The notes under the pieces are model-generated. The model was not told where the DNA came from and searched no databases. It was given only the letters and a program-made list of their open reading frames with translations. A program made the position numbers and the translations under genes. This document shows positions 1 to 54,191 of a stretch of DNA of 54,191 nt, piece after piece (the stretch's first letter is position 1; the number at the start of each line of letters is the position of its first letter). This stretch comes from Acutalibacteraceae bacterium. Its GTDB lineage: Bacteria > Bacillota > Clostridia > Christensenellales > UBA1242. The stretch lies in NCBI GenBank assembly GCA_963602035.1, contig CAVCHC010000003.1, positions 1 through 54,191 of the forward strand. The letters run 5' to 3'.

Positions 1-340
1 AAAATTGAGGAAAAAATGCAAAAATTATGGCAAAATTTTGAAATTTGACCTCAAAAATGCAGAAAATGCGGGATGTGTAAAAATTGCTAAGGTAGGGAAA
101 CGAAGGTGTTTTTTGTTGATGATTTAGGAAAAAATATGTTGCGCCTAGGGCTGAATAAAGTGGCAAAATTTTGGGGTGTTTTTTAATAAAAATTAATAAA
201 AATTTTAGACGCGGGGGTACTAAAAAACACACTCAATTTTGGTTACTTAAAAATTAATAAAAAACAAATGTAACAAAAAAAGAAAACTGCTTGTTTTTTG
301 GATATATTTTTGTTAGAATATATACAAAGGGGAAATGGGT

Positions 341-739
341 ATGTTAGACGCACGTGCGGGGCAGATGTTTAGTTTAGATGATGAAACGGTTAAGCTTATT
401 GAAAGCGAGATGAAAACCAAAAGCAATGGGTTTTTGCTTAAAGATTTGGCGGCGCTTAGTGATGAGGAAATTTCGCTTCTTTATCGCGAGCAAATTCCGT
501 CGGGCTTTTTAAAGGTGTTAAGCGAGCCTGAACTGGTTTCAAGCGTTTTGGAACTTTTTAAAAATAACCTAAATGTTAGTGAAACCAGCCGCGTTTCGTT
601 TTTGCACCGAAACACCCTTTTGTATCGCTTAGATAAAGTGCACAGGCTGACGGGTCTTAATGTTAAAAGTTTTGAAGACGCGGCGACGTTTAAATCGATG
701 ATGGTGTTATTTTATGAATACAGAAAAAGAACGAATTAG
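341..739 (+). CDS. small PucR/CdaR-type helix-turn-helix domain protein
   Basis: ORF 335-739. The C-terminal segment NVSETSRVSFLHRNTLLYRLDKVHRLTGLNV fits the PucR C-terminal HTH pattern (h-R-N-T-l-x-Y-R-L). Start moved to ATG 341 because an AAAGGGG Shine-Dalgarno lies ~8 nt upstream. An extended -10 (TGTTAGAAT, ~311-319) lies upstream. Confidence 0.55.
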   Translation: MLDARAGQMFSLDDETVKLIESEMKTKSNGFLLKDLAALSDEEISLLYREQIPSGFLKVLSEPELVSSVLELFKNNLNVSETSRVSFLHRNTLLYRLDKVHRLTGLNVKSFEDAATFKSMMVLFYEYRKRTN

Positions 740-1349
740 TAGCCTAATTAGCGCGCTTAATTGCGAGTATAAAAACGCCGAATGCGAACTTGAATATAAT
801 TCTAATTTTGAGTTGTTGGTGGCCGTTATTTTGTCTGCCCAGTGTACGGATAAGCGCGTAAACGAGGTAACGAAGAAACTTTTTAGCGAGTTTAAGACGC
901 CGCAAGAGTTTGATGCGCTTAGCAACGCGGAACTTGAAAAGCGCATATATTCGTGCGGATTTTATAAGAATAAGGCCAAGAATATTATTGCGTGTGCGCG
1001 CGATTTGGCGGCGCGATTTGGCGGTGTTGTTCCGGATAATAAAGAGGACTTAAAGTCGCTTGCGGGGGTGGGCGAGAAAACGGCCAACGTTGTTTTGGCA
1101 ACGGCGTTTAATACGCCTGCGATTGCGGTTGACACGCACGTTTTTAGGCTTAGTCACAGGCTTGGGCTGTCAAATGGCAAAAATGTTAAACTGGTGCAAG
1201 CTGACCTTGAAAACATCATCCCCAAAAAAGATTGGTCAAAAACGCACTTGGCGCTGGTGCTGCACGGGCGGTATGTGTGCCACGCGCGCAACCCAAAATG
1301 CAGCGAGTGTAAACTAAGGCAATTTTGCAAACACGCAGAGCAGAGGTAA
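714..1349 (+). CDS. nth: endonuclease III (DNA-(apurinic or apyrimidinic site) lyase)
   Basis: 211-aa ORF with helix-hairpin-helix LAGVGEKTANVVL. The C-terminal 4Fe-4S loop is C-x6-C-x2-C-x5-C (CHARNPKCSECKLRQFC). Overlaps the upstream ORF by 26 nt. Confidence 0.9.
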   Translation: MNTEKERISSLISALNCEYKNAECELEYNSNFELLVAVILSAQCTDKRVNEVTKKLFSEFKTPQEFDALSNAELEKRIYSCGFYKNKAKNIIACARDLAARFGGVVPDNKEDLKSLAGVGEKTANVVLATAFNTPAIAVDTHVFRLSHRLGLSNGKNVKLVQADLENIIPKKDWSKTHLALVLHGRYVCHARNPKCSECKLRQFCKHAEQR

Positions 1350-1440
1350 GGCGCGAATAAGGGCAATTTGTAAGCACGCGGAGCAAAAGTAAGGCGCGTA
1401 TAAGGGCAATTTGTAAGCACGCAGGGCAGAACTGAGGCGG
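1318..1440. repeat. degenerate tandem repeat, three units of 43-44 bp, starting inside the nth 3-prime end
   Basis: Units are 1318-1361 (ggcaattttgcaaacacgcagagcagaggtaaggcgcgaataag), 1362-1404 (ggcaatttgtaagcacgcggagcaaaagtaaggcgcgtataag) and 1405-~1440 (ggcaatttgtaagcacgcagggcagaactgaggcgg). Unit 1 contains the nth stop codon (1347-1349). Confidence 0.85.
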
Positions 1441-1601
1441 CGCTATTTATGGCAATAAGTATAAGTTAGTGCAAAAAGTATGCGCAAGTAGGCAAAGTAG
1501 TACAAATTGTTATGGGCTAAACGCGCTGGGTAGTTGCTAAATGTAAACGGCGCGGGGCGAGTTTAGGCCAATGCAAAAATGTTAATAATTAAGAAGGATA
1601 A

Positions 1602-2879
<1,278 letters not shown>

Positions 2880-2920
2880 AGTTACATACGTTTGTTGAAT
2901 AAATTTACATACTATTGATA

Positions 2921-2955
2921 AAAGGCTATCCTATTGATTTAAGGGTGGCCTTTTT
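2921..2955 (+). terminator. intrinsic terminator downstream of obg
   Basis: Stem GGCTATCC (2924-2931) pairs with GGGTGGCC (2943-2950). That is 8 bp including two G:U pairs, with an 11-nt loop, followed by TTTTT. Confidence 0.6.
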
Positions 2956-2960
2956 GTTGT

Positions 2961-2992
2961 TAAAGTTGAAAGTTGAAAGTTTAAAGTTTAAA
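2961..2992. repeat. AAGTTG-type hexamer array
   Basis: taaagttgaaagttgaaagtttaaagtttaaa has 6-nt periodicity. It is in inverted orientation relative to the array at 3151-3175. Confidence 0.8.
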
Positions 2993-2993
2993 T

Positions 2994-3133
2994 GCGGCTG
3001 AGATTGCCACGCTACGCTCGCGAAAACAATAATCAGTATGGTGTAGTTTGATGTCAGCAAGCGTAAATATATTTACAACGAACACTGGCCGAAGTGAAAC
3101 GTAGGTTTGGTGAGTGTAAATATGTTTACGCGG
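2994..3133 (+). repeat. interspersed ~145-nt repeat element, copy A (possible structured RNA or MITE-like element)
   Basis: Aligns along its length with 29179-29326. The shared core is cagcaagcgtaaatatatttacaacgaacactggccgaag...cgtaggtttggtgag.gtaaat.t.tttacgcgg. Arm 3061-3076 (gcgtaaatatatttac) pairs with arm 3116-3131 (gtaaatatgtttacgc), 16 bp with one U:G. Confidence 0.75.
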
Positions 3134-3150
3134 ATTGCTTTTGCTTTTTA

Positions 3151-3175
3151 TTTTTTCACCCTTCACTTTTCACTT
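3151..3175. repeat. hexamer array (reverse orientation, TTCACT type)
   Basis: ttttttcacccttcacttttcactt is the reverse complement of an AAGTGA-type array. With 2961-2992 it brackets repeat copy A like imperfect terminal inverted repeats. Confidence 0.7.
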
Positions 3176-3196
3176 AATGCAATGCGGGTTTGGGTA

Positions 3197-3225
3197 TTGA
3201 CAAAGTGGCGGGTTGGTGGTAAAAT
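3197..3225 (+). promoter_or_regulatory. sigma-70/SigA-type promoter candidate
   Basis: TTGACA (3197-3202), a 17-nt spacer ending in TGG (extended -10), then TAAAAT (3220-3225). It lies ~100 nt upstream of ATG 3329. Confidence 0.5.
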
Positions 3226-3328
3226 TCTTTTGCTTAATTGGTATTATGATGGTCAATATAAAACTAGCATATATGATTAATAATATTTGGTAATCAGTGT
3301 TAGGTTAATTGGTAAAGGAGATTTGGGT

Positions 3329-3859
3329 ATGGTTAATGATATTTTAAGGGATGGCAGGACGCTGGTTACTGAGCACGATTTGGTGTGTTATACGCTTTTG
3401 TGTTTGGGCAATCGTGGCGTTTTTGAGATTAGCGAGGACAGCTTGCTTAGGGCGGGCGACGCGGTAACCAAAAGACATAGTGGCGACTTTGAGATGGACA
3501 TTATGTTTAGCGAGGGCGAAGAGTGGCAGAGTGACGAACTTGAAGGGTATATTGCCATAATGAGCAATGAACGCAATGCCTTGCTTCGTGCGCAGAAAGA
3601 GAACGACTATTCGCGTTTTGCGGTTGGCGGGCGCATTAACGAAAGGGATATGGCGTATTGGATAGATACGTGCGGGCCGGCGGCGTTGCGTAGGTCTGAC
3701 CGCACGATTTGTTCGGTTTTTGGCCCACGTAAAACGCAAAGGCTTTATCGTGACCTTGACAGAAAGACGAAGGCTAGGATGTTTTATGAAGAGGTTGCAA
3801 GCGTGGCTTTTGACCTTGACCAACTGAAAAAAGGAGAGAAAGAAAGTGTTAACAAGTAA
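3329..3859 (+). CDS. hypothetical protein (176 aa, no family recognised)
   Basis: ORF 3287-3859. Start moved to ATG 3329, preceded by AAAGGAG. The 3-prime end overlaps the yhbY-like start by 14 nt, which suggests co-translation. No motif recognised. Confidence 0.5.
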   Translation: MVNDILRDGRTLVTEHDLVCYTLLCLGNRGVFEISEDSLLRAGDAVTKRHSGDFEMDIMFSEGEEWQSDELEGYIAIMSNERNALLRAQKENDYSRFAVGGRINERDMAYWIDTCGPAALRRSDRTICSVFGPRKTQRLYRDLDRKTKARMFYEEVASVAFDLDQLKKGEKESVNK

Positions 3860-4145
3860 ACAACGTGCTATGCTTCGTGCGCAGGCGAATACGCTTGACG
3901 CGAGCGTGTCTATTGGGCAAAACGGGATAACTGAGACCGTGCTTGGCCAGATTGGAATGAACCTTGACAGTCACGAACTGGTTAAAATCGCCATTTTGCA
4001 AAACTGTGACATTGAGGCAAAACAGATTATCGGCAAACTTGCAAGCGTTTTGGGCGCAGAGCCAGTTCAGGCAATCGGCCGAAAGGTGGTTTTGTATCGC
4101 TATTCAAGCAAGTGCAAAAACCACGTAAAAGTAAGCACGAAATAG
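3846..4145 (+). CDS. yhbY: YhbY/CRM-domain RNA-binding protein
   Basis: 99 aa. LTSKQRAMLRAQANTLDASVSIGQNGITETVLGQI...HELVKI...GRKVVLYR matches the CRS1/YhbY fold pattern. GTG start preceded by AAAGGAGAG. Confidence 0.8.
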   Translation: MLTSKQRAMLRAQANTLDASVSIGQNGITETVLGQIGMNLDSHELVKIAILQNCDIEAKQIIGKLASVLGAEPVQAIGRKVVLYRYSSKCKNHVKVSTK

Positions 4146-4410
4146 CAAGTAATGCGCGATACGTATTTGAATTTTGTGCACGAGAGCGCGGGATAACAAA
4201 TATTTAAATAGCGAAAGTGTGTAAGATGCAATAATGTTCAAGTAGTCAACCTGTGCGCGAGGTGGTAAGTATTAAACTGCCAGAGCGTAAGCGACATTTC
4301 AAAAAGGTGGCCAGATTGTGCGCGAGGGGTTACGAACCAAGGCGGCCAGATTGTGCGCAAAGCTAATGGGTTTGCCTGAGCGTAAAGATGCAACAAGTAG
4401 GCAAAAAAGG

Positions 4411-4439
4411 TTGACAAAGCGGGCAATTAATTTTATAAT
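4411..4439 (+). promoter_or_regulatory. consensus SigA-type promoter for the pheST leader
   Basis: TTGACA (4411-4416), an exactly 17-nt spacer, then TATAAT (4434-4439). Confidence 0.65.
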
Positions 4440-4445
4440 CAAATA

Positions 4446-4680
4446 AACTTAGAAAAACTGTGACGGCGAACTAGTAGAGTTATGTGACCTTTAAGAGAGG
4501 TTGGGGCGTGGCTGAGACCCCAGCTAAGGCAACGCATAAGTTGAATTTCTAAGCCCGAGTTGCTTGACCAAAATCAAGACGGACAAAACCGTAAAAATGT
4601 AATGAGGCAAGTTTTTAACTTGTGAATTTAGGTGGTAACACGCAAACCGCGTCCTAAAAAGGGGCGTGGTTTTTTGTTTA
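4446..4680 (+). promoter_or_regulatory. T-box riboswitch leader (Phe specifier) controlling pheS-pheT
   Basis: AGAGAG (AG bay) at ~4494. A specifier-loop candidate GAAUUUCUAAG (~4543-4553) holds a Phe codon, UUU or UUC. The conserved T-box sequence AAUUUAGGUGGUAACACGC sits at ~4625-4643, and its UGGU fits an A73 discriminator. It overlaps the terminator hairpin ACCGCGUCC...GGGCGUGGU plus U-run (4645-4676). Confidence 0.85.
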
Positions 4681-4691
4681 AGGAGAAAACT

Positions 4692-5723
4692 ATGAAAGAC
4701 AAAATCAAACAGATAGGCGAAAGTTTTAAAAACAAAATCGGCGAGATTCGTGACGCACGCGCGCTTGAAGACCTGCGCCTTGATTTTCTTGGAAAAAAGG
4801 GGCAGATTGCGGCCTTGATGGAGAACTTTAAGACGGTGGCGGCTGAAGAGAAAAAGGAACTTGGTATGCTAATAAATGGCCTTAAAGTTAAGGTAGCTGA
4901 GGGCATTGCAGAGCGCAAGAAGGCGCTTGACGAGAAGGCCTTAGAAGAAGAGATGGAAAACGCGAAGCCGATTGATTTTACCCTGCCGGTTGACACTAGC
5001 ACGGGGTCGCTGCACCCACGTACTCTTGTTTTAAAAGAGGTTGAAGACGTGTTTGTTTCGATGGGGTTTGTAATTGAAGACGGGTTTGAGATTGAAACCG
5101 AGTATAACAACTTTGACGCGGTAAACGTGCCAGCAACGCACCCAGCCCGCGATATGCAAGACACGTTTTGGCTTGACAACGGCCAAGTTCTAAAAACCCA
5201 TACCAGTGCGGCGCAGAACCGCATCCTTAAAAAGTATGGCCCACATTGCAGAGCCATCTTCCCGGGCAGGTGTTTTAGAAACGAGAGCCTTGACGCGGGG
5301 CACGAAAACACCTTCTTTCAAATGGAGGGCATTGTTGTTGACCGCGAGGTGAGTGTGTCTAACCTTATCTACTTTATGAAAGAGATGTTAAAGGGCGTGT
5401 TTAAAAAAGACATCAAAGTTAGGTTGCGCCCTGGGTTCTTTCCGTTTACGGAGCCGTCGTTTGAGCTTGACGCAAGTTGTCCGTTCTGCGGCGGTAAGGG
5501 GTGCGCAAGTTGTGGCCAAAGCGGCTGGATAGAACTTTGCCCATGCGGGATGATTCACCCTAACGTTTTAAGAAATGCAGGCATTGACCCTGACCAGTAT
5601 TCAGGCTTTGCGTTTGGTTTGGGCGCGGATAGGCTTGTTATGCTTAGAAGTGGGCTTGGCGATATTCGCCACCTTAACGCTGGGCGAGTTAAGCTTTTAA
5701 AACAATTCGGGACAAAGATGTAA
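4692..5723 (+). CDS. pheS: phenylalanine--tRNA ligase alpha subunit
   Basis: Class II aaRS core (GRCFRNESLDAGHENTFFQMEG, GFAFGLGADRL). Start set to ATG 4692 after an AAGGAG RBS. The ORF-track start 4632 lies inside the T-box terminator. Confidence 0.95.
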   Translation: MKDKIKQIGESFKNKIGEIRDARALEDLRLDFLGKKGQIAALMENFKTVAAEEKKELGMLINGLKVKVAEGIAERKKALDEKALEEEMENAKPIDFTLPVDTSTGSLHPRTLVLKEVEDVFVSMGFVIEDGFEIETEYNNFDAVNVPATHPARDMQDTFWLDNGQVLKTHTSAAQNRILKKYGPHCRAIFPGRCFRNESLDAGHENTFFQMEGIVVDREVSVSNLIYFMKEMLKGVFKKDIKVRLRPGFFPFTEPSFELDASCPFCGGKGCASCGQSGWIELCPCGMIHPNVLRNAGIDPDQYSGFAFGLGADRLVMLRSGLGDIRHLNAGRVKLLKQFGTKM

Positions 5724-5733
5724 GGAGAAAGTT

Positions 5734-8106
5734 ATGAAGATTTCACTTAATTGGATAAAAGAGTTTGTTGACCTTGACGGCGTAACAAAAGAGGATATTG
5801 ACAAAAAGTTTAACCTTATGTGCGCCGAGATTGAAAACATAGAGGTTAAAGGCGCAGACACGTATGGCGTTGTTTTTGGCAAAATTTTGGAAGTTAAAAA
5901 CCACCCAGAATCTAATAAGCTGCATATTTTAAAGGTGGACGTTGGAACCGAGGTATTGCAGATTGTTTGCGGGGCGCCTAACGTCCGCGAGGGGATGATT
6001 ACGTGCGTGGCGACGGTTGGCGGCGCGGTTTGTGGCCATAAAATTGGCAAGGCGAAGCTTGTTGGCGTTGACAGTTTTGGTATGTGTTGCTCAGAAGAAG
6101 AGTTGGGTATCGGGGCGGATAACAGCGGTATCATTGACGTTGATTTTGACGCGCCAATCGGGGCAGACATTAAGTCGGTTTTGCCTATTGACGATATGAT
6201 AATTGAAATTGACAACAAAACGCTTACCAATCGCCCTGACCTTTGGGGGCATTATGGCTTGGCGCGCGAGTTTGCTGCGATTTTTGACAGGAGCCTTAAA
6301 CCGCTTGAAACGCTTGATTTATCTAAGTTTGCGGGGCTTAAAAAGGTGCCTGTTAAGATTGAAAGTGAGGCGTGCAGAAGGTATGGCGCGCTTACTGTTG
6401 AAAACATTCAGGTTAAAAGGTCGCCAATGCCGATGCGCGTAAGGCTTAACTATGTTGGGATGCGCGATATTAACCTGCTTGCAGATTTGACCAATATTGT
6501 TATGCTTGAAGTTGGGCAACCTATGCACGCGTTTGATAACCGCAAAGTTGATTCAATCAAAGTTAGAAACGCGGTGGCGGGCGAGGTGCTTACAACCCTT
6601 GAAGGCGAGCAGCACGAGATCCCTGAAAACGCCGTTTTGATTTGTGACAAACACAATGACCCAGTTGCGATTGCGGGCATTAAGGGCGGGCTTAAATCGG
6701 GGATAGCCGACGATACGGACAGTGTTTTGTTTGAGTCAGCGAACTTTGAGGCGATTGCCATTCGTAAGGCCAGCCGCGCGATGGGGCTTATAACCGACGC
6801 CAGCCTTAGGTATGAAAAGTCGCTTGACCCCGAGATGTGTGAGGTGGCGATGGGCAGGCTGCTTAGTTACCTTCACGAGATTGACAAGGGCGTGATTGTT
6901 ACAAGTGCGTTTAGCGATGTTTATTCGCGTCCGTACGCAAAGGTAAGCATTGACGTGACCAGCAAGTTTATTTCGTCTCGAATCGGCAAAACGGTTAGTG
7001 ACGAACTCGTTTCCAAGATTTTAACAAAACTTGGGTTTGAGGTCAGCGGTAATGGGGATTGTTTGCACGTTAACGTGCCATCATTCCGCGCTACTAAGGA
7101 CATTTCGATTAAAGAAGACTTGGTTGAAGAGGTCGCGCGTATGCTTAACTATGGCGAGTTTGAGGCCAAGCCGCTTGAATTTGAGATGCAGCCGGTTCAC
7201 CAAAGCGCCGAGCACGAACTTGAATTTAATGCGAAAAAACTTTTGGCAAGTAAGTATGGCGCAAGCGAGGTTCACAGCTATATTTGGAACTATGAGCGCT
7301 TTAACGCTGAGCATAACATCGAGGCGGCTTCGTGCTTACACTTGATGGACACGACCAACGCTGGGCAAAGTGGCATTCGCGAAAAAATGCTTCCAACGAT
7401 GCTTAAATTTGTTGCTGAAAACAAAGAGGAGCAACTTGGCGAGGTTAAAATTTTTGAAATAGGCCGATGCGTGCCTAATATCAAAGAAGACGGGTTGGCT
7501 AATGAAGAAAAGCACCTGTGTGTTGCGTTTGCAAGCAAAACTAAGTCGCAAGAAGAGTTGTTTTTTGACTTAAAGAAATTTATTGTTGACTTTTCAGTGA
7601 ACTTTGTTGGGTTTACGCCTGAGTTTGTAGCGGGTGAAACTGGCGCAAGCTTCCATAAGAAAAACAGTTGCGTTGTTGCGTTTAGGGGAACTAACCTTGG
7701 CGTGATGGGCGTTATTAGTCCAAAAATCACCGCGACGATTGATAAGAAACTAAACATCGTTGGCGCTGAGTTTAATTTTGCGTTGATGGTTAACCAGCAC
7801 GACTATCCAAAGAAAGTTCAGGTGCCTACGCAATATCAGTCAACCAACCTTGACCTTAACTTTAAGGTTGATAAAAACACGAAGTATGCTGACGTTGTGC
7901 GCGTGCTTTCAAAAATTCGCAACAAGATTTTGGTTGGATACCACCTTGTTGAAGTGTTTGAAAGTGAGGCTCTTGGCGATAAAAAGAGTATGCTTTTTGA
8001 GTTTGAAATCAATGGCAAAGACCATACACTTACGGGCGCTGAAATTGATGCCTTCCTGCGCGACACCATTGCGCTTATGGAGAAAAATGGTTACAGCCTT
8101 AGATAG
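5734..8106 (+). CDS. pheT: phenylalanine--tRNA ligase beta subunit
   Basis: 790 aa with an N-terminal tRNA-binding OB domain (GKILEVKNHPESNKLHILKVDVG). B3/4 and B5 regions and a C-terminal FDX-ACB-like domain follow. It lies 10 nt after pheS and has an AAGGAG RBS. Confidence 0.95.
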   Translation: MKISLNWIKEFVDLDGVTKEDIDKKFNLMCAEIENIEVKGADTYGVVFGKILEVKNHPESNKLHILKVDVGTEVLQIVCGAPNVREGMITCVATVGGAVCGHKIGKAKLVGVDSFGMCCSEEELGIGADNSGIIDVDFDAPIGADIKSVLPIDDMIIEIDNKTLTNRPDLWGHYGLAREFAAIFDRSLKPLETLDLSKFAGLKKVPVKIESEACRRYGALTVENIQVKRSPMPMRVRLNYVGMRDINLLADLTNIVMLEVGQPMHAFDNRKVDSIKVRNAVAGEVLTTLEGEQHEIPENAVLICDKHNDPVAIAGIKGGLKSGIADDTDSVLFESANFEAIAIRKASRAMGLITDASLRYEKSLDPEMCEVAMGRLLSYLHEIDKGVIVTSAFSDVYSRPYAKVSIDVTSKFISSRIGKTVSDELVSKILTKLGFEVSGNGDCLHVNVPSFRATKDISIKEDLVEEVARMLNYGEFEAKPLEFEMQPVHQSAEHELEFNAKKLLASKYGASEVHSYIWNYERFNAEHNIEAASCLHLMDTTNAGQSGIREKMLPTMLKFVAENKEEQLGEVKIFEIGRCVPNIKEDGLANEEKHLCVAFASKTKSQEELFFDLKKFIVDFSVNFVGFTPEFVAGETGASFHKKNSCVVAFRGTNLGVMGVISPKITATIDKKLNIVGAEFNFALMVNQHDYPKKVQVPTQYQSTNLDLNFKVDKNTKYADVVRVLSKIRNKILVGYHLVEVFESEALGDKKSMLFEFEINGKDHTLTGAEIDAFLRDTIALMEKNGYSLR

Positions 8107-8120
8107 GCTTTGTTAAATCA

Positions 8121-8141
8121 AAATAAAAACCCCGGCGGGGG
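8121..8141 (-). terminator. short GC hairpin, likely terminator for the minus-strand membrane-protein gene
   Basis: CCCC-GGC-GGGG hairpin at 8130-8141. On the minus strand it is followed by UUUUUAUUU (plus-strand aaataaaaa, 8121-8129). There is no T-run on the plus strand. Confidence 0.4.
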
Positions 8142-8167
8142 TGCACATAATTTGTTTGTGGTGCACT

Positions 8168-9016
8168 TTACTGCTGGGGTTGTTTTTTTGTTGAAAGCAG
8201 GGTTGTGTACGGCGGGGTGATTTGCATCTTGGGGGCAAAGATAAGGCAGATGGCGGCAAAAAGAAGGCTAAACGATGCTGCGGTTATGTAATAAATTTTA
8301 AAGTAAGGTACTATTAGCGCGCTTATATATAAAAACAGTCCGCACAACAAAAATGGCTTAAAATTAACGTGCCTAAAAAGGTTTGAAATGGTCAGTTGAT
8401 GGGTGCGCTTTTTGCGCAAATTCGCTTCCGTTTTTGGAATAGGAAAGGTGTTTTTTTCTTTTAAAAGTGCAAAAATTTCATAGTTGTTAAGGATGGTAAC
8501 GGACGGGTAATTTTCTGCATTTTTGGGGTTAAAATCGCATTTTTTGGCCAAATTACATAAAATAAACAGCGATTTTGCGTTTTTTGAGCGCGCAAGTTTG
8601 ATGGCGTTTAACTGGGTTTGTTCGTCAATTTCGGTTTGGTTAAAGGCGATAACTATTAGTGTTTGTTTTTGCTTGTCAAACAGAAAATTGTTGGTTTTTT
8701 CAAAGGTGAAATCGGGGGTAAGAAGGGCTTTAAAAAATTTTGCATTTTCTGTTTCGGGGCTGGTTAAAAAGTGAAACATAACGGCGTCTTTAAATTTAAG
8801 TTCTTGGGCTTTAAGGTTAAGGCGGTTATCTCGTTTTTTGCGGAAATGAACTATCTCGGTTGCAACAATTGTAACCAGCGCTGCGCTTATTAAAATTGAT
8901 AAAATGGGCGACTTAAATATTTTAAGCCCCCACGCGTAAAACACCAGCAAAAGGGCGGCGATAATAAGAATCAAATTGGTGATTTTGCTTAATTTGGTTT
9001 GGTAATTTGTGTCCAT
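8168..9016 (-). CDS. hypothetical membrane protein (282 aa)
   Basis: Two N-terminal and two C-terminal hydrophobic helices flank a ~150-aa soluble region. It looks visibly more AT-rich than its neighbours. No SD before the ATG, so the start is uncertain. Confidence 0.55.
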   Translation of the reverse strand: MDTNYQTKLSKITNLILIIAALLLVFYAWGLKIFKSPILSILISAALVTIVATEIVHFRKKRDNRLNLKAQELKFKDAVMFHFLTSPETENAKFFKALLTPDFTFEKTNNFLFDKQKQTLIVIAFNQTEIDEQTQLNAIKLARSKNAKSLFILCNLAKKCDFNPKNAENYPSVTILNNYEIFALLKEKNTFPIPKTEANLRKKRTHQLTISNLFRHVNFKPFLLCGLFLYISALIVPYFKIYYITAASFSLLFAAICLIFAPKMQITPPYTTLLSTKKQPQQ

Positions 9017-9058
9017 AATTAAATTATTAACAAAAGTGGGCGATTTAGTATAATTTGG

Positions 9059-9086
9059 TTGAAAATTGTGTAAAAAAGTGTATAAT
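9059..9086 (+). promoter_or_regulatory. SigA-type promoter candidate for the DeoC-like gene
   Basis: TTGAAA (9059-9064), 16-nt spacer, TATAAT (9081-9086). Confidence 0.45.
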
Positions 9087-9103
9087 AAGGCAAGGAGAAA
9101 ACT

Positions 9104-9781
9104 ATGTTTGGGAAAAAGAAAAGAGAGTTGGTTACGTCCGGGTCGGGCGACCTTAACAGTATGGTTGAGCTTACGCTTTTAGACCCGCGCGCGACTGAAA
9201 AGGACGTTTTTTCGCTTTGTAATATTGCTTATAAAAACAGGTTTGCGGGCGTTGTTGTTTTTCCTATGTATGTTAAAACGGCTAAGGAGTTTATAGCAAA
9301 AAAACTTGACGACGCGATTAAGGTTATTGCCGCGATTGACTTTCCGTTTGGCGGCGGCGAGGTGTCTGTGGTTGTGGCGGCGGCCAAAAAGGCGTTTAGC
9401 GACGGAGCGGACGAGGTTGACGTGTGCGTTAATACGGGCAAAATTAAGGATGGCAATTTTAAAGACATCAAAACGTGTTTTTCGCGTATCGTTCGGGCAA
9501 GCAAGGGCAAAATTACAAAGGCCACGATTGAAACAAGTTTTCTTAACCGCGAAGAATTGAGTTCTCTTATGCGCGTTTTGGTTAAGGCGAAAGTTGATTT
9601 TGTTATGACCAACACGGGCTTTGGCGATGGCGGGGCGACGCCTGAAATCGTTGAAACCCTTAACGCGATGGGCAAGGGCAAGGTTAAGGTTAAAGCGTCG
9701 GGCGGGGTAACCAACCGCATTATCGCTAACGACTGCGTAAGGATGGGCGCCGAACGAATTGGCACCAGTCGCGTGATTTAA
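9104..9781 (+). CDS. DeoC/LacD-family class I aldolase-like protein (deoxyribose-phosphate aldolase homologue lacking the canonical Schiff-base Lys)
   Basis: 225 aa. GADEVDVCVN, TKATIETS and KVKVKASGG align with DERA motifs (E. coli D102, K137, K201). The DFIKTSTG motif reads DFVMTNTG here, placing Met168 (codon 9605-9607) at the K167 position. Confidence 0.65.
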   Translation: MFGKKKRELVTSGSGDLNSMVELTLLDPRATEKDVFSLCNIAYKNRFAGVVVFPMYVKTAKEFIAKKLDDAIKVIAAIDFPFGGGEVSVVVAAAKKAFSDGADEVDVCVNTGKIKDGNFKDIKTCFSRIVRASKGKITKATIETSFLNREELSSLMRVLVKAKVDFVMTNTGFGDGGATPEIVETLNAMGKGKVKVKASGGVTNRIIANDCVRMGAERIGTSRVI

Positions 9782-9994
9782 AATCTTGTTGATGAATTGT
9801 TGTTTTGTGACGGTAAAGCAAGTGGCTTACAAAAATTTAATAAATTAAAGACGCAGAATTGGCGCAAAAAACGAAAGGACGAAAGTGATAAACTTTATAA
9901 AAATAAATTTACAAAAAACGCAAAATTGTAAAATTGCAATTTGAAAAAAAACGCAAAATTGGCGTAAATGCGTGAAAAAAGTAAGGAAAAATTG

Positions 9995-10402
9995 ATGGAA
10001 AAATTTATAACGAAAAACAGTGAAGAAACGGCTGATTTGGCTAAAAATATCGCAAAAAAGTGCAAAAAGGGCGATATTTTATTGCTTTTTGGCGATTTGG
10101 GGGCGGGTAAAACCGTGTTTTCTAAGGGTTTTGTTAGTGCGTTTTCTGGCGCGCAGGTGACGTCGCCTACGTTTACGATTGTGAACACCTATGAGGGCGA
10201 TGTGCCCGTTTATCACTTTGATTTGTATCGCATAAATGACGCCGAGGAACTTTTTATGATTGGCATTGAAGAGTATCTTTATGGCGATGGTATAACCCTT
10301 GTTGAGTGGCCAGAGCGCGCCATTGAAGTTTTTCCTAAATCTGCCAAACGCGTGACGATTAAAAAACTTGACGACACGCGCCGCGAGATTACGGTTGAGT
10401 AA
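9995..10402 (+). CDS. tsaE: tRNA t6A37 biosynthesis ATPase TsaE
   Basis: P-loop GDLGAGKT followed by SPTFT(I/L)V and YHFDLYR motifs typical of YjeE/TsaE. ATG 9995 is preferred (AAGGAAAA RBS). An in-frame ATG at 9968 is an alternative. Confidence 0.85.
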   Translation: MEKFITKNSEETADLAKNIAKKCKKGDILLLFGDLGAGKTVFSKGFVSAFSGAQVTSPTFTIVNTYEGDVPVYHFDLYRINDAEELFMIGIEEYLYGDGITLVEWPERAIEVFPKSAKRVTIKKLDDTRREITVE

Positions 10403-10537
10403 ATGATACTGGCGTGATTGCGGTCGAGTAAATTTTAAATGCGTTACGATGTGCGGGTTGAAAGATGCGCGGATTGAAAAAGGTCTTAGGTTTTTGTTAA
10501 GATGCGCGGGTTGAAAAAGACTTTGAATTTGTGTTAT
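10385..10537. repeat. degenerate tandem echoes following the tsaE 3-prime end
   Basis: Two 29-bp units: 10385-10413 (gagattacggttgagtaaatgatactggc, containing the tsaE stop) and 10414-10442 (gtgattgcggtcgagtaaattttaaatgc). Then come ~37-bp units gatgcgcgg(a/g)ttgaaaaag.ctt...tgt.tta at 10464-10500 and 10501-10537, with a partial copy at 10448-10463. Confidence 0.8.
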
Positions 10538-10583
10538 GTTTGTGTTAAAAAAGCTGAATTTAAAAAGTAAAGGAATGAAAGGT

Positions 10584-11234
10584 ATGGTTAATTTGTGTTT
10601 AGATTTGTCAGCGGGGAACCACATTGCGCTTTTGGGCGACGGGTTTGTTGAGGAAAGGCTGCCGCAAAAGGGCGACGTGAAAAGCGACGACTGTTTAAAG
10701 GTGGTGGACGAGTTTTTAGGTAAGCACGGCCTTAAAATCGGCGACGTCGATGTTATCACGGTGTGTGTTGGGCCGGGTAGTTTCACGGGGCTTAGGGTTG
10801 GTGTGACGCTAGCGAAGGGGCTAAGCGCGGTTAACCCGATTAAGATTGCGGCGGTTGACGGCTTTGCGCTTTTGAGGGGGACGGCGGCGCCCGTTTCAAA
10901 AACCGACCGAAACGTTTATGTCATCAACGGGTTTGGCGATTTTTATTACGTTCAGTTTTGTGGCGAAAGCAAGTGCGTGGCGACGGCTGAGGTTATTAAT
11001 TTGATTAATAAGGCTAAACAAAATGGCGGGCGCGTTGTTACAAGCGAGTTGGTCATGAGAAAACTTGGCCTTGAAGACGCGGTTATTGCGACGCCGCAAC
11101 TAGTGAAGGTGGCACGCGAACTTGAAAATGGCGGCAATTTTGTTGACCCCGACGCGCTTGAACCACTGTACTTGCGCGCAAGCCAAGCCGAAATCGAAAG
11201 AGAGAAAAAATTGAAAGGTGGTAATAGGACTTAA
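10584..11234 (+). CDS. tsaB: tRNA t6A37 biosynthesis protein TsaB
   Basis: GPGSFTGLRVGVTLAKGL is the hallmark of TsaB/YeaZ. The N-terminus MVNLCLDLSAG fits the M-x-x-L-x-I-D-T-S pattern. Start chosen at ATG 10584, with in-frame ATGs also at 10536 and 10575. Confidence 0.8.
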   Translation: MVNLCLDLSAGNHIALLGDGFVEERLPQKGDVKSDDCLKVVDEFLGKHGLKIGDVDVITVCVGPGSFTGLRVGVTLAKGLSAVNPIKIAAVDGFALLRGTAAPVSKTDRNVYVINGFGDFYYVQFCGESKCVATAEVINLINKAKQNGGRVVTSELVMRKLGLEDAVIATPQLVKVARELENGGNFVDPDALEPLYLRASQAEIEREKKLKGGNRT

Positions 11235-11282
11235 CCCCCTCTGTCGCTATGCGACGACCCTCCCCCAAGGGGGCGGAGCTTG
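11225..11282 (+). repeat. interspersed repeat family C, copy 1
   Basis: taggacttaaccccctctgtcgctatgcgacgaccctcccccaagggggcggagcttg aligns with 31226-31298. It overlaps the last three codons and stop of tsaB. It contains the GTCGC-TAT-GCGAC hairpin and a C-run/G-run pairing. Confidence 0.7.
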
Positions 11283-11300
11283 TTTAACATATTAATAATC

Positions 11301-11337
11301 AACTAACTTTTAACTTTTCACTCTTCACTTTTAACTA
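11301..11337. repeat. hexamer array (AACTTT/TCACTT type)
   Basis: aactaacttttaacttttcactcttcacttttaacta, with 6-nt periodicity. Confidence 0.65.
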
Positions 11338-11359
11338 CTAAGCATCGCGTGGTTTTGGG

Positions 11360-11394
11360 GATTGCCACGTCGCTGGCACTCCTCGCAATGACAG
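11360..11394 (+). repeat. GATTGCCACGTCGC-N-CTCCTCGCAATGACA motif copy
   Basis: gattgccacgtcgctggcactcctcgcaatgaca. The same motif occurs at 29187-29219 and 29408-29441, with a degenerate copy at 3002-3028. All four are plus-oriented. ATTGC...GCAAT forms a 5-bp inverted pair. Confidence 0.8.
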
Positions 11395-11442
11395 ATATTA
11401 ACAAGTCGATTGTTATATAATAATTTTGATAAGGAAGTAATG

Positions 11443-12036
11443 ATGGACAAACTAAGGATAACTAAGGCGGGGGTAGGCGATTTTGAACCTATCTTTGCGC
11501 TTGAACAGGCGGTTTTTGGCCTTGAAAGCAAAGACAGCCTTTTGCGGGCGCTGCGCTCACCAAGTTTTGACTATTTTAAGGCCGAAATAAACAATGGCGC
11601 GGCTGAGGCAGGTAATCTGGTCACTGCGGCGGCTGGGAGTGACAAGGTGGCCGGTAGTGAGAATTCGGCGGCTGACAATGCTAAGACGGCTGGTAGTGAG
11701 AACGCGGCGGCTGGTAATGCTAAGGCGGCTGAGGCGGGGCGCAGGCTAGTTGGCTTTATTGCTACCAACAACTTGTCGCCGGAAGGTGAGATTTTGTCAG
11801 TAGCGGTGGATGAAAATGCGCGTAACAAGGGGGTTGGCAAGGCGCTTTTGTCACACGCGCTGGGGTATTTGAAAACTAAGGGCGTTGAGAAGGTGTTTTT
11901 GGAGGTCGCAGTTGACAACGTGGCGGCGATTGCGCTTTATCGGGGTGCGGGGTTTGACGACCTGTACGTACGAAAAGACTATTATAATGACCACGGGCAC
12001 GGCGTTGACGCGCTGATTTTGGTAAAAAACATTTAA
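11443..12036 (+). CDS. rimI: ribosomal-protein-alanine N-acetyltransferase (GNAT) with a low-complexity insert
   Basis: GNAT motif A (VDENARNKGVGKALL) in its usual position after tsaE-tsaB. ATG 11443 is preferred, 5 nt after AAGGAAG. A ~49-aa A/G/S/N-rich insert sits at aa 52-100. Confidence 0.75.
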   Translation: MDKLRITKAGVGDFEPIFALEQAVFGLESKDSLLRALRSPSFDYFKAEINNGAAEAGNLVTAAAGSDKVAGSENSAADNAKTAGSENAAAGNAKAAEAGRRLVGFIATNNLSPEGEILSVAVDENARNKGVGKALLSHALGYLKTKGVEKVFLEVAVDNVAAIALYRGAGFDDLYVRKDYYNDHGHGVDALILVKNI

Positions 12037-12140
12037 CGGCGATAAAATTAACACGCTGATTTGGTTAAAAATATTTAATGGCGAAATGACGACAAACTGA
12101 TTTTGGTAAAAACATTTAATGGCAAAATGACGACACGTTG
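12011..12140. repeat. degenerate 43-bp tandem repeat starting in the rimI 3-prime end
   Basis: Units are 12011-12053 (cgctgattttggtaaaaaacatttaacggcgataaaattaaca, containing the rimI stop), 12054-12096 and 12097-~12138. A fourth, decayed copy extends to ~12170. Confidence 0.85.
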
Positions 12141-12210
12141 GTTTCAAGTTAAAATATTTAATTTTGACATTTTTAGGGCGGGGTGCATAAGAAAAAGCAG
12201 AGGGCTTTTT

Positions 12211-12924
12211 ATGGACAACTCCGTTTTGACGTTTGGCGAAAAGGGCAACCCCGCGATTGTGTTTTTTCATGGGTGGGGTGGCGGTTTTTCGTCTTTTTTG
12301 TTTTTTGCGCAACAACTTTCAAAAAAGTATTTTTGCGTTGTTTTTGACTTTAACGAGATGATAAATTCGGCACCGCCTAAGCGGATGGAAGATTTTGCGC
12401 GCGAGGTTAAATCTACGCTTGACGAACTGAACGTTACGAGCGCCTTTGCGGTTGGGCATTCGTTTGGCGGGCGCGTAATTGCAAAAACCGCCACAATCTT
12501 TCCTGAAATTTTTAAAAAAATTTTGTTAGTTGATAGCGCGGGCTTGCCACCACGAAGAAGTTTGTGGTATCATATTAAAGTAGGGTGGTTTAAATTTAAC
12601 GTCCGCCTTGCGCGCGCGGGGCTTATTAAAAAAGAACGCCTGGCGCGGTTTGGGTCACGCGATTATATGGCTTTAAATAGCGTGGCTAAACAGACTTTTA
12701 AAAATGTGGTTAATGAAAACTTGACGCCGTGTTTTGCGTCCATCCGCGTGCCGACTCTAATCTTTTGGGGCGAAAAAGACCGCGAGACGCCGCCCGCTAT
12801 GGCCAAAAAGCTTAACAAAATAATCAAGGATAGCGGCATAGTTTGGGTAAATGGCGCGGGGCATTTTAGTTATCTTGACGCGCCGCAGTTGTTTATGGCG
12901 GTTGTTTTAGAGTTTTTTAAATAG
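12211..12924 (+). CDS. alpha/beta-fold hydrolase
   Basis: HGWGG oxyanion-hole motif, GHSFGG nucleophile elbow and a C-terminal GAGHF histidine. Start moved to ATG 12211 because the ORF-track extension (12103-12210) is made of the rimI-derived tandem repeat. Confidence 0.75.
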   Translation: MDNSVLTFGEKGNPAIVFFHGWGGGFSSFLFFAQQLSKKYFCVVFDFNEMINSAPPKRMEDFAREVKSTLDELNVTSAFAVGHSFGGRVIAKTATIFPEIFKKILLVDSAGLPPRRSLWYHIKVGWFKFNVRLARAGLIKKERLARFGSRDYMALNSVAKQTFKNVVNENLTPCFASIRVPTLIFWGEKDRETPPAMAKKLNKIIKDSGIVWVNGAGHFSYLDAPQLFMAVVLEFFK

Positions 12925-13000
12925 CGGTGAAATGGCCGCTGCGAGTAAACACACTGACTTGAAATAAGGACGGCCGCTGAGGATAAATGCGTTGGCGTAA
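12919..13000. repeat. degenerate echo of the hydrolase 3-prime end
   Basis: aaatagcggtgaaatggccgctgcgagtaaac... (12919-12961, containing the stop) is echoed by aaataaggacggccgctgaggataaatgc... (12962 onward). Confidence 0.6.
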
Positions 13001-13240
13001 AAATATGTGTGGCGGATAGCCTAAGGTTAATCGCTTATTTAATCGTATTGACGGTGGCGGGTAGACATCCATTGTTGGATATTGCGACGATGTTTGTAGA
13101 TAATCGCGCTGGTAACAAAAAAGTGGCGATGTTTTACGTAAATAATTAGATAGATACTTAGATAAATACGCTAACTTAAATATAAATACACTTACTTAAA
13201 TATGTGAGGCGGGCTTAATAAAGGAATGCTTGGAGGAGAT

Positions 13241-14911
13241 ATGAATTTGAATTTGTTGTTGGCTGAACCTGTTAATATGCCAGCCCCTTTGGGGTTTGAC
13301 AGTTGGCTTACGTTTTGGCTTGTTATCGTTATTTCGGCCGTTAATGCGGCTATGCTTTGTATGGCGGGGTACCGATTTTTGCAGGTTTTGCAGCTTTCTA
13401 ACTATCGGCTTAGCGGGTACGTAAGCTGGATAAAAGAAGACAAGGGCGCGTATTGGGGGCGGCTTGTTATTTTGACGTTTTTAAGTTCGGCCGCGCTTTT
13501 GATAACCAACGTGCTTTTAGAAAACTTTTTCGTTTATAAAATTATGACGTATTTGGGGCTGGTTTTCTATTTTCTGTTTGTTACGATTTTTGTTATCAAC
13601 CAGTTTAACGTGCCGAAAAAAACGCCGCTGCAATACACTCACCGAATGAACAGGCTTATTGGCGTTATGTTTGTTTTGATATTTACGGCGACGCTGTTTT
13701 TGCTTAATTTTACTACCATCTACGTGCCGTTTTTTAAGTATGGCGCGGTTGGGTTTACGCCTATGCTTTTGCCGATATTTATCTTGATTGCTTATTTTAT
13801 CACGTGGCCGTATGAAAAGCTTAACAACAGGCATTTTATCAAACTTGCTGAAAAGAAATTAAGCACGCGTGACGACCTTATTCGTATCGGCATAACGGGC
13901 AGCTTTGGCAAAACCAGCGTTAAAAACATTCTTGCAACGATGCTTAGTGAAAAGTACAGCGTGTGCGCGTCGCCATACAGTTTTAACACGCCGCTTGGAA
14001 TTTCAAAAACAATCAACGAAAACCTTGAAAGTTCGCACCAAATTTTTATCGCCGAAATGGGCGCAAGGTATAAGGGCGACATCGCCGAACTTTGTGAACT
14101 TGTTAAGCCAAGTATCGGCGTTTTAACGGGCATTGGCAATCAGCATCTTGCCACGTTTAAAACCCAAGAAACCCTTAATGCAACTAAGTTTGAGTTGGTT
14201 GAGGGGACAAGCGGGGTTGTATTCTTTAACGGCGATAAAGAGAGTATGAAGCCGCTTATTGACAAAACGAATAAGACCAAATTTGTTTCAAACATAACGG
14301 CGACGGACGGGCTTATTCACATCGAAAACCTTAAAACCACGCTTGAAGGAAGCGAGTTTGACCTTGTGACCGTCACGGGGCGGGCGCATGCTAAAACGCA
14401 ACTTCTTGGCAAGCACAATGTTTCAAACATCCTTTTGTGCGCGATGGTTGCGTTTCACCTTGGGCTTACGCTTGACGAGATTGCGCACGCGACAGGTAAA
14501 CTTACGCCAGTCAGTCACCGGCTTGCGCTTATGCCATCGGCCAATTCACTTATTGTTATTGATGATGCATATAATGGAAGTGTTGAGGGGGCAAGGGCTG
14601 CTCTTGACGTTTTGGGTGAGTTTGAAGGCAAAAAGTTTGTTATAACCCCCGGCCTTGTTGAGCTTGGAAGCGAGCAGTTTAACTCTAATTTTGAGTTTGG
14701 GCGTGACCTGGCGCGCGTGGCCGACTTTGTTATCATCAATGGCATAACCAACTTTGACGCAATTTCAAGCGGGCTGGTTTTTGCGGGTTTTGACCCTGAC
14801 AAAATCTTGCGCGCGGGCAGCACTAAGCAGGCCGTTGAGGTTATGAGCAAGTTTTCAAAAGCGGGGGACGTGGTTTTGTTTGAAAACGATTTGCCAGATA
14901 ACTTTGCCTAA
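13241..14911 (+). CDS. murF: UDP-N-acetylmuramoyl-tripeptide--D-alanyl-D-alanine ligase (MurF) fused to an N-terminal 5-TM membrane module
   Basis: Mur ligase P-loop GITGSFGKTSVK. C-terminal motifs HRL, DDAYNGSVEGARAAL and PGLVELGSEQ align with E. coli MurF (GRL, DDSYNANVGSMTAAV, GDMAELGAES). It lies immediately upstream of ddl. The first ~190 aa form five hydrophobic helices instead of the usual MurF domain 1. GGAGG RBS before ATG 13241, with an alternative ATG at 13226. Confidence 0.8.
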   Translation: MNLNLLLAEPVNMPAPLGFDSWLTFWLVIVISAVNAAMLCMAGYRFLQVLQLSNYRLSGYVSWIKEDKGAYWGRLVILTFLSSAALLITNVLLENFFVYKIMTYLGLVFYFLFVTIFVINQFNVPKKTPLQYTHRMNRLIGVMFVLIFTATLFLLNFTTIYVPFFKYGAVGFTPMLLPIFILIAYFITWPYEKLNNRHFIKLAEKKLSTRDDLIRIGITGSFGKTSVKNILATMLSEKYSVCASPYSFNTPLGISKTINENLESSHQIFIAEMGARYKGDIAELCELVKPSIGVLTGIGNQHLATFKTQETLNATKFELVEGTSGVVFFNGDKESMKPLIDKTNKTKFVSNITATDGLIHIENLKTTLEGSEFDLVTVTGRAHAKTQLLGKHNVSNILLCAMVAFHLGLTLDEIAHATGKLTPVSHRLALMPSANSLIVIDDAYNGSVEGARAALDVLGEFEGKKFVITPGLVELGSEQFNSNFEFGRDLARVADFVIINGITNFDAISSGLVFAGFDPDKILRAGSTKQAVEVMSKFSKAGDVVLFENDLPDNFA

Positions 14912-14923
14912 AAAAGGAGGGCT

Positions 14924-16249
14924 ATGGAAACAATCGGTTTCATTTTTGGCGGGAAGTCGGCCGAGCACGAGGTGTCGGTTATAACCGCAATGCAGATAAT
15001 TTCAGCTTACACTAAGGAAGAATGCAACGTTCTTCCTATTTTTTTGGATAAAAGCAATAATTGGTTTGTTTTTGACGCAAAAAAGGTTGCTTTAAGTGAC
15101 TTTGCGCGCGAAAAACTTGACGCTAAGATTTTTTCACCCGTGCGGCTTGATAAAAGTGAAATGTGCCTAATTTTGCAGCGCGGGAAGAGGGCAGAAAAGA
15201 TTAAACTTGACGCGTGCGTTAACCTGTGTCACGGCGGACTTGGCGAAAATGGGCAACTTGTTGGCGAGTTTGAGGCGTGCGGCATTCCCATCTCATCGGG
15301 CGACAGCATCGGTCTTGGCGTGGCGTTTGATAAGGTACTTAGCAAGTTTTTGTGCGCGGCGGATGGCATACCCGTTTTGCCTTGCGTTTGGTTTTTTAAA
15401 GACGAGTGGGAGAACGCGCCGACCAAGATTATAAGCGAGCTTAATCGTATGAAATTTCCGCTTATCGTAAAGCCCGCGCGGCAGGGGAGTTCGATTGGCA
15501 TAAGCCGCGTAAACAACGCTACTGAACTGGTTTCGGCCGTGCGCGTTGCCTTTGAGTTTGACAACAAGGTTTTGGTTGAACACGCGATTGAGAACGCACG
15601 CGAGTTTAACTGCTCAGCGCTTGGAATGGCGGGCGACGACGTGATGATTAGCGACGTTGACGAGCCGATAAAAAAACACCAACTTTTGTCTTTTGAAGAC
15701 AAATACATTGGCGACGCGAAAGGTGTAAGTATATCAAAATTTGGCAATGCGAAAGGCGTGGGGCTCATCAATAACGTCGACGCGAAAGGCGCGGGTGACG
15801 CAAGAGGCGGCGTTTTGGCGGGCGGTTCTTCTGGCGCGTTTGGCGAGAAGGTTGTAAGCGCAGGGCAGGCTAAAAATGGCGATGAGGGCGGCACGAAGGT
15901 AGCTAATTCGTCGGGCGGAATTAAGGGCGGCGCGTTGTCAGCAAGCGGCGGGCGAATCTATCTTAAAGATGCGAAACTGGCCAAAAAGGTAAGGGAGTTG
16001 ACGGCGCAGGCGTTTAGGCTGCACGGGCTTAGGGGGGTGTGTCGCGTTGACTTTTTGTTTGACCCTAAGCGCAAAAAACTTTATCTTAATGAAATCAACA
16101 CCATACCGGGGTCGCTGGCGTTTTATTTTTGGACGCGCGCGGGGATGAGCACAACAGCGTTTGTTGACCGCCTTATCGAAATCGCAAAAACCGCGAACGC
16201 AAGAAAGGCCGAACTGAAAGACGAGTATATAACGAAACTGCTAAAATAG
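14924..16249 (+). CDS. ddl: D-alanine--D-alanine ligase with an ~80-aa glycine-rich insert
   Basis: GGKSAEHEVS N-terminal motif, ATP-grasp core (IVKPARQGSSIGI) and C-terminal RVDFLF...LNEINTIPG. At 441 aa it is longer than the usual ~300-370 aa. AGGAGGG RBS. Confidence 0.9.
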   Translation: METIGFIFGGKSAEHEVSVITAMQIISAYTKEECNVLPIFLDKSNNWFVFDAKKVALSDFAREKLDAKIFSPVRLDKSEMCLILQRGKRAEKIKLDACVNLCHGGLGENGQLVGEFEACGIPISSGDSIGLGVAFDKVLSKFLCAADGIPVLPCVWFFKDEWENAPTKIISELNRMKFPLIVKPARQGSSIGISRVNNATELVSAVRVAFEFDNKVLVEHAIENAREFNCSALGMAGDDVMISDVDEPIKKHQLLSFEDKYIGDAKGVSISKFGNAKGVGLINNVDAKGAGDARGGVLAGGSSGAFGEKVVSAGQAKNGDEGGTKVANSSGGIKGGALSASGGRIYLKDAKLAKKVRELTAQAFRLHGLRGVCRVDFLFDPKRKKLYLNEINTIPGSLAFYFWTRAGMSTTAFVDRLIEIAKTANARKAELKDEYITKLLK

Positions 16250-16256
16250 GCAATAT

Positions 16257-16292
16257 TTCAACTTTAAACTTTTAACTTTCAACTTTAATTTT
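16257..16292. repeat. hexamer array (CAACTT type) between convergent ddl and the HTH gene
   Basis: tttcaactttaaacttttaactttcaactttaatttta. It is closely related to 20261-20283. Confidence 0.75.
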
Positions 16293-16629
16293 AGTGCTGG
16301 GTGATTTTGGCGAGGGTGTGGTTGATTTTTAAAAGGGCGGTTTTTATAACGGCGTCTTGCGTTGCGCTTGCGCCGATTAAAAGCGACTGAATTTTTTGCA
16401 TTTCGGCGGCGGTAAGATAGTTGCTTTCAAGGTCAAAATCGGGGGAAATTTCAATTCCTCCGTTTTTTCCTTGCGTGCAAAAAATGGGAAGCCCCGCGGC
16501 GCTGATTTGGTCAACATACCGATAAATGGTTTTAACCGACACCTCAAACTTTCGCGCAAGTTGGGCGCTTGTACACTTTTTCTTTTCAATAAGGGTTAAA
16601 ATTATCCCGAATATTACAAAATTGTTCAT
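16291..16629 (-). CDS. small HTH transcriptional regulator (HTH_11/DeoR-N-type winged helix)
   Basis: ILTLIEKKKCTSAQLARKFEVSVKTIYRYVDQISAAGLPI resembles the YafY/DeoR-like N-terminal HTH, with no effector domain. Start set at ATG 16629 (AAGGG RBS). The ORF-track start is 16668. Confidence 0.6.
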   Translation of the reverse strand: MNNFVIFGIILTLIEKKKCTSAQLARKFEVSVKTIYRYVDQISAAGLPIFCTQGKNGGIEISPDFDLESNYLTAAEMQKIQSLLIGASATQDAVIKTALLKINHTLAKITQH

Positions 16630-16771
16630 AGCCCTTATTATATGCAAACGCGCAAAAAAGGCAAACAAAAATAAACATATGTTTATAAATTGTGCAAGTT
16701 GTACATAAAATTAGGGCAAAAAGTCAAGCGGTTTCTTACAAAAACGCAAATAAAAGAGTTGGTTAATTTAT

Positions 16772-16800
16772 TTGCAAATTTTTTTATAATTTTGTATACT
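16772..16800 (+). promoter_or_regulatory. SigA-type promoter candidate
   Basis: TTGCAA (16772-16777), 17-nt spacer, TATACT (16795-16800). It ends 19 nt upstream of ATG 16820. Confidence 0.45.
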
Positions 16801-16819
16801 TTAAGCAAAGGGAAGATAT

Positions 16820-17722
16820 ATGTTTGGGAAAATTAACGAAAAGGCAAAAAATCAGGCGTATTTAAAAGCGGTAAGCGAGCGAAACAAACAGGTGGCGCTT
16901 GAAAGGGCGGCGCGTCCGCAACTTAGTGGTCGTGACGCGGTTATTGAGGGCAGCAAAGAGGTTAAGGTTCAGTCTAAGGCGCATCCAAGAGCCATCATTA
17001 ATAACCACATCGCCGATATGAAGTATTACAGCGATTGGCGCGAAAGGCTGACGGACGCACGCAAGCCTCAACTTAGCGCAAGCGAAAGCGGGTCACAGGG
17101 GTCGCGCTTTGATTTTGATGACAGCCGTTTTGGCGAAACTGAGCGAGACGACGTTGCTATCGGGCGCGAACGCGGGATGGAGATGGACGAAAAAACGGTT
17201 GAGCCGAAACTTAGGCCATCAACCAAGTCTATTTTTGATAGGCAGTATCCCGAAGACACGGGCAGCGACGTTGATGACGACTTAAAGTTTCTAGACGACT
17301 TTTTTGCTAGGCGCGAACGAGCAGTAACCCCCGTACGCGAAGAAAAGAAAGAAGAGCGCACGGTCACCGATACGCCGAAATCGTTTATCAACCGCAAACT
17401 TATAAGGCGCACGACGGATGCGCGTAATGACGACACGGCCGCGCAATCAGCGGGTAGTGCCGCCGCGTTTGACGATATGCAAGATGGCGCGTTTGATGAA
17501 AACGAAGCCCAAAGCGACGCGTTTGGTATTGACGATTTTGAGCAGTCAATTTTGCCAACGCATACATATGATGAAATAGTAGACGTTGCGCAAGAGGTTA
17601 ACCACGGCGCGGGGCTTGCCGAAAAGAAAAAGGCGCCAAAAAAGCCAAGTGCGCCACGTAAAAAGAAGAAAAAGTTTGATGCCGACATCATTGGCGCGTC
17701 AGGTTTTTTCACGTTTAGATAG
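16820..17722 (+). CDS. hypothetical low-complexity protein (acidic body, polybasic C-terminal tail)
   Basis: 300 aa, rich in D/E/R/A, with no hydrophobic segment. The tail is KKKAPKKPSAPRKKKKKFDADIIGASGFFTFR. It lies divergent from the HTH gene, and no family is recognised. Confidence 0.5.
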   Translation: MFGKINEKAKNQAYLKAVSERNKQVALERAARPQLSGRDAVIEGSKEVKVQSKAHPRAIINNHIADMKYYSDWRERLTDARKPQLSASESGSQGSRFDFDDSRFGETERDDVAIGRERGMEMDEKTVEPKLRPSTKSIFDRQYPEDTGSDVDDDLKFLDDFFARRERAVTPVREEKKEERTVTDTPKSFINRKLIRRTTDARNDDTAAQSAGSAAAFDDMQDGAFDENEAQSDAFGIDDFEQSILPTHTYDEIVDVAQEVNHGAGLAEKKKAPKKPSAPRKKKKKFDADIIGASGFFTFR

Positions 17723-17774
17723 GCGGCTTAATTCGACGGGCTTAAATTTGAAACTAAAAACAAAATTAGTTGTA

Positions 17775-17939
17775 AAAATATAAAAAATTAAGATACAAAA
17801 ATCAGTACGCGAAAATATAAAGAATAAAAATGCAAAATTTGGTTGCGTAAATATAAAAATTAACAACACGAATCAGTAACGAAAAAATACAAAAATCACT
17901 AACACAAAAATAAAAATATCAAGATACAAAATCAGGGAC
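17775..17939. repeat. AT-rich degenerate repeats (~33-nt unit, 3-4 copies)
   Basis: aaaatataaaaaattaagatacaaaaatcagtacgcg (17775-17811), aaatataaaaattaacaacacgaatcagtaacg (17849-17881) and aaaataaaaatatcaagatacaaaatcagggac (17907-17939). Confidence 0.65.
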
Positions 17940-17943
17940 TGCT

Positions 17944-19485
17944 ATGAAATTTTTGAACAAACTTAAAGAGGTTGCGCTTTCGCTTTTGCCCGTTGTGGCA
18001 ATTTGTTTGTTCGTGCATTTTTTCATCAGTCCGTTTGAGACGCGCGTGATAGTTAATTTCATCATCGCGGTGGGCGTTATCATCGTCGGCGAGGCACTGT
18101 TTTTCTTGGGCGTTGACGCGGCGATTATCCCGATGGGCGAGATTGTTGGCAACTCGTCAAACAAGGGGTCTAAGTTTTTTGTGCTTGTTATTTTTGGGTT
18201 TGTTTTTGGCCTTTTTGCAACGATAGCAGAGCCCGACGTATCCGTTTTGGCGGGGCAGGCGGTTGGGCTTGGCGTGGATATTGGGCGGCTGACGTTTATC
18301 TTCCTTATCGGCGCGGGAGTTGGCGTGTGCGTTGCGCTGGCGCTTATAAGAATTGCAACAGGCGTTCCGTTTAAGGCGGTTTTGGCCACGATTTGCATTG
18401 CGATTTTGGTTTTGTGTGTGTTTGTTCCTAACTCGTTAGTTGCGCTTAGTTTTGACGCGGGCGGGGCGACGACGGGCATTATAACGTCGCCATTTTTGAT
18501 AGCGATTGCGTCGGGTATTTCAACCAAAAAAAGCAAGCGCGGCGAAGATAACTCGTTTGGCGTTATTGGTATTGCCTCTCTTGGGCCGGTACTAGCGCTT
18601 TTGTTGTATTTTTTGATTAAGCGCACGGCGGGCGTAACTGGCGGCGCGGCTGAGGAGACAACTTCAACCATCGGCGAAATCATTGGCGGGCAGCTTGAAG
18701 CCACAAGCCTTAGCATTCTGCCACTTATGCTGTTTTTCTTTATCTATGAACTGATTTTTGTTAAGCTGCCTAAAAAGAAGGTGGGCGCGCTGTTGTTTGG
18801 CGGGCTTGTTACCTTTGTTGGGTTGTTTATGTTTTTGTTTGCCATTGAGTTTGGCTTTATTTCTATGGGCAGGGCGCTGGGCGCGTTTTTGTCTACCACA
18901 TCGGCGGCGGTTGTTATAATTTTTAGCGTTGTTTTGGGGTTTATTATCACCTTTACGGAGCCAGCGGTTATGATTTTGGGGCGCCAGATAGAGGACGTTA
19001 CGGGCGGGCACATCAAGGCCAAAACCGTTTTGATTTCAATCGCGATTTCGATGGCGTTAGCAGTTGGGCTAAGCGCGCTTAGGATAGTTTTTAACATTAA
19101 TTTTGTTTATATCGTTGCGGCGGGGTATGCCGTGGCGCTTATTCTTATGCTGTTTTCAAGCAGTTCGTTTACGGCCATCGGGTTTGACTCGGGCGGGGTT
19201 GCAAGCGGGCCAATAACGGCCGCGTTTATCTTGCCTCTTATGCTGGGGTTGGCTGACGGCGCTGAGGGGTTTGGCGTTATCGCGTTGGTTGGGCTTATGC
19301 CGATAATTGTGCTTCAAATTTTGGGCATTGTTTATCAAGTTCAGCTTAAATCTATCGCACGCAAAAGGCAGAAACAGGCGCTTAGAATTGCCTATGAAAT
19401 GGATATGCTAAGTAGCATTGACGCGTTAAAGAAAGAAAGTTTGCGCGCTAGGCGAAAAAAGGAGAAACAGGGTGAAACAGATTAA
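17944..19485 (+). CDS. DUF1538-family integral membrane protein (two internal homologous halves)
   Basis: 513 aa and polytopic. The two halves share the motif (S/G)FD(A/S)GG(A/V)..G.IT..F(L/I), seen as SFDAGGATTGIITSPFLI and GFDSGGVASGPITAAFIL. The family name is from memory of Pfam PF07556. It is followed by two PII-like genes, as is common for this family. Confidence 0.6.
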   Translation: MKFLNKLKEVALSLLPVVAICLFVHFFISPFETRVIVNFIIAVGVIIVGEALFFLGVDAAIIPMGEIVGNSSNKGSKFFVLVIFGFVFGLFATIAEPDVSVLAGQAVGLGVDIGRLTFIFLIGAGVGVCVALALIRIATGVPFKAVLATICIAILVLCVFVPNSLVALSFDAGGATTGIITSPFLIAIASGISTKKSKRGEDNSFGVIGIASLGPVLALLLYFLIKRTAGVTGGAAEETTSTIGEIIGGQLEATSLSILPLMLFFFIYELIFVKLPKKKVGALLFGGLVTFVGLFMFLFAIEFGFISMGRALGAFLSTTSAAVVIIFSVVLGFIITFTEPAVMILGRQIEDVTGGHIKAKTVLISIAISMALAVGLSALRIVFNINFVYIVAAGYAVALILMLFSSSSFTAIGFDSGGVASGPITAAFILPLMLGLADGAEGFGVIALVGLMPIIVLQILGIVYQVQLKSIARKRQKQALRIAYEMDMLSSIDALKKESLRARRKKEKQGETD

Positions 19486-19825
19486 AGAAAAGCGTTTTAA
19501 ACTGCGCGATGTTGACAGCCTTAAAATGTGCGTGTTTATCGTTAAACGCAGCAAGGAAGACGAGATAAAAAAAGACCTTTTGGCGCTTGGCGGAAAGGTG
19601 TTGTCGGTGTGCCCGGGGGTGGGCGTGTCTCACTCATCAATGTTTGAGGCGGTAAGCAGGACGGGCGACCCGTGCGTGGTTATTTTTGCGGCGGCAAGGC
19701 GAGAGGACGCGCGAAACATCATTGCGCATATCAGCCTTAAAAACGAGATTTTTTTAAACGGTAACGGGCGCGCGTTTGATGTTGATATAAGCGGGTATCT
19801 TGGCGCGAAGGCGTTGTTTTTATAG
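19472..19825 (+). CDS. PII-like (GlnB-fold) small regulatory protein
   Basis: 117 aa with a GTG start 9 nt after AAGGAG, overlapping the DUF1538 stop by 14 nt. The ferredoxin-like beta-alpha-beta pattern (MCVFIVKRSKEDEIKKDLLALGG...VVIFAAARREDARNII) has no canonical GlnB T-loop. An alternative start is ATG 19526. Confidence 0.55.
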   Translation: MKQIKEKRFKLRDVDSLKMCVFIVKRSKEDEIKKDLLALGGKVLSVCPGVGVSHSSMFEAVSRTGDPCVVIFAAARREDARNIIAHISLKNEIFLNGNGRAFDVDISGYLGAKALFL

Positions 19826-19834
19826 GAGGGCGGT

Positions 19835-20185
19835 ATGGAAATTTTTGACGAGATTTTTGATAAAAACGATTACAAACTGGTTGTTGCGGTTGTGGCGCGC
19901 GGGTACTCTGGCGAGGTCATAAATATGGCCAAGGCGGCGGGCGCAAGCGGGGCGGTTGTGTTGTCGGGCACGGGCGCGGGCGAAAGTCAGCACACGTTTT
20001 TTGGCCTTACCGTTAACCCAGAAAACGAGGTCATTTTAATCGTGACCCCGCTTGATATTGTTGTTGACGTTATGGGAAATATCTATCGCGCCGTTGACTT
20101 TAAAAGCCGCGCAAGAGGGCTTGTTTTTGCCCTGCCTATTGACGACGTGACGGGTATGAGCCACGCGAAAGTTGAGGAAGAATAG
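19835..20185 (+). CDS. PII-like (GlnB-fold) small regulatory protein
   Basis: 116 aa. KLVVAVVARGYSGEVINMAKAAGASGAVVLSGTG...EVILIVTP fits the PII-family fold pattern. AGGAGGG RBS. Confidence 0.6.
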   Translation: MEIFDEIFDKNDYKLVVAVVARGYSGEVINMAKAAGASGAVVLSGTGAGESQHTFFGLTVNPENEVILIVTPLDIVVDVMGNIYRAVDFKSRARGLVFALPIDDVTGMSHAKVEEE

Positions 20186-20203
20186 AACCGCACGTTGTGC
20201 GGT

Positions 20204-20283
20204 AAGTGAAAAGTTAAAAGTGAAAAGTGAAAAGAAATTGATTGTTTTACAATGGCATTATTTCAACTTTAAACTTTAATTTT
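20204..20283. repeat. inverted pair of hexamer arrays between convergent genes
   Basis: aagtgaaaagttaaaagtgaaaagtgaaaag (20204-20234) is followed, after a 26-nt spacer, by tttcaactttaaactttaatttt (20261-20283). The second arm encodes the last codons and stop of murG. Together they could form a long imperfect hairpin. Confidence 0.7.
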
Positions 20284-21339
20284 GCTGGCGGAGAGGATGG
20301 TTTTGGCGATAAGAGCGGTGCCGTTTTTGAGGCCGCTTTTTTTGAGCGCGGTTTTAAGGTTTGATGCGTCTTTAAGCGTTTCGTTTACGGCCGAGACAAG
20401 TTGCTCTCGGGTAAGGGCTTGCTGAGAGAGGACGTGCGCGTAACCGCACTGTTTAAAGTACTCGGCGTTTTCAATCTGGTCGCCTCGGCTGGCGCCTTTT
20501 GGCAAGGGGATAAGCAGCATCGGCTTGTTGGCAAAGGCCAACTCAAAGATGGTGTTAGACCCCGCGCGGCTTATAACCACGTCGGCGGCGGCTATCAGTT
20601 CGGGCATATTTGACGCGAACTCGATTTGGCGATAGTTTGCGTTTTTGATGGCTTTTGTGTTGCCTTTGCCCGTTACGTGCACCACGTAAAACGACTTAGT
20701 AAGTGCATCCAAGCTTTCGCGCACGGCCGAATTGATGGCAGTTGCGCCCAGCGAGCCGCCCGTTACCAACAGCACTTTTTTATCCGCGGGAATGTTTAGT
20801 TTAAGTTTGGCTGCGGCCTGAGTTGGCAGATTTTCAAACTCTTTTTGAAGGGGTGAACCCGTAAAAACGCCCTTGCTTTTAAAGGGTTCGGCGGTTTTTT
20901 CAAAGGTGGTGCAGACGGTGGTGGCGTAGCGCGAGCCTATCTTGTTAGCAAGCCCCATAGACAGGTCGCTTTCGTGGCAAACGATAGGAATTTTAAGGCT
21001 TTTTGCGGCCAAGATTACGGGCACAGACACGAACCCGCCCTTAGAAAAAACCACACTGGGGCGCAGTTTTTTAAGTATCTTTTTGGCCTGACTAATCGCG
21101 CGCAAAAGTTTGAAGGGAAGGGCGAGGTTAACAAGTATTTTTCCGCGAACCAATTTTACGGCGCTTATGCCATAAAAGGTGGCGGATGTTTTTGTTTTTA
21201 TAAGGTTTTCTTCAATAGAGTTAAGTGACCCGATGTAACAGATATGTGAAAAGTGCTTTTTTAGGGTGGGGTACAGAGCAAGGTTGCCTGTGACGTGCCC
21301 GGCGGTGCCCCCGCCAGTTAAAACGATGGTGTTTTTCAT
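20269..21339 (-). CDS. murG: undecaprenyldiphospho-muramoylpentapeptide beta-N-acetylglucosaminyltransferase
   Basis: 356 aa with an N-terminal G-loop LTGGGTAGHV. TGGSLGA and the C-terminal RAGSNTIFE motif are typical of MurG. AGGAGA RBS. Confidence 0.9.
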   Translation of the reverse strand: MKNTIVLTGGGTAGHVTGNLALYPTLKKHFSHICYIGSLNSIEENLIKTKTSATFYGISAVKLVRGKILVNLALPFKLLRAISQAKKILKKLRPSVVFSKGGFVSVPVILAAKSLKIPIVCHESDLSMGLANKIGSRYATTVCTTFEKTAEPFKSKGVFTGSPLQKEFENLPTQAAAKLKLNIPADKKVLLVTGGSLGATAINSAVRESLDALTKSFYVVHVTGKGNTKAIKNANYRQIEFASNMPELIAAADVVISRAGSNTIFELAFANKPMLLIPLPKGASRGDQIENAEYFKQCGYAHVLSQQALTREQLVSAVNETLKDASNLKTALKKSGLKNGTALIAKTILSASKIKV

Positions 21340-21432
21340 AAAAATCTCCTTATCTTAGTTTATGACAAGTCAACAAAAAAAATAAGCGCGCGCGCAATGC
21401 AAGAAAAAATAAGGGTTTGGCGCGTTTTTTGT

Positions 21433-21461
21433 TTGCGTGAAAGATAAAAAAATGGTATAAT
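21433..21461 (+). promoter_or_regulatory. SigA-type promoter with extended -10
   Basis: TTGCGT (21433-21438), a 17-nt spacer ending in TGG, then TATAAT (21456-21461). It ends 28 nt upstream of ATG 21490. Confidence 0.5.
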
Positions 21462-21489
21462 AAAGAAAAATTGAAACAAAAGGACGATT

Positions 21490-23448
21490 ATGGCAAACAA
21501 AAGTTATGACGCAAAAGACATACAGGTTTTAGAGGGGCTGGACGCGGTTAGGCTGCGCCCGGGTATGTATATAGGAACAACGGGGCCAAAGGGGCTTCAT
21601 CATCTTTTGTGGGAGATTGTTGACAACGCGATTGACGAGGCGGCCAACGGGTATTGTGACCGCGTTATCGTTACGCTTAACGATGATGGAAGTTTGACGG
21701 TTGAAGATAACGGCCGTGGTATCCCCGTTGACATTCATCCAACCCTTAAAATAAGCGCGGTTGAGGTGGTTTATACCAAGCTGCACGCGGGCGGTAAGTT
21801 TAACAATGAAAACTATGCCTTTTCAGGCGGGTTGCACGGCGTTGGTGCGTCGGTTGTTAACGCGCTTTCAAAGTGGCTTGAAGTTGAGGTGTGTCGCGGG
21901 GGCAAAAAGTACGCAATGCGCTTTGAAACCATCACCAAAAATGGCAAGACGCACGGCGGGGTGCCTATGGCGCCGCTGGCAGAGGTTGGCAAGGCGATAA
22001 AAAGCGGAACCAAGGTCACCTTTATGCCTGATGACACGATTTTTGAAACGGTTGAGTTTGACTTTGACGTGATTTCTAAGCGCTTACGCGAACTTGCGTT
22101 TTTAAACAAGGGGCTTGAAATCGTTTTGATTGATGACCGCAAGATTGAGGGCGCAAGCGAAAAGGTGGTCACGTATAAATACGAGGGCGGTATTGCCGAT
22201 TTTGCTAAGTTTATGAACGAGGGCAAAAACGTGCTTTATGACACGCCGATTGTTATCGATACCGAGAAAAATGGCATCAAAGTTTCGGTTGCAATTCAGC
22301 ATACTGACGCGTATACTGACAATATTTTCAGTTATGTTAACAACATCCCAACAAGCGAGGGTGGCACCCACGAGGCGGGGCTTAGAAGCGGCCTAACCAA
22401 GGTTTTAAATGACCTTGCGCGCAAAAACGGTACGCTTAAAGACAAAGACGCTAACTTTATCGGCGATGACTTTAAAGAGGGGCTTACGGCCGTTTTGCTT
22501 GTTAAGATGAAAAGCGTTCAGTTTGAGGGGCAAACCAAAACCAAACTGGGCAACCCAGAGGCTAAGCCTGCGGTTGAGGCGGCGGTTATTGACGGCCTTA
22601 GTGACTATTTCAAAGAAAAGAAGACGGCTAAGGTTTTAAACCAGATTTTAGACAAGGCGGTGGGCGCGTGCAAGGTAAGAGAAGCCGCGCGAAAAGCCAA
22701 AGAAATAACAAGGCAAAAGAATGCGCTTGACGGGGCAAGTTTGGTTGGAAAGCTTGCAAGCTGCACGGGCAAAAACGCCGAAAACAACGAGTTGTTTATC
22801 GTTGAAGGTAAGTCCGCAGGTGGCACGGCTAAACAGGCGCGAGACAGGTATTTTCAAGCGATACTTCCGCTTAGGGGTAAGCCGCTTAATGCTGAGAAAA
22901 AGCGTATTGACCAAGTTTTGTTAAACGAAGAAATACGCACGATTATAACGGCGCTTGGCGCGGGAATTGGCGAAGACTTTAACCTTGACGACTTAAAGTA
23001 TCACAAGGTTATAATTCTTGCCGATGCAGACCAAGACGGTGCGCACATTCGTGCCATACTTTTAACATTTTTCTATCGCTATATGCGCGAGTTGGTTACC
23101 GAAGGGCACGTGTATATCGGGATGCCGCCGCTTTATAAGGTGTATAAAAAAGACGTTGAGGAGTATGTTTACAGCGACAACGAGTTGCCAGACGCCATCG
23201 CGCGAATAGGCAAAGGGTACAGCATTCAGCGATACAAAGGGCTTGGGGAGATGAGCAATGACCAACTTTGGGACACGACGATGAACCCTAAGGCGAGGTC
23301 ATTAATTCGCGTGTCTATTGACGACGTGGCGGAGGCTGAAAAGATGATAACCATCTTGATGGGCGACGATATTGAGTCTCGTAAGCAATACATCAGCGAG
23401 AATGCTGACTTTAACAAAAAAGACGATTTTAAACCTGTAACGAAATAA
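21490..23448 (+). CDS. DNA gyrase/topoisomerase IV subunit B (type IIA topoisomerase ATPase subunit; features lean ParE)
   Basis: 652 aa with the GHKL ATPase (EIVDNAIDEA, DNGRGIP, GGLHGVGASVVNALS). Also QFEGQTKTKLG, the TOPRIM motifs (VEGKSAGG, DADQDGAHI) and a QRYKGLGEM tail. It is not in a dnaA-dnaN-recF context. The tail IGKGYSIQRYKGLGEM...TTMNP resembles Gram-positive ParE as I recall it. Confidence 0.85.
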   Translation: MANKSYDAKDIQVLEGLDAVRLRPGMYIGTTGPKGLHHLLWEIVDNAIDEAANGYCDRVIVTLNDDGSLTVEDNGRGIPVDIHPTLKISAVEVVYTKLHAGGKFNNENYAFSGGLHGVGASVVNALSKWLEVEVCRGGKKYAMRFETITKNGKTHGGVPMAPLAEVGKAIKSGTKVTFMPDDTIFETVEFDFDVISKRLRELAFLNKGLEIVLIDDRKIEGASEKVVTYKYEGGIADFAKFMNEGKNVLYDTPIVIDTEKNGIKVSVAIQHTDAYTDNIFSYVNNIPTSEGGTHEAGLRSGLTKVLNDLARKNGTLKDKDANFIGDDFKEGLTAVLLVKMKSVQFEGQTKTKLGNPEAKPAVEAAVIDGLSDYFKEKKTAKVLNQILDKAVGACKVREAARKAKEITRQKNALDGASLVGKLASCTGKNAENNELFIVEGKSAGGTAKQARDRYFQAILPLRGKPLNAEKKRIDQVLLNEEIRTIITALGAGIGEDFNLDDLKYHKVIILADADQDGAHIRAILLTFFYRYMRELVTEGHVYIGMPPLYKVYKKDVEEYVYSDNELPDAIARIGKGYSIQRYKGLGEMSNDQLWDTTMNPKARSLIRVSIDDVAEAEKMITILMGDDIESRKQYISENADFNKKDDFKPVTK

Positions 23449-23520
23449 TAAACAGAATTAAACCGCAAACTTAATTTCAAAAAGTGATTTAATCTTTAAC
23501 GCAGAAACTAAGGAGATATT

Positions 23521-26073
23521 ATGAGCGAATTTGACAAAAACGATGGGCTTGAAAAGGTTAATCTTGAAAGGGTTAATATTGAGGCCGAAAGCCAAGACGG
23601 GGCAACCAAGATTAAGCCTAAAAAGAAGGGCGTTGGCGAGGTGGTTTTGGCCAAAGACCTGTATCTTAAACCGCTTGACCAGGTAATTAATGACAGTATG
23701 ATGCCATACAGCGAGCACGTTATTCTTGACCGTGCGCTGCCGAGGGTTGAAGACGGGTTAAAGCCTGTGCAACGTCGTATTCTTTATACGCTTAACGAAC
23801 TTGGCATAACGCCTGACAAGCCGCACAAAAAAAGCGCGCGTATCGTTGGTGAGTGTTTGGGTAAGTATCACCCGCACGGCGATACCAGCGTGTATGACGC
23901 GATGGTTAGGCTTGCGCAGGGCTTTAATATGCGCAACACCTTGATTGACGGTCACGGTAACTTTGGGTCAATCGATGGCGATGACGCGGCGGCTATGCGT
24001 TACACTGAGGCCAGAATGACGCCGCTTGCGCTTGAAATCTTGCGCGACCTTGACAAAAACACGGTTGAATGGACGCTTAACTTTGATGACTCGTTAAAAG
24101 AGCCTGTTACGCTTCCGTGCAGATTTCCTAACCTTTTGGTTAACGGCGCGAATGGCATTGCGGTTGGGCTTGCAACAAACATCCCAACGCACAACCTTGG
24201 CGAAGTGATTGACGGGTGCGTTGCCTTTATTGACAACCCTAACATAACGCTTAGCGAGATGATGAAGCGCATCAAGGGGCCAGATTTTCCTACTGGCGGC
24301 TTTATTATCGCGGGTGACGATTTGGTTAAGGCGTATGAAACGGGCAAGGGCAAGATAATTTTGCGCGCTAAGGTTCACATTGAGGGGGCGGATGGCGACA
24401 AGAAAAATATCGTTATTGACGAGTTGCCTTATCAGGTCAACAAGGCGAACCTGCTTCAAAAAATTCTTGAACTTAGGGATACAAAAAAAGAGGAACTTGC
24501 GGGCATTGCTGAAATCTGTGACGAAAGTGACAGGGCGGGTATGCGAGCGGTGGTTCGCGTTAAAAAAGATTTTGATGCTAATAAAATCCTTAACTTTTTG
24601 TTTAAATACACGTCGCTTGAAACCAGCTTTGGCATAAATATGGTTGCAATCGCCGAGGGGCGCCCACAGCAGATGGGGCTTTTGAAAATCATTTCGTATT
24701 ACGTTGGGTATCAGCGCGAGGTGGTTTTAAGGCGGTCTAAGTTTGAACTTGACGAGGCCAAAGAGCGCGAGCACATCTTAAAAGGCCTTGTTATTGCGGT
24801 AAGAAACATTGACGAGGTTGTTGCCATCATCAAAAAGTCAGGCTCTCCTAGTGAAGCGAAAACGGCGCTTAGGATAAGGTTTGACTTGTCAGACAGGCAG
24901 GCGCAGGCTATTCTTGATTTAAGGCTTGCGAAATTGACCAGCCTTGAAATATACAAACTTGAAACGGAGCTTGCTGAACTTGAAAAGCGTATCGCGTGGC
25001 TGACGCAAGTGGTTGGCAGCAAAAAGATGCAACTTGACCTTGTTAAAACCGAGATGCTTGAAATTAAAAAGAAATATAAAGACCCACGCAGGTCGGTTAT
25101 AATCGGGGCGGCTGAGGAATATGAAATCCCAGCAGCAGCAAACGGCAGTGACAGACCGATTGAAGAAGTGTTTGTTTCGATAAGCGAAAACGGCTTTATT
25201 AAGGGTATGACGGCCAAGTATTTCGCGGGCGCAACCAAAACGTTTGGCGAAAGAAGCAACCTTAATGAGGTTTATAAGCAAATCTTAAAAACGGCGACTG
25301 ACAAGCAGATACTGGTTTTCACTAACCTTGGCAATGCGTTTAAAATCAATGTGTCAAGCATACCAGAGTGTAAGTGGAAAGAAAAGGGCGCGGCGTTTAG
25401 TGACCTTGCGCCAGCGAAGTCTAACGAAAAACCAGTTGCGTTGGTAGAGATAACTGACCCAATGCCAGAAGGGTTTATGTTATTCTTCACAAAACAAGGT
25501 ATGATTAAAAAGACGGCGTACAGCGAATACACCTTGCAAAAATCGGCGTATCAGGCAATCAAGCTTAAAGACGGCGACGAACTTGTTTCAATCGAGCCTG
25601 ATGCTGGGGATAAAGACACCACGATTGTTTGCGTAACCAAACTTGGAATGGTGTTAAACGCGCTTAAAAACGACATCCCAGAGCAAGGGCGTGTTGCGGG
25701 CGGCGTTAAGGGCATTATGATGGCGGACGACGACGAGCTTGTTTTGATTAGTCAAATCAAAAAGGGCGTGAATCTTATCGCGATAACGGATAAGGCGTAT
25801 GCTAAGCGCGTAAACATTTGCGAGATTGACCCGATGGCCAGATACAGAAAGGGCGTTAAACTTTATGAACTTAAACCTAACACCACGGGGTCGGCGATTG
25901 TTGGCGCGTTTGTTGAAACTGACCGCGCGGAGGTTATCGTTGTAACAAGCGAAAACGAGTTTGAGGCGATAAACCTTGAATCTATCCCAGAAGACACGCG
26001 TGGCAGCAAGGGCAAGCGCCTTAGCCTTGACGGTATTGACCTTATCGCGGCGTATTATAGGCGTCTTAGTTAG
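23521..26073 (+). CDS. DNA gyrase/topoisomerase IV subunit A (type IIA topoisomerase cleavage subunit; features lean ParC)
   Basis: 850 aa. Motifs are DGLKPVQRRILY, GKYHPHGDTSVYDAMVRLAQ and the active-site tyrosine in AAMRYTEARM. The C-terminal beta-pinwheel repeats show no recognisable GyrA box (Q-R-R-G-G-K-G) at the start of the CTD. There is a ~45-aa N-terminal extension. Confidence 0.85.
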   Translation: MSEFDKNDGLEKVNLERVNIEAESQDGATKIKPKKKGVGEVVLAKDLYLKPLDQVINDSMMPYSEHVILDRALPRVEDGLKPVQRRILYTLNELGITPDKPHKKSARIVGECLGKYHPHGDTSVYDAMVRLAQGFNMRNTLIDGHGNFGSIDGDDAAAMRYTEARMTPLALEILRDLDKNTVEWTLNFDDSLKEPVTLPCRFPNLLVNGANGIAVGLATNIPTHNLGEVIDGCVAFIDNPNITLSEMMKRIKGPDFPTGGFIIAGDDLVKAYETGKGKIILRAKVHIEGADGDKKNIVIDELPYQVNKANLLQKILELRDTKKEELAGIAEICDESDRAGMRAVVRVKKDFDANKILNFLFKYTSLETSFGINMVAIAEGRPQQMGLLKIISYYVGYQREVVLRRSKFELDEAKEREHILKGLVIAVRNIDEVVAIIKKSGSPSEAKTALRIRFDLSDRQAQAILDLRLAKLTSLEIYKLETELAELEKRIAWLTQVVGSKKMQLDLVKTEMLEIKKKYKDPRRSVIIGAAEEYEIPAAANGSDRPIEEVFVSISENGFIKGMTAKYFAGATKTFGERSNLNEVYKQILKTATDKQILVFTNLGNAFKINVSSIPECKWKEKGAAFSDLAPAKSNEKPVALVEITDPMPEGFMLFFTKQGMIKKTAYSEYTLQKSAYQAIKLKDGDELVSIEPDAGDKDTTIVCVTKLGMVLNALKNDIPEQGRVAGGVKGIMMADDDELVLISQIKKGVNLIAITDKAYAKRVNICEIDPMARYRKGVKLYELKPNTTGSAIVGAFVETDRAEVIVVTSENEFEAINLESIPEDTRGSKGKRLSLDGIDLIAAYYRRLS

Positions 26074-26190
26074 GTGGCGGCGTGAAACAATGACGGCTGG
26101 CGGCAGATAATGTAAGTGGCGGCGTAAAAATGGCAGATGGCGCTGGTAATCTATGTTGCGGCGCGGGTTTTGGTAGGTTAGGTGGGCGTT
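26071..26190. repeat. degenerate ~21-bp tandem repeat beginning at the stop codon of the topoisomerase A gene
   Basis: The copies read taggtggcggcgtgaaacaatgac / ggctggcggcagataatg / taagtggcggcgtaaaaatg / gcagatggcgctggtaatctatg / ttgcggcgcgggttttgg / taggttaggtgggcg. Confidence 0.7.
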
Positions 26191-26272
26191 TGTTTTAAAA
26201 ATTTGAAAAACCTATTGAAATTTATTTAAGTGTGTGATATATTTGGTGTAACAAAGGTTTTGAGGTGAAAAT

Positions 26273-26560
26273 ATGAGCAAGTTAAATGGTAACGAGGGGC
26301 GTATTCAAAACATTGAGGATATTAAGCGCGACCTTGACAGGGCGGTTGACGAAAAGTATGCTATCATCGAGATTGCAACGGACAACATTCGCGAAAGCAA
26401 AAAGAGAATGGAAACCGAGCTGATGAGCGACATTGAGTACAACGCGCTTAAACAAAATGTTGCGCTTAATCAAAGCATTATTGACCAAAGTCTTACTGAC
26501 CTGCACGAGATTTTTAAGCGTATCGCCGAGCTTGACGAAGAGGTTGAAAACTTTAAATAA
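26273..26560 (+). CDS. hypothetical small coiled-coil protein (95 aa)
   Basis: GAGGTG RBS. The sequence is charged and heptad-like throughout, and a clean terminator follows. No family recognised. Confidence 0.5.
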   Translation: MSKLNGNEGRIQNIEDIKRDLDRAVDEKYAIIEIATDNIRESKKRMETELMSDIEYNALKQNVALNQSIIDQSLTDLHEIFKRIAELDEEVENFK

Positions 26561-26582
26561 TTTTAGTAATCAATTTTAAAAG

Positions 26583-26607
26583 CAGCCACAAACGTGGTTG
26601 TTTTTTT
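26583..26607 (+). terminator. intrinsic terminator
   Basis: CAGCCAC (26583-26589), loop AAAC, GTGGTTG (26594-26600), then TTTTTTT. Confidence 0.7.
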
Positions 26608-26870
26608 GTGCGTAAGTTTGGGCGGCGGGACTGTGGTATTGTTGTGATTGATAAGGGGATGTGTTGCCATAAAAATAAATGTGCGTCGTTGAGGTGGCGG
26701 GTGATGATATGTGCAGTTTTTGGTGACGGTGGCGAAAATTTTATTAGGGTTTTTAACGGCGGAGGAAGAGAGATTTTTTATGCGCGAATTTTTTAATTTT
26801 GTTGCGCAAATTAAGCTGGGTTTCAGGTTGATTTTTGAAATTGGATAAATTAAAATTGTTGCGTTTTTGT

Positions 26871-26899
26871 TTGACCGCGTGGGTTGTTTTTGGTATACT
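26871..26899 (+). promoter_or_regulatory. SigA-type promoter with extended -10
   Basis: TTGACC (26871-26876), a 17-nt spacer ending in TGG, then TATACT (26894-26899). A second TATAAT lies at ~26921. Confidence 0.5.
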
Positions 26900-26964
26900 A
26901 AGTGTAACAAGGTGGCGGGGTATAATTTGCCCTAAGATGCCTAACACTAAACAAAACGGGAAAT

Positions 26965-29076
26965 ATGGATAAAAACGAAAGGGAAAATCTTAACGCGCGC
27001 GGGGGTAAGAAGACGGGGTCTTCTTCTTTTGGCGGCGGTTTTTCAATAAATAAGTTTTTAAATAGTTTAGGCGCCGTGCCTGAGATGACGGAGCGCCAAC
27101 AAAACTATATTCCTAACACGCAGCGCGGTGATGACGGTGAGGCGTATAAAGTCGCGGCGTATGAAGAGAGAGAAAACGCGGCGAATAGTAACGCAGATGC
27201 GGGATACCAAACCGCGGATGGGGGCGACGATTTCGCGTATGATAATGCGTATGACGCGGCGGATGAAAACGATGTGTACGCAAGCAGAGCAGATGATAGA
27301 AATACTAACGCAAATAGGGCGGATGATGGTGATGCATACGCAAGCGGCGTGGGCGTTAAAAATGAAGTGAATGCAACTCGCGAGGAAAGTGACGCTGAGT
27401 TTGACGCGCGTGAAAAAGCGGTTATTAATAAATTTTCGGGCGTGAGGTGGACAAGAAAACACAAAAACGCCGTTTTAAGAGAAGATGTAGCGGCGCGAAA
27501 TAGTGCTGGTTATGCGCAGAATAGAGCAAACTACGCGCAAGAAGAAATAAGACGAAACGAACTTGATAGCGCGCAACCATTGGTGGCACAAGAAGAGAGG
27601 TTTAACCCTGAGGTGGCGGTACCTCTTACAGTGCAAGTCGATGAGCGGGCTGAGGCAGCGCAAAATGGAATACAACCTGAGGTGGCGCGTGTTGATGCGA
27701 ATGAGCAGGCCGAATCAGACCAACCTTATGCGGACGTGCAGGCCGAGTTGGCGCAACCAGAACCCGCAGCGCAGGCAGAGGCGATACAAAATGAAACGGC
27801 CGCGCAGACTGAGGTTACGCGTGATGAGATGAGCGCGCAGACCGATACAGCTAAGGCGGCGGGCGCGCAAGATGACGATTTTGATGATTTTGACGCGTTC
27901 TTAAAAAGCCTTGAAAGCGAAGAGGCGGCGGTTGAGGCTAGGCAAAATAGTCAACCTAACTCGTCAGCGGCGGGCGCAGCAAATGGCGTGGCGGCGGCGG
28001 GTGATGCTGGCAACATTGTAACGGGAAGCGCGGATAGTGCGGCTTCGGGCAGCCAAAACGTAAGCGAAAACGCGGGCTTAACTGCGGGGACTGCTTATGG
28101 CAACGCTAACGAAATGGCGGCAGGTGGCGAGACGGGCAAGGCCGAGGCAACGGGCACGCAAAATACTGACGCGGCGGGCACCGATGGCGGCAAAAGGCGA
28201 AAGAGCATATCTAAGCTTGACTATTTTAAATATCGCTTTTTGGACAACAGCGCAACGGGTGCCAATGGCAAGGCTAACCTTGAAAGAATGACGTCGCGGT
28301 TTGGCACGCGTAGGCAAGAGACGGCCAGCACGATTACCAGCGCGCACGGCGAGGTCAACGTTAGCGCCAAAGACGACCTTTATGGCAAAGAAATCAACCT
28401 TGACTTCTCTAAAAAGGGCAACGCCAAGGTTTATCACAACACGCAGACGCTTGCGTTTGTTGCGTGCATTGCGGCGTTTATCTATGCGATTGCGGGCGTG
28501 GTTGTGTTTATGATGTTTGGCATTGTTACGCCGCCAAAAGTTGAGGTGGTAAGCGCCAAACTTAACGTCGGCGGAATTATCTATGCGCAAAAGGGCGAAA
28601 CGCTTGACCTTTCAAACGTCAAAATTTTTGTTAACTACAACAACGGGCAAAAAAAGACCGTCGCGTTTGATAAGTCGCTTATTGTTGAAAAAGACGCTGC
28701 GATGATTGACGACGACCTGAAAGTTGTTGGGCTAAGTCAAACGGCGCCAACGGTTATCAAGGTGGCGTATGACAACAAGGTGGGCGAGATTTTGGTTTGG
28801 GGGTATGAATGGACGGTTGGAGACGTACAACTTTCATACTTTTTAACGAAAGGGGACGACTTGTTAGGCGATTTTAGCAATGTTTGTTGCGTTGCAAAGT
28901 TTTCTAAAACCGTAGGCGCGGGGACAAGTTATGCAAAAACCATAACCAAAACCAGCATGATAATAGACCTTGAAAACGATGTTACTGACGTTAGAAAAAG
29001 CGGCTCTAACATAATGTTTACTGGCAGCGTTGGCGGCGTCGGCAGCGGCGTCACCTGGACAGCAGAAAAAGCGTAA
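26965..29076 (+). CDS. hypothetical bitopic membrane protein: ~494-aa disordered acidic/Q-A-rich N-terminal region, one TM helix, ~180-aa extracytoplasmic Ig-like region
   Basis: 703 aa. Repeats such as DVYASRADD / DGDAYASGVG and AQ(P/A)E.AAQ are present. The TM helix is TLAFVACIAAFIYAIAGVVVFMMFGIV (~aa 495-521). The C-terminal YAQKGETLDLSNVKIFVNYNNGQKKTV...VIKVAYDNK resembles a Big_3-type Ig domain pattern. Confidence 0.6.
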   Translation: MDKNERENLNARGGKKTGSSSFGGGFSINKFLNSLGAVPEMTERQQNYIPNTQRGDDGEAYKVAAYEERENAANSNADAGYQTADGGDDFAYDNAYDAADENDVYASRADDRNTNANRADDGDAYASGVGVKNEVNATREESDAEFDAREKAVINKFSGVRWTRKHKNAVLREDVAARNSAGYAQNRANYAQEEIRRNELDSAQPLVAQEERFNPEVAVPLTVQVDERAEAAQNGIQPEVARVDANEQAESDQPYADVQAELAQPEPAAQAEAIQNETAAQTEVTRDEMSAQTDTAKAAGAQDDDFDDFDAFLKSLESEEAAVEARQNSQPNSSAAGAANGVAAAGDAGNIVTGSADSAASGSQNVSENAGLTAGTAYGNANEMAAGGETGKAEATGTQNTDAAGTDGGKRRKSISKLDYFKYRFLDNSATGANGKANLERMTSRFGTRRQETASTITSAHGEVNVSAKDDLYGKEINLDFSKKGNAKVYHNTQTLAFVACIAAFIYAIAGVVVFMMFGIVTPPKVEVVSAKLNVGGIIYAQKGETLDLSNVKIFVNYNNGQKKTVAFDKSLIVEKDAAMIDDDLKVVGLSQTAPTVIKVAYDNKVGEILVWGYEWTVGDVQLSYFLTKGDDLLGDFSNVCCVAKFSKTVGAGTSYAKTITKTSMIIDLENDVTDVRKSGSNIMFTGSVGGVGSGVTWTAEKA

Positions 29077-29086
29077 TAACAAATAT

Positions 29087-29113
29087 AGACCTGATTTAAG
29101 CAGGTCTTTTTTT
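29087..29113 (+). terminator. intrinsic terminator
   Basis: AGACCTG (29087-29093), a 7-nt loop, CAGGTCT (29101-29107), then a T-run to 29113. Confidence 0.8.
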
Positions 29114-29178
29114 GTGTAAATTCGCCTGCTAATTTTATCCTAAAATTTTGGGTGAGCACGCTTGCGCGTGGAGATAAA

Positions 29179-29326
29179 GCGGCTGAGATTGCCACGTCGC
29201 TACTCTCCTCGCAATGACAATTAGCAGTCGGGCGTTAGTATGACGGCAGCAAGCGTAAATATATTTACAACGAACACTGGCCGAAGCAGAGCGTAGGTTT
29301 GGTGAGGGGTAAATGTATTTACGCGG
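29179..29326 (+). repeat. interspersed ~145-nt repeat element, copy B
   Basis: Aligns with 2994-3133. It contains the GATTGCC...GCAATGACA motif (29187-29219). The 16-bp stem pairs 29253-29268 (gcgtaaatatatttac) with 29309-29324 (gtaaatgtatttacgc) and has one U:G. Confidence 0.8.
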
Positions 29327-29360
29327 GTGAACTAAATAGTTATTGTAAATAATCGGCCGC

Positions 29361-29402
29361 ATTTCAACTTTCAACTTTCAACTTTCAACTTTAAACTTTA
29401 AC
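29361..29402. repeat. hexamer array (CAACTT)n
   Basis: atttcaactttcaactttcaactttcaactttaaactttaac. Confidence 0.85.
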
Positions 29403-29407
29403 AATGG

Positions 29408-29441
29408 GATTGCCACGTCGCATCCGCTCCTCGCAATGACA
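29408..29441 (+). repeat. GATTGCCACGTCGC-N-CTCCTCGCAATGACA motif copy
   Basis: gattgccacgtcgcatccgctcctcgcaatgaca. Confidence 0.8.
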
Positions 29442-29649
29442 AGTAGAGTGCAAGGGGCTGGTAATAAAATAAAAGGGTGTTGGTTGGCGCGATGCATAAA
29501 TGCGGAGGGTGGGTAATAGTATTTTAAAAAGCGCTTAGACAGACAAAAACGACAAAGTTTGGCAAAAACCCAGTTTTGTTGACATTTATCAAGGGTTTTC
29601 TTGTTCGGTTTAATCTTGGCGCCATATATAATAAAGGAGCATTAAGTTT

Positions 29650-30417
29650 ATGAAGATATGTAGCATCAATGTTCGGCCGCTTAGGCTTGTGTGCGCGATG
29701 GGGCTTGTTATTGCAATGCTTGGGTGCTTGCTGTTTTTCTCTAAGTCGCAAACGGTGTATTTTGGGTATACAGCAAGGCTGGTTCCTATCTATTCGGTTA
29801 ACACCAAAGAGAAAAAGGTGGCGCTTAGCTTTGACGCGGCGTGGGGCGCTGACAAAACAAGCGAAATCGTTAAAATCTGTAAAGAAAACAATATCGGCGC
29901 GACGTTCTTTTTGGTTGGGTTCTGGACAGAAAAATACCCTGACAAGGTAAAAGAAATCTATGACGCGGGCTGTTTTGACATCGGTACGCACAGCAACACG
30001 CACCCGCAGATGAGCAAACTTAGCGCGGCGCAGATAAGGGGCGAACTTGAAACTTCTTGCAAACTTTTAACCGATATAACGGGGCAAAAGGTACGCTTTT
30101 TTAGGCCTCCGTATGGCGACTATAACGACCTTTTGATTTCGACGGCGTCTAACCTTGGGTTGCAAACTATTCAGTGGAGCGTTGACTCGCTTGACTGGAA
30201 GGGTTTAAGCGCAAGCCAGATACTTACGCGAATTAACACGGGGGTGCACGACGGCGCAATCATCCTTTGCCACAACAACAGTGACCACATCGTTGAGGCG
30301 TTGCCGCAGATTATATCTAACCTTCGTGAGCAGGGCTATAAAATGGTTAAAATGAGCGAGTTGGTTATGGAAAGTGACTATATTGTCGATAATAACGGGG
30401 TGCAAACAAAAAAATAA
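29650..30417 (+). CDS. polysaccharide deacetylase (NodB homology domain; PdaB-like sporulation-type)
   Basis: N-terminal hydrophobic anchor, then SFDAAWG (PdaB-like variant of the TFDDG motif). HSNTHP (H-S-x-x-H) and RPPYG motifs follow. Confidence 0.8.
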   Translation: MKICSINVRPLRLVCAMGLVIAMLGCLLFFSKSQTVYFGYTARLVPIYSVNTKEKKVALSFDAAWGADKTSEIVKICKENNIGATFFLVGFWTEKYPDKVKEIYDAGCFDIGTHSNTHPQMSKLSAAQIRGELETSCKLLTDITGQKVRFFRPPYGDYNDLLISTASNLGLQTIQWSVDSLDWKGLSASQILTRINTGVHDGAIILCHNNSDHIVEALPQIISNLREQGYKMVKMSELVMESDYIVDNNGVQTKK

Positions 30418-30429
30418 TTGGAGGAATTT

Positions 30430-31164
30430 ATGAGCAACAATTTTGAAAAGAACAATCAAGCGACTATCGTTGGAGTAATTGACAGCGACCTTGAATTCAG
30501 TCACTCGGTTTTGGGGGAGGGGTTTTATAACTTTACGGTTAAAGTGCCGCGCCTTTCAAGCGAAAGTGACCTTATCCCCGTGACTATCAGCGAGCGCCTT
30601 TGCGGCGGCATTAAAAAGGGCGATAAAGTGGCGTTTTTTGGCCAGTTTAGAAGTTATAATAAGATGGTTGGGGGCAAAAGCAAACTTATGCTTACGCTGT
30701 TTGTTCGCGAAAGGCTTGACCCCGAAACCACAAGCGACATTAATGAAATTCGCCTGACGGGCTATATCTGTAAAGAGCCGATTTTCAGGACGACGCCGTT
30801 TGGCCGCGAGATAAGCGACCTTTTGGTGGCGGTCAATCGCGCGTACAATAAAAGCGACTATCTTCCGTGCATCGCGTGGGGGAGAAACGCAAGGTTTTCG
30901 CTTAACCTTCAAGTGGGCGAAAAGATAGATATTATCGGGCGCATCCAAAGCCGCGTTTATCAAAAGCGTATTGATGAGAACACGGTTGAAAACCGCACGG
31001 CGTATGAGGTGTCAGTCGGCAGCATCGCCCTTGCGGATATGGGCGACGCGCTTGAATATTCGTCTCTTACGGGCGCACGCACCACGGGCACGGGCGACTA
31101 CACAGCCAGCAACCTGTTAAACCCGCAGGCCGCCAGCGCCACCTTTGGCAGCAATGCTATGTAA
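30430..31164 (+). CDS. single-stranded DNA-binding protein-like protein with two tandem OB folds
   Basis: 244 aa with a GGAGG RBS 6 nt before ATG 30430. OB2 (NEIRLTGYICKEPIFRTTPFGREISDLLVAVNR...DYLPCIAWGRNARF...GEKIDIIGRIQSRVYQ...RTAYEVSV) follows the SSB pattern. OB1 (aa ~10-100) is a more divergent copy. There is no acidic D-D-D-I-P-F tip. Confidence 0.6.
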   Translation: MSNNFEKNNQATIVGVIDSDLEFSHSVLGEGFYNFTVKVPRLSSESDLIPVTISERLCGGIKKGDKVAFFGQFRSYNKMVGGKSKLMLTLFVRERLDPETTSDINEIRLTGYICKEPIFRTTPFGREISDLLVAVNRAYNKSDYLPCIAWGRNARFSLNLQVGEKIDIIGRIQSRVYQKRIDENTVENRTAYEVSVGSIALADMGDALEYSSLTGARTTGTGDYTASNLLNPQAASATFGSNAM

Positions 31165-31185
31165 AATTAATGTAGATACAAAAAG

Positions 31186-31226
31186 AGAGTACTCTTGATG
31201 ATTGAAAGAGTACTCTTGTTTTTTTT
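31186..31226 (+). terminator. intrinsic terminator (twin palindrome) at the convergent junction
   Basis: AGAGTACTCT (31186-31195) and AGAGTACTCT (31207-31216) are each self-complementary and complementary to each other. A T-run follows at 31219-31226. Confidence 0.7.
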
Positions 31227-31298
31227 AGGACTTATTAACCCCTCCGTCTGCGCTTCACACTATGTTCGACCATCCTCCCATTAAAAGGGGCGGAGTTG
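31226..31298 (+). repeat. interspersed repeat family C, copy 2
   Basis: taggacttattaacccctccgtctgcgcttcacactatgttcgaccatcctcccattaaaaggggcggagttg aligns with 11225-11282, with two short insertions. Confidence 0.65.
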
Positions 31299-31320
31299 GG
31301 TTGCGCTGGTGGGTGCCCTT

Positions 31321-33186
31321 TTAATCGTGGTTGATTTTCTTTTTGACAAGAAGCAAGACGATTAAAAAGATGACGTTAAGGCCGACGAACACAAGGCCGA
31401 TAACTTGCAAAACCGTCCACGTGTCGCGCGCGAGGTCGTCGGTTAAGATGTAGCCAGTAACAAGGTCGCCCTCGGCGTTGTTATACGTGACTTTTAAAAA
31501 CTGCGCGTTGGTTTTTTGGCCGTCTTCGATTTTAACGCGAGTGTCTTTTGAAATGACGTCAAGAATTTCGCTGCTCGTTGAGGCCTGTGAATAAACTCGG
31601 GTTTCGCGCCGTGCCTTCGCGTTGCCAGTTATAAGGGTTTTGGTTTTGATGATGTTGGCAATGCGCGCCGTGTCAACAAAGCCCATCTGGCCGTCCTCAG
31701 TTTCAACAAGCAAGAATTTTGAGCCCGCGCCCAAGAAGTTGTCGTTACAAACACTGTCAACAATATAAAGGGTGGTTACGCCCGAAAAGGTTGCGCGTTT
31801 GGTGTTGACGTCATCAACAGACGTGCTTGGAAGGCTGAAAATGCTTGTGTTTGAAAAGACTTTGATAACGGTTTTAGAGTAAGTTGAGGCGCCAAGCGGG
31901 GTTAAACTGCTGGTTTTGATAAAGCCATAGTGGTTGCCCGTTTCGTTAGTGTAAAGGCAATAGGTAAACTCGTCAAACGCCGCGCTGCCGATTTTTATAG
32001 TGGCGATTTTAACCACGTGAGCGCCCGTTGGCACCGTTACGTCAGGCTCGCGAACAAAAGGTGAGGCAAACATCAAAGCGCCGTTTTCGGCCTTAAAATA
32101 GCCTAAATCGGTGATAGAAAGGTTGGTTTTTGTAAGCTCGTCGTTTTTAATGCGCGTGACGAACTCTAATGACGTGGCCGCGTCGTTTAATTTAACCTCG
32201 ATTACCTGTTGGTTGCCCGCGTCGGCTAAAAATGCGTCAGTGTCGCTGCCACCAAGGCGGATATTTGCGCTTGTTTCGCGCGAAATTTCCTGAGTTAAGG
32301 TTAGGGCAGTTGCAGAGCCGCTAAACAAAAGCGATTTTTTCGTGCCGATAATGGCAAGGTAAGTGCTTTCGCCTTGGGTTAGCCCGCGGATACCAACGAT
32401 TTCGTTGCCCGCCGTTACGCTTGATTTAACCTGCAAAATCTCGGCGCTTGAATAGGCATGAGATTGTATTTGAGGGTTAAATTCAACGTAATACGCCGAA
32501 GTTTTTGTGGCCGCGATTAAGTTTAAGCGCCCGGCCGTTTCGCTTGAAAGAAGGGCAAAATCTTGCACTTTTTCGCTTAAATCGAATTGGTGCGATTTGT
32601 CTATCGTGACGCGAGAACTTGAAAACGCCCATTGTGCGCCGTCTAAGATGACGTTAAGCACCTCAAATGAAGCGCCGTCAGTTTCATTAAACTTTGACAC
32701 CACGATGGTTTTGTTTTGCGCGTCAATCGCTTTAACCTTAAAGTCAATCGCGCCTTTAAGCGTTGTGTTTGAAGGCGTTGTTGAAGCGGATGAAAAACTT
32801 GCAATTTCGGTTAGGGTAGACGCGTCAAAAGCGGTCAATTTTTCGTCGTCAGCTGCGTTGGTTAAAACAAACAACAGGTCGCCCGATGCCGCGATTTGAC
32901 AAACTGAATTTAGCGCAAGTTTGTTGTTTGATTCTCTTAGCGCGTTGGTTTGTTTGTTGTACGCGCGAATTTCGCCAAGATAGTCGTCGTAAATAAAAAT
33001 GCAGGTGTTGTTGCTTGAAACGAACTTAGGCGAATAGATAAGGTCAAGGCTTGCGCTTGAAACAAGTTCGCCCGATTCGCCCACAGCACGGGCAGCGCTT
33101 TGGTTAGCGCCACCCGAAAGTGTAAGCGAAAAACACAACAGAACTAAACTTATTAAACTTAAAATTTTTCTAAATCGTGTTTTCAT
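31321..33186 (-). CDS. secreted, C-terminally membrane-anchored protein with three SH3b-like modules
   Basis: 621 aa from ATG 33186. Its AGGAGA RBS overlaps the stop codon of the giant gene (the ORF-track start 33225 would overlap that gene). The signal peptide is MKTRFRKILSLISLVLLCFSLTLSGG...ARA. A ~350-aa beta-rich region follows. Three segments match the bacterial SH3 pattern, for example RRETRVYSQASTSSEILDVISKDTRVKIEDG...FLKVTY...VTGYILTDDL. The C-terminal TM is VLQVIGLVFVGLNVIFLIVLLLV plus KKK. Confidence 0.65.
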   Translation of the reverse strand: MKTRFRKILSLISLVLLCFSLTLSGGANQSAARAVGESGELVSSASLDLIYSPKFVSSNNTCIFIYDDYLGEIRAYNKQTNALRESNNKLALNSVCQIAASGDLLFVLTNAADDEKLTAFDASTLTEIASFSSASTTPSNTTLKGAIDFKVKAIDAQNKTIVVSKFNETDGASFEVLNVILDGAQWAFSSSRVTIDKSHQFDLSEKVQDFALLSSETAGRLNLIAATKTSAYYVEFNPQIQSHAYSSAEILQVKSSVTAGNEIVGIRGLTQGESTYLAIIGTKKSLLFSGSATALTLTQEISRETSANIRLGGSDTDAFLADAGNQQVIEVKLNDAATSLEFVTRIKNDELTKTNLSITDLGYFKAENGALMFASPFVREPDVTVPTGAHVVKIATIKIGSAAFDEFTYCLYTNETGNHYGFIKTSSLTPLGASTYSKTVIKVFSNTSIFSLPSTSVDDVNTKRATFSGVTTLYIVDSVCNDNFLGAGSKFLLVETEDGQMGFVDTARIANIIKTKTLITGNAKARRETRVYSQASTSSEILDVISKDTRVKIEDGQKTNAQFLKVTYNNAEGDLVTGYILTDDLARDTWTVLQVIGLVFVGLNVIFLIVLLLVKKKINHD

Positions 33187-33194
33187 AATTTCTC

Positions 33195-36100
33195 CTAAGG
33201 TTTCATTTTTAGCATTTGCGTCCACTCGTATTGAGCGGATACTTGGGCAATCAGGCTTGACCCGACCGCGATTATTGCGCCCGCGCCAAGGCCAATAGCG
33301 GAGGCGATGGCTGCAATTTTGCCTGCTGCGGCCAGCTTACCAAGAAGTGGCGCAAGAGGCGGACATTTAGCAACAATAGCAACCACGGCGATAACTCCAA
33401 GCGCAACCAATGCACCTTTCATTATGTCACCCGCAACTTCTGCCCACTCGCCAGTTGGCACGTTGCCTTGCCAGAACGGAAGCACCATTGCTGCAATTTG
33501 TTTTTGGGTGTTGATTGTAATGTTGCTTACAATCGCGCCGCCGTTAAGGTCAACGATGTTTCTGCCCATTGGCGCAACAAGGCCAACAAGGTCAGTTACA
33601 AACGTGCCCGTAAACATTGTGCCGCAAGTAAAGATTGATGAAAGGAAGTTGCTAAGTTTTTGCCAGTTGTTTGGCGTTTGTTCGTTGGTTTCTTGGCTGT
33701 ATGAAAGCGTGTCACTGTTAGAGTAGGTAAGGGTAAGCGCGCCAAGTTTTTCAATATGTTCATATCCAAGGCTGGCCTCGTTATAGTATAGATACGGCCT
33801 TATTGCCTTTTTAACGCTGCCGTTTTTGTTAAACGTAAGATTTTGTTGAGGCTGGAACTTAGCGGCCAGCTCTACGTGCGTAACAGCGCAGTCGCCACTG
33901 TTAAGATAGAACGACGTGAAGTTTTCGCTTGTGATAGGCTGATAGAAATCGCCATCAGGGCAAACCAACGCCTCACAGTCATTAGCAATCTGGGTGTAAA
34001 GGTCAACCGCGCGCGTGTTGTTTTCAATCAGCTCGTCAACCAACTCTGTTGCCGATTTTGACACATACGTGCCCGTGAACCAGCCAAACACGTCAATCAC
34101 GCGAATTTTAAGCATCTTTGAAAGGTCAAAGGTTGGTTCAACGCTTGTGTAGTTTCGTAAAATGTTGTTGATAGTTGGGATAAAGTCTTGATAGTTAGCA
34201 ATCCCCGCGCTTTCAATCTCGCTTGAATACTCGCGAAGCATTGCGTCATAACTTATCCCCGTGCCTAGATAAAACTCAAACAATCCGCGCCCGTTAAGCT
34301 TAGATTTTTCGTTGATAGATTTAAAGGTATCCGTTTTTGCAAACGTTTGAAGAATTTCAAGCATTGTGGTGATTTGTTGCATCGTTATAGTTTCTCTTCT
34401 TGCGCCTGCAACTGCAAGTGCGTCAGTTAGTTTATCAATAACGAACGCGCCGTTTTCAAGGACGTAAATCGTGTAACTTGAAAGGTTGTTTTGAATGTAA
34501 CGAATGTTTTCGCTTGACCCGCGCGACGTCATTATAATCGACTTGCCCGAAGTGCTTGATACCTTTGCTACAAGTTTAGTGGCCTCGCGTGCGTATAAAA
34601 GTTTAAGCGTAAAGTTACAGTCAGAGAACTTAAACGTTGGGTCAGTTAAAAGTTTGCTGCTAGCAAACGCGCGGTTATAGAAGCCCGAAATTAAGCTGAT
34701 GTCGCGGTTAGAGTTTCTGTCATACATTGAAACGTCGTCAAGGCCGTTGGCTTCAAGCAAGGCTTGCAGTTTTTTGATGTAATCACTGTCGTCAAAGGTA
34801 AACGGCGTTATGGTTGTGTCGCGCTTGGTGTTGCCCGCAAGGTCAGTGTAGGTTGGGCTAGATAGGTTAACCTTAACGGTAGGGAAGCCTGACTTAGGCA
34901 GAGCACTAACAACATAATTTACGCGCCAGTTAGCAATGGTTTTTTGCGCCTCGGTTAGGTTTTCTGCGTCAATTACCTCGCCGCCGATATTAGCGCTTAC
35001 AACGGTCATCGTGCCGTCAGCGCCGCGCTCTATGTTTAAGATGTCGCCATCGCTGTTGATTGGGTAGGCCGTTGGTTTTAAGTCATTAATATCAAGATAT
35101 TTTTTGTTGTTAAGCGAAATTTGGATAAGCCCGCGTTTGATGGTTGTTTGAGGCCCGTTGATAGTGTTGGTTTCAAAATAATAGCCATAGTTGCTTGGTA
35201 CCGACGAGTTAAACAACGTTATGTTGGTTTCGCGATAGAAGTTAGACGAGTTTAACGTAACTGTTTGCATAATCGCGTTGCCCTCATCGTCAATCTTGCC
35301 CGTTGAATAGCTGTTAGGGATGATTTCAATCTTGTCTTTGGTGCGGTCTTCAAACTTGCGATAAACGTATTCGCCCGTTTTATATTTAAGGTAATATTTA
35401 ACAACTGGCTCGCCGTTTGCGTCAACGATAGGGTTGCCACTTTCGTCGGTTACGGCTTCTGGGATAAGCGACCTTTCAACGCTGATTAAACTTGATTTAA
35501 CGCGCTGGAAGGATGAAAGACGGTTACCGTTTTCGTCAAACATCGTTTCGATAAAGCGGGTGACTTTGTCTTCGCCCTCGGTGTCTATGATTGAAACGAA
35601 CGAGGTTTGGTTAACTTGGTCACGGTTAACGTCAGTAGCAACGTCAACCTCTTCGATTTCAAAGCTTATAACATAGCTCATTGGGGCAAAGTATGCGCCA
35701 ACCACAATTTTATCGTTTACTGGATAAACGTAAAGATTGTTTCGCGCGTTTTCAGGGTTAACTAAGAATAACTGAGTTTTGCCTTGCTCGCTGCGGTCAA
35801 ACCTTAACTTGTCTATCTTTGAATCGGCATAGATGGCCTTGATTTCGTCAATCGTTTTAGGCTCATTGCCGCCGTCCGTGTAAAAGATTTCGTCAGTATA
35901 ATTGTCACTTGCCCAGCCGATAAACTGACTGAACGGATAGGTTTTGGTTGAGATTATCGCTGGCTCGCCGTCTGCTACGATTGAAATAGTTGAGGTTGAA
36001 AGGCGGCCGCTTGACGAGGTTGGGTCATTATCCAAATCAACGCCCGCAAGACGCTGTCCTTCAAGCGCTGACTTATCATTGCTGTTTTTAGCAATCAAGT

Positions 36101-39100
36101 CGTTATAGGTGTTTTGAAGGTCGTCAGTTAGGTTTTTAAGGCGAACTTCAACCTGAATAAGTGCCTTTTCATAAAGCGCGATAACTTGCATATCGCCAGC
36201 AACAACGCTGTCAAGAGTGTAAGTATGGGTGTCTTCGTCGTACTTGATTGATTGAAGGTCATTGCTTACGCCATAAAGATATGGGATAACTTTATAACTG
36301 ATGTAAGAATTTTCTTCTTCAAGTTTTTTGCCCTCTGCAAACGGGTTAATTGTGTTTGTTGAGGCGCTGTTAATTATAACAAAGCCTTTAAAGAACCAGT
36401 TGCTGTTGGTTGATTTTGCGCTAAGCGTAAGAGTTGAACCAACACGAACATAGTCCTGACTGATAAAGTTAAGCGCTTGGTTTTCGCCGTTAATCTTTTG
36501 CGTAAAGGCTTTTGCGTTTTGCGTTGAGGTTACCGACAAGCTGTCACTATATTTATCAGTTATGGTTGAACTGATGCCCATTTGAAGTTGGTTAAACCTT
36601 GAAATAAGGTTAGATATGTCTTTCTTGGTGGCGGACTTATCCGCAATAAGCGCGGTAAGTTCGTCATAAAGCGATTTAAAGCGGTTTACCACGTAGCCCG
36701 TGCGATTACTTAAACTGTTAAGCGTTGGGGTGGTGTAGCCCGCCGTTAACGTGATGTTGCCAAGTTGCTCGGTTATAAACTTTAAGCCGTTTTCAGTGAA
36801 GTTGCCATCGTCGGCTGAAATCTGGTCATCAGGCTTGTTTGTTTGCCTTGAAGAGATGATTGCTTGGATGGTTTCTTCGTCTTCGTCAAGCGTGTTTTGG
36901 TCTTTAAAGTAATAATAGGTTAGGTTGCTTGACGATGTTTCGCCCGGCTTGTTGCCTCTTATCAAGTTGTTGTTTCGGTCAAGGATGTCAAGGATAGTTG
37001 ACGTGTTAGACTTAAACACAAAACTTGTTTCGGTGTTAGGCGTAAGCGCATCAATGCCAAACGTGGTGCCGCTTGACGTGTTAGGGCTAAGGATGCCATT
37101 GGTTATTGAACTTAACGCGTCGGAAGCGGAAATTGCGGCGTTGATGTATTTGCGGTTAAAGCTGAATATGCCAGCATAGTCAGCAACAAACGACATGTTT
37201 TGTTTTGCAATGTATGTGTAAGTTGAAACGCTGTCTACGTCGCCGCCAAAGCTTACAAGCGCCGAAACGTCGCCAAAACTTTTAGCACGCGTTATCGTTT
37301 TCCAATCGGTCAAAGATACGCCGGTAACACCTGTGTCTGCCAGGCGATAGGTAAAGCCGCCCGCGCCGATACTTTCGTAAACAAGTGCGTCGTAATAATA
37401 TTCGCCGTCAGTTACCTTTGTAACAAGAGGCCAGGTTGAATAGCCAATCGTGTTAAATGGCAGGTTTTTAGTTGGCGCGTCGATGGTAACAACGTCGCCT
37501 TCTTCAACCCAAATCTGGATAAAGATTTGTGAAAGCGGGTCACTTGCGTTTGACGCGTGGCCTTTTCCTGCCTTGCGGACTTCTTCAAGTTCAAGGCCGT
37601 TAACGCGAATTGTAAGGGTAATGTCGTCAACCTTGTCATTGTTGTCAGCAAGCAGGGCATAGATGAACTGAACGCTAAACATTTGCGTTGCGTTAAGGTT
37701 AAGCGCCTGATTTTGATAGAACTCGCTTAAATTAACGATGGCAAATGGGTTGTTGCTGCCGCCTTTAACGTACGTGTAGCCAGACAAGATGTTGCCGTTG
37801 CCGCCCGTAAAGTTTTTAAACTTATACATTACGTCCGTGCCGCTTGCGTCAACGCTTAATGCCTGATAAGGCTTGCCCGCACTTGCTTGGGTAAAGCGCG
37901 CGTCCCCGATATAGAACGTATCTTCTTTTTCAACCGATGCGATTGAATAGGTGATTGTTATGTACGTCTTCCCGTCAATCGTTTCAGTTTGAACGTAAGC
38001 GCGGCGAACATCACCGTCTTTGGTGGTAAGGTCAAACGTTTTAGTGTCAGCAAGGATGCTTAGAACGCTGTTAGTATTGTCTTTATCTTTGCCAAGATAG
38101 ATATTGTCGTTGTTATTCGATAGGTCATAGTTCATCGAAACGATAATCTTTCTTACCTCTTCGTTAAACTTTGCATAAACCTCGGTAACGTCTTCGTAGG
38201 CATTTGGGTTAAACGCGCCGTTTTTGGTTATAAGCGCGCCCGTTTTGGCGTTATACCAGCCCTCAAAAATCCAATAGCCGTTGCCCTTTGCGTTTAAAAC
38301 AAGGTTGTCGTTAGCAAAGTATTCAAGCGTTTTGATTGTGAACGCGTCCGCCAAAAAGTCAGTAGTTTCAACATCGTCGCTTGACCCGTTGGCTGATTTT
38401 AATGCCGTTTTGGTTATAAGCAGGCCAAGGGTAGGGGTGTTAAATTTTGACTTATAGTTATCTTTGCCAGCGCCGTTTAAGCGGGTTTTGCCCTCGCTGT
38501 CAAACAAGCCAAACGAAACGTCGACCTTTTTCTTTTGGTTAAAGGTTGCGATTATCGTAAAGTTGTTGTTTGATTTAAACACCTCTGAGAACTTGTCGCC
38601 ATTATCTGGAATAACGGTGTTGTTGTAATAAAAGCCTAAGAACTTATCATCAATTTTATCTTGATTATCTGGGTTAGTGTCAAAGCCAAGTTCGCCTTCG
38701 GTGTCAGGCAGCAGTCTTTGAATGGTAGACCCAACAAGATAATAATATAAAACAGGAATTAAAGTCCTTGTTCCGTTAATATAATCTTGAACGTGATTGA
38801 TGCCTTCTTGGCCTTCTATCGTGCCGTCATAGTAATAATATGCGTCGGTGTAAAGCAGGTAATGCTTAGGTGCGGTGCCATCGTCTTTGCCAAGCGTACG
38901 CCCGTCATAAACGTCAAGCGTTATAACCTTAACAAAAAGGGCAGTAACTTTAACGTCGTGAACATCATCGTCGTTAGCAAACGCAAATTCAAGGGTAACG
39001 TCAGTGATGTAAGTTTGCTCAAACTTGCTTTGGTCAGGGTCGCTAAATTTTGGCGTTACAACCGCGTTAGGGATGCCGTTAAAGCCTTCGCTGTAATTAA

Positions 39101-42100
39101 CCTTATAATACTGGTCGTCAACTATAAGCCCGGCGATTCGGTAACCCTCTTGCGCCTTGATTTCAACGGTTTTGTGTTGAACGGTGTCAGTATCGGTGGT
39201 GGTTTCTTTAACGTTGATGTCGCCGTTGTTGGTTGGGTCATTTGCGTTATCTATCGCGATGTTAAAGGCTTTCATAAACACGGCCTTAACTGTAACATTG
39301 CCATAAAGCGCGATGAACGGAATGTTTCTGTGGTGATAATAAGTGCGCGTGATTTCGGCGCCGTTTGAAAGGTGAGTTGTTACCTCGTATCTAGCAAGGA
39401 AGTATCCTTCGTTTGGTTTTGCGATAGTTAAGATGTTATCAAAAGCAAAGGTTTTGTCAGTTGACGTTGCGTCGGTGTTAGGGTAGGTTTTTATCGACCC
39501 TTTGGTTGCGTCAAAGTCAAAATCAATATCGTTGCTTGGGCTTGGGGTTTGTGTTGCGTCGTAAGAGTCAGCTAAGGTATTGTCTTTGCTTTCGGTTGAG
39601 TTATCGTTATCGCCGTTATCACTTACGCGCGATTCGGTTGTTTTTGGGTTAATAATCGTGCCGACTTTGATGGTTTTAACAATGCGGATGGTTGAAACGG
39701 TTGGGTCGTTTGCGCCTGAAACAAGTTCATAACCGTCAACGGCCGTGATATTAAGCGTGCCATCAACCGCGGTGTAGATAGTGATGTCGCCATTCTCATT
39801 AATCTCGGTGTAAACAGGGCTAGGTGATGACGACGCTGGGCTGGTTGAGAACGTAAAGTTAAATGAGCCCGCGTGCGTTGTACCGTTGCGCTTGATTATC
39901 GTTTTGTGCGCCTTAACAAATACTGCAAAGACGTCATAGTATTCCATATTCTCGGCGCCAATGGTAAGCGAGTTTGAAAATGGCATATAGTGATAATTTT
40001 CGGCGTCTTCGCCAACCACGTATTTAAGCCCCGCAACCCAGCCGATAAACAAGTACCCGGCCTTAATAGCGGCGTTATAGTTTACGCCATAGCTGGTTAT
40101 CGCGCCCGATTCGCCGTTGGTTTCTTGGGTTAGATAGTCGCCAGCAAGTGGGGTATAGGTTGTGCCGTCTGGGATAAGCCCCGTGCTGTCCTCAACAAGG
40201 ACGGTTTTAGGCCTTGGGCTGTAATTGAATGGGCCAACGTCGGTTACCGTTGCGTCACACAAGCAGTAATACGTTTTGTCTTCAAGAGGCAAGATGGTAA
40301 GTTTTGAATTTGTTGAATAATATGCATACAAGCGATTGGTGCCATCTGCGTTTGCAAGCGCCCACGCCTTAAAGTCAGCAGGGGCGGTTAGCGTTGCCTC
40401 AACGCCATAAGGATATGTGTTAGTAAAGCGATTTACAAGGTTGCCATTTCGGTCATACGCCTCAACATTTATATTAACCGTTTTTGTATAGCGCGCCTCG
40501 ATAATGATGTTGCCATAATCGTCGCCATAATTATCTATAAGGGTTGAGCCGTCAAACGTGGCATTTTCGTCGTTTGAAATTAAGACGTATTCGCCATTTT
40601 TGTTTTTAGCATAATACCCTAAAAAGACGCTGCCGCCTGAACTGGTAAGCGTGATTGTTTCGCCAGCGCCTACCGTTGTTGGGCATCCCGCAAACGAAAC
40701 TTCGCCGCCGCCCATATTTACGCCAATCATATTAAGCGTGTATTCAAGGCCATAAACGGCTTCGATTTTATAATCAAAGCATTCTTCGCCACCCGTTTCG
40801 CCGATAAAGTATCTAACGACGTCAGCGGTGTCTGCCTTGCCAGTGCCGTCGGTTATAAACTCGCCGTCGCCGCCATTTTTTGTAACCTTAAAGCCTAAGA
40901 ACTTAAAGCCTGCGTATCTGCTTGCGGTTAACGCGATATAGCTGTAAAGGTATGCCGCATCGTGGCTGCCGGTGCTTACGCCTTTGCCTAGCGGAATTTG
41001 AAGAATTTTAACTTGACCGTCAACAAGGTTATTAAGATACAGGTTAGCGGTAATGCTGTCATTAAACGTTTTGGTTGAGTTAGCGTTGCCGCCGATAAGC
41101 GTTTTAGTAAACGTGATGTTTGCAACCTGAGCATAGCGCGCTTCGATAACCGCGTCGTTGGTGTCTGGCTTAAACATCGCAACGTTATATGGGTCAGTGA
41201 TGGTGATGGTGTTGCCGTTAACGGTGACGCCAGTGAAGGTTGAGGCCTCTTTGCCATCAATGAACCAGCCGATGAATTTAAGGTGGCTGCGCATTTGTTC
41301 GCTTGCCGATTCGGTGTTGACATACGCGTTAGCAACGATGGTTGCCTTGCCTTTTTCAGTAAAGCCGAGTTGAACAAACTCTTTGCCTTCTTCGGTGTCG
41401 GCCGTGCCGTCAAGCGTTTTGCCGTCAAGGATAGAAGGGCTGTAATTTACGTTTATAACAACGTCTGTGCCCGTATAAAGATTGTCATTCATACGCCTGA
41501 AAAAGGTGGCGGTTCGACCTTGCGTAAAGTTAGCCGAAATTGTTGAATAGGTAAGGTTTGAAACCAAAACCTCATAGATTTCTTCATACGAGAAGGCGGA
41601 CGTGCCGCTGGTGTCGTTTGAATAGTATTGGAAGAAATATTTGTCTACATAGTTTTTGTCTACAATCGCGGTAATCTTAATCTTGCTTGAAGAGTCATTT
41701 AAAACGTTGATTGTTATGCTTGAACTGCTTCCAAGAGTTGTTTGAATGGTTTCGCCATAAACGTTGGTGTATTCAATCATAACGTCAAACTTGGTTTCGT
41801 TTGACGGACGATACGTGCCATCCGTGTTAAGGTTTTTAGAAATCGTTATGGTTTTGGTGAACGCAAACACTGCAACAAGGGTAATTTCGTTACTTGTATT
41901 AAGATGAGGGTTGTTGCCGTTGATAGCAAACTCAAATTCACTGTTGGTTGAAATCGGCGTGTTATCCGTATCGCCAAGATAATACCAGCCCTTAAAGGTA
42001 AGTTCGTTGTTAAATGTTGCCGAGATGTTAAGTTTTTCGCCCGCCAAGATGTTGGTTATTCTTGCGTAACTTGGGTTAGCCGAACCGTTATAAAGGATGG

Positions 42101-45100
42101 TTGCATCACTAACGCGCACAACCTTAGCATTAACACTTGAAAGCACGGTGCCCGTTTCGCTGTAATCGGTTGACGCCTTTAAGATAACCGTTATGGTTTT
42201 TAAAACGCGAAGTTCAACAACGGTGTTTTCGTTAAGTTCGATTTCAATCGCGCCGTCATCGTCTGCCTCAACCTTAACGTTGTTGACGTACCAGCCGATA
42301 AGTTTGTATGGGTTGGTGCCCGCGTTAAAGGTAAGCTTAATCTTTGTTCCCTTTGCGAAAATGTTTGACTCTTTTATGCTTGGGTCAGTGGTGTAAAGGA
42401 TAGGCGCGGTAAGTTTTGTGCCCGCCGTTGTTTGCATATAGTCACTAAATACCATTTGGTCAACGGTAAGCATAAAGCCCGGTTGGGTGTTGATTTTAAT
42501 AACCGAGTCCTCAGTCGCCTTGATTTGGTACGTGGCGGCCTTGGTTGTGTTGTTAACCTCAATCGCCTCGATAGGGATAAACGTTTCGTCGCTTAATCCC
42601 TTTTTTGAAACCTCTTTGATGATAAAGCCGTCATCAGGAGTAATCGTGTATGAAACAGGGAAGCCAACCAGCGCGTAATAGTAAGCGCCGCCATCGTAAT
42701 AGCCAAACACTTGGCTTAGATGCTCAGTGGTGTCTTGAATTTTGGCCTCACTTACGATTTCAATATTTTTCATATTGATAACTTCGGTGCCGTCTTCGTT
42801 AATAAAGTCTATCCTTGCGGTTTTAACAAAACGCGCTTGATAGGTGCCGATTTCGGTTACCTCAATGCTTAGGGCGGTTGAGATGATGTTGCCCTCAGCA
42901 TTTGCCCAGCCAACGAACGCGTACACGTCGCCAGCGGTCACAAGGTTAGTTCCGTCAACCGCTATCGTTTGATTGATAACAACAAAACGATTTTCAATGC
43001 TTAAAACAAAGTGGGTGGCGGTGTCGTAACGGCCTTCGTGGTGTTTGGTTGTAAGGCTGCCGTTAACGTTGGTGTTAGTTGGGTCTTCGCTTGTTTCGAT
43101 GTTTTTGTCAGCCGAAAGCGCTTCGTACTTAACGCCGCTGTATGTAATCTTGATAAGATTTTCAAACGTCCCGTCTTGGCCGCTTATTAGGTAAGACTCC
43201 ATCTTTGCATAAATGTCAGCCTGGGTTGCGCCCTCGCCAAGTTCACTTTCAGCCTTTTTATAAAGCATATCAAGAAGGGTCATAAACGTGCTGTCGTCAA
43301 TATTATCTCTATCAAGCGACCTTGCAAACGCGAACCCAACGCTAAACCGCTCTTGCTGTTTGATAATCGCGCGGAGGTGATAGGTTAAGTTCTCTTTGCT
43401 TAAAACGAACTTGCCATTAAGTTCGGACTTTGGGTCAGTTTCGGCGTATTCAAACTTAATCTCTTGCTCGGTTGGGAATTCGGCGTCTTCGTTTAGGCCT
43501 TTGCCTTCTTTGTAACTAATCGTGCTTGGAGTTTGGGCGTTGATGTACCAATGGTCGATGGCTTTTTCTTCGCTGCCTTCTTGAAGGCTGGTTTGAAGGT
43601 AAAGCGCTTGGTCGTCCGTTTTGGTGTTGTCAAAATAGCCATAGAACGCAAGGGTGGTGCCGCTGATTTCAACGAAGTAATACATCTGCGCGTCGGTTTT
43701 GGCTAGCCCAGTCGCGGTGCGAGGACGAATAACTTCGTCGGTGTCAGGGTCTCTTTCTTCTTCAACAACATAGCCAAGTTCGGCTAGGGCGGTTGCAAAC
43801 TCGCTGCTTGCGCGAATTTCAGTTTCGATGTCTGCGACCGTTTTGTATTGCTCTTGAAGTTGTTTTAAAACGGCGTTTTTAATCTGCGCGTTTTCGGCCT
43901 CGGTGAACGTATAGTCCGCCCCCGCCTTATTCTTTTCAAGGGTTTTAGCAATCGTGTCGTCAATCATCTTTTGAATTTTGTTTTTCATCAGCGCGCTTAC
44001 AAGCCACTCGTCTATAAAGCCTGTGCTGCGGCCATAAAAGTCATTAGCAAAACACAAAACGATGTCAGTCGTGTTAGCAATGTTATTAAGGTCAAGCGTT
44101 AAGGCTGGCTGTTTGCCAAGTTTTAAAACGTTGACAGTTTCAAAGAAAAGTTTAGAGTTAAAGTAAACGCGGTCATTCTCGCCAAAGGTGTAAGCGCCTT
44201 TAAGGCCAGTTACGTTTGAAAGCAAGAAGTGGTATGGTGAAAGTTCGCGCTCTTTGGTGTCTTCATTTTCAACGATATATCCCTCTACCTTGGTGTAAAG
44301 CAAGGTCACGCGCTGCGCCTTAGCAATAAGCGTTGTTGAAAGCGTGCTTGCGTCTTTTGTGGCCGTGCCGTCTGGGGTATAAGGCAAGGAAGCAAACAAA
44401 TTGTTGATTGAAACGGTTGCATAAATTATGCCAACAAGGTTAAGCGCGTCATAGGTTGAAAGAGGTTTTAAATTAGGGTTTTCTTCCGTCCCGACGTTAA
44501 TTAGGGTGGTTGACATATCCGTTACGCCAAGCGTGCTATTATGACTATATTTAATAATAGTATTATTATTATCATCAAATTCAACAACGTTTTTGCGGAT
44601 AAAGTCAGCAGGTAAGGTTGTTACCGCGTTATACACGCCATCTAACCTGTAACCGCCAACTGGGGTAAGGGTGTAGGTTGGGGTGGCGTCTACATAGAAC
44701 GCGCCCGTGATTGAAATTAGGTAACTGTAATCGTCTTTGTGCAAATTGTATTGCTCATAGAACGTTTCATAGATTTCTTGTTTGGTTTTGTTTTCGTCTA
44801 CTACCGCGCGCGTGCCATCCGCCTTTGAAAGCGCGATAAGAGAGTATCTAAGCGGCTGAGACATGCTGTCAACGCTTACGCTTGAATTAACGGTGAACTC
44901 AGTTGGGTCAAACTGGAAGTTAAGTGTTGCGTAGCGCTTAAACATCGCCGTTATAATCGTGTCTGCATTAGCAAGGGCAACGAATGGGTGCCTGTAAGAC
45001 GTGCTTACAAGTTCAAGGCTTGTCCACTCGCGATAGTCATAAAGTTGCTCGCTTGCGTCTTTCCCTTCAATTTTAACTGGCGTACCGTCAGCATAGAAAA

Positions 45101-48100
45101 GTTCAAGCGTTTGCTCGTCAATAAAGAAGATACGCTGAGTAAGAGGCGTGTTTTTGTCTTCTTTAACTGGGGTAGACTTGCCATCTTTGCCTTTTTTATA
45201 GATAGCGAAAGTGCCGTTTTCGCGCTTAACTAATTCATAATCGCTGTTTTCATTAAAGTTGATTACGTTAAGGCGAACGCCGTTTTTGTCAAAATATCTG
45301 TCATAAACATCGTGAATTCGCTTTTGTTGATACCAGCCCATAAAGTCATAGCCTTCGTTAGGGCTTTGATTAGCAAGACCTTCAAACAACAACAAGGTGT
45401 TTTCAGCAAGCAAGAAGTCTCGGTATGCGTATTTAGGAAGGCCAGCCACGTTGGTTTGATAGTCAGGGTCACGGTCAATGTATTTGCGCGTGAACTGAAT
45501 GCCGCCAACGCTAGTAGTAACGGAGCCGTTGTAATAAAGCCCGCCAAAGCCGTCAACATAATTCACGCCGCCCATATACGTGCGGTCATTAGTACCAACC
45601 GCGGTGTAGAAGATAAAGCTGTTATCGTCTGCGCTGGTGCCAAGTGGGTGCGCGTTTTCATCACTGTAAATGATGTTGCCGTCTTTATCATACCCGTCAA
45701 TGGTAATTGAGCTGATAGAGAAGTTAAACATCTCAATCGCGGTAAGGTTAATGAAGTTAACCGAACCGTCACCAACTGGCGCGTTAACAAACTTGGTAAT
45801 GCAAGGGTGCGTGTCTTGACTGTAATCATTGCGGTTGTTAAAGGCTGGGTCGTATTTAAAGTTTTTAAACTTTTCGTCTCTTGACCCGTCATTTGGGATA
45901 ACAAGGCTTGAAAGCGTGTCATAAATCTCGCCGATTTTATCTAGCCCGGCCGTTATCCATTCGTTTTTGGTTGAGTCAAAGAAGACTGAGGCCTTTAAGT
46001 CGTCAAGATATTCGTCAGGAAGACTGTCAAGATAGCCTTGGTTTAAGCGCACGCCCGCAAAACTAAATTCGCCGCCGCCCGCCTTTAAAATGTCTTCGAT
46101 TTCGATAAACAAATCAACAAGGCGCGTGTATGCTTTTCGCGAGTCAATAAGGTTGGCAACAAGACCAAAGTCGCCGCCTAAGTCGTGGTCAACCATCTCG
46201 TCAGTAAGTTGCCTTAATACGTTTGTAAAGTCAGCCGCCTTACCATCTTTTAACCTTATAGTGAATTGGTTTTCATCGGTGTTAAAGTCAAAATAATTGT
46301 TAAGGTTGATTGAAAGGGTGTTGGTTTTTGTAACCCCGTCCGCCAGGCGCCTGCCCGTGTAACTTATCTCGGTGTCAAAGAACTGGCCGTAGGTTGCGCT
46401 GTAATTGCCCATCAAAATGTCCCACACAACGCTGATTTCGCGCGTTGGATGAACGATGAGGTCAGCGTAATCGTTTTCAGGGTCACGGTTATACGTCACT
46501 TCAAGCAGATAATATAGGTAATCTGCGCGATAGTCCGTCGCAGCGCCCGTTTGGTTAGCACCGACTTGGCGTTTTGACGCGTTTTCAGTTATGTAATCTG
46601 CGGTAGGGAAGATGATAGGCTGAACGTTAAAGTCGCTTGGGATGCCAAGAGTGTGAAGTTGAAGAGGCGCACTTGCAAGCGTTTTAACAACCATCAAAAC
46701 GGTTGTTTCGGTGTCAAAATATAGGTCGGTTAGGGCAAAACTTTCATCGTCACCTTTAACCGCGCGTTTGCCCGCATTGCCCAGCGCGTCTACCAGGCCG
46801 TTGCCGCCGATTAAGCGGCTCCACGCATTGTCTTCGGCCGTTGGGGTAGAGTTAGTTTTGCTAAGCGCAACATAGCCCTTTGGCTGGTTAATAAGGTCGC
46901 GGATGGTGGCTGAATAAAAGCCCATATTTGGGTCGTCAAGGTCAAACAGTTTAAACAAACTGCTGTCTATGCTTGACGCGGTTATATCTTTGCCGACGTT
47001 TGCGATGTTGTCTGGGTCCATCTCGATAACGTTAAGGTTGTTATCAAGGCGGTTAGCCTGACTGTTGTCTTGCGCGTTGTAATAATAGATAGCCTCAACG
47101 GTTATGCCCTCAAACTCGCCATCCGTCATAATCATTGACTGATAAACTTCTTTGAACCTGGCCGTGAATTTAACGTTGCAGTGAAGCGAAAGGATAACAA
47201 GATTGTTGCCCTCAAAGCGGACGTTGCCTGAGTTAACGGCGCGGTAATAGTCAAACGTGCCATCGTCGCCCGTGTTGCCAAAGTCATACATCTTTTCGTT
47301 ATAGTTGCGCTTATAAACCTGAACGCTGTTTAAGAAATAGTACGCAAGGCCGTCGCCACTGGTTACCTTTGTAATAGCGTCAAAATGCGCCATTTCTTTA
47401 ACGATAACTTCTTCGTCGCCCGTGGTTGTGTTAAGTTTGTGAGTATACTTTTTGTCTACCGCGATGGTGTACGCACTGTCATAATAATAGGCGTCTTTGG
47501 CGGCTGAATAAAAGACTTCGATATAGTTTGGCGCAACTGATGTGCCCGTGTTGATATAAAGGCCGCGCACCGTGTAAAGCAGGCGAGCTGGAACAAGGTC
47601 ATCGTCGCTGTAACTAAACGACCCGTCAGCGTTTTTCGTGCGCTTGTAATAATAGTTGCCGTTATACTTGTATGCGCGGAGGATTTTGTCGCTCTCGTTG
47701 TATGTGCGGGTTTGTTCGCCGTAAAGTTCATAAAGCGAATTGCCAAACTCGTCATACCAGCCAAGCAGCCTGTAACCCTCGTCAGGCAATGCTGAAAGCA
47801 TTATATTTGACCCGCGGTCATAGTAGCCCGTTTTATACATTAGTCTTGTGTTAAGTTTGCCATCTTCGTCAAGGCCAAGTTCGCCCGCAATAAGGTCATT
47901 ATTAGAGTTATGGAAATACCCCGCAAACTCGCTTGAAATCTTGCCCGTTAAGATGTTAACGACGTTGATTTTAAAGTTGTTAAGCTTAGCTATTGGCGCG
48001 TCACGAAGCGTCAGTTCGTTAGCGGCCGACACGTCCTCAACAATATATAATTGGTTGTTAACCTCGGCCAGTTGATACTTGTACGCCGGCCCCATAATGT

Positions 48101-51100
48101 TAAGGTTTTCAATGCGGTTTTCGCAGGTGACGGTAAAGCCGATATAGTCATAAAGGCCTTCGCTTATAAAGTCTACCGTTACGTTAGTTGAAACGTTTGC
48201 AAAGAAGGTTGCAAAGTATTTAACGTTTTCGTGGGTCAGTTTAAACAGCCCCGACGTGTCTTTGTTTTCGATGGTTGAAAGGGTGTTTATAACTTCTTTA
48301 ACCTCGTTGCCGTCTTCGTCAATGTATGTCACAAGGTAGCCCGACTTGCCAATGCCAAACCCAGAAAGGTTTAAAACAGAGGTCAGTTTGTTAAGTTTTA
48401 AGGTAAACTCGCCATTTTCATATTTGGCTTCTTTAACATAAACGTAAGGGGTGAACTCGATGTTGTTATAGTAATAACCCAAGCGTCCGCCGATTTCGGT
48501 TTTAAGGTATTCAAGCGTAAACACGTCTTGATTGCCCGCATTTTTGATGTCTACCGACGCGCCGTCTTTGTAATAAACGATAACCGAGCCGCCCTGGTTT
48601 AATGGGCCGTTTTCAACCTCGGTTGACGTGTCTATGCTAAACACGCGTTGATAAACTGGCAAAATTACGTACCTGCCAGCGTTTTCTGGCAAAAATGCAA
48701 AGATGTTAGAGTTTTTATAGCCCGAGTCGGCCAGATACTGGTTTTCAGCATTGTCGTAATAGATAATGCCAGAGTTGTATCGCGAATAAACAACCCATTC
48801 TTTAAACCTGTAATAAACGTCGGCGCCCGCGTTAACGATAGGGTCAGCCACAAACATAACCTTTTCTTTGCCGAAAAGGAAATAGGTTTCTTTGGTGTCG
48901 TATGAGTCAAGAATAGGTATGCTTTCTTCGCGGGCATAGCCATAAAGGTCATCGCGCGTTACGTTTGCGCTTGTGCGATAGGCGCGCGTTACGCCCGAGA
49001 TGATAACCTCGTCATAGTTATAGTCGCTTGCAAGGTTAGAGATGTTGCCAAGCGTAAGCCCGTCAAGTTCGTTGCAGACGTCGTTTAAGTCAAGCTCGCC
49101 TGAGTTAAACAGGATGGTGCCCGTCTTTTTGTCAGTAGTGTAGCCGTGAATGTCAAAGTAACCAACGTTGGTTATTTCTTTTTTGCTTGTTTTCCAGATA
49201 TAGCAGTCTTCGTCTTTAAGCGGCTTAAAGTATGAAAACTTTCCATCGGCGCCCAAAACGTAAATATCCGTCATCTCTTGGGTTTTGATATATACGCGGT
49301 TAGAGTAGTGCCCGTTGGCGTCCATCTCGTCCGTCCAAAAAATATTGCCATCATCGTCAACGTAAATCTCGTTAACTTTAAGCGTAACGCCGTCTGCATA
49401 ATCAAACACAATATTGCCATCGGCGTCTTTGATAACAGCATACGCGTACCCGCCGCCGTCAAGCGCGGTAAGTTTAAACGCGTCGATTAGGCTCATATCC
49501 TTGCGTGACAGGGCGAAATACACGTTGTTTATATAGTCATTCGCGTCAATGTTTGCGATAGTGTCTTTGAATGAATAGGTTGAAAAATCATAGATAAGCG
49601 AAGATGAACTGTTACTTAGCTGCGTGCTCATAACTTCGGTATAGAACACCTTTTTAACGTCAAGCGACAGGTTGACCTCGGCCAGCTCGTTGATTTTGTG
49701 ACGAACTGAAAGATACAAAACTGGGTTAGGGTAAGGCGAACCCGAAAGCCAATAAGACCCCGGATACCCCTCACGTATTGCCTTTTCGCTTGAATAGTCA
49801 ATGTTGTAATAATAGCCGTTGATGTAGTCAAAGATATAGCAATTCGTGTCGTTATAGCTAAGCAGGCTTGAAAAACTTGGATAGATTATCGTTTCATCAG
49901 GGTTGCTGGTTGGAACGAATTTGCCCCAAACCATCACTTGCGTTTTTTGGTTGGTGTTTTTGTCAAGAATAAAGGCCTCGCGCTTGGTTATATAGGCCGT
50001 TGACGTGGTTTCGCATCTTAAATTGTGGCGCGTGTTGTGGTCGTCTAAGAAGTAATAGTGCGCCACCTTTTCAAGGTTGTTGGTTGTAACAACTTTTGCG
50101 TTATTTTCATCAGGAACGCCGTCTTTTAAAAGCGCAATTCTTAAAAAGACGCTTGTGTCGCCCGCGCCCTCGTTAACCGTAAACGTAGGGAAGATAAAGT
50201 ATTTATCGTCAACACCAGTGACCGTGTTGCCGTCAATAATCCAGTTGCCGTCATAGGTAACGTTGGTTGCGGCCTGGCCAGTTTTGCGCGAAATCGCAAT
50301 GTAGCCGATTTTAAGGGTAAGGCCATAACCGCTGTCGTTATTGATGGTTTTGTAAGTGCCCGTTTTAAAGAAGTTTTGGGCGGCACTGTCTTCGTCTTCA
50401 AACTTAAAGTCGCCAGTGGCAAGATTTGAAATAATTGAGTTGCTTCTAACAAATTTTGTGCCGTTAGCGTAATATAGTTCGCCGCCCGCGCCCAAGCCAA
50501 ATGAAAGGTTAAACAGGGCGGTAAGGTCGGTTCCGTTAGAGTCTGTGATTTTAAAGGTAAAGGTTGTTGGGTCAAAATATACCTTATAGATGGTGCCCGC
50601 AATTTCGATGGAGTTATAGATGCTGTCAGCCGTGTATTCAACTTGAACCTCAAAGTCGTCAGCATACTCGTCGCCCTCGCGGTGGCCATTAAAGTCCTCA
50701 GTGTAATAGAAGGTAAGCGTGCCCTCAGCCTCGCCGCGGGTTGAGTATTGACGAATTTGAACGCTTGTTTTAGTGACAGGGCGAACGTAATAGAAATAGT
50801 TTGAAACAATCTTCTCGCCAAGCAGGTTATAAAACTCTTGGTAAGCAGTTGGGTTGTTTAAAATGGTTTTGCCCAAAACGATTTCAGGGTTGCTTGTGTA
50901 GTTAAAGTCATAGAACCAAACGTTGCCGCCCGTTGTTGATTTGCCGATTGGGGCAGTGTAATAATAGGTGTCGGTGCCGTTTTTGGTAACTGACATTATG
51001 TCATAATAGAAATAAACTTGTTGGTTATTAGTTCCGTTGCCGAACGTCAGGTTGCTTTTGTATGCCGTTACGTTTGACGAAATGTCGCCATTTGTTGTGT

Positions 51101-53879
51101 TTGAAACGGTGAACTCAGCAACGGTGTACGTATTGTCAGCATTTAATGTAAAGAAGAAGAGTTTGTCAGAAAAATCGGTGTATTTATTAGTATTTGTGTT
51201 GCACTCTAAAACGCCGCTTTCGCACAGGTTGCCCTTAGCGTCTTTTACGTAGCCCGCGTTTAAAAAGCTTCGCGCGTCTTCGATGTTTTTAATGGTAAAG
51301 ATTTCGTCTTTTGTTCCGCCGTTGCCATCGTCAACTTTAACAGGGGTAGTGTGCGCGTTAAAGTCACTAAGAACGGTGTTTTTGATAAGCGTAAACGTGG
51401 TTACGTTTGAAACGGTTGAAACAACAACGCAGTCAAACGATTTAACCGATTTGTCAGCATTGTAAGCATAGTTGCCATAATAATAGCTGTTATAGGTGGT
51501 AACGCCCGCCTTGTAATTACTGTCACGGTAACTGTAAGTATAAATACTGTCGCCAAGGGTGACGTATGTGCCCGTTTCGTCAAGCACGGCGCCCGCAGCG
51601 TTAGACTTTTCGGCCTTTAAATATTGGCCGGTTTTAGAGTTAAAGATGATGTCAAACCCGCCGCCCGTGTAATAAACGCACGAGGTTATTGATGGGGTTT
51701 CAACGTTGTATGAAACAAGCAGGTGATTTTCAGGCACGATGATTGAAAGAATGATGTTGGTTGTAACGTACCCGTGGATGTCTTCTTTGGTTGTAACCGA
51801 TTTGATGATTTCGTATTTAAAGGTTGGGTCAAGCGGGCTGTCAGCGTCAACGAGGGTGCCGTCTTCGGTAACCTTTTTGATGTTAACGATGATGTTAGAA
51901 GAGTCTGCGTACTCCGTGCCGATAATGCCCGCAAGCGTTTTATCACTTTGGGCAACGAAAAGGGCTTTTGTTACGGCCTCGCCGATAAGTACGTTGCTCA
52001 TCGTTGCGTTATGGAATGACCAGTTGGTTTTGATGCTTGCATTGTCGCCCGTTTGGGTTGAGGCCTTTTCAAACACGATGGCCATATTGTGTTCAAGCCC
52101 AGTTACCCTAAACGTAGAGCCGTCTATAACGAACCCAACGGTTACACTTCGCCCGCTTTCGGTAGTAAACACAAACACGTTGCTGCCCGTTGTGCGGTAA
52201 ATGTAGTTAGACTCGTTGGCGTCAAGCGTATAAACGTCGTTTGACTTGGTGTATCCATTTTCGTCCGTGCCGATTAGGTAAAGAGAAAGGGTGTAGCCCG
52301 AAAGGTCGTGGTTTTTGTTTCCGCTGAAAAACTCGTCGCCAGCAAAAACGCTGCCCGATTGGGTAAAGTTTTTAACCTTGTTAAAGTTGGCATAGAACGT
52401 GTAGCCGCTTAGCGCGCGGTGAGCACAAACGTTAAGGGTTGAAAGGTTGATTTCGTTGCCCTCGTCGTCAATAAGGGTGGCGGTTGGGTCTGTAAAATCC
52501 GCGGTGCCCGTAATGCCAAGTTTTTCATAAAACAGGTTGTTTTTGGTAAGCGTGGTAAGGTTAACGCTTTGGCTAAGTACGCTTAAAGTTGGTGCCGCTT
52601 GGTTAAGGTAAAAGTGATTAGCAATAAACGCCTTAGTGTTGTCATTTTGAACAAGGGCGGTGTTAGTACTGGTAACAAAATTGTTTAGTCCCGCGATTGA
52701 AAGAGGAAGCGTGCCCTTTATGCTTGGGTTAAACTTGGCCTGGCTGTTAGTTGTCCACGAGCCTAGGGCATAGTCACTGCCCGCGTACGTTTTTCGATTA
52801 ACGCGGACGATGCGCCCCTCTGGGAAGTACCCTTCAAGGTAGGTAATTTTTGCGTCATCTGGGTTAGCAGTAACGGTAACTTTTTGTTTAGCAAAATAGT
52901 AAATATCTTTGTCGTATTCAAGGAAGCCGACGTTTGATACGTCGTCCGCGCTGTTAGGGCTGTAAACCGAGAAGGCAAGGCGGATGGCCTTAAAACCTGT
53001 AACGGATGAATACGCACTGTCTCCACGGCCGGTTTCGGTTTTGGCGATGGCCTTAACCTTTATCGTGCGGTCAGTGTTTTTGCCTTTAAGCATTGGGTTG
53101 AAAACAACGATAAGGCGGTTGTATGGGATGCCCGCTTCGGCGTTTTGAACGGGGCGGGTGGCGGTGTCGTCTTCGGCAACGCGGATGTAGTCAGCAGGCA
53201 AGCGCTTAGTTTCGCCGTTAACCTTTTGAGTGAAATAAATCGCGTCTGGGTTAAGGGTGGTGTACGTTTTGCCATCAGCCGTTGTTTTGGTTTGATAAAG
53301 TTGAACGGTTTCGTCAATATGGCTGGTTACGCGGATAGGCGACCCGTCAACAACGATTTCATAGTCAGGGAAAGTGATGTCTGTTGAAACGGCGCGATAA
53401 AGAGTGGCGGTTGAGCCGTCTTCTTTGTTTATGCACCAATTTGTGCCATTAAAATATATGGCCGATTTTTCGCCCGTGTAAGCGTCGTCTTTAAGGCGCT
53501 GTTGCTCTTCGGTTGACAAACTTACCTTTTCAAGAAGGGCAAGGCTGCTTTCGCTGTAATAGAAATTCGTGCCAAGATATTGGTCATCCTTATAAACGCT
53601 TTTCGTGTTTTTGGCGTAATAAGAGAAGTTCCACGAAAGGGAGCCTGTTATTGATTCGTCAATCTCGGTGCCAAGGTATGGGCTGTTAAAGGTAACAGTA
53701 GGCGCAATAAGCCTGCGGTTGCCAAACTCGTCAAACGTGGTGTTGCCTTCGCTTGATTGCGAAAAGTCACACGCGACCATGCCAAAACAGCAGCTGATTA
53801 AGATTGCAAAAAAACAAAGCATTTTGGCTAGGCTGAATTTTGATTTTTTTGATTTCAAACTAACGGTTGTACTTTCCAT
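33195..53879 (-). CDS. giant (6,894 aa) predicted surface lipoprotein with divergent InlB-B-repeat-like (FxGW) modules and a C-terminal two-helix membrane anchor
   Basis: Uninterrupted 20,685-nt ORF with an AAAGGA RBS 6 nt upstream of ATG 53879. The N-terminus MESTTVSLKSKKSKFSLAKMLCFFAILISCCFGMVA-C37 has a basic n-region, an h-region and a lipobox-like MVAC. At least 13 recurrences of aromatic-x-(F/L)-x-G-(W/F/Y) are present (LLGWY, FMGWY, FVGWA, LIGWY, FKGWY, FIGWF, FLGFK, FLGYY, FIGWV, FLGFY, FEGWY, FKGFV, FIGWA). Each is followed by a strand ending in ..A.F/Y. The tail is GALVALGVIAVVAIVA...KIAAIASAIGLGAGAIIAVGSSLIAQV. Confidence 0.85.
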   Translation of the reverse strand: MESTTVSLKSKKSKFSLAKMLCFFAILISCCFGMVACDFSQSSEGNTTFDEFGNRRLIAPTVTFNSPYLGTEIDESITGSLSWNFSYYAKNTKSVYKDDQYLGTNFYYSESSLALLEKVSLSTEEQQRLKDDAYTGEKSAIYFNGTNWCINKEDGSTATLYRAVSTDITFPDYEIVVDGSPIRVTSHIDETVQLYQTKTTADGKTYTTLNPDAIYFTQKVNGETKRLPADYIRVAEDDTATRPVQNAEAGIPYNRLIVVFNPMLKGKNTDRTIKVKAIAKTETGRGDSAYSSVTGFKAIRLAFSVYSPNSADDVSNVGFLEYDKDIYYFAKQKVTVTANPDDAKITYLEGYFPEGRIVRVNRKTYAGSDYALGSWTTNSQAKFNPSIKGTLPLSIAGLNNFVTSTNTALVQNDNTKAFIANHFYLNQAAPTLSVLSQSVNLTTLTKNNLFYEKLGITGTADFTDPTATLIDDEGNEINLSTLNVCAHRALSGYTFYANFNKVKNFTQSGSVFAGDEFFSGNKNHDLSGYTLSLYLIGTDENGYTKSNDVYTLDANESNYIYRTTGSNVFVFTTESGRSVTVGFVIDGSTFRVTGLEHNMAIVFEKASTQTGDNASIKTNWSFHNATMSNVLIGEAVTKALFVAQSDKTLAGIIGTEYADSSNIIVNIKKVTEDGTLVDADSPLDPTFKYEIIKSVTTKEDIHGYVTTNIILSIIVPENHLLVSYNVETPSITSCVYYTGGGFDIIFNSKTGQYLKAEKSNAAGAVLDETGTYVTLGDSIYTYSYRDSNYKAGVTTYNSYYYGNYAYNADKSVKSFDCVVVSTVSNVTTFTLIKNTVLSDFNAHTTPVKVDDGNGGTKDEIFTIKNIEDARSFLNAGYVKDAKGNLCESGVLECNTNTNKYTDFSDKLFFFTLNADNTYTVAEFTVSNTTNGDISSNVTAYKSNLTFGNGTNNQQVYFYYDIMSVTKNGTDTYYYTAPIGKSTTGGNVWFYDFNYTSNPEIVLGKTILNNPTAYQEFYNLLGEKIVSNYFYYVRPVTKTSVQIRQYSTRGEAEGTLTFYYTEDFNGHREGDEYADDFEVQVEYTADSIYNSIEIAGTIYKVYFDPTTFTFKITDSNGTDLTALFNLSFGLGAGGELYYANGTKFVRSNSIISNLATGDFKFEDEDSAAQNFFKTGTYKTINNDSGYGLTLKIGYIAISRKTGQAATNVTYDGNWIIDGNTVTGVDDKYFIFPTFTVNEGAGDTSVFLRIALLKDGVPDENNAKVVTTNNLEKVAHYYFLDDHNTRHNLRCETTSTAYITKREAFILDKNTNQKTQVMVWGKFVPTSNPDETIIYPSFSSLLSYNDTNCYIFDYINGYYYNIDYSSEKAIREGYPGSYWLSGSPYPNPVLYLSVRHKINELAEVNLSLDVKKVFYTEVMSTQLSNSSSSLIYDFSTYSFKDTIANIDANDYINNVYFALSRKDMSLIDAFKLTALDGGGYAYAVIKDADGNIVFDYADGVTLKVNEIYVDDDGNIFWTDEMDANGHYSNRVYIKTQEMTDIYVLGADGKFSYFKPLKDEDCYIWKTSKKEITNVGYFDIHGYTTDKKTGTILFNSGELDLNDVCNELDGLTLGNISNLASDYNYDEVIISGVTRAYRTSANVTRDDLYGYAREESIPILDSYDTKETYFLFGKEKVMFVADPIVNAGADVYYRFKEWVVYSRYNSGIIYYDNAENQYLADSGYKNSNIFAFLPENAGRYVILPVYQRVFSIDTSTEVENGPLNQGGSVIVYYKDGASVDIKNAGNQDVFTLEYLKTEIGGRLGYYYNNIEFTPYVYVKEAKYENGEFTLKLNKLTSVLNLSGFGIGKSGYLVTYIDEDGNEVKEVINTLSTIENKDTSGLFKLTHENVKYFATFFANVSTNVTVDFISEGLYDYIGFTVTCENRIENLNIMGPAYKYQLAEVNNQLYIVEDVSAANELTLRDAPIAKLNNFKINVVNILTGKISSEFAGYFHNSNNDLIAGELGLDEDGKLNTRLMYKTGYYDRGSNIMLSALPDEGYRLLGWYDEFGNSLYELYGEQTRTYNESDKILRAYKYNGNYYYKRTKNADGSFSYSDDDLVPARLLYTVRGLYINTGTSVAPNYIEVFYSAAKDAYYYDSAYTIAVDKKYTHKLNTTTGDEEVIVKEMAHFDAITKVTSGDGLAYYFLNSVQVYKRNYNEKMYDFGNTGDDGTFDYYRAVNSGNVRFEGNNLVILSLHCNVKFTARFKEVYQSMIMTDGEFEGITVEAIYYYNAQDNSQANRLDNNLNVIEMDPDNIANVGKDITASSIDSSLFKLFDLDDPNMGFYSATIRDLINQPKGYVALSKTNSTPTAEDNAWSRLIGGNGLVDALGNAGKRAVKGDDESFALTDLYFDTETTVLMVVKTLASAPLQLHTLGIPSDFNVQPIIFPTADYITENASKRQVGANQTGAATDYRADYLYYLLEVTYNRDPENDYADLIVHPTREISVVWDILMGNYSATYGQFFDTEISYTGRRLADGVTKTNTLSINLNNYFDFNTDENQFTIRLKDGKAADFTNVLRQLTDEMVDHDLGGDFGLVANLIDSRKAYTRLVDLFIEIEDILKAGGGEFSFAGVRLNQGYLDSLPDEYLDDLKASVFFDSTKNEWITAGLDKIGEIYDTLSSLVIPNDGSRDEKFKNFKYDPAFNNRNDYSQDTHPCITKFVNAPVGDGSVNFINLTAIEMFNFSISSITIDGYDKDGNIIYSDENAHPLGTSADDNSFIFYTAVGTNDRTYMGGVNYVDGFGGLYYNGSVTTSVGGIQFTRKYIDRDPDYQTNVAGLPKYAYRDFLLAENTLLLFEGLANQSPNEGYDFMGWYQQKRIHDVYDRYFDKNGVRLNVINFNENSDYELVKRENGTFAIYKKGKDGKSTPVKEDKNTPLTQRIFFIDEQTLELFYADGTPVKIEGKDASEQLYDYREWTSLELVSTSYRHPFVALANADTIITAMFKRYATLNFQFDPTEFTVNSSVSVDSMSQPLRYSLIALSKADGTRAVVDENKTKQEIYETFYEQYNLHKDDYSYLISITGAFYVDATPTYTLTPVGGYRLDGVYNAVTTLPADFIRKNVVEFDDNNNTIIKYSHNSTLGVTDMSTTLINVGTEENPNLKPLSTYDALNLVGIIYATVSINNLFASLPYTPDGTATKDASTLSTTLIAKAQRVTLLYTKVEGYIVENEDTKERELSPYHFLLSNVTGLKGAYTFGENDRVYFNSKLFFETVNVLKLGKQPALTLDLNNIANTTDIVLCFANDFYGRSTGFIDEWLVSALMKNKIQKMIDDTIAKTLEKNKAGADYTFTEAENAQIKNAVLKQLQEQYKTVADIETEIRASSEFATALAELGYVVEEERDPDTDEVIRPRTATGLAKTDAQMYYFVEISGTTLAFYGYFDNTKTDDQALYLQTSLQEGSEEKAIDHWYINAQTPSTISYKEGKGLNEDAEFPTEQEIKFEYAETDPKSELNGKFVLSKENLTYHLRAIIKQQERFSVGFAFARSLDRDNIDDSTFMTLLDMLYKKAESELGEGATQADIYAKMESYLISGQDGTFENLIKITYSGVKYEALSADKNIETSEDPTNTNVNGSLTTKHHEGRYDTATHFVLSIENRFVVINQTIAVDGTNLVTAGDVYAFVGWANAEGNIISTALSIEVTEIGTYQARFVKTARIDFINEDGTEVINMKNIEIVSEAKIQDTTEHLSQVFGYYDGGAYYYALVGFPVSYTITPDDGFIIKEVSKKGLSDETFIPIEAIEVNNTTKAATYQIKATEDSVIKINTQPGFMLTVDQMVFSDYMQTTAGTKLTAPILYTTDPSIKESNIFAKGTKIKLTFNAGTNPYKLIGWYVNNVKVEADDDGAIEIELNENTVVELRVLKTITVILKASTDYSETGTVLSSVNAKVVRVSDATILYNGSANPSYARITNILAGEKLNISATFNNELTFKGWYYLGDTDNTPISTNSEFEFAINGNNPHLNTSNEITLVAVFAFTKTITISKNLNTDGTYRPSNETKFDVMIEYTNVYGETIQTTLGSSSSITINVLNDSSSKIKITAIVDKNYVDKYFFQYYSNDTSGTSAFSYEEIYEVLVSNLTYSTISANFTQGRTATFFRRMNDNLYTGTDVVINVNYSPSILDGKTLDGTADTEEGKEFVQLGFTEKGKATIVANAYVNTESASEQMRSHLKFIGWFIDGKEASTFTGVTVNGNTITITDPYNVAMFKPDTNDAVIEARYAQVANITFTKTLIGGNANSTKTFNDSITANLYLNNLVDGQVKILQIPLGKGVSTGSHDAAYLYSYIALTASRYAGFKFLGFKVTKNGGDGEFITDGTGKADTADVVRYFIGETGGEECFDYKIEAVYGLEYTLNMIGVNMGGGEVSFAGCPTTVGAGETITLTSSGGSVFLGYYAKNKNGEYVLISNDENATFDGSTLIDNYGDDYGNIIIEARYTKTVNINVEAYDRNGNLVNRFTNTYPYGVEATLTAPADFKAWALANADGTNRLYAYYSTNSKLTILPLEDKTYYCLCDATVTDVGPFNYSPRPKTVLVEDSTGLIPDGTTYTPLAGDYLTQETNGESGAITSYGVNYNAAIKAGYLFIGWVAGLKYVVGEDAENYHYMPFSNSLTIGAENMEYYDVFAVFVKAHKTIIKRNGTTHAGSFNFTFSTSPASSSPSPVYTEINENGDITIYTAVDGTLNITAVDGYELVSGANDPTVSTIRIVKTIKVGTIINPKTTESRVSDNGDNDNSTESKDNTLADSYDATQTPSPSNDIDFDFDATKGSIKTYPNTDATSTDKTFAFDNILTIAKPNEGYFLARYEVTTHLSNGAEITRTYYHHRNIPFIALYGNVTVKAVFMKAFNIAIDNANDPTNNGDINVKETTTDTDTVQHKTVEIKAQEGYRIAGLIVDDQYYKVNYSEGFNGIPNAVVTPKFSDPDQSKFEQTYITDVTLEFAFANDDDVHDVKVTALFVKVITLDVYDGRTLGKDDGTAPKHYLLYTDAYYYYDGTIEGQEGINHVQDYINGTRTLIPVLYYYLVGSTIQRLLPDTEGELGFDTNPDNQDKIDDKFLGFYYNNTVIPDNGDKFSEVFKSNNNFTIIATFNQKKKVDVSFGLFDSEGKTRLNGAGKDNYKSKFNTPTLGLLITKTALKSANGSSDDVETTDFLADAFTIKTLEYFANDNLVLNAKGNGYWIFEGWYNAKTGALITKNGAFNPNAYEDVTEVYAKFNEEVRKIIVSMNYDLSNNNDNIYLGKDKDNTNSVLSILADTKTFDLTTKDGDVRRAYVQTETIDGKTYITITYSIASVEKEDTFYIGDARFTQASAGKPYQALSVDASGTDVMYKFKNFTGGNGNILSGYTYVKGGSNNPFAIVNLSEFYQNQALNLNATQMFSVQFIYALLADNNDKVDDITLTIRVNGLELEEVRKAGKGHASNASDPLSQIFIQIWVEEGDVVTIDAPTKNLPFNTIGYSTWPLVTKVTDGEYYYDALVYESIGAGGFTYRLADTGVTGVSLTDWKTITRAKSFGDVSALVSFGGDVDSVSTYTYIAKQNMSFVADYAGIFSFNRKYINAAISASDALSSITNGILSPNTSSGTTFGIDALTPNTETSFVFKSNTSTILDILDRNNNLIRGNKPGETSSSNLTYYYFKDQNTLDEDEETIQAIISSRQTNKPDDQISADDGNFTENGLKFITEQLGNITLTAGYTTPTLNSLSNRTGYVVNRFKSLYDELTALIADKSATKKDISNLISRFNQLQMGISSTITDKYSDSLSVTSTQNAKAFTQKINGENQALNFISQDYVRVGSTLTLSAKSTNSNWFFKGFVIINSASTNTINPFAEGKKLEEENSYISYKVIPYLYGVSNDLQSIKYDEDTHTYTLDSVVAGDMQVIALYEKALIQVEVRLKNLTDDLQNTYNDLIAKNSNDKSALEGQRLAGVDLDNDPTSSSGRLSTSTISIVADGEPAIISTKTYPFSQFIGWASDNYTDEIFYTDGGNEPKTIDEIKAIYADSKIDKLRFDRSEQGKTQLFLVNPENARNNLYVYPVNDKIVVGAYFAPMSYVISFEIEEVDVATDVNRDQVNQTSFVSIIDTEGEDKVTRFIETMFDENGNRLSSFQRVKSSLISVERSLIPEAVTDESGNPIVDANGEPVVKYYLKYKTGEYVYRKFEDRTKDKIEIIPNSYSTGKIDDEGNAIMQTVTLNSSNFYRETNITLFNSSVPSNYGYYFETNTINGPQTTIKRGLIQISLNNKKYLDINDLKPTAYPINSDGDILNIERGADGTMTVVSANIGGEVIDAENLTEAQKTIANWRVNYVVSALPKSGFPTVKVNLSSPTYTDLAGNTKRDTTITPFTFDDSDYIKKLQALLEANGLDDVSMYDRNSNRDISLISGFYNRAFASSKLLTDPTFKFSDCNFTLKLLYAREATKLVAKVSSTSGKSIIMTSRGSSENIRYIQNNLSSYTIYVLENGAFVIDKLTDALAVAGARRETITMQQITTMLEILQTFAKTDTFKSINEKSKLNGRGLFEFYLGTGISYDAMLREYSSEIESAGIANYQDFIPTINNILRNYTSVEPTFDLSKMLKIRVIDVFGWFTGTYVSKSATELVDELIENNTRAVDLYTQIANDCEALVCPDGDFYQPITSENFTSFYLNSGDCAVTHVELAAKFQPQQNLTFNKNGSVKKAIRPYLYYNEASLGYEHIEKLGALTLTYSNSDTLSYSQETNEQTPNNWQKLSNFLSSIFTCGTMFTGTFVTDLVGLVAPMGRNIVDLNGGAIVSNITINTQKQIAAMVLPFWQGNVPTGEWAEVAGDIMKGALVALGVIAVVAIVAKCPPLAPLLGKLAAAGKIAAIASAIGLGAGAIIAVGSSLIAQVSAQYEWTQMLKMKP

Positions 53880-54191
53880 AACATATCCTTTTGTTTAGTT
53901 TTTGATTTTTTATTATATAAATACTTATTTATATACGCATATAATATCATATTTTGTCGAAGACACCAAACGATTGAAAAGGGTTTTGAAAGTTTAAGAA
54001 AATTTTTTTGTGGACAGGCATTTTCAAAAAATATTGTGGCCAGTTTTAAAATGCGGTTTTATGCGAAGGAAATAAATTTTTGATGCGTTTTAAATAACTT
54101 TTTGGACAGCCTCCAAAAAAAGTTTTTAGGTTGTTTTAAAATAAATTTTTAATCAGTTTTAAAACCAGACAAGCTGTTGGCTAGTTTAATG

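Follow-up and report, generated by a model that had tools for sequence, protein, structure and literature searches.

The window (the whole analysed stretch of 54,191 nucleotides) carries a single open reading frame of 20.7 kb that is a genuine, intact gene. It comes from a gut species of uncultured Clostridia that is sister to the 'uncultured Clostridiales bacterium UMGS2070' / GCA_964324905.1 species. The encoded protein, 6,894 aa long, appears from its sequence to be fixed in the membrane by both of its ends, and its gene is followed by that of a 621-aa membrane protein with a bacterial SH3 (SH3b) domain. On the best reading of the sequences, the two proteins belong to no described family and represent a new, lineage-restricted one, though of a generally known kind. 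Functionally, we favor, with middling confidence, a giant fibre or coat on the cell surface, anchored in the envelope, evolving fast and docked to peptidoglycan via the partner.

An intact giant gene

The giant gene spans exactly 33195..53879 on the minus strand, including the stop codon, as called in the initial annotation; all features given below lie on the same strand. Its translation starts with ATG and has exactly one stop, which is terminal, and the longest other open reading frame overlapping the 20.7 kb reaches at most 226 aa. The proposed ribosome-binding site is plausible, with a Shine-Dalgarno sequence AAAGGA (53886..53891) located 6 nt upstream of the ATG. Apart from it, positions 53880-54191 are AT-rich intergenic sequence. 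The window ends 312 nt upstream of the gene, and no sigma-70-like promoter was scored on the minus strand within these 312 nt. In L010, a 91%-identical relative, the intergenic region upstream of the giant gene is ~650 nt long and the upstream gene, which weakly resembles sigma-70 region 4, is divergent. With a chance expectation of (61/64)^6894 ~ 1e-144, an open frame of 6,894 codons is not attributable to chance.

The gene was found uninterrupted, at 6,894-6,896 aa, in four separate assemblies: Logan SRR13434657 (6,894 aa), NCBI GCA_964324905.1 (6,895 aa, on a 1.06-Mb contig), Logan ERR11029085 (6,895 aa) and Logan ERR14791231 (6,896 aa). Four loci at ~93% identity had no stops in the coding frame across 3,329-3,973 codons, and at locus L002 the coding frame had 0 stops vs 63-178 in the other frames. 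The dN/dS ratio against the sister species was 0.09-0.17. The gene is thus neither an assembly artefact nor decayed, in line with the initial annotation.

The gene has a negligible probability of being an artefact, be it a chimera of the assembly, a pseudogene in decay, or an insertion from a mobile element or phage that was misread as one gene. It was called in pieces in three relatives (L010, L011 and L012), the UMGS2070 MAG carries it only on small ~1.7-1.9x contigs, and one of these contigs, L003, has a stop as its final codon. However, in L011 and L012 the gene is broken where the scaffolds have N-runs, and the split in L010 is a single frameshift on a contig with 2.3x coverage. Together with the four intact assemblies, a dN/dS of ~0.1 and full-length homologues at 32-34% identity, this effectively refutes an assembly artefact or a pseudogene. 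Phage or plasmid cargo was rejected as well: tblastn searches gave 0 matches for aa 1-3000 among 50,697 phage records and for the final 3,000 aa among 72,556 plasmid records, no PHROG family matched the giant, and the flanking genes are housekeeping genes. The giant is single-copy and keeps a fixed chromosomal position beside gyrBA, murG, SSB and a deacetylase in every lineage sampled.

Relatives and mosaic evolution

Relatives were searched for exhaustively with HMMER, using only the C-terminal 1,200 aa of the giant as query against 1.84 billion representative proteins. This search returned six real relatives, all of them clade members and two of them full-length (6,928 aa and 7,090 aa). Once loci from contig scans were added, ~8 distinct sequences were available, beside many variants at 90-98% identity. 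A partial query with the N-terminal 400 aa found one fragment. The nearest named NCBI relative is a 'MAG: hypothetical protein' (MBQ7579039.1), in agreement with the earlier statement that no family could be named for most of the length.

Relative P0002 aligned with the giant in one BLAST HSP (aa 9-6882 vs aa 7-6913, 34% identity), P0004 was colinear with it at 32% and 28% identity, and L005 represents a further lineage, 36% identical. Length (6,894-7,090 aa) and strict colinearity are kept across lineages that are 28-36% identical, and purifying selection is strong along the whole length. The proposed check for homologues with conserved synteny was positive, with the SH3b partner adjacent to the giant.

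The giant-partner pair has diverged about twice as fast as housekeeping proteins. Identity to L005 is 36% for the giant and 35% for the partner, vs 76% for GyrA, 83% for the deacetylase and 76% for SSB. A divergence hot spot, in which identity falls to 80% at the nucleotide level and dN is 0.14, lies at aa ~4230-4364, within a zone of weak modules (see below). The evolution of the giant is also mosaic. Its C-terminal module (aa ~6490-6894; 33198..34412) matches a segment that was allelically replaced between two relatives, L011 and L005, which are 98% identical. On either side of the last ~405 aa, these two loci have 97-99% DNA identity, with sharp breakpoints, vs ~70% nucleotide and ~45-50% amino acid identity within it. 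The swapped allele is homologous and keeps the transmembrane (TM) hairpin and all family motifs. The rapid divergence, the allele swap and the hot spot resemble the evolution of a surface antigen, and we count them in favor of a fibre or coat.

Composition and domain content

The composition of the giant is T/N/Y/D-rich and Cys-poor, in keeping with the initial annotation (T 9.95%, N 7.98%, D 7.31%, Y 6.51%, C 0.41%), and the chain is beta-leaning overall. Regular expressions found no HExxH, P-loop or RTX motif (GGxGxD) in the giant, two GxSxG matches (aa 3283 and aa 4300), and no usable LPXTG. The sole LP.[TSA][GAN] match, LPKSG at aa 6327, has no TM segment following it and lies ~490 aa ahead of the first C-terminal TM helix. 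The sorting-signal models of NCBIfam had no match either, and a sortase substrate was rejected. SLH, CWB2, choline-binding and LysM domains were absent from the giant in Pfam at E <= 1. The regular expression, Pfam and NCBIfam searches thus agree with the initial annotation, which had noted no recognisable catalytic motif or wall-sorting signal.

Across the Pfam, NCBIfam, PHROGs, PADLOC and PDB searches, the only match in the giant was Flg_new_2, an InlB B-repeat-like module at aa ~2016-2076 (47652..47834). This sole Pfam-significant domain (PF18998, 26.9-27.4 bits vs a cutoff of 23.6) was detected in 3/3 full-length homologues, and an iterated HMM gave it an E of 2e-23. PDB sequence and profile searches returned no credible match (best E 0.0064-0.64, over short stretches).

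Two further InlB-B-repeat-like modules were significant with the iterated HMM. One, at aa 2836-2879 (45243..45374; E 3.9e-15), also had self-BLAST and profile matches to the module at 2030-2090; the other, at aa 5190-5242 (38154..38312; E 3.1e-16), has the motif YWIFEGWY. Profile self-matches delimited a zone of further weak modules at aa ~3620-4480 (40440..43022), with GY.F.GW[YF] motifs at aa 3862, 3964 and 4204; the orthologous positions in P0002, P0004 and L005 scored with the iterated HMM. By the same method, the window protein has three modules of this kind, ~55-70 aa long, and its relatives have 3-5. They are scattered, not tandem, and account for <10% of the giant length. In Listeria-Bacteroides repeat proteins, by comparison, such ~70-aa modules usually dominate the chain and stand in tandem. 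Modules of the Flg_new type are typical of surface proteins of Firmicutes and Bacteroidetes. Self-BLAST, self-phmmer and profile self-searches revealed almost no other internal repetition, so that the 'recurring beta-strand-like modules' of the initial annotation are reduced to these 3-5 significant ones.

About 90% of the chain has no recognisable domain, and it could therefore hold hidden enzymatic or other activities. The most conserved block, aa ~1350-1800 (48480..49832), has 43-56% identity to distant homologues in a three-way conservation profile and contains invariant motifs, including PYPNPV and AGTTxAYRTS; it had no Pfam or PDB match. Conservation is lowest at the midpoint of the protein, in a variable, helix-leaning region at aa ~3150-3600 (43080..44432), with 21-22% identity, large indels, gaps up to 40% and an excess of helix formers.

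Structure prediction with AlphaFold2 gave unusable models, both for the C-terminal 1,200 aa (6-sequence MSA, mean pLDDT 40.9) and for aa 1296-2100, with the most conserved block inside (3-sequence MSA, mean pLDDT 28.8). A Foldseek search with the C-terminal model, at this pLDDT of 40.9, had no match at E <= 1e-3 (TM-scores <=0.06). Because both predictions failed, the 'fibre or adhesin-type' label given at first gained little or no support from structure, and we continue to infer it.

Predicted anchoring at both ends

Hydropathy analysis identified hydrophobic segments at aa 13-41, 6815-6847 and 6852-6882, and none between. The N-terminus (aa 1-37; 53769..53879) reads as a signal peptide with a lipobox (...FGMVAC|DFSQ). 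Lipidation is predicted at Cys37, with which the h-region closes. The secretion or lipoprotein signal postulated earlier was thereby recovered, in a lipobox-like context whose Cys is invariant in three deep lineages, at position 35-40. Signal peptide and lipobox were present in all three of them, and lipidation is predicted. The lipoboxes are GMVAC in the window protein, MFVGC in P0002 and AFSAC in P0004, which we take to fit the permissive PROSITE PS51257-type pattern. Their -3 residue is non-canonical, being M or F (A in P0004), not the L, V or I of [LVI][ASTVI][GAS]C, and Cys37 lies slightly past the usual position range for lipoproteins.

At the C-terminus, the two hydrophobic helices (aa 6815-6847 and 6852-6882; 33234..33437) are predicted to form a membrane hairpin. 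These helices, also noted previously, are part of a pattern conserved in six sequences (PFW-G-xP / helix / Gly-rich turn / helix / N(I/V)xW), and a short tail with a conserved Trp follows the hairpin. The lipobox Cys, the hairpin, the lack of a hydrophobic stretch between them and the Flg_new_2 modules all point to a surface or envelope location.

The SH3b partner

The partner gene (31321..33186) encodes 621 aa, comprising a signal peptide, a ~330-aa beta-rich ectodomain, an SH3b region, a C-terminal TM helix and a KKKINHD tail. A start at GTG 33225 (634 aa) was replaced by the conserved ATG 33186, and the partner thus begins 8 nt past the giant stop codon, without overlap. Its AGGAG Shine-Dalgarno sequence (33192..33196) overlaps the TAG stop codon of the giant (33195-33197), and the junction reads ...CCT TAG GAG AAATT ATG. 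Translational coupling of the two genes is plausible from this overlap and the 8-nt gap.

In every relative with downstream sequence, a partner of ~620 aa was found within 8-46 nt downstream of the giant, with orthologues of 619-637 aa directly downstream in L004, L005, L006, L007-L009, L011 and L012. The two genes form a conserved unit, as the initial annotation had supposed. A profile search with the partner returned relatives only at identities of at least 90%. The SH3_3 domain (aa 529-585; 31432..31602; PF08239, 29.5 bits vs a cutoff of 27) was also detected in the L005 partner, while the L006 partner was below the cutoff (24 bits vs 27). No other match to the partner was found in Pfam, NCBIfam, PHROGs or PADLOC. 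When aligned by eye, without scoring, two more stretches ahead of SH3_3 (aa ~366-528) looked SH3b-like.

The partner has an ultra-conserved stretch of TM helix plus cytoplasmic tail (WTVLQVIGLVFVGLNVIFLIVLLLVKKKINHD; 31324..31419), in which 81% of the positions are invariant across three deep lineages, vs 0-27% in the ectodomain; VKK[KR][IL]NHD is invariant also in a fourth lineage, L012. Helix and '...VKKKINHD' tail are nearly invariant at an identity of only ~35% for the giant-partner pair. Such invariance suggests that they interact in a fixed manner with some conserved component of the cell. The TM hairpin of the giant is far less conserved than this helix, and direct TM-TM pairing is therefore unsupported by co-conservation. 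Between L005 and L011, moreover, the hairpin allele differs and the partner gene does not (98.6% identical).

Possible function

The data show that the gene is real and under selection, that it has a family with shared synteny and conserved anchoring signals, and that its evolution is mosaic. From these features, we infer export, lipidation, topology, complex formation, peptidoglycan binding and an adhesive or shielding role. The giant would be exported by Sec and lipid-modified at Cys37, and the C-terminal two-helix hairpin would also hold it in the membrane, so that ~6,770 residues would be outside. This external chain would be beta-rich, essentially non-repetitive and multidomain, with a few modules of the InlB-B-repeat type. 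The giant would be co-transcribed, and probably co-translated, with the type-I membrane partner, whose SH3b domain(s) may bind peptidoglycan. The invariant, Asn-containing TM helix and the KKKINHD tail of the partner could dock to the giant hairpin or else to some conserved factor in membrane or cytoplasm. The pair would thereby build a wall-anchored surface fibre or coat, which contacts host mucus, particles or other cells, or shields the cell surface from them. Surface exposure of the giant would explain its fast evolution and recombination. Two features count against a fibre or an adhesin: the giant adhesins known to us are made of tandem repeats, which this protein lacks, and fibres are not usually anchored by both ends.

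Strong purifying selection over the whole chain and a strictly conserved length are no worse a fit to a structural machine than to a simple adhesin. The giant may, more doubtfully, be a structural element of the envelope: a load-bearing or spacing scaffold, fixed in the membrane at both ends and tied to peptidoglycan, for example a coat, a ruler of the wall zone, or a component of septa or cell-cell junctions, with length as the selected property. Such a scaffold would fit the length and strict colinearity kept at 28-36% identity, the selection over the whole chain, the single copy in a fixed place next to the same housekeeping genes, the two predicted anchors (lipobox Cys and hairpin), and the invariant TM helix and tail of the partner. 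However, ~2x housekeeping divergence and C-terminal allele replacement are hallmarks of exposed, interaction-driven proteins, the Flg_new modules point to the cell surface, and the giant has no S-layer-type (SLH, CWB2) or cytoskeletal signatures. Unlikely is an undescribed two-component envelope organelle of this clade. Here, the giant, tethered at both ends, would run out through the wall with one half and back with the other, its variable, helix-rich midpoint (aa ~3150-3600) serving as the distal tip, and the SH3b partner, with its invariant TM helix and NHD-COOH tail, would fasten it to peptidoglycan and to some conserved factor of the cell. If true, this would be a new surface-appendage architecture, unlike pili, S-layers, sortase-anchored adhesins and repeat-based giant adhesins.

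Improbable, in our view, is a multifunctional exoprotein in which enzymatic or effector domains (glycan- or wall-degrading, or contact-dependent) lie hidden, and for which the exchangeable C-terminal ~405 aa would be the payload. There is room for such domains in the unannotated 90% of the giant, and the hidden carbohydrate-active and attachment domains of Omnitrophota giants surfaced only via structure prediction (bioRxiv 10.1101/2023.11.21.568195). The sharp C-terminal allele swap also resembles the CT swapping of polymorphic toxins. The exchanged module, however, is a homologous allele (~45-50% identical) with TM hairpin and family motifs, not a non-homologous toxin domain, and the downstream gene, 98.6% identical, does not co-vary as an immunity gene would; a polymorphic toxin was rejected for these reasons. 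Further, Pfam, NCBIfam, PADLOC and PDB profiles gave no Rhs/YD, RTX, LXG, CdiA, peptidase or glycosidase matches, and neither HExxH nor P-loop motifs were found.

Nearly all giant proteins known to us from bacteria consist of repeat arrays (adhesins) or are assembly-line enzymes. This one is a chain of ~7,000 aa with almost no internal repetition and ~90% of it outside recognisable domains. Its order and length are preserved despite divergence to ~30% identity, which implies ~6,000 residues of unique, selected structure. This structure is beyond description by current databases, and AlphaFold2 with few homologues could not model it. The gene takes up ~20.7 kb, possibly ~1-2% of the genome if the latter is small, as the 1.06-Mb contig might indicate, and the bacterium has been assembled repeatedly from gut metagenomes. 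Given this cost and this recurrence, the giant is probably central to the contacts of the organism with host or environment. For experiments, the partner offers a handle in its invariant TM helix and tail, and the giant in its exchangeable C-terminal module. In practice, the system would serve structural studies and cultivation-independent imaging as a target; it resolves no long-standing question yet.

Comparison with known systems

Like polymorphic toxins (CdiA, Rhs, LXG), the giant is a large, presumably exported protein in which the C-terminal few hundred residues can be swapped at a sharp breakpoint between near-identical strains. Unlike in these toxins, the swapped segment is homologous and contains the hairpin, the next gene does not co-vary, and toxin signatures are missing. 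It also differs from S-layer and other wall-bound proteins, as the sole wall-binding-type domain, SH3_3, is on the separate partner.

Omnitrophota giants have numerous TM regions and divergent SecA DEAD domains, or dockerin/thrombospondin repeats (bioRxiv 10.1101/2023.11.21.568195). Unlike these Archaeovorins and Dockerin-type proteins, the window giant has three hydrophobic segments, all terminal, and no Pfam matches to SecA, dockerin or TSP3. Giants of gut Clostridia with Listeria-Bacteroides (Flg_new) repeats have been interpreted as adhesins; they are 10,000-30,000 aa long, with many Flg_new and YG repeats, dockerin and LRR (bioRxiv 10.1101/2023.11.21.568195). Host class and habitat are the same, a domain of this type is present, and adhesion is a presumed role. 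In contrast to them, our protein has one module over the Pfam threshold and <10% of its length is modular.

Giant1-5 of Apilactobacillus kunkeei (3,000-8,000 aa) have N-terminal beta-solenoid domains, long imperfect repeat arrays and SH3b-like C-terminal domains, namely 2-4 DUF5776 domains (PMC12863079). They resemble the giant in size, N-richness, a Sec signal and origin from a symbiont of an animal gut niche, and the likeness extends to an SH3b-type wall-binding function in the system and diversification by intragenic recombination (PMC12863079). Unlike in Giant1-5, a second membrane protein carries the SH3b domain, and membrane anchors are predicted for both ends of the giant. DUF5776 had no Pfam match in the giant or its relatives, and Giant1-5-style repeats were not found.

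Ebh of S. aureus is built from dozens of FIVAR/GA-type helical repeats, for which Pfam had no match in the window protein, P0002, P0004, L005 or P0003. The giant further differs from Ebh in being beta-leaning, in having a lipobox, a two-helix hairpin and almost no cytoplasmic part, and in its dedicated SH3b partner. Ebh, a protein of ~1.1 MDa, combines a signal peptide with C-terminal TM/cytoplasmic anchoring and provides size-dependent surface shielding (PMC6548404). Both are very large Firmicute proteins, probably exposed on the surface in our case, with an N-terminal secretion signal and C-terminal TM anchoring without sortase, and the shielding by Ebh may serve, by analogy, as a functional model for the giant.

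A single long gene under selection

The initial annotation had described one uninterrupted reading frame, and the ORF list agreed: a minus-strand ORF (33195..53879) starting with ATG encodes the 6,894-aa protein, here called the giant, and takes up 38% of the window. Its translation has one stop only, the terminal one, and across all frames of these 20.7 kb every other ORF has 226 aa or fewer. The proposed ribosome binding site was also found, as a Shine-Dalgarno sequence (AAAGGA) 6 nt 5' of the ATG. By arithmetic, the chance of 6,894 open codons is ~1e-144. Elsewhere, the window carries the ordinary housekeeping genes of a Firmicute chromosome (obg, pheST, murF, ddl, murG, gyrB, gyrA).

The Logan assembly SRR13434657 contained an identical copy of the partner, the SH3b protein encoded just downstream of the giant, with a 6,894-aa gene call upstream. 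Partner variants of ~93% identity were found in NCBI GCA_964324905.1 (1.06-Mb contig) and two further Logan runs (ERR11029085, ERR14791231), and the gene upstream was called at 6,895, 6,895 and 6,896 aa. The GTDB genome 'uncultured Clostridiales bacterium UMGS2070' carries fragments of the giant (90.5–92% DNA identity) in which the frame stays open: in the related locus L002 the coding frame had 0 stops, and the others 63 and 178. For these fragments, dN/dS was 0.09 and 0.17. Four ~93%-identical loci had dN/dS of 0.11–0.12 and 0 stops over 3,329–3,973 codons. These were 98–100% identical to each other and 91–93% to the window, so the window derives from a sister species. The gene looked split in three related loci; two of the splits (L011, L012) are scaffold N-runs, and the third (L010) is a frameshift on a contig at 2.3x coverage. 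The giant is thus a real gene under selection.

A family with few relatives

The sole Pfam match of the giant was Flg_new_2 ('divergent InlB B-repeat') at aa 2016–2048 (26.9 bits, cutoff 23.6). NCBIfam, PHROGs, PADLOC and PDB sequence searches returned nothing; aa 1–3000 had no similarity to phage records, nor the last 3,000 aa to plasmid records. An exhaustive HMMER search of 1.84 billion representative proteins with the C-terminal 1,200 aa retrieved six true relatives: a 97%-identical fragment, two full-length homologues (P0002, 6,928 aa; P0004, 7,090 aa) and three partial ones. P0002 is NCBI MBQ7579039.1, 'MAG: hypothetical protein [Clostridia bacterium]'. BLASTP aligned it with the giant in one HSP (aa 9–6882 to 7–6913, 34% identity), and P0004 was colinear at 32% and 28% identity. 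A metagenome scan added the loci L005 (36% identity over the available 3,930 aa) and L006. Over the last 520 aa, the family comprised ~4 deep groups with roughly eight distinct sequences. Pfam searches with the homologues and PDB profile searches with family alignments gave nothing further.

Architecture and predicted topology

Composition was as initially described (T 9.95%, N 7.98%, D 7.31%, Y 6.51%, C 0.41%), and a motif search agreed that HExxH, P-loop and functional LPXTG motifs are absent; no RTX motif was found either. The 'recurring beta-strand-like modules' of the initial annotation found little support, as self-BLAST, self-phmmer and window-profile searches revealed almost no internal repetition. 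An iterated HMM seeded with the Flg_new_2 module found three significant copies (aa 2023–2076, 2836–2879, 5190–5242), three to five in relatives and one in the homologous fragment P0003. Sub-threshold copies around aa 3620–4480 were flagged by GY.F.GW[YF] motifs. All copies combined cover <10% of the chain.

In a three-way alignment the giant was conserved over its entire length, with peaks at aa 300–750, 1350–1800 (up to 56%) and 2700–2850, and minima at aa 3150–3450 (21–22% identity, gappy), 4950–5100 and 6450–6600. Residue propensities were beta- and turn-leaning overall. The only strongly helix-leaning stretch (aa ~3250–3600) lies at the midpoint, in the least conserved part. AlphaFold2 reached a mean pLDDT of 40.9 for the C-terminal 1,200 aa (6-sequence MSA) and 28.8 for aa 1296–2100 (3-sequence MSA), too low to assign a fold at this depth of homologues, and Foldseek found no match to the C-terminal model at E <= 1e-3.

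Hydropathy marked only three hydrophobic segments: aa 13–41 at the N-terminus, and aa 6815–6847 and 6852–6882 at the C-terminus. Cys37 closes the N-terminal h-region; this residue is invariant, in lipobox-like contexts (GMVAC, MFVGC, AFSAC). Six sequences share the C-terminal pattern PFW-G-xP, helix, short Gly-rich turn, helix, N(I/V)xW. From these conserved signals, the simplest topology would be an exported protein held by a lipid at its N-terminus and by a hairpin in the membrane at its C-terminus, with ~6,770 residues outside the cytoplasm.

The partner protein and its near-invariant tail

The proposed pairing with an SH3b protein was confirmed at the level of gene order: every relative with downstream sequence (L004–L009, L011, L012) had a 619–637-aa orthologue 8–46 nt 3' of the giant, followed by the same SSB-like and polysaccharide-deacetylase genes. 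In the window, the partner (621 aa) starts at a conserved ATG at 33186, 8 nt past the giant stop codon, which its Shine-Dalgarno sequence (AGGAG) overlaps. It begins with a signal peptide, followed by a beta-rich ectodomain of ~330 aa that belongs to no family, an SH3_3 domain, and a C-terminal TM helix with a KKKINHD tail. SH3_3 passed the Pfam cutoff in the window and L005 and fell below it in L006; two additional SH3b-like stretches precede it in the alignment, as read by eye. Wall binding by the partner is plausible.

Both the TM helix and the tail of eight residues (…IGLVFVGLNVIFLIVLLLVKKKINHD-COOH; window 31324–31419, minus strand) are almost invariant, while the ectodomains are ~30% identical. 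Among the last 21 residues, 81% were invariant in the three deep lineages compared, vs 0–27% in the ectodomain, and a fourth lineage keeps VKKKINHD. No NCBIfam sorting-signal model matched this region. In bitopic proteins, conservation is usually lowest in the TM helix. Here the helix, with a mid-membrane Asn, and the C-terminal tetrapeptide are invariant, which points to a specific interaction.

Rapid and mosaic evolution

Between the window and L005, identity was 76% for GyrA, 83% for the deacetylase and 76% for SSB, vs 36% for the giant and 35% for the partner. The pair thus diverges at a much higher rate than the core genome, and for this reason looks orphan. L005 and L011 were 97.4–98.6% identical in DNA over the giant body, partner, SSB and deacetylase genes, except for ~1.24 kb at the 3' end of the giant gene (~70% nt, ~45–50% aa identity). 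This segment (L011 4512–5755, L005 10594–11806, window ~33198–34412) encodes ~405 aa including the hairpin. Its breakpoints are sharp, the second at the giant stop codon, and the partner does not co-vary with it; the C-terminal module has undergone homologous allelic replacement. In the window's clade, aa ~4230–4364 had 80% nt identity, with dN and dS both raised. Exposed surface proteins typically show mosaicism of this kind. A study of the giant genes of A. kunkeei reported it as well (PMC12863079).

Neighbouring genes and orientation

Three genes from the partner gene, a 703-aa protein (26965–29076, plus strand) without Pfam or NCBIfam family has a ~490-aa acidic Ala/Gln/Asn-rich low-complexity N-terminus, a TM helix (aa ~495–520) and a ~180-aa extracytoplasmic C-terminal domain. 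It shares 24% identity over 176 aa with its positional counterpart in L005 (655 aa), vs 76% for the flanking GyrA, and is another very fast-evolving envelope protein. The SSB-like protein (30418–31164, plus strand; 248 aa) has its SSB domain only at aa 108–203, after a ~100-aa N-terminal extension; its gene and the neighbouring deacetylase gene are syntenic with the pair in all lineages sampled.

Also on the plus strand, a MurF-like ORF (13226–14911, 561 aa) matches its family from aa ~218, after an N-terminal extension, and a Ddl-like ORF (14924–16249, 441 aa) exceeds the usual length, with its match divided over two stretches; neither ORF reaches the curated cutoff of its best model. Two stretches within the first ~225 aa of a 513-aa ORF (17944–19485, plus strand) match the models of both UmpA and UmpB, subunits of Na,Li,K/H+ antiporters, suggesting a fused or duplicated subunit.

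GC skew was positive on the plus strand in all 2-kb bins (1–54191). The plus strand is therefore probably leading, and transcription of giant and partner would be head-on to replication, not the usual orientation for a Firmicute gene of such length. In L010, a 91%-identical relative, a divergent gene (L010 5–748, minus strand; 247 aa) lies ~650 nt upstream of the giant gene, beyond the end of the window. Its Sigma-70 region-4 similarity was weak and sub-threshold (E 1.2e-3, 18.9 bits vs 25.7), making a dedicated regulator possible.

Interpretation

With moderate confidence, we read the giant as a fast-evolving protein of the cell envelope that, once exported, is anchored by both of its ends. 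It would be expressed with a partner that binds peptidoglycan, perhaps in a complex with it, and form a surface fibre or coat. Such a structure would mediate or modulate contact with the surroundings, in an adhesive or shielding role. Strict colinearity and conserved length would also suit a structural envelope scaffold with length as the selected trait, a rather unlikely reading given that the giant diverges rapidly and recombines. More doubtful still is the idea of cryptic domains that would make the giant an effector or a multifunctional exoprotein: the C-terminus is exchangeable, but the swapped allele is homologous, and both a co-varying immunity gene and toxin signatures are absent. That the ORF is an artefact deserves almost no credence, its frame being open in related loci. 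We rate the giant as a very large Gram-positive surface protein of a new lineage-restricted family, whose two-gene design, non-repetitive and by prediction anchored twice, is unusual.

Comparison with known systems

In its workings the giant would come closest to Ebh of S. aureus, a protein with a signal peptide, a membrane anchor at its C-terminus and an effect on the surface that depends on its size (PMC6548404). Giant1-5 of A. kunkeei resemble the window's giant in SH3b-type wall attachment and evolution by recombination (PMC12863079), and the Flg_new-rich giant proteins of gut Clostridia have a domain type in common with it (bioRxiv 10.1101/2023.11.21.568195). Repeat arrays and FIVAR/GA, DUF5776, dockerin, SecA and LPXTG features are all absent from the giant; without repeat arrays or the domains of these systems, assignment to any of the three was rejected. 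Beside them, the giant–partner pair stands as an unusual, conserved entity that is well supported as real.
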